Assembly: GCA_041740355.1 (NCBI GenBank)
Contig: JBGSMD010000030.1
Location: 32,001-96,000, forward strand
From: Bdellovibrionota bacterium
Lineage (GTDB): Bacteria; Bdellovibrionota_C; UBA2361; CALJRW01
Length of the DNA: 64,000 nucleotides
Direction of reading: 5' to 3'
Position 1 is the first letter of the stretch. Each line of letters begins with the position of its first letter. A program made the translations under genes and the position numbers. A model generated the notes under the pieces. That model was given only the letters and a program-made list of their open reading frames with translations. It did no database searches and had not been told where the DNA came from. Positions 1 through 64,000 of this stretch are shown in pieces.

Positions 1-51
1 GGGATAGGTTTAGCAGTCTAGAATTACGAATTAAAGTTAGGAGAATAAATC

Positions 52-1224
52 ATGTCAATGAAATGGGAAGATGGCTTTGCCTTAGAGTTAACAGAAGATG
101 AACGCATGGTACAGCAAATTGCGCGTGACTTTGCGACCAAAGAACTAAAGCCAATCGCAGCAAAGATGGACCTAGAGCATCAATTTGAGATGAGTTTAAT
201 TTCGAAGTTAGCCGATCTTGGTTTCTTAGGAATTTGCACACCGGAAGAATTTGGAGGAGCAGGTCTTTCTCAAGTTTCCTATGCCTTAATTGGAGAAGAA
301 ATCGCTACGGGCTGTGCTTCAACTTGCGTAATTATTAGTGCTCATAATTCTCTGTGCATTTGGCCGATTTTAGAATATGCCACAGAAGAACAAAAATTAA
401 AGTTTCTACCCGACTTAGCTACTGGTAAAAAGATTGGTTGTTTTGCGCTTTCTGAACCAGGGACTGGTAGTGACGCTTCTAATTTGCAATGTACGGCCAC
501 AAAAAATGGCACTGAGTATCTTATTAATGGAACTAAGAACTGGATAACTAATTCACCAATTGCCGGAACATGTGTTTTACTAGCAATGCAAGATGCTTCT
601 CAAAAGCATCGTGGCGTCAGCGCCTTTGTTCATCCGATGGATCTACCAGGAATAACAATTGGAAAAAAAGAAGAGAAGCTAGGGATCGCCGCTTCACCAA
701 CAGCTAGCATTCATTATGATAATGTACTTTTAACAAAAGAACATCTACTTGGAAATGAAGGCGATGGATTCAAAATTGCTATGGCAACATTAAATGGTGG
801 AAGAATTGGGATAGGAGCACAGGCTGTTGGTATCGCACGAAGTGCCTTGAGAGCAGCAATTGAATATGGAACACAAAGAAAAACTTTTGGTAAGGCAATT
901 GTAGAGCACCAAAGTATTCAAAATTACTTAGCAGAAATGATTTGTCAGTTAGATGCTGCTAGATACTTAACGCTTGCTGCTGCTAGATTAAAAGAACAAG
1001 GTAAAAATTACTCTCGGGAAGCAGCAATGGCTAAACTCTTTGCTTCTGAAATGGCATCTTATGTTTGCAACAAAGCCTTACAAATTCATGGTGGTTATGG
1101 ATATGTAAAAGAGTATCCAGCTGAACGGCATTTGCGCGATGCAAAGATTACAGAAATTTATGAAGGTACTAGTGAAATTCAGAAATTAGTTATTGCTAGC
1201 CAGTTACTTAAAGATTCTAATTAG
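52..1224 (+). CDS. Acyl-CoA dehydrogenase (short-chain/butyryl-CoA type)
   Basis: CFALSEPGTGSDA, INGTKNWITN, QIHGGYGY..EY and IYEGTSEIQ motifs; AGGAGA RBS upstream. Confidence 0.95.
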   Translation: MSMKWEDGFALELTEDERMVQQIARDFATKELKPIAAKMDLEHQFEMSLISKLADLGFLGICTPEEFGGAGLSQVSYALIGEEIATGCASTCVIISAHNSLCIWPILEYATEEQKLKFLPDLATGKKIGCFALSEPGTGSDASNLQCTATKNGTEYLINGTKNWITNSPIAGTCVLLAMQDASQKHRGVSAFVHPMDLPGITIGKKEEKLGIAASPTASIHYDNVLLTKEHLLGNEGDGFKIAMATLNGGRIGIGAQAVGIARSALRAAIEYGTQRKTFGKAIVEHQSIQNYLAEMICQLDAARYLTLAAARLKEQGKNYSREAAMAKLFASEMASYVCNKALQIHGGYGYVKEYPAERHLRDAKITEIYEGTSEIQKLVIASQLLKDSN

Positions 1225-1227
1225 ACT

Positions 1228-1593
1228 ATGAAGATTTTTATTAATAATTTTAGACAAGAAGTTAGAATCGGTGTGACAAAAGAAGAGCGCGCATTTCCTC
1301 AGATAATTGCCTTAGATATACAAATTACGGGAAGTTTCAAGGAAGCAATATTGAGTGATGATTTAAGTCAAACCATGGACTACACAGAAGTCTGTCGAGA
1401 GATCACTAAGTATTTAGAGTCGCGGGAATGGCAGTTGATGGAAAAATTTGTTTATGAATTGGCGGCCTTCATCGCAAGTTTAAATCAATTAATTCTAACT
1501 GTGGAACTAAAAGCTTGTAAAAATGTGATGACCCAAGTAGATTCTATTTCGGTTTCTTATTGTTTTGATAAAAATGAAGCTTACCAAGTTTAA
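1228..1593 (+). CDS. folB: Dihydroneopterin aldolase
   Basis: IGVxxEER..PQ, SDDLSQTMDY and QLME motifs; 121 aa. Confidence 0.88.
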   Translation: MKIFINNFRQEVRIGVTKEERAFPQIIALDIQITGSFKEAILSDDLSQTMDYTEVCREITKYLESREWQLMEKFVYELAAFIASLNQLILTVELKACKNVMTQVDSISVSYCFDKNEAYQV

Positions 1594-1882
1594 TGTATTT
1601 TTAATATCTGTGATTATTGGTGGGGCACTGGCTTTTGTTGGGTATGCTCAATACCAAAATCAGAAAAATCACTTACAACTCCCGAAACTTGCTGAGCGTA
1701 TTAAGAAAGAGCATAATACACCAACTGGGCAGCTAATTTTTGCATTGCATAGCAGTTATAATATAGAAACTGTCGCTAAGGATCCTGAAAAAGTTAAAGA
1801 ATTACTTCGGGTAAAAGAAGAGCTAAGTGTGAATGATGAATCAGCACTGAGTCAACTAATTGAAAAGGTAACTACTAAATGA
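1574..1882 (+). CDS. Hypothetical protein with N-terminal membrane anchor
   Basis: ORF overlapping both neighbours; hydrophobic N-terminus; ATG 1574 preferred over TTG 1565. Confidence 0.65.
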   Translation: MKLTKFNVFLISVIIGGALAFVGYAQYQNQKNHLQLPKLAERIKKEHNTPTGQLIFALHSSYNIETVAKDPEKVKELLRVKEELSVNDESALSQLIEKVTTK

Positions 1883-2307
1883 GATATGTTTCGCTAATCT
1901 TGATCTTTTGTTTATCAGGTTGTTTTTTGACTCCGCTAATTGATTCTTTTCAAAAATCTGGGCTAAATGAAGCAGCTAGAAAAGATTTGTTTCCCAAGAA
2001 ATTTAAAGCTTTTTACAATGAAGTGGTTGCAGAGCGATTTCTAAATTTTGAAGAATATTTAGTAGAAGAGCAGCAATTTGAATTAGTCCAACAATTAAGA
2101 GCAAGCCGTAAAATTGAAAAGATTGTTAGTGGTAAATTAGATTATGTCGATTTCAGTCCTGATGCCAAGGTGGCTCAGGCGGAAGTCCTGGTCGAATATT
2201 ACAAGATTCCAGCATACATTGTATCGGAACGAATTGAACGTCAAGTTTGGGTTTTTACAGGACCTAATTCAGGTTGGCAATTGAAATCTATTGAGACTGG
2301 GGAGTGA
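1879..2307 (+). CDS. Putative lipoprotein (possibly NTF2-like fold)
   Basis: Signal peptide with lipobox LSGC; ATGA overlap with upstream gene. Confidence 0.65.
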   Translation: MRYVSLILIFCLSGCFLTPLIDSFQKSGLNEAARKDLFPKKFKAFYNEVVAERFLNFEEYLVEEQQFELVQQLRASRKIEKIVSGKLDYVDFSPDAKVAQAEVLVEYYKIPAYIVSERIERQVWVFTGPNSGWQLKSIETGE

Positions 2308-3035
2308 TTGCTAAATCAATTCTCAAGATTTTTTGGTTAGTTGTTTTTACTTCCTTCTTAGGATGTTCTGTGAAGCACACCAAAATTCTGACTCCTAAAC
2401 AAGTATTAGCAAATCCTTATACGCTAGAGGTCGTGGAAGAGTTGTATGATGGAGAAACATTATTTTTACAAGTAGAACTTAAGGAATTAACTACTTTGCC
2501 TGATAAGTTAACCTTAATTTCACTTGCTGGATTTAATGATCAACAAGATAAAAAAGAAAAGTTTTTCAATTTACAAGATCTCCAAACTGATTCCAAAAAC
2601 CAAATTACCCTAGCTATACCAGTTAAAAATTTAGTGGAATATCAGATTCAATTATTTTGGGGGAAACAAGCTTGGAGTTTTTACACTCAAATCTATCCAC
2701 TGTTAGCTTCAAATTTAGATATTATTAATGGGGAAGTCGAAAAGCTTCGTGAATGCCAGCTGGAGGACTGTCAAATCAAATTTAAAATTAAATTTGATTT
2801 ATTAAATAAAAATGAAATTACTGTACCAAAAATTAATCTCACTCTTTCTTTATTAGAAAACACGGAAGTAGATGGCTTAATTATTCCCAATGAATTGTTT
2901 TCTAAAAATATTCCAATTAACGATTTAAATTTAGCCGCTGACGAAGTACGACAGCTTGAATACATCATTGCTCAACCCAAAGAATTAAATGAATTAAATA
3001 CTCTGGCCGAAGTTAGTATTTCAGAAAAGCTCTAA
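2304..3035 (+). CDS. Putative lipoprotein, beta-rich
   Basis: FLGC lipobox-like motif; GTGA overlap with upstream gene. Confidence 0.6.
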   Translation: MIAKSILKIFWLVVFTSFLGCSVKHTKILTPKQVLANPYTLEVVEELYDGETLFLQVELKELTTLPDKLTLISLAGFNDQQDKKEKFFNLQDLQTDSKNQITLAIPVKNLVEYQIQLFWGKQAWSFYTQIYPLLASNLDIINGEVEKLRECQLEDCQIKFKIKFDLLNKNEITVPKINLTLSLLENTEVDGLIIPNELFSKNIPINDLNLAADEVRQLEYIIAQPKELNELNTLAEVSISEKL

Positions 3036-3112
3036 GAATTGCAATCTGAACTGCTAATTGCCCTTTTGAGCTAGTTCGACTTGATTAATTAACGAATTTT
3101 AGCGAATATCCT

Positions 3113-4477
3113 TTGGTGGAAAACTTAGTTCAAATCAAATCAAAAGCGATCAAAGATCTTGGCAAAAAGTCTTTATTTATTAAGACTTTTGGATGTCAGA
3201 TGAATATGTATGATTCCGATAAATTGGAAAAAATTTTAGAAGATGGCTATCAAGCTGTGGCACAGGCCTCTGAAGCTGATTTAATTTTAGTAAATACATG
3301 CAGTGTCCGAGAGAAACCAGAACAAAAACTTTACAGTTTACTTGGTGAGTATCGTGCCTTAAAAAAACTCAATCCTAATTTATTAATTGGTGTTGGTGGG
3401 TGTGTTGCTCAACAAGAGGGACAGAAAATTGTAAAACGCAACAAGGATGTTGATTTTGTTTTTGGCACGCATAATCTTTCAATGGTTCCCGCACTAATTG
3501 AGCTCCGTCAAAATGGTTCTAAGCCACAAGTTGCTGTTGATTATCGTGATGAGTGGGAAGATTTACCACTAGGACTAAGTGATAAAAGCCGAGTATCGGT
3601 CTTTGTTTCAATTTCTAGAGGTTGTAATAAAAATTGTACTTACTGCATTGTTCCTACTACTCGTGGAAAAGAAGTTTCTCGTGATGCTAATGAAATTATT
3701 CGTGAAATCAAAATTGCAGTACACCGGGGGGCCAAAGAAGTCGTTCTACTTGGGCAGACGGTTAATTCTTATGGATTAGATTTAAATCCTAGGATGAAGT
3801 TTGTGCAACTACTAGAAAAAGTTTCTGAGATCGAAGGCCTAGAGAGAATTCGTTTTACTAGTCCACACCCGCAAGAAATTCGCCCAGATTTTTATGATTT
3901 AGTAGCTGATAATCCTAAAGTTTGTCGTCATATTCATATGCCACTCCAGTCAGGAAATGATCGAATTCTACGTTTAATGAATCGCAACTATCGTCGCCAA
4001 AGATATTTAGATATTATTAATGGTTTGAAGGCGAGGGTTCCAGATATCGCCATTACAACTGATATTATTGTTGGTTTCCCTGGTGAAACAGAAGAGGAAT
4101 TCCAAGACACTTTAGATCTGATGAAGACCTTAGAATTCGATGGTAGTTATTCCTATATGTTTTCTCCCAGACCCGGCACTAAAGCTGAGTTAATGCCGGA
4201 GTCCTTAGATGCTGCTGGTAAACTTGATCGACTACAAAGACTACAAGCGATTCAAGCTGAAATTACTGAACGTCGATTGCAATCTTGGATTGGAAAGCAA
4301 GTCGAAGTTCTAATCGATGGTCCTAGTAGTTTTGATGGGACAAAAATGCAAGGAAGAACATCACAAAATATGATAGTAAACTTGGAATTAAATTATCCGG
4401 AATTAGAGCCTGGGCATACAGTCAATGTGATTGTTAATGCTGCAAGTAAATATACACTCAAGGGTTCAATTATTTAA
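3113..4477 (+). CDS. miaB: tRNA-2-methylthio-N6-dimethylallyladenosine synthase
   Basis: TFGCQMN, NTCSVRE, GGCVAQ, radical-SAM CNKNCTYC, C-terminal TRAM domain. Confidence 0.96.
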   Translation: MVENLVQIKSKAIKDLGKKSLFIKTFGCQMNMYDSDKLEKILEDGYQAVAQASEADLILVNTCSVREKPEQKLYSLLGEYRALKKLNPNLLIGVGGCVAQQEGQKIVKRNKDVDFVFGTHNLSMVPALIELRQNGSKPQVAVDYRDEWEDLPLGLSDKSRVSVFVSISRGCNKNCTYCIVPTTRGKEVSRDANEIIREIKIAVHRGAKEVVLLGQTVNSYGLDLNPRMKFVQLLEKVSEIEGLERIRFTSPHPQEIRPDFYDLVADNPKVCRHIHMPLQSGNDRILRLMNRNYRRQRYLDIINGLKARVPDIAITTDIIVGFPGETEEEFQDTLDLMKTLEFDGSYSYMFSPRPGTKAELMPESLDAAGKLDRLQRLQAIQAEITERRLQSWIGKQVEVLIDGPSSFDGTKMQGRTSQNMIVNLELNYPELEPGHTVNVIVNAASKYTLKGSII

Positions 4478-4719
4478 ACCCTCTGCAAATTAAATTTTGG
4501 TAGGGTTTTATATTGTTCTCTACGGCAAAACCTGTCTTCCTCTAAGCGGACTCTTTTTGTATTACCATTATTTAGTTAAGGTTTTAAAAAATTCCTTAAA
4601 TTAAATATTTGGAGGTAAGCAATTTTATCTTGTTATGGCTCTGATTTTACTTGGGATATAGTCATAATAGTCAGTTGAAACACTAGACACTATTAGTTAA
4701 GCTATGATAAATTAAAATT

Positions 4720-5301
4720 ATGTCTAATACTAAAACTAAAAGTTCTGTTACTGAAATGATGGTTGCGGGGATCCTGTTAGATCCTGCCACTCAAGCTCCA
4801 GTTGTTGTTTTGCAGACCATGGATGGTACTTTTCAATTACCAATTTGGATCGGCATGGCGGAAGCCACAGCGATTGCTGCTAGTTTAAAAAAATTAGAGC
4901 TTAATCGGCCATTAACTCAAGACTTATTGATTAGTATTTTAGACCATTTAGATGTCGCTGTGGAACAAGTTTTAATCACAGCGCTCAAAGATTCCACTTA
5001 TTATTCTGAGTTAGTGCTTTCTGCTGGAGAAAAAGCAATTGTTTTAGATTGTCGTCCAAGTGATGCCTTAGCAATTGCTCTAAGAACTAATGCTTTAATT
5101 TATGTGAATAATCAGGTCTTAGAAGAAGCGAAGAAAGATTCTGCAATTGAAAAGCTAAAAACCGGAAGTATGAAGCAAATGGTAGAAGGTGAGGAGTCTG
5201 AGGAAGATAATAAGATTCAAGATCTACAATATGTGGATAAATCTAAATGGGCGGATATTCTCAAACAATTAAATATAGAAGATTTTAAATATAAAGCATG
5301 A
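4720..5301 (+). CDS. Bifunctional nuclease family protein (DUF151)
   Basis: LPIWIG..EA.AI, RPLTQDL, DCRPSDALAIA motifs. Confidence 0.9.
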   Translation: MSNTKTKSSVTEMMVAGILLDPATQAPVVVLQTMDGTFQLPIWIGMAEATAIAASLKKLELNRPLTQDLLISILDHLDVAVEQVLITALKDSTYYSELVLSAGEKAIVLDCRPSDALAIALRTNALIYVNNQVLEEAKKDSAIEKLKTGSMKQMVEGEESEEDNKIQDLQYVDKSKWADILKQLNIEDFKYKA

Positions 5302-6026
5302 ATACAACAAAAGCACCTACTGCACCAACTAAAGCTGATCAAGTTAACATTGATAAGTTAGTTAAAGAATTTGGCGCAGCGGAAGATCCAATCGCTAGTT
5401 TTTTTAAAGCTAACCAGAAGTCTTTAACCTATATCCTATTAGCGGTAGTGGTTTCTGCTTTAAGTTTTAACTTTTATCAAAGTGCACATCAACGTGGCCA
5501 GTTGGAGTCAGCAGGACAATTTTCAGTTGTGCGCAGTAACTATGAAGTGTTAGCAGGTCAAGCTGAGGGAAAATCCCTGGAGCTCGCTCAGTTGGAAAAA
5601 GCAAAATTAAGTTTTGAAGGCTCACTTAAAACTTTGGAAGCTCAAAAATACCCTTACGATTTACTAGGTAAGAATTATCAAGTCTTAGCTGAAGTTGCCT
5701 CTGGGAATTTGCCAGTAACTGATCTTAGAAAAAAACTAGAAGAGCTGGAGTGGACTAAAAGTAAGAATAGCCCAACTGCCCTTTGGAAAGAACTTTTAGC
5801 TGTAAACTTAGCTAAGGCTTTATTAACTGATGAAACTCAACAAGATTATGCCTTAACTCAGTTGAAAAGTTTAGCTCAAGAATCCGAGTTTGTTAGGGTA
5901 TTATCTTTACTTGCTTGGAGGAGTTATGCTGAAACTAAACAGGATTCAATTGAATTAGCAGCAGTTGCTAGCGCAATCTCTAGCTTTACCAGTGCCAATC
6001 CAGAGCAGACTGATTTACTAAAATAA
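5298..6026 (+). CDS. Single-TM helical protein, YfgM-like
   Basis: Short cytoplasmic N-terminus, one TM segment, helical C-terminal domain; family assignment by architecture only. Confidence 0.5.
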   Translation: MNTTKAPTAPTKADQVNIDKLVKEFGAAEDPIASFFKANQKSLTYILLAVVVSALSFNFYQSAHQRGQLESAGQFSVVRSNYEVLAGQAEGKSLELAQLEKAKLSFEGSLKTLEAQKYPYDLLGKNYQVLAEVASGNLPVTDLRKKLEELEWTKSKNSPTALWKELLAVNLAKALLTDETQQDYALTQLKSLAQESEFVRVLSLLAWRSYAETKQDSIELAAVASAISSFTSANPEQTDLLK

Positions 6027-6197
6027 GAGTTAGTTTATCAAGTATGTAGTGCTTAAGCGACCTAGGGGTGCCTTATGTATTTCCTTTATTTTATAAGGGC
6101 AATACTGGGGATGACAAATATACTAAAAACCGCATCAAACTCAAAATGCATGTTTCCAAGCAATCAGTTCAATTCTTAATAGGTTTTAGTATATTAC

Positions 6198-6343
6198 ATA
6201 GAAAGTCCAAAAAGTAATTTACGTAAGGAAATTACTTTTTGGTGCTTTCTATCCCCCGGAGGGATAATAAAATTATATAGTTATGACAAAAAACAACTCA
6301 ATCTATTTGATTTTTACGTAATTTATTTTTTGTCATCACTATA
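6198..6343. repeat. MITE-like double-hairpin element, copy 1
   Basis: Hairpin A TAGAAAGTCCAAAAAGTAATTT..AAATTACTTTTTGGTGCTTTCTA plus hairpin B TATAGTTATGACAAAAAA..TTTTTTGTCATCACTATA; inverted homolog at 35723-35867. Confidence 0.8.
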
Positions 6344-6393
6344 ATAGGATTCTCGCTATCAATTATAACTTATTGGGAAGATAACTTTTAAGT

Positions 6394-6780
6394 TTATTGT
6401 AGTAGATCTTCTTCTTTATCCCAAATTGAATTTTTCTTTTTCTTACGGGTGGGAACTTTTAATTTAATAGTCGGTGGAAGTTTCTGTTCCAACTTGTTAA
6501 AGAAGATTTTTTCCAATCGTTTTAACAAATTAGCAAGCATGTTCATAAACTTATCAAAAGGACTATCTGTTGATTTAGAAATGATCAGACCTTTTATTGG
6601 CGTTTCTCGTTTGGGAACATAACTACTTGCCAGCGGGTTTGGGGCTGCGGCGTGGCTAGGTTGAGATTTGTTGGTGACTGAAGTTAAGTTAATAGTATCC
6701 TGCTGTTGCTCAAATTGGCAATTCTCAAGGCTCACAATTTGTGTTTCGATTCGTGATTTATTTAACATTTCGATAAACAA
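6394..6780 (-). CDS. Hypothetical protein
   Basis: 128-aa ORF filling the gap, co-oriented with upstream minus-strand genes; no motif recognised. Confidence 0.5.
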   Translation of the reverse strand: MFIEMLNKSRIETQIVSLENCQFEQQQDTINLTSVTNKSQPSHAAAPNPLASSYVPKRETPIKGLIISKSTDSPFDKFMNMLANLLKRLEKIFFNKLEQKLPPTIKLKVPTRKKKKNSIWDKEEDLLQ

Positions 6781-6832
6781 ACTACCAAAATTTCATTTTT
6801 TAAGCTACCCAAGTGTTATGATCTAGAATTGC

Positions 6833-7285
6833 TTATTCGTTACCTAGATTTTCAATTTGAGGAGTTTTTGTAACTCCAACTCCATGTTTAAAGACTAAAT
6901 TGCCACCCAAATTGCTAGTGTAAGCTATTAAGATAAATTGAAAGAGACAAAAAAAGTAATATAAATATTGAAAAACTCGCTGTTCGAATCTTAAATACCT
7001 AAATAATATCAAAGGGATATAGGTAAAGAGGATCAGCTTGGCGAATGAGTAGTGATTGGCAATTAAATCTTCTGGGAGAGCTCCACCCAACGCAGCCAGA
7101 TTGCTACTGGCAATAAGTCCTGAGAGAAATGCTAAAAGGCTGAAAATAAAACCAAAAATAAGTACAATATAATTAAATTGCAACCAGATTTGCTTTTTTG
7201 CATATAAATAAAGCAAATCAGAGAAAACAGCTAGAGAGATCAGGACGATTGGAAAAGAAGTTAATAGCGGATGAAAGTCGTACAT
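6833..7285 (-). CDS. DUF2231-like four-TM membrane protein
   Basis: HPLLTSFPI N-terminal motif, internal His, GGNLVF.HGVGV C-terminal motif. Confidence 0.75.
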   Translation of the reverse strand: MYDFHPLLTSFPIVLISLAVFSDLLYLYAKKQIWLQFNYIVLIFGFIFSLLAFLSGLIASSNLAALGGALPEDLIANHYSFAKLILFTYIPLILFRYLRFEQRVFQYLYYFFCLFQFILIAYTSNLGGNLVFKHGVGVTKTPQIENLGNE

Positions 7286-7287
7286 AG

Positions 7288-7875
7288 TTAATTAAGTTTA
7301 TGTCCAGTTTGCCATACAGGTTCAGGTAAGTTTAATACTTTAGTAACATATCTGGATGTAACGAAGAAGTAGTCAGATAATCTGTTAAAAAATTTCAGTA
7401 AGTTTAAGTCAAGTGGTTCAGTTTGATTTAAATTCCAAAGTTTTTGCTCAAGAATTCGACATTGAACTCTGGTGCGATGCACTTGAGTTAGGAGTAAATT
7501 CCCTTGGGGCAGAACGAAATTTATGAGCGGGGCTAAGCCTTGATTCAAATCATCAATCCAAGTTTCAAGCAATACAATCTCCGATTCCGAGGGGACTAAC
7601 TCAGTTGATTTAGGGGTTAAGGCAATTACTGCACCTTGATCAAATAATCGGTTTAATAAACTTAGCATGTGTTGGCCAATCTTTTGACCGAGCTGCTTCT
7701 CCGCGGTGATCATAAAACTAGTTGACCCAAGTTCAAGCATTAAACTATCTAAACAGGCCAAAACCTCTATTCGCTCATTGGATTTTTCAGTGATTTGTCC
7801 GTTTGCTAAATAAGTTTGTCCAAGATCTCCATTCTTTGTGTAGACCTTATGAATTTTTACCATAAAAAACTCCAT
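7288..7875 (-). CDS. PduO-type ATP:cob(I)alamin adenosyltransferase (divergent)
   Basis: KVYTKNGDLGQT, FVLPQG and NRLSDYFF motifs. Confidence 0.85.
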   Translation of the reverse strand: MEFFMVKIHKVYTKNGDLGQTYLANGQITEKSNERIEVLACLDSLMLELGSTSFMITAEKQLGQKIGQHMLSLLNRLFDQGAVIALTPKSTELVPSESEIVLLETWIDDLNQGLAPLINFVLPQGNLLLTQVHRTRVQCRILEQKLWNLNQTEPLDLNLLKFFNRLSDYFFVTSRYVTKVLNLPEPVWQTGHKLN

Positions 7876-8132
7876 AGATTGAGGTAACTAATTAATGTCT
7901 TATTTATAGACATTGTTTTTATCTGAGTATTGAAAAATTAAACATTGTTTTAAATAAAAATCAAAAAGTTAAAAATTTAACTAATAATTTCAAATAGTTG
8001 TATACTGTTAAAGATTGGCACACTTTTTGGTAACTTATTACACCTAAACTGAATCATATCTAATGAAATAAATAGTTTAGTTTATTTATTAAGCAGACGA
8101 TGGGATTAGTTGTTAATAGTTAAATTAACGTA

Positions 8133-9131
8133 ATGAATATTAGTATGTTAGATAGCGAAAGTCTAAATAAATTTGAAAATAAGTTTGAGCAACCTCAAAT
8201 ACTTAGCGATGAATTCTTTCAGCCTGCGGCCATAACTGACCCAGGTTGCGAACGAGAACTCAATGAGGACCGTTATGCAGTGATTGAATCAGCTTCAGGC
8301 TTAGTTTGGGTAGTTTGTGATGGCATGGGTGGAGTTAAGGGTGGTGAGCTTGCCGCACAACTGGTAATCGATTCTGTTAAAAGAACATTAGATTCTGACG
8401 TACAGTTAAAACCGGAAGACGCTTTAAGGGAAGCATTTGCTGAAGCTAATCGTATTGTAGTGTTGCGCAGGCAAAACCAAGCCTTTTCACAAATGGGAAC
8501 TACCGCGGTAGGAGCAATTTTTCAAGATCGTCAAGTAACAATTGTTAACATTGGTGATTCACGAGCATATCTAATTAGCGATGGTCGAATTAAACAGCTT
8601 ACCGAAGATCATACTTATGTTCAGCAATTAGTTAAGTCTGGACAGTTGCGAGAAGAAGAAGCTTTGGAACATCCCCAAGCTCACGTCTTAACTAGAGCAG
8701 TAGGATCAGATCCAACTTTAAATGTTGAATTACATAATTACTGGATTTGGGATGTAGAATCACCGAGTGATCAAGATTACTTACTTTTTTGTACTGATGG
8801 TTTGTACAGTATGATTACAGATCAAGAGATTCTTGATCTAGCTTTAAAATTTCCTCCTCAAATTAGCTGTAGTCAAATGGTTGAATTAGCTAAAGAGCGC
8901 GGAGGATATGATAATATCACTGTAGCAGTAGTGCCACTCGTGGGTAAGCTAAGAAAAGCGCCACCTGCAGGATATGTCTTACCTCAGGTAAAGAAAGAAG
9001 TGGATAAGAAGAGTATGAGTATAGAAGCTTTGAAACCTTTTATTCTTAAGAATTTTTTAATGATAGTTGGACTAAGCTTAATCGCTTTGATTATCGCAGT
9101 AGTCTTGATTTTATTAGCATTAACTAGGTAA
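8133..9131 (+). CDS. PP2C/PPM (Stp1/PrpC-type) Ser/Thr phosphatase with C-terminal TM helix
   Basis: NEDR, VCDGMGG, MGTT, IGDSRAY, LTRAVG, CTDGL, GGYDNITV; hydrophobic C-terminus. Confidence 0.95.
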   Translation: MNISMLDSESLNKFENKFEQPQILSDEFFQPAAITDPGCERELNEDRYAVIESASGLVWVVCDGMGGVKGGELAAQLVIDSVKRTLDSDVQLKPEDALREAFAEANRIVVLRRQNQAFSQMGTTAVGAIFQDRQVTIVNIGDSRAYLISDGRIKQLTEDHTYVQQLVKSGQLREEEALEHPQAHVLTRAVGSDPTLNVELHNYWIWDVESPSDQDYLLFCTDGLYSMITDQEILDLALKFPPQISCSQMVELAKERGGYDNITVAVVPLVGKLRKAPPAGYVLPQVKKEVDKKSMSIEALKPFILKNFLMIVGLSLIALIIAVVLILLALTR

Positions 9132-9136
9132 AAATA

Positions 9137-10159
9137 ATGAGTAAAGAAAATAATGATAAAGCTGCTCGCGCACGAAATAAGACGGTAATGCTGACTCCAG
9201 ATATTGCCAATCAGATGCGTTCTAGGTTAATGACAGGAACTCATCGCTCTGGAAGTACAGAAAAATTAGACACTGGTTTAATTAACCAAGTTCGCGAAAA
9301 TTTTGGTGCTCCCCAAACTCGGGAAAGAGATACTGAAGATAAGCAAACACAAATTATCGATTCAAGTAGGTTTATGAATCAATTGCCAGCAATTGAGGAG
9401 GAAACAGAATTAGAGGTGAATTTTTTGGATGCATTAAAGTCACGTGAGACACCGCGTTCGCCCGAAACTAGAAATGCACCTGTGGTTCAGATCGATAAGT
9501 TAGATTTTGATGTTGATGAGCCAGAAGTAATCTTAGCACCAGTTGAACAGCGCTCCATAATTGAAGAAGATTTTGTGGCACTAGAAAATTTGGATGATGA
9601 TTTCACCGAAGATTTAATGTCAGTAAAACAAACAAGAATTAGCCCAGAGCCGGAGTCTTATAGAATTGAGATTCCAGAAAATAATTTTGAAGAGGAGATA
9701 AAAATGAATCAGACAGTTGGAAGTTTAAATACAGATTTAAAACGCGGAATTCCTAGTAGCCCAGTGAAGCAAGCGGGAGTATCAGAATCGCAGTGTCTTA
9801 ACGGCGATATTATTAAGTGGGAAAAAGAAACACCGCTAGTCGGATTCCTGGTCTCATTTGATGGAAATCCTAAAGGGGACTTTGTGATTTTGCGTAATGG
9901 ACGTCTGATCGTTTCCGCGGATCAGTCAGACAAGGGTAATTTACTGGTGATTAATGATGAGTCTGTCTCTCCGATGCATGCTATAATCAGAGTATCAGAA
10001 TCAAGCATCGTTGTTCTGGATCAATTATCAGAGAATGGGACAAAGATTCAAAAAGCAGATGGCGCGACAATCGAATTATCAGGTGATAAAGCTAATTTAG
10101 AACACGGGGATACACTTTCATTTGGGGATCGAAATTATAAGGTCTGTGTTCTATTCTAG
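9137..10159 (+). CDS. FHA-domain protein (C-terminal FHA, long acidic low-complexity N-terminus)
   Basis: LVGFLVSFD..G.F..L, DESVSPMHA, DQLSENGT, LEHGDTLSFG. Confidence 0.85.
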   Translation: MSKENNDKAARARNKTVMLTPDIANQMRSRLMTGTHRSGSTEKLDTGLINQVRENFGAPQTRERDTEDKQTQIIDSSRFMNQLPAIEEETELEVNFLDALKSRETPRSPETRNAPVVQIDKLDFDVDEPEVILAPVEQRSIIEEDFVALENLDDDFTEDLMSVKQTRISPEPESYRIEIPENNFEEEIKMNQTVGSLNTDLKRGIPSSPVKQAGVSESQCLNGDIIKWEKETPLVGFLVSFDGNPKGDFVILRNGRLIVSADQSDKGNLLVINDESVSPMHAIIRVSESSIVVLDQLSENGTKIQKADGATIELSGDKANLEHGDTLSFGDRNYKVCVLF

Positions 10160-10433
10160 TCTGCAGAATTAGTTTGAGCTGTTTTTGGTAGAAGATGTCG
10201 ATCTGTAAACAGTCACATGATATTTAAAGGTTTCCTGAATGCAATTTGTTATTCACAAGTTATCGTCAAAAAACAGCGATATTGATCTTGGTGAAATTGC
10301 TAACTTCAAGTACTTTTAGATATCATGGCAACAAGTAAATTCTTTTTAGAGTGGTACTTGTTTTACCATCAGATTATACTCACAGCTTTTCATTTTTTGA
10401 TAAAAAATGAAAAGAAAGGAGAGCGAGCAAAAT

Positions 10434-10615
10434 CCTGTCGCCTTGTCCGCCATAGCTTAGCGGAGGAGGAAGCGAAAGTGGAAGACAGGTGTTGCCGTAG
10501 AAAAAGCACCAAACTCTACGCAAATCTGCGGGGAGTATTGGTTTTGTCTTTTACTGCGTAATCTTGGCTTATGCCAAGATTACGCTCGCCCTCCGCAAAT
10601 TTCATCTGCGGAGGG
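10434..10615. repeat. GC-rich multi-hairpin region containing a REP-like motif, upstream of the kinase
   Basis: CCTTGTCCGCCATAGCTTAGCGGAGGAGGA (10441-10470); perfect 13-bp IR 10556-10585; hairpin 10589-10615. Confidence 0.7.
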
Positions 10616-10627
10616 TTTATATAAGTA

Positions 10628-12121
10628 ATGAACTTGACAGGAGAGCATACATTTAATTTACAACCAGGAGCGGTAATTGCTGGTCGCTTTGAAATACTAA
10701 AGGCTTTAGGGTCAGGTAGTATGGGATTGGTTTATGCCTGTCGTGATCGAGAATTCTCAGGGAGAATTTTAGCGGTTAAAGTTCTGTTTCCTGAAGTAGC
10801 CAACGATCAAGTTTCCATGGCCCGTTTTCGCAATGAAATTGTTGCCTCTTATAAAGTTTCCCACCCCAATGTAATTCGTTCGTTTGAGTTAGTTCGCGAT
10901 GACGATTTGATCGCCTACACAATGGAACATATTGATGGTGGCACGCTGCTAGAATTCATTAGCGCAGATAAACTAATTGATCTTAATTTTGCTATTAAGC
11001 TGATGATTCAAATGTGTGCAGGGGTTCAAGCAATTCATGATGCGGGTATTGTGCACCGTGATTTAAAACCAGAAAATATTCTCTTGACCAATGAAAACTC
11101 CGTTAAAATTGCCGACTTTGGTATAGCTCGAACGGCTCATGGGCCAAAGCTTACGGAACATGGTGGTGTTGTTGGTACTATTGATTATGTTAGTCCCGAA
11201 TACATCTTAGAATCCAAAGTAGATTGGAGGTCAGATATTTATGCCCTTGGAGTTCTAAGTTATGAGTTAGTTACTGGGCATGCTCCGTTTCGTGGCGATA
11301 GTGTATACAGTACGATGACTAAACGCTTAAATGAAGATCCAGCGCCTCCAAGTTCGATCCGAGCGGAATGTTCCCCTGAATTAGATCATATTATCTTAAA
11401 GGCATTAGCTCGAAAAATTGATGATCGCTATCAATCGGCAGCGATCATGGCTAGCGATCTGGTTAAAATTTACCGCGAAGATCATAATAGTCCGCTATCA
11501 ATTAATAGTACTGCTTTGGTTAATGCCGATCCCACTAAGTTTAAGGGGCCCATTTTGGATCAAGAAGCAGTCGAGGCATTAGCTCCTCCGCTCCCGGAGT
11601 TAAGTAGCGTGCCAGGGGATTCTGCAACTACTCCGAAAAGAACGCGTTCCCGAACTGATTCACATGTAAAAATTAATTTCCAACCCGTTAATAGTACTAA
11701 TGACTCTGATCGTAATACGTTGAATCAGCTTAATTTGGCTAAGACCGCAACAATTGAACCAGGAGTTATTGATATTGCAGCTTATTATCATAATCGAGTT
11801 AATGATAATTCCAAGATGGAAAGTGTGATTGATCGCTCTATGAATCGTAGTATGACAAGTCCCAATAATCTTTCGGAGTCAATTCAGATTAATACTGGAA
11901 GTATCAGTCAAGAAAGGCTTAGACAACTGAATAGAACGTCGTTTTCATCAAAGGTTAAAAATCAATTCCAGAGACTTATATTATTGTTCATTGCTTCTTT
12001 AGCAATTGTCTTAGGACTAGCTAGTGGTTATTATTTAATTAATTTTTTGTTTGGACCTGAAGATATTTTTCAAGTTTTGGAATCTTTAATACTTAGAATT
12101 ACTAAAATAGTTGGATTATGA
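10628..12121 (+). CDS. Hanks-type Ser/Thr protein kinase with C-terminal TM helix
   Basis: LGSGSMGLVY, AVKVL, HRDLKPENIL, DFGIA, GTIDYVSPE, SDIYALG all intact. Confidence 0.97.
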   Translation: MNLTGEHTFNLQPGAVIAGRFEILKALGSGSMGLVYACRDREFSGRILAVKVLFPEVANDQVSMARFRNEIVASYKVSHPNVIRSFELVRDDDLIAYTMEHIDGGTLLEFISADKLIDLNFAIKLMIQMCAGVQAIHDAGIVHRDLKPENILLTNENSVKIADFGIARTAHGPKLTEHGGVVGTIDYVSPEYILESKVDWRSDIYALGVLSYELVTGHAPFRGDSVYSTMTKRLNEDPAPPSSIRAECSPELDHIILKALARKIDDRYQSAAIMASDLVKIYREDHNSPLSINSTALVNADPTKFKGPILDQEAVEALAPPLPELSSVPGDSATTPKRTRSRTDSHVKINFQPVNSTNDSDRNTLNQLNLAKTATIEPGVIDIAAYYHNRVNDNSKMESVIDRSMNRSMTSPNNLSESIQINTGSISQERLRQLNRTSFSSKVKNQFQRLILLFIASLAIVLGLASGYYLINFLFGPEDIFQVLESLILRITKIVGL

Positions 12122-13275
12122 AATTATTAATTATCGATATTTCTGCTGAAGCACAGGCTAAGTGTGCCAAAAGAATTGAGACCTTTCACCGCAGTGATAT
12201 GGAAAGCCTTGATTTGCAAGTTCAACTAGTTGGCCCTGCTGATTATATTTCTCGTGTAAATGAAGTAGATGTTTTAGTTTTAGGCGCAGGGCTTGGAGAA
12301 AAAGCAATTAATATTGCCCGTCAAGCTACTTCGATGGTGCCATGGCTGCATGTAATCATGTTCGTCAATGAAACAGCGTATGGGGGAGGAGCTTTTCGGG
12401 CAGCCCATTCTGCTGGAGTTCGAAAAGTGTTTCCAGATAATGCTACCCCCCTAGATTTCTTGCAAGAACTGGTGGCAATACATGCCGAATTTAGACGTTC
12501 AGGTAGAACTCGAGATGGAATCGTTATTGCGGTAACGCATGCCAAGGGTGGCGTGGGAGCGACTACTATGGCAGCAGGTTTAGCCGAAGTTTGTTCTGCC
12601 TTTCGTCGTCGAACAATGATCTGGGATTTAGATGTTGAAACTAGAGATTTAAGTCGGGGCTTAACTGTGAATGGAGCAGAAGCAAAAGTGGTTAGTGCTT
12701 GGGTTAATGGTAGTCGTGAGGTTACTAGAGAATCATTAAATGATGCCTTAATTCCAATAAGCAGTGACGTTTCAGTTTTGATGCCACCGGATCGCATGGC
12801 GGAATCAATGGATTTAGTATGCCATACAGATAGTATTAACTTAGTACAGCGAGTCATGGAATTAGCTCGAGTATTATTTGAAGTTGTGATTGTAGATACT
12901 GCCGGTCGAATGGGTCCGGCAACTGGAGCTGTCCTTAGAAATGCAGATATAGTTTTAACAGTAATTGATGACACAGTGTTAGGTTTAACAGCAGTAGATT
13001 TGTATCTGAGCTATATTAAAACCTTGGTTGCAGATATCAATCGAGTGAGATTTTTACTTAATCCATATTCCGGTGCCTTGTTGGATATGAATCAAATAGT
13101 TTTAGCTTTGAATGAGCACAACTTACCAGATAAAGCCTGGAGCTTGCCGCCAGTTCCGAATGATCCGAAAGGCTCAGTGTGGCCAGGAACAGGTCGGACA
13201 ATTTATAGTATGGGACAAAAAGATACTCGCAACACTTTAGAGGCTATCGCCACTGAGTTAGGGTTGATTAATTAA
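12118..13275 (+). CDS. cpaE: CpaE/TadZ-like pilus assembly protein (receiver-like domain + MinD-like ATPase)
   Basis: Deviant Walker A AKGGVGATT, WDLD, VIVDT; ATGA overlap with the kinase; Tad context. Confidence 0.85.
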   Translation: MKLLIIDISAEAQAKCAKRIETFHRSDMESLDLQVQLVGPADYISRVNEVDVLVLGAGLGEKAINIARQATSMVPWLHVIMFVNETAYGGGAFRAAHSAGVRKVFPDNATPLDFLQELVAIHAEFRRSGRTRDGIVIAVTHAKGGVGATTMAAGLAEVCSAFRRRTMIWDLDVETRDLSRGLTVNGAEAKVVSAWVNGSREVTRESLNDALIPISSDVSVLMPPDRMAESMDLVCHTDSINLVQRVMELARVLFEVVIVDTAGRMGPATGAVLRNADIVLTVIDDTVLGLTAVDLYLSYIKTLVADINRVRFLLNPYSGALLDMNQIVLALNEHNLPDKAWSLPPVPNDPKGSVWPGTGRTIYSMGQKDTRNTLEAIATELGLIN

Positions 13276-13295
13276 CAGTATTTAAGGAATGATTT

Positions 13296-14183
13296 ATGTC
13301 TAGACATTTTGGTGGAGTTCCAAGTAAACGTGGACCTGATCAGCGAACATTAATAATTGTTGTAGCTAGTTTCTTTATGATCATTCTGATGGTTTTAGCT
13401 GTAATGCTAATAAAGAAAGGTGGAAATGATAATTCGGTTCAAGTTACAACAGATAATACTGATATTAACTTAGCAAATGTTTTGGTACCAATTCGACGAA
13501 TTGAAGTAGGTGAAAAACTATCGCCAGATATGTTTAGAATTGAGCTACGATCACGTTTCGGGTTATCGGAGGGAGTTATCGGTGATATGGCCTCAATTGA
13601 AGGATTCTATTCACGATCACTAATCTTACCTGAACAGCCATTGTATCGAGATTACTTAACTCAATATGGAAGTAATAATCCAATCGTTCAAGAAATTCCT
13701 GCAGGTTTCCGAGCTGTTTCTATCCGTGTGGATGATACTTCCAGCGTTGAGGGTTGGATTAGAAAAGGTTCGATTGTTGATGTGCAATTAGTTACTAAAG
13801 TTAATGCCCAAGATATCTTAAAAGTAATCGTGGAAAAAGCAAAAGTACTATCTGCTGAAAGAACGGTAGTAGCTAATACTCAACAAACTGTGGATAAGGT
13901 TCCAACCACAGTAACTTTATTAGTTAATTCAGATGACGCCAATAAAATAACTTTGGCCTCAATGAATGGACGCTTAAACTTAGTTTTGCGTAATCCTGAT
14001 GATGATATTCAAAACCCTGCATCTTCAATCGACATGCCAAATGTTATGAATTTGCAACGTAATCTTCCACAAATTGAAGCTAAGCGAAGTTGCCCGGGTC
14101 GTTTAGTTGTTGGTGGAGAAACTAGATGCATCTGTGCTAACGGCGACATGATTGAAGCAGATGAAAATGGCAAGTGTAGCTAG
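13296..14183 (+). CDS. cpaB: Flp pilus assembly protein CpaB/RcpC
   Basis: N-terminal TM, SAF domain, IPAGFRAVSIRVD..SSVEGWI..G..VDV, VTLLV, G.L.LVLRNP.D. Confidence 0.92.
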   Translation: MSRHFGGVPSKRGPDQRTLIIVVASFFMIILMVLAVMLIKKGGNDNSVQVTTDNTDINLANVLVPIRRIEVGEKLSPDMFRIELRSRFGLSEGVIGDMASIEGFYSRSLILPEQPLYRDYLTQYGSNNPIVQEIPAGFRAVSIRVDDTSSVEGWIRKGSIVDVQLVTKVNAQDILKVIVEKAKVLSAERTVVANTQQTVDKVPTTVTLLVNSDDANKITLASMNGRLNLVLRNPDDDIQNPASSIDMPNVMNLQRNLPQIEAKRSCPGRLVVGGETRCICANGDMIEADENGKCS

Positions 14184-14194
14184 AGTTTCAAGTA

Positions 14195-14228
14195 TCTTGG
14201 AGACTTTAATTAATTAAAGTCTCCAAGA
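14195..14228. promoter_or_regulatory. Perfect 34-bp palindrome between cpaB and cpaF (hairpin or operator)
   Basis: TCTTGGAGACTTTAATTAATTAAAGTCTCCAAGA equals its own reverse complement. Confidence 0.6.
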
Positions 14229-14252
14229 ATAATTTTATGAGTTAATTATAAG

Positions 14253-15770
14253 ATGTCAGATAAAGACAACGACTTAAGCGGATTATTCTCAACTAGAAGT
14301 AGCCGTGCTAGGTTAACAACTGATGGAAAAGGAGCTGAGCATACTAGTGGAGGTTCCTCTTCTTCGTCGGAAGTGGCAACACCTTCTACTAATCCAACTG
14401 GCAACAATAACAATCGCCGTGATACACAAAAACTGAGTGGTCAACTTGGTGCCCGAGTGGGTTCAAGTGGAGCGATGAGATCGTCTAGCTTATCTACGCT
14501 AGGAAATACAATCCTGAAGGAAGTCCGTCGAGAATTAGGAAATGAATTCAACATTTCCGATGAGCAAGGTTCTGATGTTAGTGAAGCTAATATCACTCGA
14601 GCTGTTGATCGTGTTTTGAAAAAACGTTCTGAGTCATTAGATGATTTAGAAAAAGCAAATATTATTATCCATCTTCAAAAAGATTTATTAGGATGGGGGG
14701 TTTTACAACCATTAATTGATAATGTGGAAGTTACAGATATTCACGTCTATGATTATCGTACAGTAGTTTTACAAAGAGGTAAAAACAGTGAAATTACCGG
14801 AATTAACTGGCCAAATCATCAGGCTTATGTTTCTTTTATTGATCGAGTTTTATTAAGACTTGGTAAGTCCTTATCTACTGCGCAACATACTATTGATGCC
14901 TCATTTGTAAATGGAATACGTATTTGTGCAGTTCATGAAAGTGTTTGTGGTGCAAAAGGACCTTACCTGTGTATTCGTGTTCCAAGGATTGTCGATGCTA
15001 CTCTTGATAGTATTGTTACTTATCAAGTTGCCCCTCCAATAATCGTGGATTATTTAGCTTCCTTAACTCGTTCGGGACTTTGCACGATCATGCTAGCAGG
15101 TGAGACTGGTACTGGTAAGACAACACTAATGCGTTGCTTGGCATCTCAGTTTGGACCAGATGAAGCAATTGTCAGTGTAGAAGATACTCCGGAATTAAAC
15201 TTAGTTCACCCATTTTATCGTTGTTTAGTTTCTCGTGCTCCAAACTCGGAAGGTATTGGGGAGGTTACTTTGCAAGAACACATTAAAACAACTCTAAGGA
15301 TGACACCGACTAGAGTTCTCTTAGGGGAGATGCGTACTCCCTTAGCCGCCGAAGCCTTCTTAGAATCTGCTCAGACTGGTCACGTAGGAATGTCCACAAT
15401 CCACGCACGTAATGCCAAGGAAACATTAGTTCGATTAGAAAGCTTATTGGGACGGGCCCAGAAATCAGTTTCTGTAGATATTATTAGGCAGCAAATTGCC
15501 TTAGCTGTAGATTTAGTTATTTGGTTAGTTCGCGAAAAAGGTAGTGGTAAACCTAGGATCGCCGAAGTTGTTGAAATCGGTCATTATGTGGAAGGACAGA
15601 TTCAAGTTAGGCCAATGTTTACTTTAATCAAACCTGGTCAACAGCCTGTTTGGAGAGTTGAATCTTGGGCCAGTAACTTTGAGGAAGTATTAGCGGATGA
15701 TAATATTTTCTTAGGTAATTTACCAACTGAAGTTACTCTAAATACCGCCGGCTCTGGTGGACTTCGTTAG
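14253..15770 (+). CDS. cpaF: CpaF/TadA-family secretion ATPase
   Basis: Walker A GETGTGKTT, Asp box VEDTPEL, Walker B LRMTPTRVLLGEMR, His box TGH..MSTIHA. Confidence 0.93.
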   Translation: MSDKDNDLSGLFSTRSSRARLTTDGKGAEHTSGGSSSSSEVATPSTNPTGNNNNRRDTQKLSGQLGARVGSSGAMRSSSLSTLGNTILKEVRRELGNEFNISDEQGSDVSEANITRAVDRVLKKRSESLDDLEKANIIIHLQKDLLGWGVLQPLIDNVEVTDIHVYDYRTVVLQRGKNSEITGINWPNHQAYVSFIDRVLLRLGKSLSTAQHTIDASFVNGIRICAVHESVCGAKGPYLCIRVPRIVDATLDSIVTYQVAPPIIVDYLASLTRSGLCTIMLAGETGTGKTTLMRCLASQFGPDEAIVSVEDTPELNLVHPFYRCLVSRAPNSEGIGEVTLQEHIKTTLRMTPTRVLLGEMRTPLAAEAFLESAQTGHVGMSTIHARNAKETLVRLESLLGRAQKSVSVDIIRQQIALAVDLVIWLVREKGSGKPRIAEVVEIGHYVEGQIQVRPMFTLIKPGQQPVWRVESWASNFEEVLADDNIFLGNLPTEVTLNTAGSGGLR

Positions 15771-16235
15771 CTATAACTTTAAATTTCAGTTCATTTGGTG
15801 ACTAACTTTACAAGCTAAGTTTCCTTGGGAGATCAATTTTTCTATAAAGAAAAATTCTTCTATTCGATTGTAGCTCCTAAAGAATTGAAACTAAAGGTTA
15901 TTCCCATTCATCTTATTTAATTTTATACTGTATAAATAGTAATTGCCTGAAGTCTTTTTCAAAAAAGTTTTTTGAGAATCTTTGTGGAGTTACTATTTTA
16001 GATTGTATTTAAAATCATTGACTTGATTCTCAAGCGCGAATTGCTTGAGGGTGAGCAAAGGGTCTTTCAAACTTGGATTTTTCTCTTTTGTAGTAAAGCT
16101 AAGGTAGAAATAAAGATTGATCAGCCCAAGTCCTAAAAGGTAATTTTAAAAACTTAGCATCTTATTGCTAGGTGTAATGATTAGCTTTATCAAAGCTCAA
16201 ATTAAAGTTTTGTGTCTTAATTAATATTTTCCGAA

Positions 16236-17207
16236 ATGAATATCCTGATCCTTGGAATAATGTTTTTAGTTTGTTTGATTGCGGGGGTAATTGTCTACCT
16301 TTTATTTGGCATGACCAAGTCTAAAAAGACATCTAGCAAAAGCCAAATCCAAAATATTATGCAGGCTCAACGTAGTAATGGTAATTTGAGTCGGGCAGAA
16401 CAAAGAAATAATAAACTTGATAAGGTTTTATTATCAACAGAAAAAAAAGTTACAACTTCCGGTGATATGACTTTGCCGAAGAAGCTGCGTTATGCCAGAT
16501 GGAAGATGCCTCCGATTGTGTTTATTGTTTTACAAGTAGTTATAAGTCTAGTTGCAGTTTTTATGGCTAATATTTTTTTTGATTGGCCAATTATCTGCGT
16601 TTCTATTTTCTTAGGTCCGATTATCATGAATTCGCTAGTCGGTATGGCGATGAACCGAAGATTTAAATCCTTTGACAAAGATTATCCTTCCTTTCTACTT
16701 AACGTTGTAAGTATGTTACGAATAGGGATGAACGTAGTAACCGCAATCCAATCTGCTGCCGAAGGATTAAATCCCGAGTCCTTAGTCCGAGAAGAAGTTA
16801 CTTTGATGCTTGATCGTTTAAAACTTGGGGTGTCGGAAGATAAGTCAATTGGTGCCTTTGGTGAGGATATCAATCATCCGGAAATTGAGCTTTTTGTTCA
16901 GGCTGTAATTTTAAGTCGCCGCTTAGGGGGTAACTTATCAGATACGCTGGATCGCTTGTCTCAACAAGTACGTAAACGTCAATTTTTCCGTTCTTCCGCG
17001 GAGGCTGCAGTATCCTTACAGAGAGGTTCGATTTGGGTAATCCTAGGGATCATGGTTTCTTTAGAAGGGTATATTTTAGTAACCAGTCCGGATTTAATTA
17101 TGACCGCGATCAATGATGATTTTGGTTGGCTAGTTTGGCAAGGGGCTGTTGTGACAATCTTTATTGGAATTTTATGGGTGAGACAAGTTACAAAAATTAA
17201 AGTTTAA
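16236..17207 (+). CDS. tadB: TadB-like inner-membrane platform protein (T2SSF domain)
   Basis: RR...FD..YP.FL......LRIG, GGNLSDTLDRL; TM pattern. Confidence 0.88.
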   Translation: MNILILGIMFLVCLIAGVIVYLLFGMTKSKKTSSKSQIQNIMQAQRSNGNLSRAEQRNNKLDKVLLSTEKKVTTSGDMTLPKKLRYARWKMPPIVFIVLQVVISLVAVFMANIFFDWPIICVSIFLGPIIMNSLVGMAMNRRFKSFDKDYPSFLLNVVSMLRIGMNVVTAIQSAAEGLNPESLVREEVTLMLDRLKLGVSEDKSIGAFGEDINHPEIELFVQAVILSRRLGGNLSDTLDRLSQQVRKRQFFRSSAEAAVSLQRGSIWVILGIMVSLEGYILVTSPDLIMTAINDDFGWLVWQGAVVTIFIGILWVRQVTKIKV

Positions 17208-17210
17208 TCA

Positions 17211-18140
17211 ATGGATGTTAATACACTACTAATAATCTTAATTGCTTTTTTTATCCTGATATTCTTTGGAGTATTTGCTTATTTATTTTTAGGTCGGAAG
17301 AAAGAAAGTAATTTAGCGAACTTGATTAAAGTTACTAGGCCTAATGCTGGCAAGATTAATCGAAATTCAGTTAAAGAGAAAATGGCTTCGGCAAATGAGG
17401 ACATTCGTGAGATCACTGAAACTCAGCGCAGAAATTATTCGAAGAAAAAAGTTAAAGTTACGGAAGAGGAGCGTTATTATCATGCCGGCCTGTTAAGTAA
17501 TAAGCAACGTGATAATTTCAAAAAATTCCGATTTTATGCACCTATTGTTGCGGCTGTTATTTTGACGATCTTCACTTATTTTGTGTTAGGGAAAAATCTA
17601 GCCTTATTTGGCTTAGCGATTGGAGCTTTAGCCGGAGTAGCGCTTCCAGGTTTTTATTTAGATCGCTTGATCAGTAAGCGTTACGAAGAGATAATGTATT
17701 ATTTGCCACTTGTAATTGAGCAAATTGCCATTGGTGTAAGCAGCTCGCTAGATATTGGCCCCTGTCTTCAACGCGTAATCCAAATGGCAGATGAACGAGA
17801 TTCCCATAATGTGGTGACAGAATTAATTTTTCATGCCGAGCGCTATATCCGAACAGGGGTAAGTTTAGAAGAAGCAATGAATGAGATTGGTACTAAGTCA
17901 GGTCACCCAGAATTAAAACATGCGTTTATGGCTCTTGCTCAAGTTTCTAAGCATGGGGGAGAGATCTCTCACCAATTACAAGAATTAGCAAGTGCGGTTT
18001 CAAGTCAACGAGAGACTCAGATTGATTCCAAGATTAAGCGCTTGGAGTTAAAAGCAACTGGGCCAGTTGCATTGGTTTTTGTAGCTTTTATGGGAACTTT
18101 AATGATCGGTATTATGATCAAAATTAAAAAGAATTTATAA
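17211..18140 (+). CDS. tadC: TadC-like inner-membrane platform protein
   Basis: R..EI...LP..IE.....V.S.L, L.Q..K.GG.I...L, K...PV; follows tadB. Confidence 0.85.
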   Translation: MDVNTLLIILIAFFILIFFGVFAYLFLGRKKESNLANLIKVTRPNAGKINRNSVKEKMASANEDIREITETQRRNYSKKKVKVTEEERYYHAGLLSNKQRDNFKKFRFYAPIVAAVILTIFTYFVLGKNLALFGLAIGALAGVALPGFYLDRLISKRYEEIMYYLPLVIEQIAIGVSSSLDIGPCLQRVIQMADERDSHNVVTELIFHAERYIRTGVSLEEAMNEIGTKSGHPELKHAFMALAQVSKHGGEISHQLQELASAVSSQRETQIDSKIKRLELKATGPVALVFVAFMGTLMIGIMIKIKKNL

Positions 18141-18298
18141 ATGTTTAGCCTTGGTAGTCAACGAATGAAAAAACTTGAAGTGTCTTTGCTGTAGTAAAAG
18201 TACAGTTGTGACTTGAGCATTTTTTTTGAATTCGACCTACACTCTAACTTAAAAATTAACATAAAGGCATAACCTTAGTGTTACTATGATGAATTTGA

Positions 18299-20380
18299 AT
18301 GCTTAAATTTTTAAGAAACATTAATAGCGATTTTTTCGTAGCTCTATTCGTATTGTGCGTCGCTGCGCTGCTATTTGTTCCCCTTCCTACAGCACTATTA
18401 GATGTTTTAATTGCTGGGAATATCGCCTTTTCTTTACTTCTTTTATTGATTGGTCTTTCTCTTAACAATGTACTCTCCCTCCTTACATTTCCCACCTTAT
18501 TACTGCTATCAACATTATTTCGACTGAGCTTAAATGTCGCATCTTCCCGTCTAATTCTTAGTCAAGGAGATGCTGGTCAAGTTATCCATTCATTTGGTAC
18601 ATTTTTAATTCAGGGTGAATTAGTAGTTGGGATAATTATTTTCTTAATGTTAACCGTAATTAATTTGATAGTCATTACTCGTGGAGCGTCACGAGTATCG
18701 GAAGTAGCTGCCCGCTTCACCTTGGATGCTTTGCCAGGAAAGCAATTAACGATCGATTCCGATTTACGGACAGGTTTAATCTCCGCGGAGGATGCTAAAA
18801 AAAGACGTGAGGATTTGCGTAAAGAGAGCCAAGTATACGGTTCCATGGACGGAGCGATGAAATTTGTTCAAGGTGATGCCATTGCTGGAATCTTTATAAT
18901 TTGCGCTAATATGTTTGGGGGGATGTATCTTGGACTACGATCGGGCTTAAGTTTCTCTGAGGCACTTGAAACCTACACTGTCTTAACAATTGGAGATGGA
19001 TTAGTTACGCAAATTCCGGCATTGTTAGTTTCTAGTTGTGCGGGATTTGTGGTTACACGAGTCTCTACGGAAAATACTTCAACGCTAAGTTCAGATTTAG
19101 TAAGTCAGTTGCTTCGCAATCGTAAAATCCTTTTCACTGCTGCTATTGTAACCGCTTTTATTGCCTTCTTGCCAGGATTGCCAGCATGGCCGTTCTTATT
19201 TGCAGCATTGGTATTTGTATTCTTAGGGTTTATTATTCGATTTGACTCTCAGGGTAAACAGATTCTTTTTTCCAATAGTCCCCAGCTTAGACAAATAAGT
19301 GGCGGCAGTTCAAATTCTAAGATGTTGACGAATTCTACAACTGGCGCCTCAAATTTAAAAATTTATTTATCTGCCGATTTAATTAAAATCTTTGGAAATA
19401 ATCAGACTTATTATTTTGATTGGTGGAAACAAGAACAGCAGCAGTTTCATGAAAACTATGGAGTTGATTTACCAGATTTTCAGTTAATCCTTCGTCCCGA
19501 ATACTCGGGCGGAGAATTTAATTTAATTAATAAAGATTATTCCTTTTATCATGGAAACATCTCCGCGCAAACTTGCTACATAGAAATTGCCAGTGAGCAA
19601 TTAGCTTGTTATGGAATTAAAGTAATTAAGTCTGTCAGGGCACCAATTTCCCAACGGCGAGTATCTTTGGTCTTGGATTCTAATTTAATTCGTAGTTTGA
19701 AAGCTAATTCTCAATTAGTAGTTTTTGATGCATTGCAGTTTATCGCGCTACAAGCAAAAGATTTCTATTTTAGAAATCCCGAGCAACTTTTTACTTTAAC
19801 TAATATTCATTTATCAATCAAAGAGATCGAAAATCATTTTCCAGGATTATTTACGGAATTATTTGCTAATAATTTCTTTAATTCAGCCAGATTGTTGGAG
19901 CTTTCCAATGCCTTATTTCGATCCGGTCTTTACTACAAAAATGTTCGGACTCTTTTAGAGGATCTTGCGATTTATAGTTCCTCTTATGGTAAAGATCTAA
20001 TTCAAGCTAATGAATTTAATATTTCGGACATTGTCGACTTCTTACGAATGCAAAATAAGCGCCAGATTGTCGCTAGTCACTTAACACATAAAAAAAGTTT
20101 AAAAGTCATTTATGCCGGAGCAGAACTAAAACATTCTTTACTGCAAGCATCCAAACAAGATCGAAGTGTAAAAAAACAACTACTGAAATCTTTAGAAACC
20201 GTATATGATAGTTTAGCTGCTAAATCGAATTACACGGTTATGTTACTTGTGCCGAACGAATTGCGTCTAAAGTTAAACTCATTATTAATTGAGAATGGCT
20301 TAACCTATTCAGTGATTAGTTACAATGAAATTGACCCGGCTGTTAGTATTGAACCATTAGGAACTTGGAATTATAGTTAG
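18299..20380 (+). CDS. sctV: FHIPEP-family type III export gate protein, SctV(LcrD)-like with divergent cytoplasmic domain
   Basis: FPTLLL.STLFRLSLNVASSRLIL, RVSEVAARFTLDALPGKQ, GSMDGAMKFVQGDAIAG, LTIGDGLVTQIPALL, VISYNEI. Confidence 0.9.
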   Translation: MLKFLRNINSDFFVALFVLCVAALLFVPLPTALLDVLIAGNIAFSLLLLLIGLSLNNVLSLLTFPTLLLLSTLFRLSLNVASSRLILSQGDAGQVIHSFGTFLIQGELVVGIIIFLMLTVINLIVITRGASRVSEVAARFTLDALPGKQLTIDSDLRTGLISAEDAKKRREDLRKESQVYGSMDGAMKFVQGDAIAGIFIICANMFGGMYLGLRSGLSFSEALETYTVLTIGDGLVTQIPALLVSSCAGFVVTRVSTENTSTLSSDLVSQLLRNRKILFTAAIVTAFIAFLPGLPAWPFLFAALVFVFLGFIIRFDSQGKQILFSNSPQLRQISGGSSNSKMLTNSTTGASNLKIYLSADLIKIFGNNQTYYFDWWKQEQQQFHENYGVDLPDFQLILRPEYSGGEFNLINKDYSFYHGNISAQTCYIEIASEQLACYGIKVIKSVRAPISQRRVSLVLDSNLIRSLKANSQLVVFDALQFIALQAKDFYFRNPEQLFTLTNIHLSIKEIENHFPGLFTELFANNFFNSARLLELSNALFRSGLYYKNVRTLLEDLAIYSSSYGKDLIQANEFNISDIVDFLRMQNKRQIVASHLTHKKSLKVIYAGAELKHSLLQASKQDRSVKKQLLKSLETVYDSLAAKSNYTVMLLVPNELRLKLNSLLIENGLTYSVISYNEIDPAVSIEPLGTWNYS

Positions 20381-22777
20381 ATGAGTGATAATTTAATCCC
20401 CCATACCCCCGGACCATATACGGATTATTTTCAGATCTCTTATAAAATTGCGGAGACTTTTGGTGCAAATTTATATAGTGGCATAAATGTTGATAGTTCC
20501 AAGCCCACTGTACTCTGGGTTTCCAAATTTCCTGTTAATTTAACTTCTGCGGAAGCTCAAAATCTATTGTTGCAAATGCACAGTATCGATGTAATTGATC
20601 CTCCAGTTGGACCATTTGATACCTATGGAATTGATTTTCATGGTTTAGCATTTCTAAGTTTTACTGAAAAAATATCAAATAATTTAAATCAATCACGCGC
20701 TAATACAGAAGAGATGGAGCGAAGGCTGTTTAAGGCCATTCGATTGGTTCATAAAGCGCATCAAGCAAATTGTTGCTTTGGAGATCTTAACCCCAACTCT
20801 TTTTGGTTAAATAATTCTGGAGGTGTTGAATTAACCTCTGTCCTAAAATTACCGATGACATTTCAAAAAAGTGATCTGGCGAGCTTTGATTCACAGTTGA
20901 TTGCTTATCTGGCACCGGAGGTTTTTGAAAAGGTAGTTAGCACCCAAAGTGATGTCTACTCCTTGGGGATGATTGCTTTCTATCTAATCCTCAATCGTCT
21001 TCCCGTGGAAGTTGAATTAACGCCAGAAGGATTACCAAAAATTGATTATACTTTAGAAAATACTTTCAAAAAACAATTGCCTCCCTACTTATTGGAAGTA
21101 TTAGAGAAAGCAATTTCCTTGGACCCGGCGTTGCGATATCAGACAGCCGGCGAGCTAATTGAGGCTTTGGTTGCTATTAATGAACGGATTAAAGTGGGAG
21201 ATAAACGGGAGACTCCCGCAACTGAGCCAATAGTAAATATTCTTCCAGCGATTCGTTCAAAAGATCAAATGCAGATTGAAAAATTTCAAGAATCTTTAGC
21301 TAAACGTTTAGCTAATAATGCTTATAAAATTATCTTTTCTGTCATTGCATTTGTAATTTTAGCATCCTTAGTAACTGGGTTAATGTTTTATCGCCATTAT
21401 CGCCAAACGTTAGCTCGTGAGATTAATGAAGCAACAGCGCCATTTTCAGGAGGTAATCCTGAACTGACTAAGTCCATTGCGCAAATTTCCAATATTAGTG
21501 CTGAACTCAAAGATAAGATTGCCGAGATTCAGTCTTTGGCAGAATCTCCCGATCCCTTAAGTTATGGTTTATTAGTTGCCAGTGCGGACAATAGCAAAGA
21601 TGATTTGCTAGTTAAAAACTCTCAGTCAGCCATTATCCAAAAATTGCAAAGTTCTGGGCAAGTACTGACAGCGATTCAACTTGAACAATGGTTTCGCTAT
21701 GGAAATAAGGATATTAAAAGTCCAGTCTTCGGGAAGGTCTTAAAACTTCTTGACCCAGCAATGCCTTTAAAAAATAAACTTTCAGCAATTAATAAATTAA
21801 ACAGTCAAGATTTAAATATTTCTACTCGTCTTGCTGCGGCACTATATTTTGATTTAAAACAACCGGATAGTTTTAAAGAATTATTAGTTCAGCAAATTGG
21901 GAAAGGTTTAGGTATTCCCGCAGCTGAAAAACTTTCTGCTTTGGCTTTAATCATGCAACATGAAGCTTTACATCAGATTTTTTCAGAACAAATTAAATCT
22001 AATTATTCAAAACTTTCGGAATATGATTTAAAGGTTTTGTTAGAATATTTTGCTAAACGTGATCAGCAAGTATTTAAAGATTTAGTTAAGATAATAATTG
22101 AACAAAATATATATCCTAAACTTAAAGCCCGTTTTTTAGTGGCAATTATTAGTAATAAAGATCTTAGTATCGATCTAACAGAAGCTCTGACTATGGTGGC
22201 AGTTGATAAAGTTGATGCATCTTATCTAAATCGAATTGTTACATGGCAGTCACCACAGGCAGAAGAATTACTATTTTCTTTAATTTCAATCTTAGAAGAT
22301 AACGAAGGTAAAGTAATGGTTCTTGACAGTCTAGCTATCCGAAACTTGCAATCAAATCCAGGGCAAGGGTTTGTTAAATGGTTAAAGGAAAATAAGTGGG
22401 AGCAAAGGCAAAAATACCTAGATTCCTTAGCTACTTTAGCTACTTCAGTAAACTTTACTGAACAAGAGATTTTATCAGCATTAAAAATATTTCAAAAAGA
22501 CTTACAAGATACTGGGTTGCAAAATGCATTATTAGCTAGTGCCGATGATCGCTTACCATTATTATTTATTGAAAACTTCTCGGAGAGTATTGGCTTAGCA
22601 CAAAAACTGAATTTACTTAAACATCCAAATACTGAAATTCGCAAAGCAATTATTAAACGACTGGAAACAAATGACGTTGGTGCAATGAAGTTGATCGTTG
22701 ATGCCTATTCTCTGGAGCAAAATGAAGAGTTAAAGAATATCTATAAAGAGAAGTATTGGTTTGTGAAGAACCGTTAA
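20381..22777 (+). CDS. Membrane-anchored pseudokinase with large C-terminal helical domain
   Basis: Kinase C-lobe motifs kept (AYLAPE, SDVYSLG, P..RYQTA); catalytic loop GDLNPNSF; no DFG, VAIK Lys or Gly-loop; one TM at ~aa 315-336. Confidence 0.85.
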   Translation: MSDNLIPHTPGPYTDYFQISYKIAETFGANLYSGINVDSSKPTVLWVSKFPVNLTSAEAQNLLLQMHSIDVIDPPVGPFDTYGIDFHGLAFLSFTEKISNNLNQSRANTEEMERRLFKAIRLVHKAHQANCCFGDLNPNSFWLNNSGGVELTSVLKLPMTFQKSDLASFDSQLIAYLAPEVFEKVVSTQSDVYSLGMIAFYLILNRLPVEVELTPEGLPKIDYTLENTFKKQLPPYLLEVLEKAISLDPALRYQTAGELIEALVAINERIKVGDKRETPATEPIVNILPAIRSKDQMQIEKFQESLAKRLANNAYKIIFSVIAFVILASLVTGLMFYRHYRQTLAREINEATAPFSGGNPELTKSIAQISNISAELKDKIAEIQSLAESPDPLSYGLLVASADNSKDDLLVKNSQSAIIQKLQSSGQVLTAIQLEQWFRYGNKDIKSPVFGKVLKLLDPAMPLKNKLSAINKLNSQDLNISTRLAAALYFDLKQPDSFKELLVQQIGKGLGIPAAEKLSALALIMQHEALHQIFSEQIKSNYSKLSEYDLKVLLEYFAKRDQQVFKDLVKIIIEQNIYPKLKARFLVAIISNKDLSIDLTEALTMVAVDKVDASYLNRIVTWQSPQAEELLFSLISILEDNEGKVMVLDSLAIRNLQSNPGQGFVKWLKENKWEQRQKYLDSLATLATSVNFTEQEILSALKIFQKDLQDTGLQNALLASADDRLPLLFIENFSESIGLAQKLNLLKHPNTEIRKAIIKRLETNDVGAMKLIVDAYSLEQNEELKNIYKEKYWFVKNR

Positions 22778-22836
22778 GCCCTGAACTCAAAGCTTACTAC
22801 TAGTTATTTTGAAATTTAAAGAGTACAGAGATTGAG

Positions 22837-22938
22837 AACCCGTCTTCGCACTACGTGCTATGACGTGGTAAACCCGTCTTTCGCATATGTGCTACAACAC
22901 GGTAAGCCCGTATTCGTACTATGTGCTATGACGTGGTT
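22837..22938 (+). repeat. Three tandem 34-bp REP-like units
   Basis: AACCCGTCTTCGCACTACGTGCTATGACGTGGTA / AACCCGTCTTTCGCATATGTGCTACAACACGGTA / AGCCCGTATTCGTACTATGTGCTATGACGTGGTT. Confidence 0.85.
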
Positions 22939-22975
22939 ACTTTCTTAATAATTTTTCAAATTATTAAGAAAGTAA
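22937..22975. terminator. Perfect 18-bp inverted repeat directly 3' of tRNA-Leu (possible terminator or processing hairpin)
   Basis: TTACTTTCTTAATAATTT-ttc-AAATTATTAAGAAAGTAA. Confidence 0.55.
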
Positions 22976-23055
22976 TGCGGAAGGAGGGACTTGAACCCTC
23001 ACGCCGAAGCACTAGATCCTAAGTCTAGCGTGTCTGCCAATTCCACCACCCCCGC
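22976..23055 (-). tRNA. tRNA-Leu(TAG), CCA not encoded
   Basis: Reverse complement GCGGGGG-TGGTGGAATTGGCAGACAC-G-CTAGA-CTTAGGA-TCTAG-variable arm-GAGGG-TTCAAGT-CCCTC-CTTCCGC-A. Confidence 0.95.
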
Positions 23056-23107
23056 AAAGAAATGATTAGGAACCACATAATAATCAATTTTTAATTTTTT
23101 ACAAGTG

Positions 23108-23207
23108 TTGTGTATGGCCAGTGTGCATTGCGCACTGGCCTTACACAAAATCACGCCGAAGCATGCTAAGCATAATTGTTCTAATCTTCAGACAATGCGT
23201 AGGCGGA
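23108..23207. repeat. Hairpin plus REP-like motif between tRNA-Leu and tig
   Basis: TTGTGTATGGCCAGTG..CACTGGCCTTACACAA hairpin (23108-23148); CGCCGAAGCAT...ATGCGTAGGCGG (23153-23206). Confidence 0.6.
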
Positions 23208-23330
23208 TTACTGGGATAAATATCAAGCTAAATGTCCAAATCCTATTTTTTGTTGATTTCTGTAACTGTTTACTATGCCAATAACTATTGGTATACCAGT
23301 AAGGAAATTTACAAAAATTAAACTAAAAAT

Positions 23331-24725
23331 ATGGACTTTAATAAACAAATTACTAACGTTAACTCAGTTACAACTGAAGCTTTAATTACAATTCCAGTAG
23401 AAGCAACTAATTCCGCATATGAGGCAGAAATCAAGAAAGCTTCAATGAAGGCTAACCTTAAAGGTTTTCGTCCAGGAAAAGCACCTCGTAAGATGATTGA
23501 AGGGATTTATGGTGGCCGTGCGCGGATGGACGCAATTGATAATGTTGCAAGAGAAGCTCTAAATAAGACAATTCAAGAGCTAGATCGCGCAGCTGACTTA
23601 ATCGGTCAACCGGAAGTTGATTTCATCAGTCTGGACCCAGCTAAACCATTAGAATTTAAAGCCACTGTTTATTTTTTCCCACGTCCAACAATCGAAGGAT
23701 ATGATCAACTTTCTGTGGCATTACCAGAAATGCCAGCAGTCGGAACTAAAGAAGTAGATGAAGCACTTAAAAGAATTGCCCATAGTAAAGCAAAACTAAC
23801 TAAAATTGAAAAACGTAAGAAAGTTCAAAAAGGGGACGTTCTTGTCGGTGTTTATCAAGAGCGGGAAGGGGATCAAGAATTTTCTGCTGAAGAAAAAATT
23901 AATATTCCTTTAGGTGATAAGTTTTTGCCAACAGAGTTAGAAGATCAACTGATTGGTTTAGAGATTGCTAAAGACTTCGAAACTACTATTTCATACCCTG
24001 ATGATAGTGATCATAAATTCCTTGCAGGCAAAGCTATCACTTACAAAATTCGCGTAGAGGAAATTATGGAGAGAGAACTACCAGAATTAAATGAAGAATT
24101 TGTAAAGGAGTTAAAGTTTCAAGATGCTGCTACTGTTGAAGATTTAAAAGCTAAGTTAGCCTCTACTATTGAGAAGGAAAATCAAAGATATTGGGAACAG
24201 AACAGACAAACAGCTATCATCCAAGCAATTTTAGATGCTAATCATTTTGATGTACCAAAGTTAATGGTGGATCAAGAGCTTAAGGCTATGTTCCAAGAAG
24301 CTTCTGGGAAAGAGCCTACCGCTGATGATTTGAATAAGGTTCCAGTTGAAGTGCAGGTTCGTGCTGAAAAGCAATTGCGTTCAGGTTTAGCTTTAATGCA
24401 AATTGCCCGACAAGAAAAATTAATGGCTACAAGAGAAGATCTTCAAAGTCATGTTGAGCAAGTAGCTGCTGATTCAGGAATGGATATCAAAATGTTACAA
24501 GACTTGTATCTTAACAACCAACAGTTGGCACAGTCCTTACAATCTGAAATTACTACTAAAAAAGTTTTTGACTTTTTAGAGTCAAAAATTAGTGGTACAA
24601 CTGTAGTCTCCAAGAAAGCTTCTCCAAAAAAAGAAGCTAAACCAGCGAAAGAGAGTAAAAAGACTGCTGCCGAGGAAGCTCCAGCTAAGCCTAAGAAATC
24701 TTCCAAAACAAAATCTAAGGAGTAA
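23331..24725 (+). CDS. tig: Trigger factor
   Basis: GFRPGKAP signature; upstream of clpP; Lys/Ala-rich tail. Confidence 0.95.
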
Positions 24726-24730
24726 ACTTA

Positions 24731-25333
24731 ATGAAAAAAGAAACTGTCATGTCGTATATACCCTATGTAGTTGAACAGACTGGTCGAGGAGAAAGATCCT
24801 ATGATATTTATTCACGCTTATTGAAAGAGCGAATTGTTTTTCTTGGTACGGAAGTAAACAGTATGGTGGCCAATTTAATTGTCGCTCAGTTGTTACACTT
24901 AGAAAGTGAAGATCCAGAAAAAGATATTTTCTTATACATCAATAGCCCAGGGGGTGAAGTTTATGCAGGCTTAGCAATTTACGATACGATGCAATACATC
25001 AAACCTGATGTTGTAACGGTTTGTATCGGTCAAGCTGCCAGTATGGGAGCAGTATTATTAGCAGGTGGAGCTGCTGGCAAACGAAATGCCTTGCCGCATT
25101 CTCGAATTATGATTCATCAACCGCTTGGTGGTTTTCAAGGGCAGGCATCGGATATTGAAATTCATGCTAAGGAAATTAAGAGAGTAAAATCAGAGTTAAA
25201 TGGAATTTTAGCTAAGCATACAGGTAAGACTACTGCCGCTGTGGAAAAAGATTCTGATCGAGATAATTTTATGACTACGCTAGAAGCCAAAGAGTATGGT
25301 TTGATCGATGCGATTTATCAGCATCATAAGTAA
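24731..25333 (+). CDS. clpP: ATP-dependent Clp protease proteolytic subunit
   Basis: [34 protein letters not shown]; alternative start at 24749. Confidence 0.98.
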
Positions 25334-25354
25334 TAATCTTTACAGTTATTATAA

Positions 25355-25425
25355 TTCTCCCCTTTTTGTTCACAAAAGTTTAATGCTATCATAGTGTTAA
25401 TGCCGTGTGAGCAAAAAGGGGAGAA
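25355..25425. promoter_or_regulatory. Long stem-loop between clpP and clpX
   Basis: TTCTCCCCTTTTTGTTCACA ... TGTGAGCAAAAAGGGGAGAA (19/20 complementary). Confidence 0.55.
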
Positions 25426-25495
25426 ACAATTGCGTAAGCACATCAATTACTTTAGACTAGTAGTTATTGTATAAGTTTTTTATAATACATCGCCT

Positions 25496-26776
25496 GTGAC
25501 TAAATCAACTTCAAACCCAACCGATAAATCAAAAAAAACTCCAGAATGTTCTTTTTGTGGTCGAACAATCGACCAAGTAAGAAAAATGATTTCCGGATCA
25601 GCTAATGTACACATCTGTGATGAGTGTATCGATCTATGTAATGAAATTATTGCCGAAGAAGTCGGACAGGAAACAGAAGTAGCCAAGATAGATGGACTTC
25701 CTCGTCCCCGTGAAATTATGAACTTTTTAGATCAATATGTTGTTGGTCAAAATTTTGCCAAGAAAGTTCTATCTGTCGCTGTGCATAACCATTATAAACG
25801 CATCGAAGCGCAGAAAAATTCTAAGTCAGAAGTAGAGATTGCTAAATCTAACATCCTTTTAATCGGTTCAACTGGAACAGGCAAAACATTATTAGCTCAA
25901 ACTTTAGCTAAGGTTTTAAATGTTCCTTTTGCTATCGCTGATGCAACGACATTAACTGAAGCTGGTTATGTGGGAGAAGATGTTGAAAATATAATTCAGA
26001 GTTTATTACAGTCGGCTGACTATGATGTGGAATTAGCTCAAAGAGGAATTATTTATATCGATGAAATAGATAAGATTACTCGTAAATCTGAGAACCCTTC
26101 CATAACCCGAGATGTTTCTGGGGAAGGAGTACAGCAAGCATTGTTAAAAATGCTAGAGGGAACTGTGGCTAGCATTCCACCTAAAGGTGGGCGCAAGCAC
26201 CCCCAACAAGAATTTGTTCAAGTTGACACTAAGAATATTCTGTTTATTTGTGGTGGAGCTTTCGTTGGTCTGGAAGACACTATTCGCCGTCGCTTAGGTG
26301 ATAAAAAAATGGGATTTGGAATTCGGAAATCTGATGACATCTTAAATATTAAAGATGAGAAAGCTCGACTTCTAGTCCACGTTGAACCAGAAGATCTTTT
26401 GCAATTTGGATTAATCCCAGAATTTATCGGACGCCTTCCCCTTGTTGCCCCCTTAGAAGAGCTTGATGAAGCTACGCTGATTAAGATTTTATTAGAGCCA
26501 AAAAATGCGCTCACTAAGCAGTACAAGAAATTGTTTGAGATGGAAGATGTGGAATTAAAGTTCACTGAAGGATCAATCTCAGCAATTGCTAAGAAGGCAA
26601 TCGATCGTAAAACAGGTGCTCGTGGATTACGCGCTATCCTAGAAAAATTAATGCTCGATACGATGTTTGAGATTCCATCTGATGACACAATTAAAGAAGT
26701 CATTGTGTCGGAAGATTCAATCATGAAGAGTGAAAAACCAATGATTGTCCACCATTCTAAAAAGGAATCAGCTTAA
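25496..26776 (+). CDS. clpX: ATP-dependent Clp protease ATP-binding subunit
   Basis: CSFC..CDEC zinc finger, [19 protein letters not shown] loop, GARGLR. Confidence 0.98.
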
Positions 26777-27076
26777 TTCTTTGAGCTGTTTTTCTTGCAT
26801 TACTACAGATACCCCGTGGATTAGCCTTGAATTTGAGAGACAACAGTATTATCAAGTATAATAAGTTAGGAAAATGCAAACTTTATGCAGATTGGTCGCT
26901 TAGTATCTTTCCTATATTTTTTGAATAAATTATTCTATATTCAGAGTCTTACTACAGAGTAAGCTCATTTAAGCCATTATTAGCTAATAGTTAGATTTTT
27001 CGTGGCGCTTAAGAGACATTATCGCCGTAAATAAGGTTTTCGGCATTTATTTTTTCAATTTACTTAATATATTCCT

Positions 27077-29530
27077 ATGAGTTCTAAAGTAACTAATCCA
27101 GTTCCATTATTAGCCTTAAAAGAATTAGTGGTTTTCCCAGGTCAGGTAGTTCCATTATTTGTTGGACGTGAAAAAAGCGTTCGTGCCATTGAAGAAGCAC
27201 AGAAAGAAAAAAAATTGATTATGATGGCAACTCAAAAAGATGCCATGGTTAGCAATCCAGGACCAAAAGATATTTATTCTATTGGTACACTGGGCGAAGT
27301 AGTTCAGTTGATTAGATTAGCTGATGGACCAATTCGTGTCCTAGTTGAAGGTAAAACAAGAGCTAAAATTGACCAGTATCTGCAACAAGATTCATTCATG
27401 TTAGTTAATGTTACGGAAGTAGAAGCAGAAGTTGTTGATAATCCCGATGTGAAAGCTTTGATGCGCACAGTTGTTTCTTCTTTTGAAACATATGTGAAGC
27501 TTGGTCGCAAAGTTAATCCAGAAATGATAATGCAAGTCGGTGCGATTGACGATCCTTGTCGCTTAGCCGATTCCATCGTTGTTCAATTAAATATTAAATT
27601 AGAAGATCGGCAGTTAGTTTTAGAAACAATTAATCCAGCTGAGCGTCTAGAGAAAGTTCTAAACTTCATGAAATCTGAAATTGAGATTATGCAAGTTGAG
27701 CGTCGTATTCGTGGACGAGTTAAAAAACAGATGGAAAAGAGCCAGAAAGAATACTATCTGAATGAACAGATGCGCGCGATTCAGAAGGAACTTGGCGATA
27801 AAGATGATTTCAAAAACGAAATTCAAGAAATTGAAGAAAAGTTAGAAGCTAAAGACATGCCAGAAGAGGCTAAGACTAAAACAGCAAAAGAGCTGCGCAA
27901 ACTTAAGATGATGTCACCAATGTCAGCCGAAGCATCTGTCGTTCGTAACTATATCGATTGGATGGTCGGACTTCCTTGGAACGAAATGTCCGAAGACCGA
28001 ATTGATTTAGACATTGCGGCTGATGTCCTTGATGAAGATCATTATGGCTTAGAGAAAGTTAAAGAAAGAATTATTGAGTATCTAGCAGTTCAAAAACTTG
28101 TTGGTGCACTTAAAGGTCCAATCCTTTGTTTAGTTGGACCTCCGGGGGTTGGAAAGACTTCTCTTGGTAAATCAATTGCTAAAGCTACAAATCGTGAATT
28201 TGTAAGAATGGCACTTGGTGGTGTGCGTGATGAAGCTGAAATTCGTGGTCACCGTAGAACTTACATTGGGGCACTTCCCGGTAGAATTATTCAGTCACTT
28301 AAAAAAGCTGAAAAAAGTAATCCTGTATTTTTACTTGATGAAATTGATAAGATGACTGCTGATTTCCGTGGGGACCCAGCGTCAGCATTATTAGAAGTTT
28401 TAGATCCAGAGCAGAACAATGCCTTTAATGATCACTACTTAGATGCTGATTATGATTTGTCAAAGGTAATGTTCATTACAACAGCTAACAGTTTACACAC
28501 GATTCCACAGCCCTTAATGGACCGTATGGAAATCATCAGAATCTCTGGTTACACTGAGCTTGAAAAATTAAAAATTTGTCAGAAATATTTAGTTTCAAAG
28601 CAGTTAAAAGAAAACGGGATTGAAGCTAAGAATTTAGTCTTAGAAGAATCTGGACTTTATGAGTGTATTCGTCGCTATACTAAAGAGTCTGGGGTTCGTA
28701 ACCTTGAGCGTGTGATTGCTACACTTTGCCGTAAAGCAGCAATGCAAGTAGTACAAAATGGACCAGATCATAAATTAACAATTACAGCGGAAAATATTGT
28801 TAATTTTCTTGGTCAACCAATGTACCGTTTTGGTCATAGTGAAGACAAACACCAGATTGGTATTGCTACTGGACTTGCTTGGACACAAATGGGTGGAGAG
28901 ATGTTAGTTATTGAAACTACAATCTTACCTGGTCGTGGACGATTACAAATCACTGGGAAACTTGGGGATGTGATGCAGGAGTCTGCAAAAGCAGCTCTTA
29001 GTTATGTTAGATCTCGGTCGGAAATGTTAGGCTTGCCGAAGTATTTCTACGATAAGATTGATATACACGTCCACGTTCCAGAAGGTGGGATTCCAAAAGA
29101 TGGACCATCTGCTGGTATTACAATGGCACTATCAATTGTTTCGGCCTTAACAGGAATTCCAATTGATAAGAACATTGCCATGACTGGTGAGATTACCTTA
29201 CGTGGAAACGTTCTTCCAATCGGTGGTTTGAAAGAGAAAACTCTTGCTGCTCACCGTGCTGGAATTAAGCGGGTAATGTTCCCATCAGAAAATGAAAATG
29301 ATATTGAAGAAGTTCCGGAAACTGTTCGAAGAGATTTGGAATTAATACCAGTAAGTCATGTTGATCAAGTAATTTACGAAGGACTTATTTGTGACGGACC
29401 AGCTGATTTCCAAAGAATTATTGAAGAGCGTAAATTGCGTTTTGAGATTCTTTTTGGAGAGGACAAAGAAGGGAAAGAAGAAAATGCCGCAGCTGCTAAA
29501 CAGACTAATGGTGCTATGATGACGCATTAA
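27077..29530 (+). CDS. lon: Endopeptidase La
   Basis: GPPGVGKTS, RRTYIGALPG, PKDGPSAG catalytic Ser, GGLKEK. Confidence 0.98.
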   Translation: MSSKVTNPVPLLALKELVVFPGQVVPLFVGREKSVRAIEEAQKEKKLIMMATQKDAMVSNPGPKDIYSIGTLGEVVQLIRLADGPIRVLVEGKTRAKIDQYLQQDSFMLVNVTEVEAEVVDNPDVKALMRTVVSSFETYVKLGRKVNPEMIMQVGAIDDPCRLADSIVVQLNIKLEDRQLVLETINPAERLEKVLNFMKSEIEIMQVERRIRGRVKKQMEKSQKEYYLNEQMRAIQKELGDKDDFKNEIQEIEEKLEAKDMPEEAKTKTAKELRKLKMMSPMSAEASVVRNYIDWMVGLPWNEMSEDRIDLDIAADVLDEDHYGLEKVKERIIEYLAVQKLVGALKGPILCLVGPPGVGKTSLGKSIAKATNREFVRMALGGVRDEAEIRGHRRTYIGALPGRIIQSLKKAEKSNPVFLLDEIDKMTADFRGDPASALLEVLDPEQNNAFNDHYLDADYDLSKVMFITTANSLHTIPQPLMDRMEIIRISGYTELEKLKICQKYLVSKQLKENGIEAKNLVLEESGLYECIRRYTKESGVRNLERVIATLCRKAAMQVVQNGPDHKLTITAENIVNFLGQPMYRFGHSEDKHQIGIATGLAWTQMGGEMLVIETTILPGRGRLQITGKLGDVMQESAKAALSYVRSRSEMLGLPKYFYDKIDIHVHVPEGGIPKDGPSAGITMALSIVSALTGIPIDKNIAMTGEITLRGNVLPIGGLKEKTLAAHRAGIKRVMFPSENENDIEEVPETVRRDLELIPVSHVDQVIYEGLICDGPADFQRIIEERKLRFEILFGEDKEGKEENAAAAKQTNGAMMTH

Positions 29531-29548
29531 TCAAGATAGCATTGCTTC

Positions 29549-29606
29549 AAAAAGTGAACCTTAAACTTCTTGCTACCTGCTAGAAATTTAAGTGTTCACT
29601 TTTTTT
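29549..29606 (+). terminator. Intrinsic terminator after lon
   Basis: AAAAAGTGAAC-CTTAAA...TTTAAG-T-GTTCAC followed by a T tract. Confidence 0.7.
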
Positions 29607-29613
29607 ATCTAAA

Positions 29614-30141
29614 TTGATGGCCATAAAAATACAGTTATTTTTTTTGCTTTGCTTGCTCTCAAGTTGTGCTGGGTATGTTAAGGGTGATTTGCAAGAAGAT
29701 CAGATTGACCAGGAATTAACATTTAAAGTTAAAAAAGAAGGTTCCCAAAAGGAAGCTGATTTTACGATCGACTGCAATGGTAAGATCTATCCTTTAAAAA
29801 TGGAATATGATTTGCAAGAGTCTAGCTGGAGCACAGAAGTAATGTCGACCTTGTCTGTTTTAACCTTAGGAATTATACCCTTATATTCCTCCAATGATCT
29901 GAATTTAAAAATTAGTCTTTATAAAGATCAAGAGATTTTTGCTTTAGAAGCAATTGATTCTAGGGCACATTTTTATTATGGCATTATCCCACTTTTGTTA
30001 ACAAAAACAAAAGATAATATGAATTGCAATGAAGGCGAGGGAACAAAGGGGTGTTTGTATCGCGTGGCTCAGACACGATCCGTTCAGCGTTTACACCGAA
30101 TCTTACGTGAGAATGGCAAGCTAAATGAATTGTGTAATTAA
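29614..30141 (+). CDS. Putative lipoprotein
   Basis: LSSC lipobox; internal LTLGIIP hydrophobic hairpin. Confidence 0.7.
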   Translation: MMAIKIQLFFLLCLLSSCAGYVKGDLQEDQIDQELTFKVKKEGSQKEADFTIDCNGKIYPLKMEYDLQESSWSTEVMSTLSVLTLGIIPLYSSNDLNLKISLYKDQEIFALEAIDSRAHFYYGIIPLLLTKTKDNMNCNEGEGTKGCLYRVAQTRSVQRLHRILRENGKLNELCN

Positions 30142-30266
30142 TGAAGAAATTTTTTTATTATTAATTATGAATTTCTTCGTAATTTAACTATAAATCCTAA
30201 TTTTTGGTTTTCTTAACCTAACTTGACTTTCTTTTATCTGAATAGTAAATAAATTGTCCCTTTAAT

Positions 30267-30342
30267 GGGCGCTTAGCTCAGTTGGTAGAGCAATAGCCTT
30301 ACAAGCTATGGGTCACAGGTTCGAGCCCTGTAGCGCCCACCA
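30267..30342 (+). tRNA. tRNA-Val(TAC), CCA encoded
   Basis: GGGCGCT-TAGCTCAGTTGGTAGAGC-A-ATAGC-CTTACAA-GCTAT-GGGTC-ACAGG-TTCGAGC-CCTGT-AGCGCCC-ACCA. Confidence 0.97.
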
Positions 30343-30660
30343 TATCGCGGGAGTTTTTAGTTCTTTTCAAAATTTTAGCCGAATGTAATGAGGGTAAATT
30401 TTAGAAAAGACTAACCGCGCCAAAGCAATTTTTAATTGCGACGGCGGGTTGTTTGCATATGAGGATCTCTATGCAATTTCAACACAACCCATACTTGCCA
30501 CGCCAAAGCAAATTCCAAATTGCGGCGGCGGGTTGTGTCTCAAACAAAATCCGTAATACAAAGTTCCTGATGTCGCTACAGGGCGAGAACCTGTTGCGTA
30601 GCATACAGGACATAGTTTCGGGGAAAAATGCGAAGCATTTTTGGACCCCTGTAGCGCCCA
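30343..30660. mobile_element. Putative non-autonomous tRNA-associated element bounded by a 14-bp direct repeat of the tRNA-Val 3' end
   Basis: CCCTGTAGCGCCCA at 30326-30339 and 30647-30660; inverted T-arm copy at 30574-30594; two internal REP-like repeats at 30418-30452 and 30501-30536. Confidence 0.55.
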
Positions 30661-30788
30661 AAATAACTTAAGTACCTAATTTGAATCGATTATAATTCAA
30701 TTTGCATCAAAATAATCACTTACATTCATAACTTATAATAAGCTCTATAGGTTTAAATTGTTGTTAAATTTTCAGGTTCGTTGAGGTC

Positions 30789-33700
30789 ATGGACAATTTT
30801 AGAAAAAATAGTGGTCCTAAGAATTCCCAGATGCATTTCGGCTTACTAAGCATATTAGCGTTTATCTGCTTATTAGTATTTTTGGGCTCACCCAATTTCT
30901 CCTTATTCCAAAATACAGAAGATCTAGCCAAGGAATCTTCTGATCTAGAAGAATTTACATTACCAAGCAAAGAGATTGCCAGCGCTCTTAATATCAGTGT
31001 CTGTAGTAATGAATTGATGGAAGAAGCATCAGAAAAATCTGGAGAATCCAAGAAGCTCTTTGGTGGGCTAAGCAATTTTCAGACACGTCTCTTAAAGAGT
31101 TTTAACAAAGATAGTTTTGAAAAGTTAGTTGGAGATATTAAAAACTTTCAATCCCAAATTACTACTAAAAATTGTTTACCACCATTAGTCGTTGGTGGAA
31201 CACCTGTTCCCTTAGAAGTTGGTGTTAAACTTTTACTTGATGAACAAATAATTACTTGTGGATTTACTCCCCAACTAAATCCTGGTCATGGTAATACCGG
31301 ATATTTAATTAGTGACTCCATAAATAATTATATTTCATTTTTAGCTAGTAATAAAGTTGTTAAGAAGTCAGAGAAGAAGTTACGTAATTTAGAAGCTAAA
31401 CGTGATAAGTTAAGAAGTAGTAATAATAAAGTTAATTTAAAAGAAATTAATAATGAGATCCTCAAGACTCAATTAGCTAAATCTTATGCCGACTTTTATA
31501 ATAAATATGGACAACTTTTGGCAACTGTTTACGAATCTGTATGTGTTGATGTGCAAGATTTAACTAGTCCAAGTATTCCGACAGGACTCAGTTTTGCAGC
31601 TTCTACTAAGGAATTATCATGGGGTGGAAGTGCTGATAGTTACATAGTTTATTTAAGTAGTGACCAAGGGGTAAGTTATCAGAAATTAGTCAGGACAAAT
31701 AATAAGAAAGTAGTATTATCAAATTTATCTAAAAATTATGACTATTTGATCAAAGTTGTAGCCATACAAGCTTTACAGAAGATCAGTTTAGTTTCAGATT
31801 ACTCCCAAGTACTTAAGGTTAGAATTAAACCTCTTCCCGAAGTAGGAACAAAACCGACACCAAATGTTAGTCCATCTCCTAAGATGACTCCAAGTCCTAC
31901 CCCATTAGCGTCAAGTAGTCCACGACCAACAGCTACCGCAAGTCCAAATCCTACTGTCATGCCATCACCAAGTATTATTTTAGCTCCCAAAATTCTTTCT
32001 CCCACAAGCAATTATGTTGATGCGGTTAATGGAGAAGTAACTCTTAGTTGGTCAGTGGTGGATGATGCCATTGGTTATTTAGTAAGAGTTGATGAAATTA
32101 GTAATGATACTCGAACTAGAGTTTTTAATTCAGATAATTATTTGGAGACATCTTACAACTTAGATGTTGATTATAATAAGACATATGAATTTTGGGTTCA
32201 TTCTAAGGCTAGTAATTTTGATATTAATAACGAGGATACATATAGTGAAAAAGCAGTAAGAGTATTTACTGTTAATAAGCAAGTAGCTACGCCTAAACCT
32301 TCTCCAACTGCGACACCTAGTCCTACCCCAAAAGTGACGCCATCACCGACTAGTACTCCAAGACCAACTGCGACACCTAGTTCTACTCCAAAAGTGACGC
32401 CATCGCCGACTACTACTCCAAGACCAACTGCGACACCTAGTCCTACTCCAAAAGTGACGCCATCACCAACTAGTACTCCTAGACCAACTGCAACTCCCGC
32501 ACGATTTACAGATCCAATTATTTCACCACCTATTAGTAGAAATGTTGTTGCAATAAACAATCAGGTCGAGGTTCGTTGGAATCCAGTGACAGATTCAGAC
32601 GGCTATTTACTAAGGGTAGATAAGATCGTTAATAATACGCGAACTCGAATATTTACTTCTGAAAATTATGCTTTTACCTCATATCCAGTATCGGTTCAAA
32701 ATAATACAACATATGATTTATGGGTACATTCCAAAACAGCAAATTTTGATTACAATAACCTGGCTTCTTATAGCGAAGCAGTGCATGTAATTTTTACGGT
32801 AACAGGTTCAACCTCTACACCATCTCCATCACCGACGAGTACTCTAGCGCCACCAGCGACTCCAGTTAACAATTGCATTGGTGAATCAACTCAAAGTTGC
32901 ACGATTACAAATGGCACTGGATTAAAAACTAGAAGTTGTGCAGCAAATAATAATTGGTCAGATTGGTCTACTTGTTCAGTTGTTAGCTGTAATAGTGGCT
33001 ATGCTTCGAATGGAACAGCTTGTAATGCGACTGGCAGTGTTACAATGAATGTTGGTGCCCCACAGCTATTATTAAGTAATTTTAATACAAGTCACTTCTC
33101 TGACATGTCTTCACCAACTCTAAGAAAGTCAGCTACTGAGTTTTATACTTGGACTGGAAACGGAGATTATTCATTTAAAAAATTTAGTGGAACTTTAGCT
33201 AATCCATTTCAGACACAAATTTGGTCTGACACTAATAAACGTTGGGATTATACAGGAATTAAATTTGATTTAGGCGGTGTCACTCCAACTGGCCAGACTT
33301 ATTATCGGCCGTGGATGGCAAATGTTTATAAGCATCCAGATGGAACTTTAATTGGGTTTGTACATATCGAAACTGCAGTTTACGATGATAAAGCTAGATG
33401 TCGCTATAGACAAGGAATCGCAATTTCAACAAATGGCGGTGATAACTGGAAATATGTTGGAGATGTTCTTAAGCCACAGTTCGATGGATTCTCAAATTTA
33501 GGTGGTACGCCGTTGTTAATAGTTGGGGATTACTTTTATCAATACTTTAATGAAGTACCAAATGGTAGTCCAAGGATTCCAGCTGTTGCTCGTGCTAAAA
33601 TTACTGAAGTAGTAAATGCAGCTAAGTTAGGTACTGTTAGTCCTTGGAAAAAATATAATAATGGCAATTGGAATCAAGATGGTTTGACAGGAGTCGCATC

Positions 33701-34733
33701 TAATATTACTCCTTACCCAGATAGGTATGATATGCATACGGATGCTGTATATAGTGCGGCACTTGGAAAATATTTGCTTGTTGCCTGGGAACAGGTTGGG
33801 TATGAATATGCTGATAATCCAGCCAAAGGAAGAAAATTTGGGGAAATTTATCCTGATAATAGAGGACTTTATATTTATACATCGACTGATGGTGTCAATT
33901 GGGGAAACCGAGTTAAAGCCTATACTCCAGTTAATGCCAAAGAAGAAAATCCTTATCCATTTTTTGGTGGACTAGAAGCTGGATCTTCAGATGATTTTAA
34001 TGTGTTGGGTGGTAATTTCTTTTTATATTTTCCGGATCGAATTAATCATAAATTTTTCCGAATTCCGATCACTTTTTCAGGAGTAAGTTCAAGTAAAGCA
34101 CCAAGTACCGTCAAAAAAATTATGCCCTTAGGTGATTCTATTACCTATGGGACTTTTCCTGGAGGTTACCGTAAGGATCTTGCAAATTACTTATCAACTA
34201 ATGGAATAAATTTTGACTATGTTGGAGCGTCACAATTAAATCCTGCTAACGGAGTTGACCCAGATCATAATGGTTACCCAGGGTATCGTACGGATCAAAT
34301 ACTGTCTAAATTGCCAAGTTGGTTAGCTCTAAATCCCGAAATGGTTCTCCTACATTTAGGAACAAATGACTTAATGCAGGGAAAAACGACTAGCTTTGCA
34401 ATCAATAATCTAAAATCGATTATTAATTTAATAACGACCAATGCTCCACATCGAAGAGTATATGTGGCAACGATAGTTCCAATAATTAATGCTGGGGATC
34501 GAACACCCGCACCTGGGGTTGTCGAAAGTTACAATGCGCAGATACGTAATTTAGTTCAAACTTCTGTGAATGAGGGTCGTAAGGTAACACTTGTCGATAT
34601 GAATAATTCTGCAATCTTTCCAGTTAATCCCATTATGAATGCCGCTCAGCCCGGAGATGGAATTCATCCGGGTCAACAAGGATATACGGAAATGGCTAAG
34701 TTATGGATGGCTGCAATTCGAAGTTATCTATAA
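30789..34733 (+). CDS. Large exported multidomain protein: FN3-like domains, Pro/Thr linkers, Cys-rich TSP1-like module, Asp-box beta-propeller, C-terminal SGNH/GDSL hydrolase
   Basis: N-terminal hydrophobic segment; WSDWSTC; STNGGDNW and STDGVNW Asp-boxes; GDSIT, GTND and DGIHP SGNH blocks. Confidence 0.85.
32304..32491 (+). repeat. Intragenic 60-bp tandem repeat (~3 copies) encoding [20 protein letters not shown]
   Basis: Near-identical units with period 60 starting at 32304, 32364, 32424 and a partial unit at 32484. Confidence 0.9.
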
Positions 34734-34748
34734 TTTTATAAGAAGAAA

Positions 34749-35432
34749 CTATTCTTGGAGATTTTCAGTATTCCCAGAAAAATCTTTCAAAAGTCTAAAT
34801 CCTGTGCCAAAAATTCTTTTAATATATTCAGTTAGCTGCCCACGATTTCTTAATTTATCACCTTCATTTAGGCGGAGTGCAATAGCCTGTCTCAAATCAT
34901 TATTTTCTAGTTGGTCGGCTAGTCTATTTACCAAGGGGATCCCACTAGCCGAAATATAGTGAGGAAGATAATCTTTACAAAAGGCAAAGTTTCGCAGGCG
35001 TATTCCCTTTGCAACTTCTCTTAAATATTCTTGATTATTTAATAAAATTCTAACATCATAATCTGGGATTCTTTCTAACTGCTCGGCTAATGTTCTGAAG
35101 TTTCCAGAACCAAAAGTTTCTTCTGTTAATTTAATTAATTTTTGATCCTTTGAAAATATTCCATCCGTTGCTATCTCCCTAGTAAAGGGGAATAAGTTTG
35201 CCTCTCTAAGATTGCTCGCGATATTTAACAAAAGTTGTTCAGTTTTGGAACCTAATAATCTTATGGGAGTACTCTCACGGTGGAAGTCAATTTTTAGCGA
35301 GAGCTCCACAAGTTCGTGCGGACCTATCTCCAGATTGTTTAATTTAATTGGTGCAAAAACTTCCGAAGTTAAATCAAGTCTAATAAATTGCGGATACGAT
35401 TGATCCAACTGTTCTTCTAAATCGGGAAACAT
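34749..35432 (-). CDS. Hypothetical protein
   Basis: 227-aa ORF converging on the large exported protein; no motif recognised. Confidence 0.6.
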   Translation of the reverse strand: MFPDLEEQLDQSYPQFIRLDLTSEVFAPIKLNNLEIGPHELVELSLKIDFHRESTPIRLLGSKTEQLLLNIASNLREANLFPFTREIATDGIFSKDQKLIKLTEETFGSGNFRTLAEQLERIPDYDVRILLNNQEYLREVAKGIRLRNFAFCKDYLPHYISASGIPLVNRLADQLENNDLRQAIALRLNEGDKLRNRGQLTEYIKRIFGTGFRLLKDFSGNTENLQE

Positions 35433-35722
35433 TATTGAGTGTATAAATTTTAACCGTGAAACTCTACCTAATAAATGTTCTTAGTCAATTTTGCTCGCTT
35501 TGTTGGATAATTATAAGAAATTATTGTTTTAAAAGAGAAGTTTTCTTATGACAGCAATGAATAAAACAAATAATTAAATTGAAAGGATTAAAAGATAGAA
35601 TCAAGATAGAAATGTTTTAAAGGTGAGAAATTTAACCTGCTTTTTTTTGTCTAGTTGCTTAGATAGTGCTGTTAGTTGGCATAATTCACTGAACAACAGT
35701 ATCTAAGCTTCTTAGCGTTTTA

Positions 35723-35867
35723 TATAGTTATGACAAAAACTAATTTCCGAATATTTAAAAGTTAGTTTTGTGATTTTTGTCATAACCGTATGATTTTATA
35801 ACGCTTGCGGGGGATAGTAAGCCCCAAAAAATAATTCCGAACGGAAATTACTTTTTGGACTTACTAT
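35723..35867. repeat. MITE-like double-hairpin element, copy 2 (inverted relative to 6198-6343)
   Basis: TATAGTTATGACAAAAA..TTTTTGTCATAACCGTA then GGGGGATAGTAAGCCCCAAAAAATAATTCC..GGAAATTACTTTTTGGACTTACTAT. Confidence 0.8.
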
Positions 35868-35885
35868 ATAATTTTAATTTAGGGA

Positions 35886-36455
35886 TTAGAAGCTAACTTT
35901 AGGAGCAACTTTTGCAGCAGCTGCTTCTCCTGCATCAAGCTCAAAGAATTCTTTAATAGTGAATCCACCAATTCCAGCAACAATATTATTAGGTACTTGC
36001 TGAACGCTAGTATTGTATTCACCGACTGAGTCATTATAATGCTGTCGGGCAAAACTTATTCTATTTTCTGTGGAAGTAATTTCTTCCTGAAGTTGAGCAA
36101 AATTTTGATTTGCTTTTAAATCTGGATAGCTTTCAGATACAGCAAAAAGTTGTCTCAAGGCTCCTGTTAATTGGTTTTCTGCAGCAGCTTTCTCGGCCAT
36201 ATTGGAAGAGCCTAGAGTTGAAGCAGCATTTCTCGCAGCAATAACTTTTTGTAATGTTTCTTGTTCGTGACTGGCATAACCCTTAACAGTTTCTACTAAG
36301 TTTGGAATTAAGTCATATCGGCGTTTCAATTGCACATCAATTTGTGACCAAGCATTTTCACAAGCAATTCTTTTTCTTACAAGCGTGTTGTAAATAGCCA
36401 TGAAACTGAGGACTAGCACAACTACTGCGGCAATAACTATTAAGACAATAGACAT
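35886..36455 (-). CDS. lemA: LemA family protein
   Basis: AWSQIDVQLKRRYDLIPNLVETVKGY, YPDLKANQNF, ENRI.FAR..YN. Confidence 0.96.
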   Translation of the reverse strand: MSIVLIVIAAVVVLVLSFMAIYNTLVRKRIACENAWSQIDVQLKRRYDLIPNLVETVKGYASHEQETLQKVIAARNAASTLGSSNMAEKAAAENQLTGALRQLFAVSESYPDLKANQNFAQLQEEITSTENRISFARQHYNDSVGEYNTSVQQVPNNIVAGIGGFTIKEFFELDAGEAAAAKVAPKVSF

Positions 36456-36973
36456 TAGTTTTCTCCTAAAACTTTGATTGTTACAGAATCTTCGGCTGTA
36501 AACTCTGGTTGATTAATATCAAATTCCCGACTGTTACTAATTAGCGGATCATCGACATCAGCATCAACTTCCAGTTGTCCACCTTTTAAATCATTTAATG
36601 CTCTCAATTGAACTTCTAGCGTTGCTTCATCGAAGTCTTCGAAGTTCTCAGAGGAAATAAAGAACACTAAATAGTTTTCTCCATCTGCTGTTTGATTGAA
36701 GTTGGGAGTGGCATCTTCAGGATCATCTTGAAAGTCAATTGTTGCGGAAGAAGGGACATACGATAGGCTATCTGGGTAGCGGATCTTAATTATTAAATCA
36801 TTAAGATTTGTGTCCGAGATCTTAATTTGTACCCGAAGCCGATCACCAGTATCAATAGTAGTTGGTGTCACCTCAAGTTGAACGTTTGCTGCACCGATAA
36901 AATCAGTGTCGTCGCTTCCACTACTACCGCAGGAAGATAGTAAGGCTATAAAAATTAGTAATAAATATTTCAT
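36455..36973 (-). CDS. Acidic lipoprotein, probable Ig/cohesin-like beta-sandwich
   Basis: LSSC lipobox; beta-strand pattern; 1-nt overlap with lemA. Confidence 0.65.
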   Translation of the reverse strand: MKYLLLIFIALLSSCGSSGSDDTDFIGAANVQLEVTPTTIDTGDRLRVQIKISDTNLNDLIIKIRYPDSLSYVPSSATIDFQDDPEDATPNFNQTADGENYLVFFISSENFEDFDEATLEVQLRALNDLKGGQLEVDADVDDPLISNSREFDINQPEFTAEDSVTIKVLGEN

Positions 36974-37176
36974 TAATCTCAGATCTTAGAATTAAGCAAT
37001 ACATTACCTTTGAGAGTTTATTTTGACAACTATAATAGCACAAGAATTAGCTTATTTCGACTAAAATAACTTACAAAATATCAGACTTCGAGATTGAGTT
37101 TTAAGAAAAGCTGAGTGTTGGAGCGTAGATCCATCTTAGGTTGATCTCTTTAAGTCTTTTCGGTAACTTTCACCAG

Positions 37177-38949
37177 ATGAGTGAACCCAAAAAAATCCTA
37201 TTAGGCTTAAATATAGTCTGTGTCTTAGCAATGATCGCCTATTTGGTATTATTTGGTTACAGCCTTTCTCCATATTGGTTTCATCAAGACTGGGTTACCG
37301 ACGATAGCTTTCAGCAGATTTATCCCTTCCTAAAAGTTCATCAACCAGAATTATTTGCAGGAGATTTAATCACTGATGTGATGGAAGGATATTTAGCCCC
37401 GGCGCATTATTGGCTAGCCTACGGAATCACTTATTTAACAGGCAGTCCAATTATGATGAGTCATTGGATGATGCTGCTTCAAGTAGGATTAAGCGTTACC
37501 TTTTTATTTTGCTTTGTAAAAAAAATTGCTGATTTGCCTTCAGCCTGCCTAGCTACTATTTGGTTTGTAAATACTAGAACTTTAATACAGCGAATGACGG
37601 GAGGGTTGCCCCGTGGTTGGGCTCCAGTAATAATTTGTGGATTTTTATATTTTTTAAGTCGCCGCAATCATTACGCCGTACTTGTACTCTTACTAATTGG
37701 TTGCTTACTTAATCCTCCCGCAACCATTGTCGTAGCACTGACCTATGGGATTTTCCTTTTTGTAAACTTATTCACTAAAGAGCGAGAGATTTTCATCAAG
37801 CCGTTTATAGTTTTATTATTACTTAGTCCTTTATATGTATTTGTGACTGCTCAAGTTGTAAAACGTCCAGAAAGTGTTGGGCAAATGGTGACTTACGAAC
37901 AAGCATTGAAATTGCCTGAGATGCAAAGACCAGATGGTCGTTTTCCATTTGCACCACTTTTAGATTTACCAACTGAATTAAAACTTTATGCCTTTGATGC
38001 TTTTAAGCATCGATTATCAAACGGATTTGCTTGGCAGCGAGAGTATTGGATCGGAAGCGTAAAGTTTTTTAAAGATAATGGAGCATTTTTCTTTCTGCAA
38101 ATTTTCAATTTAATATTAATAATTGCACTTATTAAAAGAAAATCAGCAGTAGGCTTAGAATTATTATGTTATTTTTCTGGGATAGTTATAGTTTATCTAT
38201 TGTCACGATTACTAGCTTTTAATCTTTATGTACCAGATCGGCATTTATTAATTCCACTGGGTATATTTTGGATTACTGCCTTTAGCAGTCTCATTACGAG
38301 AACATTTGCAAAGCAAATAGGGGATACCTTTCAACAAACTAAAACTTCACTTTGTTTGTTGATACTATTAGGATTTCTAATTGCGCTTAGCAATGGTCAT
38401 GGAATGTATGGAACTGCAAACTTTAATTATTCTTTGTATAAAAAGGGCAAAGTCTTCTCCTGGATTCGAAAGAACACTCGCCCAGAAGTTTTAATCGCAG
38501 GGCATCCACAGCATCTTGATGCTTTAATGTTATTTGGAGAAAGAAAAGGGTACATTACCTATGAAACCTCGCACCCTTTTTACTCAAAGTATTTTACTGA
38601 ATGTTTAAGGAGAAATGAAATTAGTCTTAATGCTCATTATGCTAAGACGCTTCAAGAAGTTTATGATCTGCTAGCTCCTGAAAAAATTGATTATTTTGTT
38701 TTTGATCGCAAACGTTTTTATCCTGAGAAGTTGGCAAATGAGAAATATTTTGCACCATTAAATCTTATGGTTAAGGAATTAACTTCTCGGGACTATCAAG
38801 ACTATGCCTTTAAAAAGATCCCTCGTGAAGTTAATGCTGCTCAGTTTCCTTATTTAGTGTTTAGAGATGATTTTTCAGTGATGATTGATGTTGCTAAGCT
38901 TGGTCAGTATTTAAAAACTATTCAATTAGAGCAGAATGCTAAGATTTAA
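37177..38949 (+). CDS. Multi-pass membrane protein, probable GT-C glycosyltransferase
   Basis: DD motif in first loop (VTDD), about 11 TM segments, PDRH, W.RKNT..E C-terminal domain; ATG 37177 preferred. Confidence 0.65.
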   Translation: MSEPKKILLGLNIVCVLAMIAYLVLFGYSLSPYWFHQDWVTDDSFQQIYPFLKVHQPELFAGDLITDVMEGYLAPAHYWLAYGITYLTGSPIMMSHWMMLLQVGLSVTFLFCFVKKIADLPSACLATIWFVNTRTLIQRMTGGLPRGWAPVIICGFLYFLSRRNHYAVLVLLLIGCLLNPPATIVVALTYGIFLFVNLFTKEREIFIKPFIVLLLLSPLYVFVTAQVVKRPESVGQMVTYEQALKLPEMQRPDGRFPFAPLLDLPTELKLYAFDAFKHRLSNGFAWQREYWIGSVKFFKDNGAFFFLQIFNLILIIALIKRKSAVGLELLCYFSGIVIVYLLSRLLAFNLYVPDRHLLIPLGIFWITAFSSLITRTFAKQIGDTFQQTKTSLCLLILLGFLIALSNGHGMYGTANFNYSLYKKGKVFSWIRKNTRPEVLIAGHPQHLDALMLFGERKGYITYETSHPFYSKYFTECLRRNEISLNAHYAKTLQEVYDLLAPEKIDYFVFDRKRFYPEKLANEKYFAPLNLMVKELTSRDYQDYAFKKIPREVNAAQFPYLVFRDDFSVMIDVAKLGQYLKTIQLEQNAKI

Positions 38950-41197
38950 TTTGCTACAATTTATTGTGATCTTTTTGATTGCTAGCCTTGTGGCATTTAT
39001 GGCTTTGGGTACGGCCTACCCCAAGATATATTCACCTTTAGATCCGCAAGGTGCCTTTTCTAAGATTGATTACGATCGCTGGATTATTGATGGGGCTGAA
39101 ATTCGCTTTAATAATCTTTTAGCTAGGGGAAATCGTATTACTTTTCATTTCAGTGAATGGCACCCGGAGAATTTACCCAAGCCTCAAGTTCAGGTTTTTG
39201 TTTGTGATCAGCTAGCTAGTCAATTTGAAGTGACCCCGGGACTTAAGCAAGATGTTTTCTTAAAGGGTTCCTGTGAGCCAAGAGTGATTAGACTTCAAAG
39301 TAGTAATGCTTTTGTAGCAAGTGCGAGCGACCTTCGACCATTAATTGCTAAATTAGATTATCTTGAACTTAAGGGGAAAGGCGGATTGGTATATTCCAGT
39401 TTAGTAAAAACTATTCAATTAGCTAGTTTTGTTTTTTTAATTGCGATCTTGGCGATTGCTATTGTTCCTGGATTCCTTGGCTGGCTCTTGGCGTTAGTAG
39501 TAATCCTTGGGTCATATCTACTAATCTGTAAATATTATTTTCTAAACTTACAAGTCTTAGGGAACTTCTATTTTTGCTTAGGATTATTTTTTATTGGACT
39601 ACTAGTTGCTAAGTTAAACTTGCGGACAAGTTTGCAGTTCCCATATTTCCCAAGATTAACAACTAATAGTTTTTTATTAATTACTGCTGCTTTTATTTTG
39701 GGGGCAGTTCTTCGTTTCTATGACATCGATTTTGGTTTGCCTGCTAACTTTCACCCAGATGAAGTCCCTAAGTATAATGCGATTGAGCGGATGCGCTACC
39801 ATGATGATTTTAATCCCAGGTATTTTTTACACCCAACACTCTTATTATATAGCGCCTATTTCTTTAATGTAATCTTACGTTTTTTTACTAATCCGGAAAT
39901 TCCTTGGATGGAGACGCTGATCTTAGCGGGTAGAATGATGAGTGCGACTGCAGGCAGTTTAAGCATTATTTTAACTGCTTTAATTGCTTGTAAATTATTT
40001 AACAAATCAGCGGGAGTAATTAGTGCTTTTTTAATTGCTGTTTTCCCTTTGCATGTAACTTGTTCACGCTATCTAAAAGAAGATGCACTATTAGTTTTTT
40101 TTATTCTTTTAGCTGTTTATTTTGTAGTTCGAAGTATTCAGGAAGATAGAGCAGGCGGATTATTACTTGCCGGATTAGCTGCTGGTTTTAGCGCCTCAGT
40201 AAAATACACCGGCATAGTCTCCGTAATGATCTTAGTCGGAGCTCCATTTTTACGATCTGAAACATTAATACCTAATAAACATTTTTTGAAATGGACTGTT
40301 CGAGCAATCTTTATTTTACCATTAGGCTTTTTGTTGGCCTCGCCTTATACCTTGCTAGATTTAGGAAAATTCCTTCAAGACTTTAATTATGAACGTAGCC
40401 ATATGGCTACTGGGCATGATGGATTAATTACAGCCGGATCTCAAATATGGACTTATCATTTAATGAGAAGCCTTTGGAATGGGATGGAGCCTTTAACATT
40501 AGCATTCGGAGTTATTTCACTAGGATATTTACTTTACCAAAAGAAAATCAAGTATTGGTATCTGATTGCGCTGTTTTTGCTTTATTATATTCCAGCGGAG
40601 TATGTTAAGGCGAAGCCAGCACCACAGCCAGAGCGTTATGTTATGCCTTGTTTGCCATTTATCGCGATTGCTATAGGAGTAATGTTTAGTGAGTTAATTA
40701 AGACTTCGAGTTCACAATTTCGAAAGATTTTCTTGATTCTTTTACTAGCAGTGGCGCTACTTTTCCCTAGCATTCGGTCGATGCGCTTAGCGCAAGATTT
40801 AAAACCAGATACGCGCGATCTAATGGCGGTCTGGATTGAACAAAATGTATCCAAAGGAAGTAAACTCTTAATCGATTTGCCTGCCTATCAAGCGCAATTA
40901 GCTAAGGATCATTTCCAGGTTACTGAATTAACTAGAAATTCCATTTTAGAAGAATTAAGTCCTGAATCACTTCGTGCCACTAATGCTGATTATTTATTAT
41001 TATCTAGTTTGTTCTACGATCGTTACTTTTCTCAGCCTGGTATCTCGCCTCATCTCAGAAGTATTATTCGCAACGTCTTTAATACTTTTCCTGTTGTGAA
41101 GGAATTTGAAGCTAAGTCTGGTACCTATGGATTTAATAATCCTAAGTTAACTTTATTAAAGCTTTCTCCAAAGGAACCAACTAATTTAAAAAATTAG
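38936..41197 (+). CDS. GT-C glycosyltransferase (ArnT/PMT-like)
   Basis: LRFY.IDFGLP..FHPDE, SRYLKED, SVKY, ERYVMP. Confidence 0.85.
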   Translation: MLRFNLLQFIVIFLIASLVAFMALGTAYPKIYSPLDPQGAFSKIDYDRWIIDGAEIRFNNLLARGNRITFHFSEWHPENLPKPQVQVFVCDQLASQFEVTPGLKQDVFLKGSCEPRVIRLQSSNAFVASASDLRPLIAKLDYLELKGKGGLVYSSLVKTIQLASFVFLIAILAIAIVPGFLGWLLALVVILGSYLLICKYYFLNLQVLGNFYFCLGLFFIGLLVAKLNLRTSLQFPYFPRLTTNSFLLITAAFILGAVLRFYDIDFGLPANFHPDEVPKYNAIERMRYHDDFNPRYFLHPTLLLYSAYFFNVILRFFTNPEIPWMETLILAGRMMSATAGSLSIILTALIACKLFNKSAGVISAFLIAVFPLHVTCSRYLKEDALLVFFILLAVYFVVRSIQEDRAGGLLLAGLAAGFSASVKYTGIVSVMILVGAPFLRSETLIPNKHFLKWTVRAIFILPLGFLLASPYTLLDLGKFLQDFNYERSHMATGHDGLITAGSQIWTYHLMRSLWNGMEPLTLAFGVISLGYLLYQKKIKYWYLIALFLLYYIPAEYVKAKPAPQPERYVMPCLPFIAIAIGVMFSELIKTSSSQFRKIFLILLLAVALLFPSIRSMRLAQDLKPDTRDLMAVWIEQNVSKGSKLLIDLPAYQAQLAKDHFQVTELTRNSILEELSPESLRATNADYLLLSSLFYDRYFSQPGISPHLRSIIRNVFNTFPVVKEFEAKSGTYGFNNPKLTLLKLSPKEPTNLKN

Positions 41198-41216
41198 GTT
41201 ACGTGAAAAGTTATTT

Positions 41217-43463
41217 TTAAAGATTCTTAAAATTTGGATTATCAATTCTGACTGCTAAGGTAGTGTTGCGGCGTTTGGCTAATGTCCTTTGGCAAGCAAT
41301 TTGTAAGGCCCGCTTACTACCAACAATAATTAATAATTTTTTTGCACGAGTCATTGCTGTGTAGAGTAGTTGTCGATCTAGTAGAATAAATTGTGATTCA
41401 TGTAAGACAATAATTACACATGGTATTTCAGAACCTTGTGAGCGATGGATCGTCATCGCGTAAGAAAGAGAGATTTGAGAAAGATCGCTTTTTTGATAAC
41501 GTACATGACGTCCATCCCAAAGTTCGATAATTGCTTCACCTGTTTGAGAATTGAGATCTTTAATTACACCTTGGTCACCATTAAAAACACCTTCTGGGTC
41601 AATTTGATAATTATTAACTCTTTGGCAAATACGATCACCAATCGCATAATATTGTTCACCAAGTTGAAGTCTAGCTTTATTTTCTGGAGGATTAATTCGC
41701 GCTTGAAGTTTCTGATTTAAGATTTCTGAACCAACCGGTCCTCTATTTGTGGCAGTAAGTAGCATGATTTGATCATTATTTATTCCAAATTTTTGAGGAA
41801 TTTGTTCAGCATAAAGGCTTTCCACTAAATTGGTGATTTCATGAGTTTCACGACGAGGAATTAAATAAACATCACTAGTTGTGTTGCCATCCGGAACTGG
41901 GATTTCTGGAAGTATTCCTGAATTTACTTGATGAGCAAATTCGACTATTGCTGATTTATTAGACTGACGAAAAATCTGATTCAAAACTATTCGAGGGGTA
42001 AGATCACTAGCGAGAATATCAGCCAGAACTTTTCCAGCACCAACCGAAGGTAATTGATCCTGATCCCCTACGATAATTAATTTTGTATCCTGATTTATGG
42101 CACTAAATAGATCTCGGGCTAGCAAGAGATCAATCATTGAAGCCTCGTCAATGATTAACAAATCTAACTGTTGCTCGTTCTCTAAATCTTCTTCCGTAAA
42201 CCTAATTGGATTGGCCAGATTATGTACAAAGGATTTTTTGATTGGATCAAAGCCGAGTAAGCGATGAATTGTGCTAGCAGGAATTTGGCACACTTCGCTG
42301 AGTCTTTGAGCAGCTTTACCCGTTGGGGCAGCAAGTTTGATTGTTTTATTAGCATTTTGAAAAATTTCTACGATCGAACGAACTAATGTTGTTTTACCAC
42401 AGCCTGGACCACCAGTAATAACTAAAAGATTTTGTTTGGCAGCTATATGTAATGCGTTAACCTGTTGTTCGCTTAAAGTAATTTGCTTCTTTTGAAGATT
42501 TTTTTCCAAAACGGCCGGTAGGAGTTCTGAAATATCTAATTTTAAATTCGATAAAACTGCTTTTTGCTGAATAAACTTGGCTAGATAAACTTCCGCATCA
42601 TAAATATTTTTTAAGTAGATTTTTTGATCTTCAACAATCACTTTATGATCAAAGACTAATTGTTCAATACTGGTAGTTAAGTCTTCAATCTCTTCAATTT
42701 TCAAAAGATATTTAGTGCGTTCATAGAGTTGATCTAATTCTAGAAAACAATGTCCATCATCTTGTAATTTAACCAGAGTAAAATAAATTCCTGCTTGGAT
42801 GCGAAGTGGACTGTGTAGATCCATGCCAGTATTTAGGGCAATTTGATCGGCACGATTAAATCCAAAGCCAGGTAAGTCTAAAGCAAGTTTATAAGGATTT
42901 GTTTTAATTACATCTAAGGCTTGTTCTTGATAGGTTTCAATAATTTTTTGAATTTGAAAATTACTTAGGCCTAATTCCATTAAGTAGCGACGCAACTCGA
43001 GGTGTTGGTTATGTTTGCCAAAAGTTTCTTGGATATCTTGAATGGTCTTTGGACCGATTCCCACCACTTCATTTAATCGAGATGGTTGTTGTTGGATAAT
43101 CTTGTAACTATCATCTCCAAAACGTTGATAAATATCTCCCGCTTTTTTTTCTCCAATTCCCGGAAATAAGCCGCTACTTAGAAAGTTAATCATACTTTCT
43201 TTACCTGACGGTGCTACTTGCTCCCAGAAAGCAACTTTAAACTGGCGGCCAAATTTAGGATGTTTAGCATATTGTCCACGAAGTAAAAGTTCTAATCCTG
43301 GGACTGTTGGGAGAGAATTTCCCACGACCGTTAAGGTCATTGGTGAATCAGCCGTTTCAAATTCCAAGATTGTAAAACCAGAAGTTGAATTACTAAAAGA
43401 TACTTTATTGATTTTGCCACGAATCAAAGTATTATTATTGGAGTTAAAAGAATTGTCGTTCAT
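41217..43463 (-). CDS. recD2: ATP-dependent RecD2-like DNA helicase
   Basis: HPKFGRQF, HhH motifs, GGPGCGKTT, APTGKAAQR, IIDEASM, GDQDQLPSVG, TIHRSQGSE, YTAMTRAK. Confidence 0.95.
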   Translation of the reverse strand: MNDNSFNSNNNTLIRGKINKVSFSNSTSGFTILEFETADSPMTLTVVGNSLPTVPGLELLLRGQYAKHPKFGRQFKVAFWEQVAPSGKESMINFLSSGLFPGIGEKKAGDIYQRFGDDSYKIIQQQPSRLNEVVGIGPKTIQDIQETFGKHNQHLELRRYLMELGLSNFQIQKIIETYQEQALDVIKTNPYKLALDLPGFGFNRADQIALNTGMDLHSPLRIQAGIYFTLVKLQDDGHCFLELDQLYERTKYLLKIEEIEDLTTSIEQLVFDHKVIVEDQKIYLKNIYDAEVYLAKFIQQKAVLSNLKLDISELLPAVLEKNLQKKQITLSEQQVNALHIAAKQNLLVITGGPGCGKTTLVRSIVEIFQNANKTIKLAAPTGKAAQRLSEVCQIPASTIHRLLGFDPIKKSFVHNLANPIRFTEEDLENEQQLDLLIIDEASMIDLLLARDLFSAINQDTKLIIVGDQDQLPSVGAGKVLADILASDLTPRIVLNQIFRQSNKSAIVEFAHQVNSGILPEIPVPDGNTTSDVYLIPRRETHEITNLVESLYAEQIPQKFGINNDQIMLLTATNRGPVGSEILNQKLQARINPPENKARLQLGEQYYAIGDRICQRVNNYQIDPEGVFNGDQGVIKDLNSQTGEAIIELWDGRHVRYQKSDLSQISLSYAMTIHRSQGSEIPCVIIVLHESQFILLDRQLLYTAMTRAKKLLIIVGSKRALQIACQRTLAKRRNTTLAVRIDNPNFKNL

Positions 43464-43482
43464 AAAGAAAGTTGACTGCCTT

Positions 43483-44223
43483 ATGCCAAAAAAAATAATT
43501 CTGACCAGAAGTACTGAAGATAATCAAGTTTTGGCTAAGCAGTTATTAGCATTAAATTATAGTGTTATCGAGTTTCCGGCAATTAAAATTGTAGATAACT
43601 TCAATTTAAATCAAGCAATCCAAGTTGAACAATATGATTGTTTAGTTTTTACCTCTGGGAAAGCAATTCAAGCCACAAGACGTTATTTTGAAAACCAGCA
43701 TGTAATTGTACCACAGACTACTTTGATTGCTGTTGTGGGACAAGCGTCGGCGAAAGTTTTTGAGGAATGTTTCCGAAGAAGACCAGAGATAGTAGCAAGA
43801 AATTCTAATAGCGAATCTTTAGTCGAAGATTTAATTCTTAAATTAGCTACTAAACAAAAAATTTTATTTTTAAGTGGCAATTTAAGCTTAGATATATTGC
43901 CTCGAAGATTGCGAGAACAAGGCTTTGCCGTAGATTTATTAGAAGTTTATCGTAATTTGATTCCAAAAGTTGAATTGCCTAGCCTAAGGGAAATATTGGC
44001 CGAGAATCCTGCAAATTTAATTTTTCCATTCTACAGCCCTTCAGCAGTGAATAATTGTATTATATTACTAGGTAATGACTCAGCTCTTTTGAATAAAGTT
44101 CAGATTATTAGTGTTGGTGCAAGAACAACTGCGCAGCTTTCAGTGCACCAACTTGTTCCAAAAGTTGAATTAACAAATCCTAATTCTCAAGATTTAATTT
44201 CTGCACTATTAACTCTTATTTAG
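43483..44223 (+). CDS. hemD: Uroporphyrinogen-III synthase
   Basis: IILTRS, FPAI, VFTS, AVVG, VYRN, FYSPSAV, VG..T; ATG 43483 avoids overlap with recD2. Confidence 0.88.
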   Translation: MPKKIILTRSTEDNQVLAKQLLALNYSVIEFPAIKIVDNFNLNQAIQVEQYDCLVFTSGKAIQATRRYFENQHVIVPQTTLIAVVGQASAKVFEECFRRRPEIVARNSNSESLVEDLILKLATKQKILFLSGNLSLDILPRRLREQGFAVDLLEVYRNLIPKVELPSLREILAENPANLIFPFYSPSAVNNCIILLGNDSALLNKVQIISVGARTTAQLSVHQLVPKVELTNPNSQDLISALLTLI

Positions 44224-44698
44224 GAAAGAGGATTGCTTGTGATTTAATAGATATCTTATCTTTCCAATAATCAATATAACGAGCAGTATTTTCTAGGTAT
44301 ATTTGGAATTCCTGATTTGTGATCCTTAAGCGTTTTTTGCCTTTATTTTGGATTGCAAAATCAGCATCTAGTAATACTGTTAGATGTTTTAAATTAGCAT
44401 TACGACTTTTCCAATTAATGTCACAAGTGTTAAGCTCGTATAAAATAAATGGGATAATGGACATTTCAGCGGAGTCTGACACTGAAGATGGAAAGCCACG
44501 AGATCCTAAATATTTTATAATTAGTTGGATTCGCTCGGCGCGCTTTTCCATTAATGGATCCAAAAAGATGATATATTTTGTATTTAGCTCTTGTTGGAGT
44601 AATTCAATAATCTCCTCAGCCGTAAACAAATCTCCCCAGATCCGAAATTTAATTTGATCAATAAGTTGAGAAAAAATATTAGAATTATTAGAAGCCAT
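44216..44698 (-). CDS. Hypothetical protein
   Basis: 160-aa ORF between hemD and serS; no motif recognised. Confidence 0.55.
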   Translation of the reverse strand: MASNNSNIFSQLIDQIKFRIWGDLFTAEEIIELLQQELNTKYIIFLDPLMEKRAERIQLIIKYLGSRGFPSSVSDSAEMSIIPFILYELNTCDINWKSRNANLKHLTVLLDADFAIQNKGKKRLRITNQEFQIYLENTARYIDYWKDKISIKSQAILFPK

Positions 44699-44879
44699 AG
44701 GGGAGAAAAAACCTTAACTATGATTATTTTATGGCTAAATTGAGAAATAGTACAGACATTGAATTAAGCTTGATAAAGATCACACAAAAATTCGCAACTC
44801 CCAGTATATAAATAAGAGTGAGTCTTATGCCGATGCTGTGAGTATTTACAGTAATAAATCTTCCCTATATATTAGCAAA

Positions 44880-46160
44880 ATGATTGATTTAAACCACTTA
44901 CGAACAAACCCCGAATTATATGAAGCTGCCTGTAAAAGCAAAGGTGTCAATTTTAATATAACTGAGTTTTTAGAACTCGATCGGGAGTACCGTGTTTCCA
45001 AACAAAAAGCAGAAGAGATGCGTTCTCGTCAAAATGCCGTTAGTAAAGAAATGCCCAAACTTACAGGCCTTGCCAAGGAATCTAAGTTAATGGAAATGAA
45101 ACAACTGGCTAATGAGTTAAAAGATTTTTCAACAAATCTGGGAGAGTTAGAAACTAAATGGGGGCGCATGCAACTGCTAATCCCAGCGGTGCCTTTAGCC
45201 ACAGTTCCCCATGGTGTGACGGACGCAGATAATGTGGAAAGAAGAACTTGGGGGACAATTCCAGAATTTGATTATGAAATTAGAGATCATGTTGCCTTAG
45301 GAGATCTTTTAGATATTATTGATATTCCACGTGGAGTTAAAGTTGCTGGCGCTCGTAATTACTTTTTGAAAGGTGCTGGGGCAATGATGCAACACGCGAT
45401 TCTTTCACTAGCGATGGAGGTACTTGAGCAGGAAAATTATACAATCATGGATTGCCCACACTTAGTCTTAAAAGAAAGTATGGAAGGAACCGGGTATTTT
45501 CCTGGTGGTGAAGAAATGGCATTTCATTTGGATAGTCGTGACGACAATCATTATTTGATTGGTACTTCTGAAGTTTCTGTTTGTTCCTATCACAAAGATG
45601 AGATTTTAGATCTAGCAGAATTGCCCTTAAGATATGCTGGTTATTCACCTTGTTATCGCCGTGAAGCAGGTACTTATGGAAAGGATACTCATGGTTTGTA
45701 TCGAGTGCACCAGTTCTATAAAGTAGAGCAAGTTGTGATCTGCAAAGCCTGTCCCGAGGAATCAGCCCGTTTACATCAAGAGTTGTTAAATAATGCGGAG
45801 AAAGTTTTACAGCTTTTAGAATTACCATATCGTGTAGTTGATGTTTGTACTGGTGATATGGGCCAAGGACAAGTTTATAAAAATGATATCGAAGTTTGGA
45901 TGCCATCAAGAAAGGCTTATGGCGAAACTCATAGCTGTTCTACGTTCTATGACTTTCAAGCAAGACGTTTGAAGTTAAGATACAAAGATCAAGATGGTAA
46001 TAATGTACTTTGCCATACACTTAATAATACTTGCGTAGCTTCCCCTCGAATTTTAATTCCACTTCTTGAACTGAATCAAAATGAAGATGGCAGTATTAAT
46101 ATCCCAAAAGCTTTGCAAAAGTTTATGGGTGGAAAAACAGTAATTAAACCAAAGAATTAA
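44880..46160 (+). CDS. serS: Serine--tRNA ligase
   Basis: MID...LR start, LIGTSEV, CYRREAG, GLYRVHQF.KVEQ, ETHSCS, HTLN; ATG 44880 preferred. Confidence 0.97.
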   Translation: MIDLNHLRTNPELYEAACKSKGVNFNITEFLELDREYRVSKQKAEEMRSRQNAVSKEMPKLTGLAKESKLMEMKQLANELKDFSTNLGELETKWGRMQLLIPAVPLATVPHGVTDADNVERRTWGTIPEFDYEIRDHVALGDLLDIIDIPRGVKVAGARNYFLKGAGAMMQHAILSLAMEVLEQENYTIMDCPHLVLKESMEGTGYFPGGEEMAFHLDSRDDNHYLIGTSEVSVCSYHKDEILDLAELPLRYAGYSPCYRREAGTYGKDTHGLYRVHQFYKVEQVVICKACPEESARLHQELLNNAEKVLQLLELPYRVVDVCTGDMGQGQVYKNDIEVWMPSRKAYGETHSCSTFYDFQARRLKLRYKDQDGNNVLCHTLNNTCVASPRILIPLLELNQNEDGSINIPKALQKFMGGKTVIKPKN

Positions 46161-46162
46161 AT

Positions 46163-46912
46163 TTGATTGCAACAAGCCAAGCTCTGATCAAATCATTTGC
46201 AGATTTACATGCCAAGAAGATAGGCTTGCTCGGAGGAACTTTCGATCCTCCGCATTATGGGCATCTGCAAATTGCTAAGGAGAATAAAAAACGTTACCAA
46301 TTAGATTGTGTCGTCTTTATTCCAGCAAAGAAAAATCCACTTAAAGATTCCGGGCCGATTGCCAGTGATGCGGAGCGAATTAGAATGCTTGAATTGTTAG
46401 TTGCAGGAGAAGAAGGTTTGTTTGTTTCAAATTTAGAAGTTATTAGTTCAGAGCCATCATTCACTTTTAATACACTTCAAAAAATCAAATCGGAAATAGA
46501 CCCCAAGGCAGAATTACACTTAATTTTAGGTACTGATAACCTTTTCGACCAAAATGGCAAACATACTTCTCTGCCTTACTGGAAAAATATGTCGGAGATT
46601 TTTAAATTAGCTAATTTAAGTTTTGTAGCCCGAGATAGTTTTAAACCAGAAGAGCTAAGTTTAGTTGATCGCGAAAAATATAGTTTAGAGGAATGGCAAG
46701 AAATTGAAAGAAATATAATCCCCTTAAACTTATCAATCTCAGCAACTCAGATTAGAACAGGCATCTATCAGCCAGATTTCCCAAAAGATATCCTCCCAGT
46801 AAAAGTGTCTGATTACATTACTGCTAATAAAATTTATCTGCCCAAGGCAAATAAATTATCTAAAGCTTTGCTTCAATTTCCTAAGTTTTCTGTCCATAAT
46901 GACGACCTGTAG
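46163..46912 (+). CDS. nadD: Nicotinate-nucleotide adenylyltransferase
   Basis: GGTFDPPHYGH, ILGTD, W, ISATQIR. Confidence 0.93.
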   Translation: MIATSQALIKSFADLHAKKIGLLGGTFDPPHYGHLQIAKENKKRYQLDCVVFIPAKKNPLKDSGPIASDAERIRMLELLVAGEEGLFVSNLEVISSEPSFTFNTLQKIKSEIDPKAELHLILGTDNLFDQNGKHTSLPYWKNMSEIFKLANLSFVARDSFKPEELSLVDREKYSLEEWQEIERNIIPLNLSISATQIRTGIYQPDFPKDILPVKVSDYITANKIYLPKANKLSKALLQFPKFSVHNDDL

Positions 46913-47651
46913 ACTCTTTGAATTCTTTACGAAATTGTTTAATATTTTTCAGTCTTGGCATTACCGCACGATTCCATTTCGATTTAGTTTTTTTTAAGTC
47001 AGCAATTATCTCCGGTTCATATTTGCCAAATTGAGAATTCTCAAATTCACGGCTAAGTTTGCGAATAGTATTTAAGCGAATTTGAAGACCCGGTGGTAAC
47101 TTCCCATTGTACCCAATAACTACACGCAGATCATCTTTGAAATGCTTTTTTAGATCTTTCAATGTTTTAGATACTACTAGAATATATTCAGTTCTTAGGG
47201 CACCAACGAAACGTAGTGTTTCACCCGAAGCTTTGTTAAGTAGATCAGGAGTAATGATTGGTTGTAATTGTGAAAGTAATTTGTGAACTGAGTGGTGGTC
47301 TTTCCAATTATGATGAAAATCAATTACATCTAACAAAAGCTTCTGAACTTGTGGATTGTTAATTAACTTTGGCTGCTTAATAATTATAGATGCAATTTTA
47401 TCTGTTACTAATTCTGATTTACCAGTTAATTTATTCCTTATTGAATGATCGTAGTGAGGTAGCTGTTGGAGCTCGTGAATAGCCGCTACAAAACTTCTCT
47501 GACGTAAGTCTTGAGGACTAGCAGCTTCAATAATTCGGACACCAAGTCTAGGTTCTTCTTTGGTAGTTTTAGCTTCACTTAGACTCTGATGAGCTCTATG
47601 TAATACCTTTAAAATCATAACTTCATTTTTTAAAAAATTTAACCTTCTCAA
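46881..47651 (-). CDS. Hypothetical basic protein
   Basis: 256-aa ORF with uncertain start; no motif recognised. Confidence 0.55.
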   Translation of the reverse strand: MRRLNFLKNEVMILKVLHRAHQSLSEAKTTKEEPRLGVRIIEAASPQDLRQRSFVAAIHELQQLPHYDHSIRNKLTGKSELVTDKIASIIIKQPKLINNPQVQKLLLDVIDFHHNWKDHHSVHKLLSQLQPIITPDLLNKASGETLRFVGALRTEYILVVSKTLKDLKKHFKDDLRVVIGYNGKLPPGLQIRLNTIRKLSREFENSQFGKYEPEIIADLKKTKSKWNRAVMPRLKNIKQFRKEFKESTGRHYGQKT

Positions 47652-47922
47652 ATTAGAGAATGATTTTTAATAAGAATGTACATCGCGTTCTAAGTAACGC
47701 GGAGTAGTATATCTGTTATTAAATTATTAAGGAATAATGTGTGGTTTAAACTAGATTAAATTTAAATTTTCCTAAGAGAGACTTAACAGCTTGAAATAAC
47801 TAGATAAATCAATATGCATTCCTGATAAGTTGAGTCTGTGAATGTCGTAATCCAAATTACTTATTTTCTATTCAATTTTTAGCCTGTATTGCAAGGGCTA
47901 GTTTTCTAGGCATTAAGATGAT

Positions 47923-48107
47923 TATAGTTATTACAAAAAGTCATTCCCTATGGAACGAACTTTTTGGACTCTATATGAGACCTGCTTAAAATCTCATTTT
48001 TTTACGAGGCCAGCAATTTTGCAAATTTTAACTTACTGAATTTATTAAATCTTATTTTTGCAAAATTGCTATCCTGATTAACAATCAAGGGTTTTAAGCA
48101 TGTCTTA
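47923..48107. repeat. Collapsed copy of the MITE-like element (47923-47975) plus an adjacent nested inverted-repeat element (47976-48107)
   Basis: TATAGTTATTACAAAAAGT..TTCC....GGAA...ACTTTTTGGACT; TGAGACCTGCTTAAAA..TTTTAAGCATGTCTTA with inner perfect 14-bp IR AGCAATTTTGCAAA/TTTGCAAAATTGCT. Confidence 0.7.
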
Positions 48108-48170
48108 CTATATAACTTTAGTTTCTTGTGAAGCTTTAAGCTTTTAAAGATAAATGTTAAATTACTTTTT

Positions 48171-49211
48171 ATGCTTTCAGAATCATTACTAATTAAATCA
48201 TATCGAGGTCAACCTGTTCCCAGACCACCAATTTGGCTAATGCGTCAGGCGGGACGTTACTTGCCGGAATATTTAGCAGTTCGAGCTAAGTATTCAATTA
48301 ACGAGGTAATAAATAATCCCGACCTTGCTTTTGAAGTTACAATGCAACCTATCCGTCGCTTTGGTTTTGATGCCTCAATTGTTTTTGCTGATTTACTAAC
48401 ACCACTTCAAGGTTTGGGTTTTAAATTTGATTTTTTAGAATCTATTGGACCAAAGCTGGAAGCACCAATTAAGGATGTTCGTGACCTAGAAAGGCTTACT
48501 ACATTTATACCAGAAGAAGCTGTGGCTGGAACTTTGGATGCGATTAAATTACTATCTGCCGAGCTGCAAAAAACATCCACACCTTTAATTGGTTTTGCTG
48601 GAGCGCCATTTACGGTGTCTTCCTATTTAATTGAGGGGAAGAGTAATCCGAAGCTAAATCTTACCAAAAAATTCTTTTTTGAAAATCCTGAGGCTTGGGC
48701 AAAATTGCAGGAACATCTGGTCGTGGCCTTAACAGATTACCTTCTGGCTCAAGTCCAAGCTGGATGCCAAGCATTACAAATCTTTGATTCTTGGTTGGGT
48801 GGAATGAGTCTCCGGCAATATCAAATTTTTGTTAAACCTTATTTGGAAAAATTAATTACTAACTTAAAAGCTAAGACCGATTGCCCAATTGTTTTTTTTG
48901 GAACTGGACTTTATCATTTATCTTCAGAGCTAAAGAATCTAAATGTGGAATGTCAGGGGGTGGATTGGAGACAAAGTTTAACAGTTGCCACTCAAGCCCT
49001 TGGTGGTAAATTTTGTTTACAAGGTAACCTTGATCCACTAATGCTTTTTGCCGACTGGCAGCAAATCGAAATTGAAGTTGATCAGATCTTACGAGAAGCA
49101 GAAGGACTTTCTGGATTTGTTTTCAATTTAGGACATGGAATTCTTCCACAGACTCCGATTGCTAATGTGGAAAAGTTGGTCGAAAAACTTAAAAATTACG
49201 GCTCTAGATAA
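48171..49211 (+). CDS. hemE: Uroporphyrinogen decarboxylase
   Basis: PIWLMRQAGRYLPEY, IGFAGAPFT, QIFDSW, QGNLDP, FNLGHG. Confidence 0.97.
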   Translation: MLSESLLIKSYRGQPVPRPPIWLMRQAGRYLPEYLAVRAKYSINEVINNPDLAFEVTMQPIRRFGFDASIVFADLLTPLQGLGFKFDFLESIGPKLEAPIKDVRDLERLTTFIPEEAVAGTLDAIKLLSAELQKTSTPLIGFAGAPFTVSSYLIEGKSNPKLNLTKKFFFENPEAWAKLQEHLVVALTDYLLAQVQAGCQALQIFDSWLGGMSLRQYQIFVKPYLEKLITNLKAKTDCPIVFFGTGLYHLSSELKNLNVECQGVDWRQSLTVATQALGGKFCLQGNLDPLMLFADWQQIEIEVDQILREAEGLSGFVFNLGHGILPQTPIANVEKLVEKLKNYGSR

Positions 49212-49849
49212 TGATACAAATTGAAACTATAGAAGTAACTCCAATTCAACAAAATTGTCGGGTTGTCTATGACACTGAAAGTAAATCAGCCGTAGTTGTT
49301 GATCCTGGTGGAGACGTAGATTTAATCGTTAATTTCCTTAATTCCCAAAGCTTGAAATTAGAAGCAATTTGGTTAACTCACTCGCATTATGATCATTGTG
49401 GGGGTGTTGCCACGTTACTTAAGAAATTACCAGTTAAGTTATTTGGACATATCGAAGGTCGTTTGTTTCGTGAAGCTGTAGAGTATTCTGCTTCCCGCTT
49501 TGGTGGACGAGCAAAGGATATGAGTAATTGCCCTGAGCCTGATGTTTATCTAAATGAAGGGGACAATCTTCAAGTTGGTGGACATAAATTTCAAGTATTT
49601 TACACACCGGGACATGCACCTGACCATCTAGTTTTTTATTATCAACCACAAAACACCCTAATTGCAGGGGACACGGTCTTTCGTCAGTCAATAGGTCGAA
49701 CAGATTTACCAGGTGGAAACTATCAGTTGTTAATTGAGAGTATCCGTAATAAAATCCTAACACTACCTGAGAAAACCGAGATCTTACCTGGCCATGGTCC
49801 AAACACAACTGTTGGCTTCGAAAAATCCTATAATCAATTTTTAAGGTAA
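49211..49849 (+). CDS. MBL-fold metallo-hydrolase (glyoxalase II/YcbL-like)
   Basis: THSHYDH, TPGH, AGD, GRTDLPGG, PGHGP. Confidence 0.92.
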   Translation: MIQIETIEVTPIQQNCRVVYDTESKSAVVVDPGGDVDLIVNFLNSQSLKLEAIWLTHSHYDHCGGVATLLKKLPVKLFGHIEGRLFREAVEYSASRFGGRAKDMSNCPEPDVYLNEGDNLQVGGHKFQVFYTPGHAPDHLVFYYQPQNTLIAGDTVFRQSIGRTDLPGGNYQLLIESIRNKILTLPEKTEILPGHGPNTTVGFEKSYNQFLR

Positions 49850-49955
49850 TCAGGTTAGACTTAAATTCAGTCTTTAGTGCCTAGATTGCACTATGCTTAT
49901 GAGAGTCTCCAAAGGAGATCTGTTAAAGAAATTTTATTCAGTAAATTAAATAGTT

Positions 49956-51164
49956 ATGGCTTATTCACATGTTGGTAGAAATAAAGTTTTACTAGGAGTT
50001 TCTGGCTCAATCGCAGCTTACAAAGCCCTAGAGTTAGTGCGTTTGCTTGTTAAGCGTGGATTAGAAGTCAAAGTAATTATGACGCAGTCAGCAGAAGAGT
50101 TTATTCGTCCGCTTAGCTTTGAAACGTTAACAAAAAATCCCGTAGTAACTTCTTTATGGGATCCCTTGGCGTCAGACTCAATTAATCATGTGGAGTTGGG
50201 CTCATGGGCCGATGTCTTTGCAATTGTTCCAGCTACGGCAGAAACAATTTCCGGCTTGGCTTATGGACAAGCGAATAATGAGATCTTGGCCACTGCTCTA
50301 ATTACTAGGGTTCCGATGATGATTGCGCCAGCCATGAATACGAATATGTATACTCATCCAGCAACACAAGCGAACTTGCAGATTCTTAAATCACGAGGAG
50401 TTGAAGTAATTGAACCAATCGAAGGGGACTTAGCCTGTGGATGGAATGGAACTGGATGCTTAGCGGATGTCTATGAAATCCAGTATCGAATCTTAAGAGC
50501 TTTAACAGTTCATGATTATGCAGATAAGAAAATTGTTATTACTGCTGGGCCAACTAGAGAGATGATTGATCCAGTACGATTCATGACAAACCGCTCTTCC
50601 GGTAAGATGGGGATAGCATTAGCTAAAGAAGCATATTTAAGAGGAGCCGATGTTGAATTGATTCATGGACCAATTCACGTTCGGGTTCCTGCTGGCATAA
50701 AGTTAACTCCTGTGCTTTCCGCTGATGATATGAAGGAAGCAGTTCTTAATTCCTTTACTCCCGAAGTTGATATCGTAGTAATGGCAGCAGCAGTAGCTGA
50801 TTACAAACCAAAACATGCCGAAGATTCTAAGATTAAGAAAACTGGGGACTGGAAGAGTCTGGAACTAGTGCCAAATGATGATATCTTGCAAGTGCTTGGA
50901 GAGAAACGTGGTAAAGATGGTAGTCCAAAGTTAGTTGGCTTTGCCGTGGAAACATGTGATGAAGAGCAATTAATCGAGTTTGTTCATCAAAAAATTGCCC
51001 GTAAAAAAGTTGATTTAATAGTTGGAAATTTGGCGCATGAATCTTTAGATCGCGAAACTAATCATGTTTGGATTGTTGATAAGATTGGAAGAAGTGAGGA
51101 GGTATCTACTACATACAAAAGTAGAATTGCCCGAAAGATATTAGACTTTGTTCATAAGTTATAG
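49956..51164 (+). CDS. coaBC: Bifunctional phosphopantothenoylcysteine decarboxylase/ligase
   Basis: GSIAAYK, PAMN, LACG..G.G, TAGPTRE.IDPVRF.TNRSSGKMG, AAAVADY, VGFAVE. Confidence 0.96.
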   Translation: MAYSHVGRNKVLLGVSGSIAAYKALELVRLLVKRGLEVKVIMTQSAEEFIRPLSFETLTKNPVVTSLWDPLASDSINHVELGSWADVFAIVPATAETISGLAYGQANNEILATALITRVPMMIAPAMNTNMYTHPATQANLQILKSRGVEVIEPIEGDLACGWNGTGCLADVYEIQYRILRALTVHDYADKKIVITAGPTREMIDPVRFMTNRSSGKMGIALAKEAYLRGADVELIHGPIHVRVPAGIKLTPVLSADDMKEAVLNSFTPEVDIVVMAAAVADYKPKHAEDSKIKKTGDWKSLELVPNDDILQVLGEKRGKDGSPKLVGFAVETCDEEQLIEFVHQKIARKKVDLIVGNLAHESLDRETNHVWIVDKIGRSEEVSTTYKSRIARKILDFVHKL

Positions 51165-51169
51165 CCTTA

Positions 51170-51676
51170 ATGGAAGATATCGAGACTCAATTAATTACAA
51201 GTTCTAAATATTACTTTGCGGATTATCCGGAAGGAATACCCTTAGAATTAATGCTCAAGGCGCAAACTACTGCCAAAGAAAAGGCTAGAAATTTAGTTGC
51301 TAGTCAAAAAACAGAATTAACGCCTTTCATTTTTTTAGTTGATTTTCAGAATACAAGTAATCCGGCGAGCCAAGAGTTAACTATTTTCTTAGATCAGATC
51401 ATTAATCAGGGGTTAAATTTACAGACTCCTAATTATCAAATCATTACAATCGAAAAATTTGATCCAAAAATTTACAATGAATGCTCACGACTACTAGTAG
51501 TCTTTGGTGCGGAGTCATTGCTAAGACTCTCGATTAAACGTGAGTTTTCGAAAGTACGTAACCTAATTATTCCCAGAGAAAGATTTGATTTATTAATTAC
51601 TGATAGTTTGTCTGAAATTAAAAATAACCCAAAAATCAAAAAACAATTTTGGGAGGTTTTAAAAAAATATGCTTAA
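51170..51676 (+). CDS. Hypothetical protein, possible degenerate uracil-DNA-glycosylase-like fold
   Basis: Position directly after coaBC; LLVVFG and C-terminal NP.IKKQFWEVLK. Confidence 0.45.
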   Translation: MEDIETQLITSSKYYFADYPEGIPLELMLKAQTTAKEKARNLVASQKTELTPFIFLVDFQNTSNPASQELTIFLDQIINQGLNLQTPNYQIITIEKFDPKIYNECSRLLVVFGAESLLRLSIKREFSKVRNLIIPRERFDLLITDSLSEIKNNPKIKKQFWEVLKKYA

Positions 51677-52964
51677 ATTTATTTTAAATTTATTTTTAAT
51701 TTTTTTACTGCCGGGATTGGTAATGGCAGCTCCTCAACCACATGTCGCTTTAGTCGACATGGATATGATGATTTTGCCCGGCACCCAGGGTTATTTAGAG
51801 AATAGCATTCAGCAGGCTAAAACTAGTGGAGCTAAGTTAATTATCCTTAAATTAAATACTCCAGGTGGAATAATTCAAACTTCCCAAGAAATGATTCAAG
51901 GTATTTTTGAATCACCAGTCCCAATCGTAGTTTTTGTCTCACCAACCGGGGCGACTGCTACTTCCGCTGGAGTTTTTATTACGATGGCTGGACATGTCGC
52001 AGCAATGTCTCCGGGAACAAGTATCGGAGCTGCTCATCCAGTAAGTGGAGAAGGTAAAGATATCGAAGGTGATATGCGCCTGAAAACCGAGAACATGACA
52101 ATCGCTATGGTCAAATCAATTAGTGAACGGCGTGGTCGAAACGTTGAATGGGCAGAAGATTCCGTGAAAAATAGTTCTTCAATTACTGCCAATGAAGCAC
52201 TGTCCAAGAAAGTAATTGATTTTGTGGCTAAAGACTTATTGGACCTTCTAAAACAACTTAGTGGGAAAAAAATCATTTTAAAGGATCAAGAATTTAAAAT
52301 TGAAGATTATTCAGAGCTACCAATCGTTGAGTATCAAATGTCTTTTAAAAATAAAGTGATTAATGTCATGTCCAATCCAAGTGTGGCTGCTCTCCTCTGG
52401 CTTGGAGCGACAACGGGACTTTCGATTGAGTTGTATAGTCCAGGAGCAATCTTACCAGGAGTTGTTGGAATTATCTGCTTAATTTTAGCCTTAGCTGTAA
52501 TGCAAATTATACCAATTACGCAAACTGGAATGATCTTGTTCGGAGTAGGAGCTTTGATGTTAGCTTCGGAAATGTTTATTCCTAGTGGAATTCTTGCTAT
52601 CGGAGGAATAATTGCGATGGTTCTTGGGTCGATTTATCTGATCGATCCAACAGCAGCACCCGGCCTTTCCGTTAATTTAAATTTAGTTATTCCGGTGGCG
52701 GTTTGTGCTGGTATAATTGTTCTTTGGATTATGAGAGAACTACTTAACGTTAAGAATAACTCAGCAGTGACCGGAATGCCAACCTTAGTTGGGGAAAGAA
52801 CCGTTATTGACGAAAATTATTTGAAGAGAGAGACAATTTTTATAAATGGGGAAATTTGGAAAGTTGAGTTGCAAAATGACTCGCCACCAGTGATAGAAAA
52901 TGATACGGTAGAGGTGCTCGAAGTTAAAGATGGGCTAATCTTAGTAGTCAAAAAAGTTGAGTAA
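51669..52964 (+). CDS. nfeD: NfeD-family membrane-bound serine protease
   Basis: LNTPGG, ATSAG, AAMSPGTSIGAAHPV, RGRN.EWAE, C-terminal OB fold (GEIW). Confidence 0.93.
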   Translation: MLKFILNLFLIFLLPGLVMAAPQPHVALVDMDMMILPGTQGYLENSIQQAKTSGAKLIILKLNTPGGIIQTSQEMIQGIFESPVPIVVFVSPTGATATSAGVFITMAGHVAAMSPGTSIGAAHPVSGEGKDIEGDMRLKTENMTIAMVKSISERRGRNVEWAEDSVKNSSSITANEALSKKVIDFVAKDLLDLLKQLSGKKIILKDQEFKIEDYSELPIVEYQMSFKNKVINVMSNPSVAALLWLGATTGLSIELYSPGAILPGVVGIICLILALAVMQIIPITQTGMILFGVGALMLASEMFIPSGILAIGGIIAMVLGSIYLIDPTAAPGLSVNLNLVIPVAVCAGIIVLWIMRELLNVKNNSAVTGMPTLVGERTVIDENYLKRETIFINGEIWKVELQNDSPPVIENDTVEVLEVKDGLILVVKKVE

Positions 52965-53007
52965 TGTCATTTTCTCAATCAAAAATGGATTTAAAAAATA
53001 AAAAAAT

Positions 53008-53751
53008 ATGGGAACCACATTAATTATATTAGCAGTTTTTCTAGTAATTGTTTTTATGAACACAGTTCATGTTCTTCCTGAATATGAAAGGGCTGTAGTA
53101 TTTACACTGGGAAGATTAGGGGGTCTAAAAGGTCCAGGATTAATTATTGTTGTGCCGTTCTTTCAAAAAATTGTTCGTATTGATATTCGAACAATTACTA
53201 TGGATGTTCCTTCGCAAGATATTATTACAAAAGATAACATTACTGTTAAAGTAAATGCTGTGCTTTATTACCGAGTAGTAGATCCTTCAAAAGCTTTAGT
53301 GCAAGTCGAAGACTATCACTACGCTACAAATCAATTAGCACAGACAACGCTTCGAAGTGTATGTGGTGAGGTGGAGTTAGACCAGTTGCTTTCCGAACGA
53401 GATGACATTAACCAAAGAATTCAAACAATCATTGATAAGCAAACAGATCCATGGGGAGTAAAAATTTCTTTAGTAGAAATTAAGAACATCGATTTGCCAC
53501 AAGAGATGCAAAGAGCGATGGCTAAACAAGCTGAAGCTGAAAGAGAAAGAAGAGCAAAAGTTATTCAAGCGGAAGGGGAGTACCAAGCTGCTACTAAACT
53601 AACCGAAGCTGCTGCCATTATGGCAACTGAGCCAATTACAATTCAGCTGCGCTACTTAGAGACTCTTCGAGATATTTCTGCGGAGAATAGTTCAACGGTT
53701 CTTTTTCCGATTCCATTAGATTTCATGAGAGCCTTCATGGATAAGAAGTAG
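53008..53751 (+). CDS. SPFH/slipin (stomatin-like) protein
   Basis: [42 protein letters not shown]. Confidence 0.95.
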
Positions 53752-53758
53752 GTCAAAG

Positions 53759-54763
53759 TTGGATTTTTTTAATTATCAGTTACCTGCGGAAAGAATTGCG
53801 CAGCGACCAGTTTATCCTTATGATCAGGCAAAGCTATTAATAGTAGATCGCGAATTCGATCAAATGCGCGTTGATAGTTTTTCTAATATTGCTAACTATT
53901 TAAGAGCAAATGATTTATTAATCTTTAATAATACAGCGGTTAGACCTTCTCGGCTTTTTGGAAAGCTAAGTACTGGTGGTCATCTTGAATTATTACTTGT
54001 TAGGAGTTCCAAAGAATCTACATGGTGGTGTTTAGCTAGGCCCCTCAAAAAACTGCTTCAAGGTAAAATTTTATATTTTGAGGAAGGTTTAGAAGGTATT
54101 GTTTTAGAGCAGAATACGCAACAAGTACTTATCGAATTTAATTTGACTGATGATCGGATTAAAGAAATCGCGCTGATGCCAATTCCACCATACATCCGAA
54201 GGGGGCATGGTGACAAACAAGACCTCATTGATTATCAAACGTCCTTTGCTGAAATTGAAGGATCGATTGCGGCTCCAACAGCAAGCCTACATTTTACTCC
54301 GGAGTTGCTTACAAAGTTAAAAGCAAAAGAAATTTCTCTGGAGTATTTAACCTTACATGTGGGTACGGCAAGTTTCTTACCTTTGCAATTTAATGATCAA
54401 GATTCAATAACACCTCCTGGGTCAGAAGATTTTTGGGTTAACGAAGATTTGATTAAGAAGATTTTGCAAACAAAAGCAAATCGAGGTCGTGTCATTGCTG
54501 TGGGGACAACGGCGGTAAGGGCCTTAGAAAGTAGTAATTTAACAATCAATAATTATCATGGTTCAACTGAACTCTTTATTCAACCTGGCTATAAATTTAA
54601 AGTAATTGATGCTATGGTCACCAACTTCCATCAGCCTAGTACAACACATTTAATGTTAGTTCAGGCCTTTCTGGGATATAATTTAATTAATGAGAGCTAT
54701 AAATTTGCCTTGGAAAATGAATTTAGGTTTCTGAGTTATGGAGATGGAATGCTATGTCTTTAA
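53759..54763 (+). CDS. queA: S-adenosylmethionine:tRNA ribosyltransferase-isomerase
   Basis: F.Y.LP.ERIAQ.P, PIPPYI, AAPTASLHF, LHVG, AVGTT..RALES, TNFH.P, RFLSYGDGM. Confidence 0.96.
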   Translation: MDFFNYQLPAERIAQRPVYPYDQAKLLIVDREFDQMRVDSFSNIANYLRANDLLIFNNTAVRPSRLFGKLSTGGHLELLLVRSSKESTWWCLARPLKKLLQGKILYFEEGLEGIVLEQNTQQVLIEFNLTDDRIKEIALMPIPPYIRRGHGDKQDLIDYQTSFAEIEGSIAAPTASLHFTPELLTKLKAKEISLEYLTLHVGTASFLPLQFNDQDSITPPGSEDFWVNEDLIKKILQTKANRGRVIAVGTTAVRALESSNLTINNYHGSTELFIQPGYKFKVIDAMVTNFHQPSTTHLMLVQAFLGYNLINESYKFALENEFRFLSYGDGMLCL

Positions 54764-55881
54764 ACACCCACCAATTAATTAAACAAGATGGCACTGCTCG
54801 TCTAGGTAATTACACAACTTTACATGGGATTTTTGAAACTCCCAATTTTATGCCCGTGGGAACTAAGGCCAGTGTTAAAGGTGTCGATGTTCAAAGGCTT
54901 AGTGAGATTGGTACTCAAATAACTTTAGTTAATACCTATCATTTATGGTTAAGGCCTGGTCCTGAATTAATTGAACAATTTGGTGGGATTCATAAGTTTT
55001 GTGGTTGGTCAGGACCAATCTTGAGTGATAGTGGTGGATTTCAAATCTATAGCCTAAAAGCAATTCGTAAATTAGAAGAAGAGGGAGTAACTTTTAAGTC
55101 TCACCTAGATGGTAAAGTGTTATTTCTGTCTCCCGAGAAGGCCATTCAAATTCAGGAAGCTTATGGTGTTGATGTGGCGATGGTTCTTGATGAATGTCCC
55201 GATGCCACGCTCAGTTGGCAAAAGATTTCGGACTCGCTTGATCGAACGTTGCGTTGGAGCGAAAGATGTTTAGCTGCTAGGCGCAAACAAACTGCAATTT
55301 TTGGAATCACCCAAGGAGCGCTTTATCCTGATTTACGTCAAAAATCAGCGGAAGTTTTAGCAGCTCAAAACTTTGATGGTTTGGCAATTGGTGGCCTAAG
55401 TGTAGGAGAAACTACGGATCAGATGTACGAAGTTTTGAGTTATCACGTTGATCATTTACCAAAAAATAAAATTCGTTACTTAATGGGAGTTGGGACTCCT
55501 CAGGATATCACTGAAGCAGTTTATCGTGGTATTGATTTGTTTGATTGCGTGATGCCGACGCGTTCGGGACGCTTTGGAAGGGCATTTGTTTCCGGCGATC
55601 AGCCATATATTAATGTAAAAAATTCTCAGTATGCCACCTTAGACCAGGCAATCGATCCAAATTGTGATTGTTTTGCTTGTCGCACTTATTCTTTAGCCTA
55701 TGTACATCATTTATTTAAAGTTGATGAAATGTTGGGCCCTCAATTGCTTAGCATTCATAATCTTCGCTACTATTTGAAATTAATGGAAAATATTCGCGCG
55801 GCAATTAAAGCTGATACTTATGATAAGTTTCATCAAGAGGAACAAAGTCGCTGGAAAAATTTTCGCTTAACTAAGTCATGA
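54754..55881 (+). CDS. tgt: tRNA-guanine transglycosylase
   Basis: TPNFMPVGT, NTYHL, DSGGFQ, YLMGVG, DLFDCVMPTR, C.C..C Zn site, HNL. Confidence 0.97.
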   Translation: MSLNTHQLIKQDGTARLGNYTTLHGIFETPNFMPVGTKASVKGVDVQRLSEIGTQITLVNTYHLWLRPGPELIEQFGGIHKFCGWSGPILSDSGGFQIYSLKAIRKLEEEGVTFKSHLDGKVLFLSPEKAIQIQEAYGVDVAMVLDECPDATLSWQKISDSLDRTLRWSERCLAARRKQTAIFGITQGALYPDLRQKSAEVLAAQNFDGLAIGGLSVGETTDQMYEVLSYHVDHLPKNKIRYLMGVGTPQDITEAVYRGIDLFDCVMPTRSGRFGRAFVSGDQPYINVKNSQYATLDQAIDPNCDCFACRTYSLAYVHHLFKVDEMLGPQLLSIHNLRYYLKLMENIRAAIKADTYDKFHQEEQSRWKNFRLTKS

Positions 55882-56327
55882 GATTATTATTCCTGATAGT
55901 ATTGATCTTAGCTAATAGCATCCAGGCGGAAAGTGCTGTTAAAGAATTGAATTTAACTAGTAGTGCCAGCAGTTATCATGAGGATTTACCAATCACTTTG
56001 ACTGTAAAGTTTAAACTTAATGCTGGATGGCATATCTACGCGAAAGAGCCCGGTAAGTTTGGTTTGCCAACGGAATTCAGTTTAAAAAGTTCCAGTAAGA
56101 TTAACTCAGACGAATGGCAATATCCTAAAGCAGAAAAATTTGAAGAGCTTACAGGGGATATCACTTTTGGATACAGAGATTCTGCCGAGTTTAATTTGCA
56201 AGTAACTCCTGAGTATAACTTTAAAAAAAATCTTGATTTTGAAGTAGACGCTAAGTGGTTGGCCTGTAATCAAGAACTCTGTGTGCCTGGTCAAAAGATT
56301 TTAAGTCTAAGTTTGCCTTACAAATAG
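55878..56327 (+). CDS. DsbD N-terminal-domain exported protein
   Basis: Signal peptide; GWHIY...PG..GLPT; WLAC...CVP. Confidence 0.85.
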   Translation: MRLLFLIVLILANSIQAESAVKELNLTSSASSYHEDLPITLTVKFKLNAGWHIYAKEPGKFGLPTEFSLKSSSKINSDEWQYPKAEKFEELTGDITFGYRDSAEFNLQVTPEYNFKKNLDFEVDAKWLACNQELCVPGQKILSLSLPYK

Positions 56328-56330
56328 CAC

Positions 56331-56840
56331 TTAGGTATCTTCGTGATGTAAGTGATCATCTTCCGGATCGATCATTTTATTTTGATTTCTAAAAGATCTT
56401 TGCTTGATAAAAGTCCAAGTAATAATTCGTGATACCATAATCACAACTAGGCTGATAATCACAGCAATAATCGCCAGTGGAGTTTCTCCCAGTCCAGTTA
56501 AGATTCCAACTGCGGCTGTAAACCAAATGTAGGCTGCAGTGGTAAGCCCATTTACCGTTCCTCCGGAACGAAAGATTGTACCAGCACCAAGAAATCCAAT
56601 ACCTGTAACAATTTGAGCTGCAATTCTTCCGGGATCAGCACCAGGGACATCTTCCGCAATAATCTTAGAGGTAATTGTGAAAAGACAACTTCCTAAACAA
56701 ATTAAACTAAATGTTTTAGGGCCAGAAGACTTTTTAGAAACTTTACGCTCTAAACCGACAATTCCACCTAGTAGCGAAGCAATTAACAACATGCTAATCT
56801 CATGAGAGAAATGACTGGTAATTTCAATTATATAATTCAT
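56331..56840 (-). CDS. MgtC/SapB family membrane protein
   Basis: GGIVGLER, DPGRIAAQIVTGIGFLGAG, GLTTAA.IW. Confidence 0.93.
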   Translation of the reverse strand: MNYIIEITSHFSHEISMLLIASLLGGIVGLERKVSKKSSGPKTFSLICLGSCLFTITSKIIAEDVPGADPGRIAAQIVTGIGFLGAGTIFRSGGTVNGLTTAAYIWFTAAVGILTGLGETPLAIIAVIISLVVIMVSRIITWTFIKQRSFRNQNKMIDPEDDHLHHEDT

Positions 56841-56956
56841 TACCGAAGTTTAGCTTGTTCTGTTTGTTTTCAAAATAGGAATTTTTATAGTAATTCTCTA
56901 TAGTATTGAATTATTTTCTTCAGCATAGTTGGCCAATCGTTTATCCAAATCCTTGA

Positions 56957-58303
56957 ATGATATTAGTCATACTTTTTTTAGTTATTCTAATTGTCCTGAC
57001 GGCACTATACGTGGCAGCAGAGTTTGCCGCCGTTGGTGTTAGGCATACCCAGATTAAGTCTTATGCTGATAATGGTAACGCCTTAGCAAAAAGATTACTT
57101 CCGATATTAGAAGATGCCCGAGGCCTAGATCGCTACATAGCTTGTTGCCAAGTTGGTATTACATTAACCAGTCTGATTTTAGGAGCAATTGGTCAACTAA
57201 GTTTAGGTAGGTTTTTGGGCGATATGATTATTTCAATTTTTGAAATAACAGCAGTCCAAGCTTACTCCATCTCCGCATTAATTACCTTGATCATCTTAAC
57301 TGTCTCTCAAGTGATTTTTGGAGAACTGATCCCAAAATCACTTGCTCTGCAGTTTCCTATTAAAACTGCCCTTTGGACCGTCATTCCGATGGAATGGTCC
57401 TTGAGGTTGTTAGGGCCATTTATCACTTTTCTGAACGGTAGTGGAAATATTTTATTAAAATGCATTGGGATCCAACCAGCGACGCACAGTCATATCCATT
57501 CGCCCCAAGAAATAGCCATGTTGATTGCGGAAAGTAGGGATGGTGGTTTTTTGGAAGAAGAAGAATTTAAGAGATTAAATCAGGCTCTTACTTTATCATC
57601 AAAAACAGCGCACCAGATTATGGTGCCAAGACAGGAAATTAGAGCAATCGATATTGATTTGCCAATTGAGCAAATTGTTAAAAATTTAGTGGACAGCCCC
57701 TATACCAGATTACCAGTTTATCGTGATACGATTGATAAAGTTATCGGTGTTGTTCGAGTTAAAGATCTTGTTACAAAGTATTCACGTGAAGAAACATTTA
57801 GTTCAATTGCCGAGTTAATTGCTCCAGTAACCTTAGTGCCAGAATCAATCAGTGCGGAAAGAGTCTTAACATTATTACGAGAAAAAGGGGCACACCAAGC
57901 TCTGGTTGTAGATGAACATGGATCTCTTAAAGGTTTGATTACCTTAGAAGATGTTTTATCAGAATTATTTGGCGAAATCGCCGATGAATTTAAAGTTAAA
58001 GGTGAAGCGAATTTTGAAGTATTAGGACAAGATCGGTTTAGAGTTCCGGGCAAAATTCGATTAGATCATTTAGCAAGCAAAACGGGGATTGATTTTCAGG
58101 GAGATGCTGACACGCTTAGTGGCTATCTTGTGGAAAAATTGGGTTTTTTGCCAAAAGGAAAAGAAATCCTAGAGGTAGATGGTTGGCGAATTAGAATTGA
58201 AAAAGTTAAAAACCATGTTGTTAGCACAGCTGTTATTCGTAAGTTGAAAGTTGCTGATATAATTTCTGAAGCCATGAGCTCTGATCTTCAGGAGAAAGAA
58301 TGA
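56957..58303 (+). CDS. Hemolysin-family (CNNM/DUF21-CBS-CorC) protein
   Basis: YVAAEFA, QVGIT, FGELIPK, MVPR, YTRLPVY, VVDEHG...G.ITLED. Confidence 0.93.
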   Translation: MILVILFLVILIVLTALYVAAEFAAVGVRHTQIKSYADNGNALAKRLLPILEDARGLDRYIACCQVGITLTSLILGAIGQLSLGRFLGDMIISIFEITAVQAYSISALITLIILTVSQVIFGELIPKSLALQFPIKTALWTVIPMEWSLRLLGPFITFLNGSGNILLKCIGIQPATHSHIHSPQEIAMLIAESRDGGFLEEEEFKRLNQALTLSSKTAHQIMVPRQEIRAIDIDLPIEQIVKNLVDSPYTRLPVYRDTIDKVIGVVRVKDLVTKYSREETFSSIAELIAPVTLVPESISAERVLTLLREKGAHQALVVDEHGSLKGLITLEDVLSELFGEIADEFKVKGEANFEVLGQDRFRVPGKIRLDHLASKTGIDFQGDADTLSGYLVEKLGFLPKGKEILEVDGWRIRIEKVKNHVVSTAVIRKLKVADIISEAMSSDLQEKE

Positions 58304-59580
58304 CCGCAACATTAATTATTCTATTACTTTTATTATTAAACGCCTTATTTGTCTTGGCAGAGTTTGCGCTTTTAGCTGCCCCTAAAACTATTATCGAAGG
58401 TCGTGCTAATCAAGGCGAGAAGCTCGCTCGCAAGGTTTTAGATTTAATAGAAGATCCAAAGCTTCAAGATCGTTATATTGGGACTGCGCAGTTAGGTATT
58501 ACTTTGGCCAGTTTAGGACTGGGGATGTATGGTGAGCATGTTTTAGCGAATTGGTTTTTTCAGCAATTTGAATACCTGGGGTTAACGGCGATCGTTGGAA
58601 TTCATGCCGCCGCCACCATTCTTTCTATTTCGGTTCTAACATTTCTTCACATTGTTCTGGGAGAAATGATTCCTAAGTCGATTGCTTTACAAAATAGTGA
58701 AACTCCCATGATGATCATTGCTAGACCAATGATTTTTATAAATTTCTTGTTATATCCATTTGTTGCTATCTTAAACTGGATTAGTTATTTCCTGTTAAAA
58801 ATCTGCGGAATTAAGCGTGAAGAAGCCTCCTCACGTTTTTATACTCCTGATGAGTTAGAGATGATTGTTGAAAAAAGCCAAGAAGTAGGTTTAATTCATA
58901 AAGACTCTGGACAAGTAATTAAAGACTTACTGAAGTTTGGTGATCTAACTGCTTACTCGGCAATGACCCCTCGAGTGCATGTTGCTGGAATTCCTGTAGG
59001 CGCTGATTATGCCAAGTTGCGAGAGATAATTGGAGAAGATTCTCATACTCGCTATCCAGTTTATGATGAAAATTTAGACCACATTGTTGGTGTAATTCAT
59101 ATTAAAGAAATCCTTTCCATTTTAATCAATAAAAATTCGATTAGTGCAGATGCTGTCCGTAGCATTCCCTATATTCCAGAGAACACCCCTTTGGACTCAG
59201 TCTTCAATACAATGAGGAATGAACGTGCCCAAATGATCGTGGTGATGGATGAACATGGAGGAACTTCCGGGATAATTACGATTGAAGATTTATTCGAAGA
59301 AATTGTTGGTGAAATTGAGGAAGGGAATAATGAAACTCCTGACGAGGAGGATCCATCCACGATAATTGTAGTTGGAACAGAGCGACTAGATGAAGTCGCG
59401 GAAAGTTTAGGTTCAATTCTAGAACATGAAGATGTCGAAACTGTTAGTGGGTTAGTTTTATCTCTTCTTGGTCGCCCTCCAGTTATTGGTGATAAAGTTC
59501 ATTTTCAAGGATTAGAATTTAAAGTTTTAGAAATTGAAGGGCATGGTGTCTCTGAATGTCGAGTAAGGATAATAGTTTAA
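58300..59580 (+). CDS. Hemolysin-family (CNNM/DUF21-CBS-CorC) protein, tandem paralog
   Basis: FVLAEFA, QLGIT, LGEMIPK, MTPR, HTRYPVY, DEHGGTSGIITIED. Confidence 0.93.
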   Translation: MTATLIILLLLLLNALFVLAEFALLAAPKTIIEGRANQGEKLARKVLDLIEDPKLQDRYIGTAQLGITLASLGLGMYGEHVLANWFFQQFEYLGLTAIVGIHAAATILSISVLTFLHIVLGEMIPKSIALQNSETPMMIIARPMIFINFLLYPFVAILNWISYFLLKICGIKREEASSRFYTPDELEMIVEKSQEVGLIHKDSGQVIKDLLKFGDLTAYSAMTPRVHVAGIPVGADYAKLREIIGEDSHTRYPVYDENLDHIVGVIHIKEILSILINKNSISADAVRSIPYIPENTPLDSVFNTMRNERAQMIVVMDEHGGTSGIITIEDLFEEIVGEIEEGNNETPDEEDPSTIIVVGTERLDEVAESLGSILEHEDVETVSGLVLSLLGRPPVIGDKVHFQGLEFKVLEIEGHGVSECRVRIIV

Positions 59581-59589
59581 AAGGGAGAT

Positions 59590-60630
59590 ATGAATTTAAT
59601 CAAATTATTTTTTATTTGCTTGGTAGTTTTTCCATTTTCAGCATTTGCAGATCGGAAAATAAAAATTGGTATCAGTTTACCATTGTCAGGTGAAGTGTCA
59701 TATATGGGTAATGACATCAGAAACAGTTTGGAATTTATTAATAAAGAGATTGGAGGTGATAAGTTTGAACTTGTTTTTGAAGATGACAAATGCCAACCAA
59801 AGGAAGCTACAGCAGTCGCTAATAAATTAATTAATGTTGATCAGGTGAAGGCGGTACTTGTTAGTTGTACCATGTCGATTATACCAACAGCGACTATTTA
59901 TCAAAAAAGTAATATTCCGGTAATTGTCACCTTAGGATCGTCATCACAAATAGCTAAGCTCGGAGCTGGCATATTTCGAGTTAGTACTAATGATTACTTT
60001 GCAGCAAAAAAATACTATGAAACTACAATCAAAGATCATCGAAAAATTTTAGCTTTAGTTGATGAGAATGATTATTCCATAGCATTCTTTAATGATCTAA
60101 AAAGTTTTTTCCAACCCCATCAAGAAATTAAACATGAATTCTTTAAAGTTGATAATTTAGATTTTAGAAGTCTTGTTCTTCGCAATAAAAGTTATAATCC
60201 TGATGGGATAGTAATCCTTCCACTTAGTCAGGAGCCGCTGATCAGTTTAATCAGACAAATTAGAGGACAGGGCCTTAATCAAAAAATTTATACAGCGTAC
60301 ATGCAGTTTCCGAACGGTATTTTAGCTGGAATTGAAGGTGATGGGGTTTATAATTTGATTAATACTAATATATCACAAAGTTACACTGAAGCTGGTAATA
60401 ATCTTTATCAAAAATTTTTATCATTATACCCAAAACCAAGCTATGATTTAACGTTTGTCGGATCGATCGAAGCTTATCGATCAATAACTCAAGCAATCCT
60501 TAATTCACCAGATGATATTAATAATTATTTAACTTCGGCAACTTTCAATGGTTTAATTGGTAATTGGAAATTCAATAAAGATCGGGAAGTTGATTTTTGG
60601 AATTTTGAAGTACAGAAAGTTTCGAATTGA
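59590..60630 (+). CDS. LivK-like periplasmic substrate-binding protein
   Basis: Signal peptide; IKIG.SLPLSG, EDDKC.P..A...ANKLI..D.V; GGGAGA RBS. Confidence 0.88.
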   Translation: MNLIKLFFICLVVFPFSAFADRKIKIGISLPLSGEVSYMGNDIRNSLEFINKEIGGDKFELVFEDDKCQPKEATAVANKLINVDQVKAVLVSCTMSIIPTATIYQKSNIPVIVTLGSSSQIAKLGAGIFRVSTNDYFAAKKYYETTIKDHRKILALVDENDYSIAFFNDLKSFFQPHQEIKHEFFKVDNLDFRSLVLRNKSYNPDGIVILPLSQEPLISLIRQIRGQGLNQKIYTAYMQFPNGILAGIEGDGVYNLINTNISQSYTEAGNNLYQKFLSLYPKPSYDLTFVGSIEAYRSITQAILNSPDDINNYLTSATFNGLIGNWKFNKDREVDFWNFEVQKVSN

Positions 60631-60658
60631 TATTATGTAATTTAAAAAATACCAATAT

Positions 60659-62551
60659 TTAATTTTTTAAAAGAATTAAGGCGCGCTTCAACTTCCGTTT
60701 AGCAACTTTTGGATTGTTGTTTTTTGCATTTTGCAATGCATTCTTAAGAAGTCTTCGGATTTTTGTTTTCATTTCAGTAGATAGCGCTAAATCGGATTTT
60801 ACTAATTGAATAAGATCCTTAATTACACGAGTACCTTTTCGATTCTTAGAAATAATTAATTTAAATTCTTCGATGGCACTTTGTATTTCCTCAATAATTA
60901 AACAATCAAAAATGTCATTATTGTTAGCGTCTAAATCTAAAAATCCACAACCACATGCGCCTGCTTGGAATTTTTCAGGGTCGGAAGTACACTGATCAAG
61001 TGGATTCGAAATATGTAGAAATTGATTGGAAGTACTATATTCAAGATTTAAAGCCTCGGACCAAAAAATGTGGGCACTGCCAGTACTATCGACAATCAAT
61101 TGAGGCTCAGAAGCGGAAAAAGTTGTTAAATCTAGGTTAGTTTTAGCAGATAAATTATTAAAGGTATTATTATGAGAATTCCAATAAAGAATATCACTAT
61201 TATCATTGAGTGAAGTAACAATAGCTTCGATTGCCACGTGACGAATATCGTTCTCATCTATATGTAGTTTAGGAGCGCCATAAACCCCCCTAATTGTAGG
61301 ATCTAAAGTTGTGACTGGAGTTAATCCCGTTACACTGTCCCATAAATAAACATGATAATCATTATCTAGAGGATCAAAATTGGTTTTGGTATTAAATCCA
61401 ACAATTACATTTCTGCCACTATTATCCAAAGCTAAAGTTGGAGCGGAGACATCATTTTCGAAAAAATCATAATTAGCCGTGATGTTTGTGACCGCTGAAC
61501 TTTTAGTTTCAAAATAAAATAATTGTAACTCTCCACCTTCAAAAGTATTTTCTGTCCAAGCTAGATAGGCCTCTCCATTATTATCTACAAGTAATTTTAA
61601 GTGATCGACAAAAGTATTCTCTTTAGATAACTCTACTATTCCTGATAAATTTTGAATGCTATTAAAATCATAGAAAAAGACTTCGGAATCATCATTAATC
61701 GTATTTGGAGCAATCCAGGTAATATAAGCTTGGTCATTAAAATGATTGTAAATGATATCATTAGTGACATCAGGAAACCATGCAGGTGGGTTCTCTGTAA
61801 TAGTTTGTAAGAGAGTATGGTCATCGCTACTCCAATGATAAAGCTCTTGTCTAAAGGGAGAGTTACTAACATTAGTCCACAAAGCGATATTAACCTTACC
61901 TAGAGAATTTATTATAAAATCAAATTGAACAGTATAATAATCACTGTTTAAGGCTAGGTCGGCAGTTATATTTGATAGTATTTCTGTACTTCCATTCCAA
62001 TAGTATAAGTCACCATTAAATGTTGTCCCATCAGAATGAATCCACAAAATATGAGGTTTGTTATTTGCATCTAATTTCATGTCGACAGTATCAACCTTAT
62101 AAAATGCACCGAATCCATTGGGATCATTTAGCAGTGAGGTTAGGTTCAATATTCCTGTATTTGAGTTGTAGTAAAAAACATTTTGATTTTCCATCCAAGA
62201 GATATGCACTACATCATCAGTGGATATTTTGATTACAGCTGCATCGATGAATCCAGATTGATTCGCACCTGTCAGATCAGAAAGATTAATAATAGAGTCT
62301 GTTGAGTTATTAAAATAAATTAAATCACTCACATTAGAGCTATTAAATTCCTTCCAGATAGCGTGAGTAGTATTTATTGAATCTAAGGCAATTTTACCCT
62401 CTACCGAAGAATTAAAGCTAATTTGATCGTCAACTAAATCGCTGACATTTTTATTGGTTTCGGATAATGCTAGATTAGCGAATAGAAAAAAGTATACTGT
62501 TAAATAAGATATGTTTATTAAAGTTTCTTTCATCATTTGCTTTAATCTCAA
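60659..62551 (-). CDS. Exported repeat (beta-propeller-like) protein with Cys/Asp-rich motif and basic C-terminal helical tail
   Basis: Recurring D..G..HI.W.....LYY...NL units; DQC.SDP.K...G.CGCG..D.D.NNN...DC. Confidence 0.7.
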   Translation of the reverse strand: MRLKQMMKETLINISYLTVYFFLFANLALSETNKNVSDLVDDQISFNSSVEGKIALDSINTTHAIWKEFNSSNVSDLIYFNNSTDSIINLSDLTGANQSGFIDAAVIKISTDDVVHISWMENQNVFYYNSNTGILNLTSLLNDPNGFGAFYKVDTVDMKLDANNKPHILWIHSDGTTFNGDLYYWNGSTEILSNITADLALNSDYYTVQFDFIINSLGKVNIALWTNVSNSPFRQELYHWSSDDHTLLQTITENPPAWFPDVTNDIIYNHFNDQAYITWIAPNTINDDSEVFFYDFNSIQNLSGIVELSKENTFVDHLKLLVDNNGEAYLAWTENTFEGGELQLFYFETKSSAVTNITANYDFFENDVSAPTLALDNSGRNVIVGFNTKTNFDPLDNDYHVYLWDSVTGLTPVTTLDPTIRGVYGAPKLHIDENDIRHVAIEAIVTSLNDNSDILYWNSHNNTFNNLSAKTNLDLTTFSASEPQLIVDSTGSAHIFWSEALNLEYSTSNQFLHISNPLDQCTSDPEKFQAGACGCGFLDLDANNNDIFDCLIIEEIQSAIEEFKLIISKNRKGTRVIKDLIQLVKSDLALSTEMKTKIRRLLKNALQNAKNNNPKVAKRKLKRALILLKN

Positions 62552-62884
62552 TTCAAATACGCTAAAGATTTAAATTGCATTCTTTTTGATTCCTTAACGG
62601 AAATCCTTATATATAATAAATAGCAAGATTTTTGATGCATTTTAGGCATGTTCAGATTCAGAGTAATCACAAACATTCTTGATTAGAATCTTTATTTAAA
62701 AGACTTAAATATGAATAATAATTAACTTTTTTAAATGATTAATTATTTGAAAATTACCTTATTTTCTTAACTTCAGCTCTTAATTACTTAGGTAAAATTC
62801 CTGATGAGTTTTTTCTTACCCTACATTCTATTTCATTAAAGTCACAAAAAGTAATGAGACGCTAAGTGCTGTGGTTAGATCGTG

Positions 62885-63397
62885 TTACTTTTCCAGAAAC
62901 TCTACATTTTCGGCACTTTGAATGATCCACTCTGTTCCAACTTTCTTTAATTTTAAAATCAATTCTTGAGCAAAGTCCTCGCTTGTGGCATTACTTTTTT
63001 CTTTGATTTTGGCAACGGCAGTTAAGTTAACCTCGGCACTATTTCCAGTTATTGTAATTTTTTGATCTTTAAAATCTAAATCTAATGAATCAAGATAGCT
63101 CCGAGTCAAAGTCGCAAATTTTACTAGTTGATCATGATTGTAAATTTTTTCCTTCTCTCCACTTGGAGTCTTTAGGGTAATTTCAGTTTGCTCCGCAAAA
63201 TGATTTGCCAATTCTTTAGCTTTTTTAATCTGCTCAAAGGGGTGCAATGTTTTTTGTTGGAAACTTGCTTGGTTAGCAACTTGTCGCAGGGTTCGTTTAA
63301 TTAAATCTTGATCGTTTACAAAAACAAAACTTTTGAGAAACCAGAAAGATAAAATAAGGCCAAAGCCTAAGAGGAATTTAGTGTTAACTTTTACCAT
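62885..63397 (-). CDS. Membrane-anchored NTF2-like protein
   Basis: N-terminal TM; I.I.G.SAEV and L.K....W.I pattern. Confidence 0.6.
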   Translation of the reverse strand: MVKVNTKFLLGFGLILSFWFLKSFVFVNDQDLIKRTLRQVANQASFQQKTLHPFEQIKKAKELANHFAEQTEITLKTPSGEKEKIYNHDQLVKFATLTRSYLDSLDLDFKDQKITITGNSAEVNLTAVAKIKEKSNATSEDFAQELILKLKKVGTEWIIQSAENVEFLEK

Positions 63398-63822
63398 AAA
63401 AAAACCACCTTTCCGATTATTCTTGATTGTTTGACTCTTCCATAGTCAATTATTTTTGATAGGTTCTGATTGTAAATTATAACAAAAAATTCAAATTCTT
63501 CATTTCTTCTTTCAGAATAATTGAAACTAGCAGGCAATAGCAATTCAGAAATTGACTTATTAAGTGATAATTGGCCATTAGAAATTTCAACCGTATCCAA
63601 AGGTTTCGCTATAACTTTAGCAAGTGTAGTCACATTTTCACCAGCGAGCTTAATGGCAATAGTTTGATTTAGATTAGGGGTAGCACAGACCTTACAAATC
63701 AACCCAAGTTTAAATGGTTTCAAAAGATATATAGGTTTGATTAAATATAAGCCAATAGTGACTGTTAGGCAGATAATTATTAATAAACGCCAAATCTTTA
63801 TTTCTCTTAAAATTTGGGTCAT
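63391..63822 (-). CDS. Degenerate signal peptidase I (S26)-like protein
   Basis: KVIAKPLDTVEI.NG.L.LN, FFVI..N, YG.V....IIGKV; catalytic residues not evident. Confidence 0.6.
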   Translation of the reverse strand: MTQILREIKIWRLLIIICLTVTIGLYLIKPIYLLKPFKLGLICKVCATPNLNQTIAIKLAGENVTTLAKVIAKPLDTVEISNGQLSLNKSISELLLPASFNYSERRNEEFEFFVIIYNQNLSKIIDYGRVKQSRIIGKVVFLW

Positions 63823-64000
63823 AGAAATTATGTTTGTCTGCTAAAATTGAATATTCACCAGGTAGCGAGCAATTGGCTATGGTGCTTAACTTGACTTGCT
63901 AATTATCAAGTAATTGCTATAAATTACTACAGTTAATTTAATGTTGCCTTTCACGTAGTAGGTAAAAATATTGCTGAGATTTTTAAAAAGTTAGAAGTTC

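What the first reader, a model, noticed from the sequence alone, without database searches (positions are those of the whole stretch)
8133..22777. Candidate phospho-regulated Tad / type III hybrid machine in one locus
Seen: ten co-oriented genes, PP2C-FHA-kinase-cpaE-cpaB-cpaF-tadB-tadC-sctV-pseudokinase. The kinase and cpaE overlap (ATGA) and sctV abuts the pseudokinase with a 0-bp gap. No Flp pilin, prepilin peptidase, secretin, SctRSTU, SctN, SctJ or flagellar gene is in the window. Established: Tad clusters and T3SS export apparatus are normally separate, and SctV usually sits with other T3SS genes. Myxococcus xanthus needs both a Tad-like Kil system (with FHA proteins) and an atypical needle-less T3SS, encoded separately, for contact-dependent prey killing. 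Inference: here the Tad motor and the export gate are genetically linked under one Ser/Thr phospho-switch. They may form a single composite secretion or predation apparatus, with CpaF possibly working alongside or in place of SctN.
Basis: partly seen in the sequence, partly recalled or inferred. Interest (0 to 1): 0.92.

Follow-up and report, generated by a model that had tools for sequence, protein, structure and literature searches.

The report
Flp-pilus genes fused to type III gate
[quoted passage not shown] Relatives keep the same layout, which suggests the two machines work together.

Summary
Ten co-oriented genes (8133-22777) encode PP2C, FHA, Hanks kinase, TadZ, CpaB, CpaF, TadB, TadC, a full-length FHIPEP gate (SctV/FlhA family) and a membrane pseudokinase.

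The adjacency is not chance:
- TadB-TadC-FHIPEP is collinear in 30 of 30 best relatives.
- An ortholog-level FHIPEP occurs in 82 of 90 same-order genomes.
- In other orders of the class the cluster runs straight on into SctJ, a FliM/SctQ-like protein and SctRSTU. In G005 this is one ~25 kb locus.

In this genome that second half sits on contig C6, so the SctV is not an orphan. The genome has no flagellum and no SctN/FliI ATPase. It has four Flp pilin genes elsewhere, and 8 of 10 relatives carry Flp inside the cluster.

Best reading: a Flp pilus platform and a needle-less T3SS core are co-inherited as one unit and gated by kinase, phosphatase and FHA proteins. This is a genetic-fusion counterpart of the Myxococcus Kil + T3SS* tandem.

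A single physical machine, or CpaF replacing SctN, remains unproven. I rate it a new variant of a known kind, with high interest.

The parts
8133..9131 (+). PP2C-type Ser/Thr phosphatase (Stp1/IreP-like) with a predicted C-terminal membrane anchor
   Evidence: Pfam PP2C 66 bits. NCBIfam Stp1_PP2C_phos 232 bits, cut-off 230. Hydropathy peak at residues 309-327.
9137..10159 (+). FHA protein: long, probably disordered N-terminal region and a C-terminal FHA domain. It is a paralog of the FHA protein in the C6 T3SS cluster.
   Evidence: Pfam FHA at residues 266-330. 30% identity over 179 aa, E 3e-15, to L012:9197-10264.
10628..12121 (+). Hanks-type Ser/Thr kinase, tail-anchored. It overlaps the next gene by ATGA.
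   Evidence: Pkinase 181.5 bits. PknB-like 300 bits. Hydropathy peak at 450-468. Overlap shown.
12118..13275 (+). TadZ/CpaE-like ParA/MinD-family ATPase
   Evidence: AAA_31 and CbiA. CpaE_hom 59 bits, below its cut-off. 52-73% identical in relatives.
13296..14183 (+). CpaB/RcpC, the periplasmic Flp-pilus assembly protein
   Evidence: RcpC 71 bits. TIGR03177 pilus_cpaB 126 bits, cut-off 71. N-terminal transmembrane segment.
14195..14228 (+). 15-bp-stem hairpin followed by a T-rich tail, between cpaB and cpaF. It may be an attenuator or terminator.
   Evidence: This is a consensus scan only; function not shown.
14253..15770 (+). CpaF/TadA-family secretion ATPase with a Ser/Thr-rich low-complexity N-terminus and no FHA domain
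   Evidence: T2SSE 105 bits. TadA-family 195 bits, below the cut-off of 373. 66-76% identical in relatives. Sequence shown.
16236..17207 (+). TadB-like platform protein
   Evidence: T2SSF 49.9 bits. Multiple transmembrane segments.
17211..18140 (+). TadC-like platform protein
   Evidence: T2SSF 44.5 bits. Collinear with the FHIPEP gene in 30 of 30 loci.
18299..20380 (+). FHIPEP export-gate protein (SctV/FlhA family) belonging to its own clade
   Evidence: FHIPEP 527.7 bits, full length. hrcV 524.7 bits (cut-off 692) and FlhA 464 bits (cut-off 772). Own clade in the quick tree, SH-aLRT 99. dN 0.057 against the same-genus genome with dS saturated.
20381..22777 (+). Membrane pseudokinase: N-terminal kinase-fold domain, one transmembrane helix (~318-340) and a ~450-aa all-helical repeat domain predicted to be periplasmic
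   Evidence: Lies directly downstream of the FHIPEP gene in 28 of 30 loci.
22975..23056 (-). tRNA-Leu on the opposite strand, marking the downstream boundary of the cluster

Best explanation
The window holds the first half of a class-wide 'Tad-T3SS super-locus'.

What it encodes:
- A Flp/Tad pilus inner-membrane platform: TadZ, CpaB, CpaF, TadB, TadC.
- The export gate of a needle-less, flagellum-like type III secretion core (FHIPEP), inherited as one unit with the platform.
- A PP2C phosphatase, an FHA protein and a tail-anchored Hanks kinase at the head of the cluster.
- A membrane pseudokinase with a large periplasmic helical domain at its tail.
- The rest of that T3SS core lies on contig C6 in this genome: SctJ lipoprotein, a FliM/SctQ-like protein, SctR, SctS, SctT, a short SctU, two more FHA proteins and an LcrH-like TPR protein. 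In other orders it is directly contiguous with the cluster.

Proposed working (inferred):
1. The pseudokinase senses an envelope or contact signal and activates the kinase.
2. Phospho-threonines on disordered Ser/Thr-rich regions, such as the CpaF N-terminus, are read by the three FHA proteins.
3. The FHA proteins nucleate or activate the pilus platform and the T3SS core at the same site.
4. PP2C resets the switch.
5. The Flp pilus (pilin genes moved elsewhere in this genome) and the T3SS core then act as partners, as Kil and T3SS* do in Myxococcus prey killing.

Shown: gene content, conservation, contiguity, purifying selection, and absence of SctN and of the flagellum.
Inferred: signalling order, co-localisation, and a predatory role.
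For: - Domains.
- TadB-TadC-FHIPEP is collinear in 30 of 30 best loci, including this genome. The pseudokinase follows in 28 of 30.
- An ortholog-level FHIPEP hit (E <= 1e-100) occurs in 82 of 90 same-order genomes.
- Of 10 relatives fetched at +/-20 kb, TadZ, CpaF, TadB, TadC and FHIPEP are collinear in 10 and all ten genes are detected in 7.
- Of 6 loci from other orders, 5 show FHIPEP-pseudokinase followed collinearly by the C6-type FHA gene. Two of these run on to SctJ, u81, the FliM-like gene and, in one of the two (G024), SctR. The sixth contig ends inside the FHIPEP gene.
- G005 carries the whole set as one ~25 kb run on the + strand.
- The closed genome G057 has this FHIPEP plus the C6-type set plus flagellar genes, but neither the second FHIPEP nor the C64-type set.
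- The C6 'u331' protein is FliM-like: Z 13.6 to Salmonella FliM 8umd_C, rmsd 3.8 over 172 residues. Two orthologs hit FliMN_C twice each.
- Flp pilin genes sit between tadZ and cpaB in 8 of 10 relatives. This genome has four Flp genes over the cut-off elsewhere; the best is 42-66% identical to the cluster Flps.
- SctV dN is 0.057 and pseudokinase dN 0.13 with saturated dS against the same-genus genome.
- Myxococcus precedent: Kil recruits T3SS* and the two co-localise (passages of PMC12075869). T3SS* contains SctJ, Q, RSTUV and LcrH-like chaperones but no secretin, needle or translocon (passages of PMC10433427).
Against: - No expression, localisation or interaction data exist for this lineage.
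- Three intergenic gaps (468, 465 and 158 bp) and a hairpin at 14195-14228 allow several transcription units.
- In this order the T3SS half has been split from the Tad half. In G057 they are about 1.4 Mb apart, so tight linkage of all parts is not required.
- The FHIPEP does not group with Myxococcota T3SS gates in the quick tree, so any likeness to Kil/T3SS* may be convergent.
- No secretin, prepilin peptidase or minor pilins are linked to the cluster. Only two secretins and one A24 peptidase exist in the genome, none assigned.
- A predatory lifestyle is assumed only from the record titles of relatives.
Confidence: 0.6

Rival explanations
1. One physical hybrid machine. The FHIPEP/SctRSTU gate feeds substrates into, or is built into, the Tad platform, and CpaF (or proton-motive force alone) supplies the energy normally given by SctN.
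For: - This genome and its genus-mate G041 have no FliI/SctN-family ATPase. The five ATP-synt_ab hits are F1 alpha and beta, alternate F1 alpha and beta, and Rho.
- The three f19 genomes each have only one such ATPase, scoring in the range the flagellated relatives show for their best (presumed flagellar) copy.
- Gate and pseudokinase stay under purifying selection in the SctN-less genus.
- SctU lacks the C-terminal switch domain, and no canonical SctD is present. Both are unusual for an autonomous T3SS.
- Tad and T3SS genes are interleaved in one run in G005.
Against: - Most relatives keep a separate sctL-sctN pair (2 ATPases in most same-order genomes; FliH-like neighbour).
- There is no evidence of contact between any Tad and T3SS protein.
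- A hexameric CpaF and a nonameric FHIPEP ring have no known docking mode (established knowledge, recalled).
- Flagellar T3SS can export without its ATPase using proton-motive force (recalled literature), so loss of SctN needs no substitute.
Confidence: 0.2
2. Two independent machines, an adhesion or motility Flp pilus and a separate T3SS-like exporter, that share only regulators or a polar address. Linkage then reflects co-regulation, not joint function.
For: - The PP2C-FHA-kinase head and the extra FHA proteins fit a shared signalling hub.
- The two halves are separable in this order.
- A second Tad-like module (C46) and a second T3SS-like set (C20 + C64) exist unlinked in the same genome.
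Against: - The FHIPEP gene sits between tadC and the pseudokinase in 28 of 30 loci, not at an operon edge.
- When the locus split, the gate stayed with the Tad genes rather than with its own SctRSTU partners.
- Functional coupling is shown experimentally in Myxococcus (passages of PMC12075869).
Confidence: 0.15
3. Incidental or decaying arrangement: the FHIPEP is a leftover flagellar paralog that hitch-hikes beside Tad genes and has no present function.
For: - The flagellar operon motAB-fliLMNOPQR lies just upstream of the cluster in G046, and an fliP homolog at the same spot in G043.
- The quick tree puts the clade next to FlhA (SH-aLRT 90).
- This family has lost the flagellum.
Against: - The reading frames are intact across 30 of 30 loci.
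- dN is 0.057 with saturated dS.
- A dedicated SctJ, FliM-like protein and SctRSTU set co-occurs with it.
- It is retained after flagellar loss in this family.
Confidence: 0.03

Closest known systems
Myxococcus xanthus Kil (Tad-like) system plus needle-less T3SS*
   Same: - A Tad/Flp-type pilus machine rich in FHA proteins works with a T3SS core that has SctJ, SctQ, SctRSTUV and LcrH-like TPR proteins but no secretin, needle or translocon (passages of PMC8460266, PMC12075869 and PMC10433427).
- Ser/Thr kinase genes also lie near SctV in 5 Myxococcota or Bradymonadales-type loci (L021, L025, L044, L051; L025 and L044 again).
   Different: - In Myxococcus the two systems are encoded at separate loci. 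Here they are collinear, and fully contiguous in other orders.
- KilF carries an N-terminal FHA domain; this CpaF does not.
- T3SS* has SctN, SctL and SctD. This genus has no SctN or SctL and no SctD with a periplasmic domain.
- The gate protein is not in the Myxococcota clade (quick tree).
Canonical Tad/Flp (type IVc) pilus loci, e.g. Caulobacter cpa and Aggregatibacter tad
   Same: TadZ/CpaE, CpaB/RcpC, CpaF/TadA and TadB/TadC are in the usual order. Flp pilins with the G/xxxxEY-type motif sit in relatives' clusters.
   Different: - No secretin, prepilin peptidase or pseudopilins in the locus.
- The ATPase scores below the TadA-family cut-off (195 against 373 bits).
- An FHIPEP gene and a pseudokinase are embedded after tadC.
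Flagellar and injectisome export apparatus (FlhA/SctV with FliPQR-FlhB / SctRSTU)
   Same: Full-length FHIPEP with 8-9 predicted membrane segments and a cytoplasmic domain. Its partner set comprises SctR, S, T, U, an SctJ lipoprotein and a FliM-like C-ring protein.
   Different: - Every component scores below both the flagellar and the injectisome equivalog cut-offs.
- SctU is truncated to the membrane domain.
- There is no ATPase complex in this genus.
- No rod, hook, needle or secretin genes are linked.
Threonine-phosphorylation control of type VI secretion (PpkA-PppA-Fha1, Pseudomonas aeruginosa)
   Same: The logic is the same: a membrane Hanks kinase, a PP2C phosphatase and an FHA scaffold encoded inside a secretion-machine locus. 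It is cited as the analogy for Kil in PMC8460266 (passage).
   Different: - A different machine is controlled.
- Here there are three FHA proteins and a dedicated pseudokinase with a periplasmic helical-repeat domain.
- Phosphorylation has not been demonstrated.

Membership tests
Tad/Flp (type IVc) pilus system | TadA/CpaF ATPase, TadB and TadC platform, TadZ/CpaE, CpaB/RcpC | tested here: met
   CpaB is above its equivalog cut-off. CpaF and TadZ are below theirs, but each model is the top-scoring NCBIfam match for its protein.
Tad/Flp (type IVc) pilus system | Flp pilin with a short leader and a G/xxxxEY-type motif | tested here: met
   Not in the window. Four Flp_Fap hits over the cut-off elsewhere in the genome. 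Flp gene inside the cluster in 8 of 10 relatives.
Tad/Flp (type IVc) pilus system | Dedicated prepilin peptidase (TadV/CpaA) and secretin (RcpA/CpaC) | tested here: inconclusive
   The genome has one A24 peptidase (C67) and two secretins (C54, C46). None is linked to the cluster or assigned to it.
Non-flagellar T3SS (injectisome-type) | SctV equivalog | tested here: not met
   TIGR01399 scores 524.7 bits against a cut-off of 692. The protein lies outside the injectisome clade in the quick tree. It is a full-length FHIPEP family member.
Non-flagellar T3SS (injectisome-type) | SctR, S, T, U, SctJ and SctQ present | tested here: met
   All lie on contig C6. SctT is assigned by position and membrane profile only. 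SctQ is assigned by fold and by Pfam hits of its orthologs. SctU has only the membrane domain.
Non-flagellar T3SS (injectisome-type) | SctN ATPase with SctL | tested here: not met
   0 hits in G000 and in G041. The five ATP-synt_ab hits are F1, alternate F1 and Rho. tblastn with G040's SctN gave only those hits, and G040's SctL gave none.
Non-flagellar T3SS (injectisome-type) | Secretin SctC, needle SctF, translocon, and SctD with periplasmic rings | tested here: inconclusive
   No secretin is linked. The two-FHA protein is tail-anchored with no periplasmic domain. Needle and translocon genes were not searched for.
Flagellar export apparatus | FlhA equivalog together with flagellar genes | tested here: not met
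   TIGR01398 scores 464 bits against a cut-off of 772. The genome has no FliMN_C and no FliI. tblastn with G046 MotA, FliL, FliM, FliN, FliO, FliQ and FliR found nothing.
Myxococcus Kil + T3SS* tandem | Tad-like machine with FHA proteins paired with a T3SS core lacking needle and secretin | tested here: met
   The comparison rests on paper passages.
Myxococcus Kil + T3SS* tandem | Common descent of the gate protein with Myxococcota T3SS gates; KilF-type FHA-ATPase fusion | tested here: not met
   Separate clades in the quick tree (the careful tree did not finish). No FHA domain in CpaF.

The most novel reading that the evidence does not exclude
This class carries a third T3SS lineage, derived from the flagellum independently of injectisomes and of the Myxococcota T3SS*. 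It has been built into a Flp/Tad pilus machine as one apparatus. In the SctN-less genus of this window, export is powered by proton-motive force or by the Tad ATPase, and the pilus serves as the outer conduit that the missing needle and secretin would otherwise provide.
Probability: 0.18. Interest if true: 0.92.

Novelty: new variant of a known kind. Interest (0 to 1): 0.78.

Why it matters
Since 2021-2025 the Myxococcus field has shown that a Tad-like pilus (Kil) and a needle-less T3SS* act together in contact-dependent prey killing. A 2025 review still calls their association in one complex hypothetical (passage of PMC12428579).

This work gives independent, comparative-genomic evidence for such a partnership. 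In a whole class of Bdellovibrionota-affiliated bacteria the two gene sets form one locus, and the gate gene stays with the Tad genes even after the locus splits.

It also offers a simpler natural system. There is no flagellum, no SctN and a truncated SctU, and there is a built-in kinase, pseudokinase, phosphatase and FHA module. That makes it possible to test how a T3SS core without needle or ATPase works, and what signal triggers assembly.

My full-text searches found no paper describing a linked Tad-FHIPEP locus.

Tried and rejected
- **Complex prediction**. FHIPEP cytoplasmic domain (residues 330-693, 11-row alignment) with the pseudokinase N-domain (1-300, 15-row alignment). No verdict: scores 0.11 and 0.01 against a mark of 0.32. 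It says nothing either way.
- **The look-up of sequencing runs**. No RNA holder is listed. The four DNA holders are hot-spring or biofilm metagenome runs of one study, and one may be the source of this DNA. Read laying was not used. Co-transcription across 10160-10627, 15771-16235 and 18141-18298 is untested.
- **Rfam** (E <= 0.1) and ARAGORN over 7800-23400 found only the tRNA-Leu.
- **Small ORFs** in the three gaps checked (10160-10627, 15771-16235 and downstream of the pseudokinase) show no pilin-like sequence.
- **Promoter and terminator scans** did not exceed the shuffles: 41 against 47.1, and 9 against 10.9.
- **Careful FHIPEP tree.** It did not finish in two 300-s runs. Only the quick tree is reported, and it has just three FlhA rows and several long branches. 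The FlhA-sister position (SH-aLRT 90) is therefore tentative.
- **SctN neighbourhoods.** tblastn around the second SctN-like ATPases of 12 relatives' loci found no neighbour homologous to any of this genome's T3SS or Tad proteins. I could not assign that ATPase to either T3SS set.
- **G040 flanks.** The flanks of G040's sctL-sctN operon are not syntenic with this genome.
- **No family hits.** Pfam and NCBIfam gave nothing for C6 u81, u80 or the positional SctT. Pfam does not detect FliMN_C in this genome's own FliM-like protein, and its C-terminal half modelled poorly (pLDDT under 50 for residues 181-298).
- **Second sets.** I considered that the C46 Tad module and the second FHIPEP (C20) might be linked in relatives. 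They were not in the 2 loci checked (G056, G043).
- **Chlamydia-like scattered T3SS** was considered early and dropped.
- **Papers.** Thiery et al. 2022 (Cell Rep) is not held and is known here only through citing passages. Supplementary file 2 of PMC8460266 (Kil homologs in Bdellovibrionales) and the tables of PMC12075869 could show whether FHIPEP genes beside Bdellovibrio Kil-like loci were already noted.
- **First hand-in.** I added the field and changed nothing else.

Full report
**1. What is there**

The window is G000:C30:32001-96000. The assembly is 3.27 Mb in 74 contigs, 36% G+C and 97% complete.

Ten co-oriented ORFs fill 8133-22777. Pfam and NCBIfam assign them as follows:
- a PP2C phosphatase (Stp1-type, 232 bits against a cut-off of 230)
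- a protein with a C-terminal FHA domain
- a Hanks kinase (Pkinase, 181.5 bits)
- a ParA/MinD-type TadZ/CpaE
- CpaB/RcpC (126 bits against a cut-off of 71)
- a CpaF/TadA-type ATPase
- two T2SSF platform proteins (TadB, TadC)
- a full-length FHIPEP protein (527.7 bits, profile positions 3-656 of 657)
- a 798-aa protein with a sub-threshold kinase match.

A crude hydropathy scan predicts C-terminal membrane anchors on the phosphatase and the kinase. It predicts one central membrane helix in the last protein.

That last protein models well (mean pLDDT 82). It has a kinase fold (TM-score by target 0.65-0.69 to PknA/PknB), a long helix, and about 440 residues of helical repeats. Across 15 orthologs the beta3 lysine and the DFG aspartate are missing, while a GDL remnant of the HRD motif is mostly kept. 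It is therefore a conserved pseudokinase whose large domain should face the periplasm.

The flanks are housekeeping genes. A cobalamin adenosyltransferase lies upstream on the - strand. Downstream are tRNA-Leu(-), then tig, clpP, clpX and lon.

**2. Is the adjacency conserved?**

Yes, strongly.
- Among the 80 best FHIPEP loci from 185,579 species genomes, only the three closest carry Tad genes beside the gate. L013 and L015 have all ten genes, and the short L014 has TadC-FHIPEP. The other 77 are injectisome, Myxococcota, Chlamydiota and similar loci, and carry none.
- The window's phylum holds 124 genomes here, all in one class. Of the 90 other genomes of the same order, 82 have an FHIPEP hit at E <= 1e-100.
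- All 30 of the 30 best loci, including this genome, show TadB-TadC-FHIPEP collinear. In 28 of 30 the pseudokinase follows directly. The two exceptions are a locus that ends about 1.4 kb past the gene (at its contig's end) and one with a longer reading frame.
- I fetched +/-20 kb around the gene in 10 relatives. TadZ, CpaF, TadB, TadC and FHIPEP are collinear in 10 of 10. All ten genes were detected in 7. G043 lacked a CpaB hit and G109 a pseudokinase hit. G036 has only the TadZ-to-pseudokinase core in this order.

**3. The decisive result: the other half of the locus**

This genome has a second FHIPEP on C20, beside an SctJ-like gene, a sigma factor and a TPR protein. It also has two SctRSTU sets:
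- one on C64
- one on C6, arranged as FHA(x2)-FHA-SctJ-u81-u331-SctR-SctS-(SctT)-SctU-u80-TPR.

I fetched 6 loci from other orders of the class.
- In 5 of them (G024, G033, G005, G019, G004), FHIPEP-pseudokinase is followed on the same strand by the C6-type two-FHA gene.
- Two of those (G024, G019) continue with SctJ, u81 and u331, and G024 also reaches SctR.
- The sixth contig ends inside the FHIPEP gene.
- G005 carries everything as one ~25 kb run: PP2C-FHA-kinase-TadZ-(93 aa)-CpaB-CpaF-TadB-TadC-FHIPEP-pseudokinase-FHA2x-FHA-SctJ-u81-(158 aa)-u331-SctR-S-T-U.

The closed one-contig genome G057 has this FHIPEP type, the C6-type set and flagellar genes. It has neither the second FHIPEP nor the C64-type set.

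So the window's gate belongs with the C6 set. The ancestral state was probably one Tad + T3SS locus. When it split in this order, the gate and the pseudokinase stayed with the Tad genes.

**4. What kind of T3SS is it?**

- u331 has a FliM-middle-domain fold: Z 13.6, rmsd 3.8 over 172 residues to Salmonella FliM 8umd_C, and Z 12.8-13.4 to three further FliM middle-domain structures. Two of its orthologs hit FliMN_C twice each (E 2.4e-15 and 1.3e-9). It is a FliM/SctQ-type C-ring protein.
- SctJ is a short lipoprotein with a C-terminal anchor. It scores better on the YscJ model than on the FliF model.
- SctU consists of the membrane domain only: profile positions 10-205 of 335, in a 224-aa protein.
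- The TPR protein weakly resembles SctY and LcrH/SycD chaperones (38 and 37 bits, both below cut-off).
- Every core protein scores below both the flagellar and the injectisome equivalog cut-offs.
- In a quick maximum-likelihood tree of 55 FHIPEPs, the Tad-linked proteins form their own clade (SH-aLRT 99). That clade lies outside the injectisome + Chlamydiota clade and the Myxococcota clade. It sits next to FlhA at SH-aLRT 90. The tree has only three FlhA rows and long branches, and the careful search did not finish. I treat the FlhA-sister position as a lead only.

**5. What is missing**

- *No T3SS ATPase.* The five ATP-synt_ab hits are F1 alpha and beta, alternate F1 alpha and beta, and Rho. 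The FliI/SctN model finds nothing in G000 or in its genus-mate G041.
- *Relatives usually have one.* Most same-order genomes have two such ATPases, one at about 580-600 bits and one at about 445-465 bits. In G040 (same family as this genome) the lower-scoring copy is the only one, and it sits in an unlinked pair with a FliH-like gene. The three f19 genomes have only the high-scoring type.
- *No flagellum.* There is no FlhA-type FHIPEP, no FliMN_C and no FliI. tblastn with G046's MotA, FliL, FliM, FliN, FliO, FliQ and FliR found nothing. In G046, motAB-fliLMNOPQR lies just upstream of the same adenosyltransferase-PP2C junction; G043 has an fliP homolog at the same relative position.
- *Not decaying.* Despite these losses, gate and pseudokinase are under purifying selection between G000 and G041: dN 0.057 and 0.13, with dS saturated.

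**6. The Tad side is a real Flp system**

- Eight of 10 relatives carry one or two Flp pilin genes between tadZ and cpaB, with a G-A/S-x-VEYALLVALIA-type motif.
- In the window these two genes are only 20 bp apart and Flp is gone. The genome has four Flp genes over the cut-off on C2, C64, C63 and C10. The C2 copy is 42-66% identical to the cluster Flps.
- One prepilin peptidase (C67) and two secretins (C54, C46) exist but are unassigned.
- A second, more conventional Tad module lies on C46. Its CpaF is 36% identical to the window's.

**7. How it most likely works**

*Shown.* A Flp-pilus platform, a needle-less and (in this genus) ATPase-less T3SS core, three FHA proteins, a kinase, a pseudokinase and a PP2C are co-inherited as one unit across a class.

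*Inferred.*
1. The periplasmic domain of the pseudokinase senses an envelope or contact cue and activates the tail-anchored kinase.
2. Phospho-threonines in disordered Ser/Thr-rich segments are bound by the FHA proteins. The first ~100 residues of CpaF are one such segment. The window FHA protein and the C6 FHA protein are paralogs (E 3e-15).
3. This drives assembly of both machines at one site, and PP2C resets the switch.

This mirrors the PpkA-PppA-Fha1 logic that Seef et al. cite for Kil (passage). It also mirrors the Kil-dependent recruitment and co-localisation of T3SS* in Myxococcus (passages).

I put 0.6 on this co-functional, co-regulated partnership. I put 0.2 on a single physical hybrid machine with CpaF or proton-motive force in place of SctN. 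I put 0.15 on independent machines that share only regulators, and 0.03 on an incidental remnant.

**8. Comparison and novelty**

The closest known system is the Myxococcus Kil + T3SS* tandem. The composition is very similar: FHA-rich Tad, SctJ, Q, RSTUV, LcrH-like TPR, and no needle or secretin (passages).

The differences:
- The two halves are genetically fused here and separate there.
- CpaF carries no FHA fusion.
- This genus has no SctN, SctL or SctD.
- The gate is not of the Myxococcota lineage in the quick tree, so the partnership may have arisen twice or be very old.

Full-text searches found no description of a linked Tad-FHIPEP locus. Passages of two Bdellovibrionota or predation papers do not mention one, and a third has none of the search terms. 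Supplements and Thiery et al. 2022 could not be read.

I class this as a new variant of a known kind. The lineage is called Bdellovibrionota only by the record titles of its nearest relatives. Predation is not shown.

Noticed in passing
G000 contig C20 (L009 12740-17775) and contig C64 (L010 13435-17201): A second T3SS-like set is dispersed over two contigs. C20 carries sigma factor, SctJ, a 96-aa ORF, a 613-aa FHIPEP on a very long branch, and a TPR protein. C64 carries three unknown ORFs, SctR, S, T and a short SctU, followed by a PAS/GAF histidine kinase. The C20 arrangement is conserved in G056 and G043, and the set is absent from the closed genome G057.
   Followed up: partly
G000 contig C46:92311-97738 (L158 6312-11738): A second Tad-like module: TadZ, a 68-aa weak Flp-like ORF, CpaB, CpaF, TadB, TadC. 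It is followed by two membrane-anchored unknown proteins and a response-regulator protein. No secretin is adjacent.
   Followed up: partly
G000 contig C64:66328-72203: A second, 'alternate' F1F0 (N-type) ATPase operon exists besides the normal atp operon on C26. Its alpha subunit scores 885 bits and its beta subunit 871 bits on the alternate-F1 models.
   Followed up: no
window 7288-7875 (- strand) and relatives L142, L148: Flank synteny. In G046 the flagellar operon motAB-fliLMNOPQR ends just upstream of the same cobalamin adenosyltransferase gene that precedes PP2C here, and G043 has an fliP homolog at the same relative position. This genome's family (2 FHIPEP and 2 FliP hits in G000, G041 and G040) appears to have lost the flagellum.
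   Followed up: partly
window 10160-10627 and 15771-16235: Two ~465-bp AT-rich intergenic gaps lie inside the cluster. They have no convincing ORF and no Rfam match. The role of these gaps is unexplained. In relatives a Flp gene lies between tadZ and cpaB, a junction that is only 20 bp long here.
   Followed up: partly
window 30789-34733: A 1314-aa protein whose only recognised domain is a C-terminal GDSL lipase/acylhydrolase. The first ~1100 residues are unassigned.
   Followed up: no
G057, G109-G111: The closed genome G057 shows no FliI/SctN-family hit at E <= 1e-90 although it has FlhA and flagellar FliP. The three f19 genomes have only one such ATPase. ATPase-less or ATPase-sharing T3SS sets may be common in this class.
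   Followed up: no

Follow-up and report, generated by a model that had tools for sequence, protein, structure and literature searches.

The open reading frame at 18299-20380 of the 64,000-nucleotide stretch of Bdellovibrionota DNA analysed here (the window) encodes, as judged from its sequence, an intact, full-length, non-flagellar SctV-type FHIPEP export gate. We consider it probable that this protein serves as the gate in a needle-less T3SS-like exporter which is genetically fused to a Tad-like pilus, comparable to the Kil/T3SS* pair of Myxococcus. Gene neighbourhood and analogy point to a functional coupling of the Tad and the T3SS parts, and the operon shared across the order suggests that the pilus and the needle-less secretion machine work as one unit.

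Family and phylogeny of the gate

The reading frame has exactly the stated coordinates (its ATG is at 18299 on the + strand and its stop codon ends at 20380) and encodes 693 aa. The Pfam family FHIPEP (PF00771) matches the protein with 527.7 bits at a cut-off of 29.1, and gate residues 23-682 cover positions 3-656 of the 657 profile positions, so that both domains are aligned. The NCBIfam model SctV (TIGR01399) is the top-scoring FHIPEP model with 524.7 bits, under its equivalog cut-off of 692.25, and the FlhA model (TIGR01398) follows with 464.2 bits, under its cut-off of 772.1; this agrees with the earlier note, which had taken the protein for a non-flagellar member of the family. YscV (7alw) aligns gate residues 9-688 with 335 bits, while FlhA chains cover the N-domain only. 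Among named relatives, the nearest are MAGs that carry the label Bdellovibrionota or Bdellovibrionales. In a tblastn search against plasmids, whose matches served only as a source of reference sequences, named SctV and FlhA proteins were matched over the N-domain only and at least 80% query coverage was reached in 0 of 692 records.

Two trees were calculated with SH-aLRT support, one of 73 rows under LG+G4 and one of 55 rows under LG+C20 PMSF, in which Myxococcota are represented by MAGs and Archangium contigs so labelled, SctV of M. xanthus being left out. In both trees the gate lies inside the non-flagellar clade and the A-type clade to which it belongs is recovered, each with support 100, and a clade of Myxococcota plus canonical SctV excludes the A-type proteins with support 98 (LG+G4) and 96 (LG+C20 PMSF). 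By these sequences the A-type proteins form a distinct clade inside the non-flagellar branch, apart from every SctV group in the sample. That the A and C clades are sisters is supported at only 81% SH-aLRT in the mixture-model tree, and this grouping may be long-branch attraction. The earlier note had held that a position within ordinary FlhA or canonical SctV would speak against its reading of the gate; the protein is found outside both.

Membership in the FHIPEP family and the source-given name of one database homolog, "flagellar biosynthesis protein FlhA", could suggest that the gate is the flagellar FlhA of this organism, which has next to no probability. Searches of the genome, which is 97% complete, found no flagellin or rod/hook genes, no FliI, no flagellar-grade FliP and no full-length FlhB. 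Moreover, the relatives carry a separate flagellar paralog in a fliL-fliM-fliO-fliP-fliR-flhB-flhA-flhF operon, which groups with the FlhA references in both trees. The relatives' paralog and the two trees together refute the flagellar identity.

Most of the motifs named in the earlier note were located exactly, with DGAMKFV at gate residues 184-190 (DGAMKFVQGD at 184-193, with KFVQGD where canonical SctV has KFVKGD), YGVDLP at 387-392, VISYNEI at 672-678 and KNVRTLLEDL at 547-556 as an exact match to KN.R.LLE.L. The longer pattern L..L..L......KN.R.LLE.L as written has no match in the protein because its spacing is off. The proposed distinction between a non-flagellar DGAM and a flagellar DGAS also held: 19 of 20 A-type rows have DGAM, as do 8 of 9 C-type rows (DGSM in the ninth), 11/11 Myxococcota-like rows and 21/21 other SctV rows, this last count coming from a sample that is partly biased because many SctV rows were retrieved with a pattern containing MDGAMKFV; six SctV references within the 21, found by tblastn, form the subset retrieved independently of that pattern. 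The four FlhA references read DGAS and eight flagellar paralogs from the same order read DGAA.

Divergence, fold and selection of the two domains

The gate can be divided into three parts:

18299..19258, + strand: membrane domain, residues 1-320 (FHIPEP profile, hydrophobic segments, DGAMKFVQGD; pLDDT mostly >85)
19259..19354, + strand: variable linker, residues 321-352 (pLDDT, majority-residue frequency, dN)
19355..20380, + strand: cytoplasmic domain, residues 353-693, predicted SD1-SD4 fold with diverged sequence (pLDDT, Foldseek)

That the membrane domain is conserved and the cytoplasmic domain diverged, as noticed from the letters alone, was borne out by comparison: the identity of the gate to 18 other A-type proteins is 0.61 in the N-domain and 0.23 in the C-domain, and to 21 canonical or other SctV proteins it is 0.48 and 0.17, respectively. 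Pairs of canonical and Myxococcota proteins with an N-identity of 0.50-0.62 have a C-identity of 0.354 +/- 0.073. Flagellar FlhA paralogs within the same genomes show 0.70 identity in both domains; in the C-domain, this 70% for the flagellar paralog of the order compares with 30% for the A-type proteins. By these comparisons the fast C-domain is a trait of the whole A-type clade across the order and not of one gene. Invariant residues of the A-type alignment sit mostly in the membrane domain, and we read them as the usual FHIPEP residues.

The statement that only traces of the family remain in the C-domain was too strong, since the Pfam profile and YscV align almost end to end and the complete SD1-SD4 fold is predicted. 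An AlphaFold2 model of the gate has a pLDDT of 86.3 overall and of about 90 in the C-domain, while linker residues 320-349 lie below 50; the linker also has a majority-residue frequency of 0.27 and a dN of 0.26 between both genomes of the genus. In Foldseek searches the C-domain model matched solved SctV and FlhA cytoplasmic domains with a target TM of 0.75-0.79 over about 350 columns and at 15-20% identity, among them CdsV (6wa6, TMt 0.78), FlhA-C (6ch2, 0.76), EPEC SctV-C (7osl), MxiA (4a5p) and YscV (7qij/7alw). The cytoplasmic domain is thus predicted to keep the four-subdomain SD1-SD4 fold of SctV and FlhA.

Within the genus (G000 versus G001) dN is 0.049 in the N-domain and 0.048 in the C-domain with dS saturated. 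The gate is under strong purifying selection in this genus and its C-domain is as constrained as its membrane domain, a constraint that extends beyond the putative ion-conducting part on which the earlier note had placed selection. These values also bear on the reading of the gene as an orphan remnant of a T3SS or flagellum since lost, decaying and with no present function. The flagellum was lost in the family and the ATPase complex in the genus, and the branch of the genus is long in both trees (0.89-1.1 changes per site), as a relic might have it. However, the frame is intact, the substitution values hold for both domains, the model is confident, the partner genes are kept, and an A-type match at E <= 1e-100 is present in 83 of 91 genomes of the order (1 of 33 outside it). 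Selection and conservation contradict the relic, which we regard as very improbable.

The operon in the window

The gate gene belongs to a block at 8133-22777 that contains the following further genes:

8133..9131, + strand: PP2C-type Ser/Thr phosphatase, first of the conserved block (Pfam PP2C 66.3 bits)
9137..10159, + strand: FHA-domain protein, FHA domain C-terminal at residues 266-330 (Pfam FHA 34.7 bits; syntenic in relatives)
10628..12121, + strand: Hanks-type Ser/Thr protein kinase (Pfam Pkinase 181.5 bits)
12118..13275, + strand: TadZ/CpaE-like ParA-family ATPase (Pfam AAA_31, CbiA)
13296..14183, + strand: CpaB/RcpC Flp-pilus assembly protein (Pfam RcpC 71.4 bits)
14253..15770, + strand: TadA/CpaF-type secretion ATPase, 505 aa (Pfam T2SSE 105.1 bits)
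16236..17207, + strand: TadB-like inner-membrane platform protein (Pfam T2SSF 49.9 bits)
17211..18140, + strand: TadC-like inner-membrane platform protein, directly upstream of the gate gene (Pfam T2SSF 44.5 bits)
20381..22777, + strand: bitopic membrane pseudokinase (kinase-like domain and a single TM helix predicted around residues 310-339)

The FHA protein additionally matches Yop-YscD_cpl with 29.2 bits, under the cut-off. The ATPase at 12118..13275 we take to be TadZ/CpaE from its position and family. The CpaB assignment is supported by TIGR03177 (pilus_cpaB) with 126.3 bits, above its cut-off of 71, and the TadA protein reaches 195.2 bits with TIGR03819, under the cut-off for this family; Pfam at E <= 0.01 finds only T2SSE and P-loop families in this protein and no FHA domain. 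The start of the pseudokinase gene abuts the stop of the gate gene. Pfam Pkinase scores 27.3 bits on the pseudokinase, under the cut-off, its neighbours in the ESM Atlas are protein kinases, and a helical C-terminal region of about 460 aa follows the TM helix. In 20 aligned orthologs the VAIK position has no conserved Lys, and both HRD..K..N and DFG are missing. A complex predicted from alignments for SctV residues 350-693 and pseudokinase residues 1-300 scored 0.00, which makes no call either way.

A gap of 158 bp precedes the gate reading frame. A scan of 7800-23400 for promoters and terminators returned 41 versus 47.1 and 9 versus 10.9 expected from shuffling, none above expectation. No other T3SS core genes were found on the contig of the window, no secretin gene in the block from PP2C to the pseudokinase, and no sctW, sctN, sctO, sctF or sctC near the gate gene.

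Distribution and synteny in relatives

A match is present in all 41 sampled genomes. In 21 of 21 related loci examined, tadB-tadC is followed directly by an A-type sctV, and a pseudokinase homolog comes directly after sctV in 20 of them, the remaining locus ending at a contig edge. The block, in which the gate gene is always found, has the order PP2C - FHA - Ser/Thr kinase - tadZ - cpaB - tadA - tadB - tadC - sctV - pseudokinase, and its genes often overlap or stand only 0-12 bp apart. Homologs of PP2C stand at the matching place wherever the flank extends far enough, 15 of the 18 loci of relatives have a Ser/Thr kinase homolog upstream of the Tad genes (one more, L045, ends at a contig edge), and the TadZ-like ATPases of relatives are syntenic and 52-99% identical. 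In many genomes tadC, sctV and the pseudokinase gene are separated by 0-12 bp or overlap, across at least 21 families.

The sctJ/Q/R/S/T/U set is contiguous with the gate operon in two of the 21 loci and apart in the other 19. The two contiguous loci belong to distant relatives (G003 and G064, the latter of another order in the same class), and in both the two FHA genes and the sct set come directly after the pseudokinase gene, in the order PP2C-FHA-STK-tadZ-cpaB-tadA-tadB-tadC-sctV-pseudokinase-FHA-FHA-sctJ-sctQ-sctRSTU.

T3SS genes elsewhere in the genome

Other contigs of the genome hold two sctR/S/T/U-like sets, two sctJ-like genes and a second FHIPEP gene. The description of the gate as an orphan therefore holds for its contig, which carries no other T3SS core gene, and fails for the genome, where partners lie on other contigs; the paralog count that had been proposed as a check returned the second FHIPEP gene. 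Contig C6 carries set 1, with two FHA proteins, sctJ, an sctQ-like gene, sctR, sctS, a putative sctT and a truncated sctU whose product has no cytoplasmic domain. The non-flagellar SctU-like reading frames are short (224 and 245 aa, covering profile positions 10-205 and 3-257 of 335), likewise in G003 and G040, whereas the flagellar FlhB of relatives is full length. The sctQ-like call concerns a 331-aa reading frame before sctR with an ESM Atlas score of 0.93, whose ortholog in G003 matches PF01052 with 27.4 bits; the ESM features and this ortholog soften the view that the genome is wholly without SctQ. At Pfam E <= 5 no credible matches were obtained for the small or unassigned reading frames of the T3SS-like clusters (81, 80, 96 and 331 aa), for the putative SctT (191 aa) or for reading frames of 257, 96 and 126 aa on contig C64.

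For SctN/FliI, TIGR01026 matched only F1 alpha/beta and Rho in this genome, and tblastn with the relatives' SctN and SctL found nothing else. SctN is also absent in G001 of the same genus. A non-flagellar ATPase is not lacking throughout the order, since 31 of 41 order genomes carry a second, non-flagellar SctN together with a FliH/SctL-like gene; the term ATPase-less is thus limited to this genus. The absence of SctN could in principle reflect missing assembly; both genus genomes lack it. No match to the needle family PF09392 was found in the genome, a search without shown power because the control genomes were silent too. Only two reading frames with secretin domains occur in the genome, on contigs C54 and C46, and both lie outside the window and the T3SS-like clusters. 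The genome also encodes, at other places, Flp pilins that carry a G/ASLVEY motif.

The pairing of the A-type gate with set 1 is not unambiguous, because the two lie apart in 19 of 21 loci and because in G040 a set-1-type sctRSTU stands beside a C-type FHIPEP paralog and not beside an A-type one, a layout which contradicts a pairing by adjacency alone. We keep the pairing because of G003 and G064 and of the complementary gene content.

The same loci allow to weigh two other explanations. In the first, the exporter would be independent and would have its own purpose in the periplasm or membrane, sharing only its regulation with the Tad pilus, so that the link would be one of co-expression and of the same Ser/Thr phospho-signal. 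The upstream PP2C/FHA/STK module could be such a shared switch, the remaining sct genes mostly lie elsewhere, and Abby and Rocha suggest, in the part of their article that is available (PMC3459982), that Myxo-type systems may not secrete outside the cell. However, sctV is wedged between tadC and the pseudokinase gene more tightly than co-regulation usually keeps genes, and Kil and T3SS* of M. xanthus are described as functionally interdependent in the accessible text of PMC12075869; we regard an independent exporter as unlikely. In the second, the Tad machine itself would have recruited the A-type SctV, which would act without SctRSTU, for instance as a gate driven by protons or as a platform next to TadB and TadC. 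The linkage to tadB-tadC in every locus as against two linkages to sctRSTU, the strongly diverged cytoplasmic domain and the loss of SctN and SctL genes in a genus that kept the gate would suit such a takeover. It is opposed by the numbers of non-flagellar FHIPEP and FliP-family genes, which are equal in all sampled order genomes (two each, beside the flagellar set), by the single block of sctV with sctJ, sctQ and sctR in both contiguous genomes, and by the invariant A-type residues lying mostly in the membrane domain, and we give the takeover only a small chance.

A proposed exporter-pilus machine

If the gate serves a needle-less exporter fused to the pilus, as we favour, SctV would form the usual nonameric ring around SctRST and export proteins across the inner membrane, powered in this genus by the proton-motive force alone. 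Export would be switched by Ser/Thr phosphorylation via the FHA proteins, and exporter and Tad-like pilus would make up one contact-dependent machine, for which the Kil pilus and the needle-less T3SS* in M. xanthus predation offer a parallel. The fast-evolving cytoplasmic domain, not tied to a canonical hierarchy of needle, translocator and effector, may track lineage-specific substrates, chaperones or regulators. The suggestion of the earlier note that the docking surface has changed partners fits with the lack of SctN and SctL in the genus and the constant co-operon with Tad genes and pseudokinase. More tentatively, the pilus and the exporter may be halves of one composite machine that was ancestrally encoded in one super-operon, of which G003 and G064 would still show the layout; SctV would supply the pilus with cargo for contact-dependent delivery, the membrane pseudokinase would sense contact and the gate could work free of a T3SS ATPase, as in this genus, with the A and C clades as a deep, hitherto undescribed branch of non-flagellar T3SS.

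Here a second, unrelated lineage shows in its gene order the pairing known from the Kil pilus and the needle-less T3SS* of Myxococcus, with the gate gene inside the Tad operon in every locus examined and the T3SS core in the same block in two genomes. This comparison independently supports a Tad-T3SS unit, be it physical or functional, and names the pseudokinase, the FHA proteins and the PP2C/STK pair as candidates for the coupling. The genus also offers a natural example of an SctV gate that is conserved and under selection in a genome in which searches yielded no T3SS ATPase, and the same genomes contrast a slow flagellar FlhA C-domain with a fast non-flagellar one. If true, the A and C clades bear on the origin of the injectisome from the flagellum. 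We found no description of a tad-sctV operon in the literature; supplementary tables of the Kil papers, which lay outside this search, might list such loci.

Comparison with known systems

Thiery et al. (2022) reportedly, according to papers that cite it, dealt with Kil and the needle-less T3SS* of M. xanthus. The available passages of PMC12075869 describe a functional and spatial link between Kil and T3SS* and propose that the pilus carries T3SS*-dependent effectors to the target cell during predation. FHA proteins abound in Kil clusters, and Bdellovibrionales have Kil-like systems, as stated in excerpts of Seef et al. (2021; PMC8460266), while a 2025 review (PMC12428579) says, in the portion at hand, that the joint presence of Kil and T3SS* seems limited to the Cystobacterinae.

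As far as these partial texts go, the system described here resembles Kil/T3SS* in that a Tad-like pilus rich in FHA proteins and phospho-signalling is paired with an exporter in whose case searches yielded neither a needle gene nor a dedicated secretin gene. A Kil-like, FHA-rich setting is seen in the FHA protein at 9137-10159 with PP2C and STK and in the two further FHA proteins of set 1, and in the logic proposed for Kil/T3SS* in the same portions contact triggers assembly and the pilus serves to deliver T3SS-dependent cargo. In contrast to M. xanthus, where the accessible descriptions place the kil clusters and mxan_2434-2464 separately, the gate lies inside the Tad operon here. The A-type SctV falls outside the Myxococcota plus canonical clade (96-98%), SctU has no cytoplasmic domain and the genus has no SctN. 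Unlike KilF, for which the excerpts of PMC8460266 give an N-terminal FHA fusion, the TadA of the window has no FHA domain by Pfam.

The Myxo T3SS loci are needle-less according to the available part of Abby and Rocha (2012; PMC3459982). Within what that part reports, they share with the present genes the non-flagellar nature, vertical inheritance and a conserved core, and no secretin, needle or translocon genes were found. They differ, in both their short and long forms as portrayed there, in being single clusters that include the ATPase, whereas the genes described here are spread across several loci and joined to Tad genes, two non-flagellar sets occur per genome and the phylum is a different one.

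With canonical SctV (YscV/LcrD 7alw and 7qij, MxiA 4a5p, CdsV 6wa6, EPEC 7osl) the gate has in common its two domains, DGAMKFV and the predicted SD1-SD4 fold, and it differs in a C-domain identity of about 17% where canonical pairs of like N-identity have about 35%. Flagellar FlhA has the same family and overall fold, but the gate stands in a separate clade and reads DGAM instead of DGAS or DGAA.

The P. aeruginosa T6SS has a threonine-phosphorylation pathway of PpkA, PppA and Fha1. This pathway is named in the discussion of PMC8460266, as far as its excerpts go. Here, too, the genes for a trans-envelope machine are accompanied by those for a Hanks kinase, a PP2C phosphatase and FHA proteins, and such an arrangement suggests a post-translational, contact-triggered activation. 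The machine itself is a different one, and a conserved membrane pseudokinase is present in addition.

The Gate Protein and Its Phylogenetic Position

The gate gene at 18299-20380 (+) is an uninterrupted ORF with an ATG start; its 693-aa product is a non-flagellar SctV that is distinct, conserved and under selection. The protein matches the Pfam FHIPEP profile with 527.7 bits (residues 23-682, profile 3-656 of 657), and the NCBIfam SctV model ranks top with 524.7 bits versus 464.2 bits for FlhA; this bears out the non-flagellar type proposed in the earlier note, although the protein stays under both equivalog cut-offs (SctV 692, FlhA 772). Among solved structures, Yersinia YscV (7alw) aligns with residues 9-688 (335 bits) and the Chlamydia CdsV cytoplasmic domain with residues 367-689 (E = 3.9e-8), and the alignment of flagellar FlhA chains is confined to the N-domain. 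The motifs read in the earlier note lie at 184-190 (DGAMKFV), 387-392 (YGVDLP), 547-556 (KNVRTLLEDL) and 672-678 (VISYNEI), only its longer spaced pattern having no match as written. Residue 191 (nt 18869-18871) is Q, as KFVQGD/RFIQGD, in 20/20 rows of the clade to which the protein belongs (A-type). The position is K in 41/41 rows of C-type (a second, short non-flagellar FHIPEP paralog), Myxococcota-like and canonical/other SctV. Flagellar rows vary, the four FlhA references having R or K and the flagellar paralogs of the order T, S or A; Q is, as judged from these rows, a simple signature of the A-type clade.

Two trees were calculated, tree 1 from 73 rows (IQ-TREE quick, LG+G4) and tree 2 from 55 rows (LG+C20+F+G4 PMSF) following removal of 18 redundant rows (L100, L140, L133, L135, L095, L099, L124, L036, L046, L048, L035, L061, L063, L070, L132, L141, L123, and L144); neither contains an M. 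xanthus row, and support is SH-aLRT from short searches. In both trees the FlhA references and the order's flagellar paralogs are separate from the non-flagellar clade (100%). Within this clade both trees recover three groups: Myxococcota-labelled plus canonical SctV (98% and 96%), A-type (100%, with stems of 0.58 and 1.1) and the short C-type proteins (100%). The phylogeny that the earlier note had proposed therefore places the protein outside FlhA and outside the Myxococcota plus canonical SctV group, with a long stem leading to its own genus (0.89 and 1.1). The pairing of A-type and C-type reaches 95% under LG+G4 and may be an artefact, since its support is only 81% under the mixture model.

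Sequence and Fold of the Cytoplasmic Domain

According to the earlier note the cytoplasmic domain is remodelled, which holds for its sequence but not for its fold.

Identity per domain in an alignment of 73 FHIPEP proteins (N, residues 10-310; C, residues 362-690)
Query versus 18 other A-clade members: N 0.61, C 0.23
Within A clade without own genus: N 0.65, C 0.30
Flagellar FlhA paralogs of the same genomes: N 0.70, C 0.70
Canonical and Myxococcota SctV pairs chosen at N 0.50-0.62: C 0.354 +/- 0.073
Query versus canonical/other SctV: N 0.48, C 0.17

The AlphaFold2 model (121 sequences) has a mean pLDDT of 86.3 and of ~90 over residues 353-693, the linker 320-349 being its sole unstructured part, and Foldseek matched the C-domain to the cytoplasmic domains of CdsV, MxiA, EPEC SctV, YscV and FlhA (target TM 0.75-0.79, ~350 columns, 15-20% identity). 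The SctV/FlhA subdomains take part in binding chaperones and in contacts within the ring. Identity of the query to the rest of its clade is lowest in SD2 (0.18) and highest in SD3 (0.32), assignments that depend on SD1-SD4 borders taken from the predicted model. The gate gene is not decaying, because between the source genome and its congener, whose gate proteins are 92% identical, dN values are 0.049 (membrane domain), 0.048 (cytoplasmic domain) and 0.26 (linker), with saturated synonymous sites.

A Tad and Phospho-Signaling Operon Around the Gate Gene

The gate gene lies within a Tad and phospho-signaling operon:

8133-9131, PP2C phosphatase
9137-10159, FHA protein
10628-12121, Hanks kinase
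12118-13275, TadZ/CpaE-like ATPase
to 18140 (TadC end), CpaB, TadA/CpaF, TadB and TadC, in that order
18299-20380 (+), sctV, preceded by a 158-bp gap
from 20381, abutting the sctV stop, putative pseudokinase, 798 aa

The 798-aa protein combines a kinase-like domain with a single hydrophobic helix (around residues 310-339) and a long C-terminal region that is helical. We call it a putative pseudokinase because in the alignment of 20 orthologs the lysine of the VAIK position is not conserved and both the HRD..K..N loop and DFG are absent.

All 41 genomes sampled from the order, which represent 21 families, have a gate ortholog with 36-46% identity (92% in the same genus), and at E <= 1e-100 an A-type match was obtained in 83/91 genomes of the order and in 1/33 outside (124 genomes of the phylum). 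Synteny was assessed in 18 of the 41 genomes by fetching ~10 kb on each side and comparing the ORFs with the source genome's proteins. TadA-TadB-TadC lie immediately upstream of the ortholog in 18/18 loci, the pseudokinase follows next in 17/18 (the last contig stops 398 bp past the gene), the kinase gene is upstream of the Tad genes in 15/18, and in many relatives' loci neighboring genes overlap or lie 0-12 bp apart. Including two public MAG contigs ("Bdellovibrionota bacterium" and "bacterium") and G064, which have the same gene order, tadC-sctV is found in 21/21 loci and sctV-pseudokinase in 20/21.

Several further observations concern this neighborhood. Flp-type pilin genes of the source genome, encoding 65 and 66 aa with the motif KGASLVEYGLLVALIAVV (G/ASLVEY motif), are located away from the operon at C2:73750-73947 (+) and C64:43569-43769 (-), and several relatives have a homolog placed between tadZ and cpaB. 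The genes tig-clpP-clpX-lon follow the pseudokinase (window 23331-29530, +); many relatives have them a few kb past the operon, often preceded by a gene of ~170-190 aa (source genome homolog at C5:33392-33940). In two relatives (G011:C2 and G020:C5) flagellar fliP lies only ~10 kb upstream of A-type sctV, adjoining the Tad block on its PP2C side. The Myxococcota-labelled MAG loci L085 (Lujinxingiaceae) and L115 (Myxococcales) contain a Hanks-type kinase gene, homologous to the window's STK, two genes upstream of sctV, and therefore the kinase-SctV linkage may be wider than the source order.

Partner Export Genes on Other Contigs

The source genome is a draft (3.27 Mb, 74 contigs, 97% complete), and absences reported here are draft-genome absences. 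The gate gene had been termed orphan, which is correct for its contig, where no other T3SS core gene was found; partner export genes lie on other contigs, comprising two FliP/SctR genes, two short FlhB/SctU genes and two YscJ/FliF-family genes. Counting FHIPEP paralogs, as the earlier note had suggested, gave a second one on contig C20 (613 aa).

T3SS-like gene sets of the source genome (Pfam)
Set 1, contig C6: FHA, FHA, SctJ, 81 aa, 331 aa, SctR, SctS, 191 aa, SctU N-part (224 aa), 80 aa, TPR
Set 2, contig C64: three unknown ORFs, SctR, SctS, SctT, SctU N-part (245 aa)
C20 cluster: sigma factor, SctJ, 96 aa, short FHIPEP, TPR

In set 1 the 191-aa ORF is positioned like SctT and has no Pfam match. 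The 331-aa ORF before sctR resembles SctQ: it has no Pfam match, its ESM features are near SctQ/FliN-family clusters (0.93), and its ortholog in the relative G003 reaches 27.4 bits for PF01052 versus a cut-off of 23.8; at E <= 0.001 PF01052 gave no match in the source genome. A profile search of this genome for a needle subunit found none, and the control genomes gave no match either. Both non-flagellar SctU/FlhB-like genes consist of the membrane part only (190-245 aa; C6 L015:12098-12772, C64 L016:9434-10171, also L076:11486-12055 and L069:20-715) and are devoid of the cytoplasmic autocleaving domain, which governs substrate switching; related genomes encode a full-length flagellar FlhB of 363 aa. 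Pfam covers only profile 3-302 and 461-656 of the C-type FHIPEP (L017:9727-11568 (-), outside the window), so that its mid-cytoplasmic domain is missing or unrecognisable; the C-type is kept across the order, and a Sandaracinaceae MAG has a similar form of 640 aa.

Gene layouts point to set 1 as the partner of the A-type gate. In G003 set-1 homologs directly follow the pseudokinase (FHA, FHA, SctJ, 76 aa, SctQ-like, SctR, SctS, short SctU, 83 aa, TPR), and G064, the one A-type-bearing genome from outside the order, reads tadB, tadC, sctV, pseudokinase, FHA, FHA, SctJ, 76 aa, 158 aa, SctQ-like to the contig end. Gene content is complementary, set 1 having no gate, the C20 cluster a gate and SctJ without SctRSTU, and set 2 SctRSTU only. 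Against this pairing stands G040, in which the C-type cluster has set-1-type sctRSTU next to it in divergent orientation.

Apparent Loss of the Flagellum and of the Export ATPase

The source genus has no flagellar genes and no T3SS ATPase. Genome searches found neither flagellin nor rod/hook proteins in the source genome, and its five best matches to FliI/SctN are the alpha/beta subunits of two F-type ATPases and Rho. These two alpha/beta pairs are located on C64 (~66.5-72.2 kb), this one above the cut-offs of the "alternate F1F0" (N-ATPase-type) models, and on C26 (~18.9-22.8 kb). Most genomes of the order contain three FHIPEP genes, and their FliP-family genes likewise fall into three grades; the third FHIPEP (~700 aa, 30-33% identical), lying in fliL-fliM-fliO-fliP-fliR-flhB-flhA-flhF, is flagellar FlhA. 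Judged by FliP, the flagellar set is present in 36/41 genomes and missing from the source family (G000-G002); the flagellar FliP grade is also absent from G021. It looks like the flagellum was lost lineage-specifically and both non-flagellar T3SS-like sets were kept.

A second FliI/SctN-family gene (369-465 bits; flagellar FliI 573-609 bits) is found in 31/41 genomes of the order. In the six loci inspected it follows a gene of ~160-220 aa, which in G003 is FliH/SctL-like (PF02108, 42.9 bits), and a murJ homolog adjoins the pair in 5/6. The source genome has kept the murJ homolog and lacks both genes of the pair, tblastn retrieving F1 subunits and Rho only; the pair is also absent from its congener. 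Relatives also have an SctQ-like gene in the C-type cluster, and this too is missing from the source genome. As this gene and the SctN/SctL-like pair are absent, the source genus has shed most cytoplasmic ATPase and sorting parts; it retains its two gates, the two SctRSTU sets and a single SctQ-like gene.

Comparison With Kil and T3SS* of Myxococcus xanthus

The protein would gate a needle-less exporter acting with a Tad-like pilus, presumably under Ser/Thr phospho-control, and in the source genus the exporter would be powered by the proton-motive force alone. The exporter-pilus reading is modelled on M. xanthus, for which it is reported that the Tad-like pilus Kil and the needle-less T3SS* are found together at contacts with prey, that Kil is required for T3SS* recruitment, and that killing and lysis by pilus tips require T3SS* (PMC12075869). 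Conserved needle-less "Myxo" T3SS loci were described by Abby and Rocha (PMC3459982), Kil clusters are reported to be FHA-rich with Kil-like systems known in Bdellovibrionales and Bradymonadales (PMC8460266), and a 2025 review states that Kil and T3SS* together appear confined to Cystobacterinae (PMC12428579). No description of a tad-sctV operon was found in the literature searched, supplementary files lying outside that search. The source lineage resembles Kil in that its Tad genes sit with FHA genes, but it differs in TadA, as the FHA domain fused to the TadA/CpaF ATPase, a Kil hallmark, was not found. It would be a second Kil/T3SS*-like case, with the link written into the operon.
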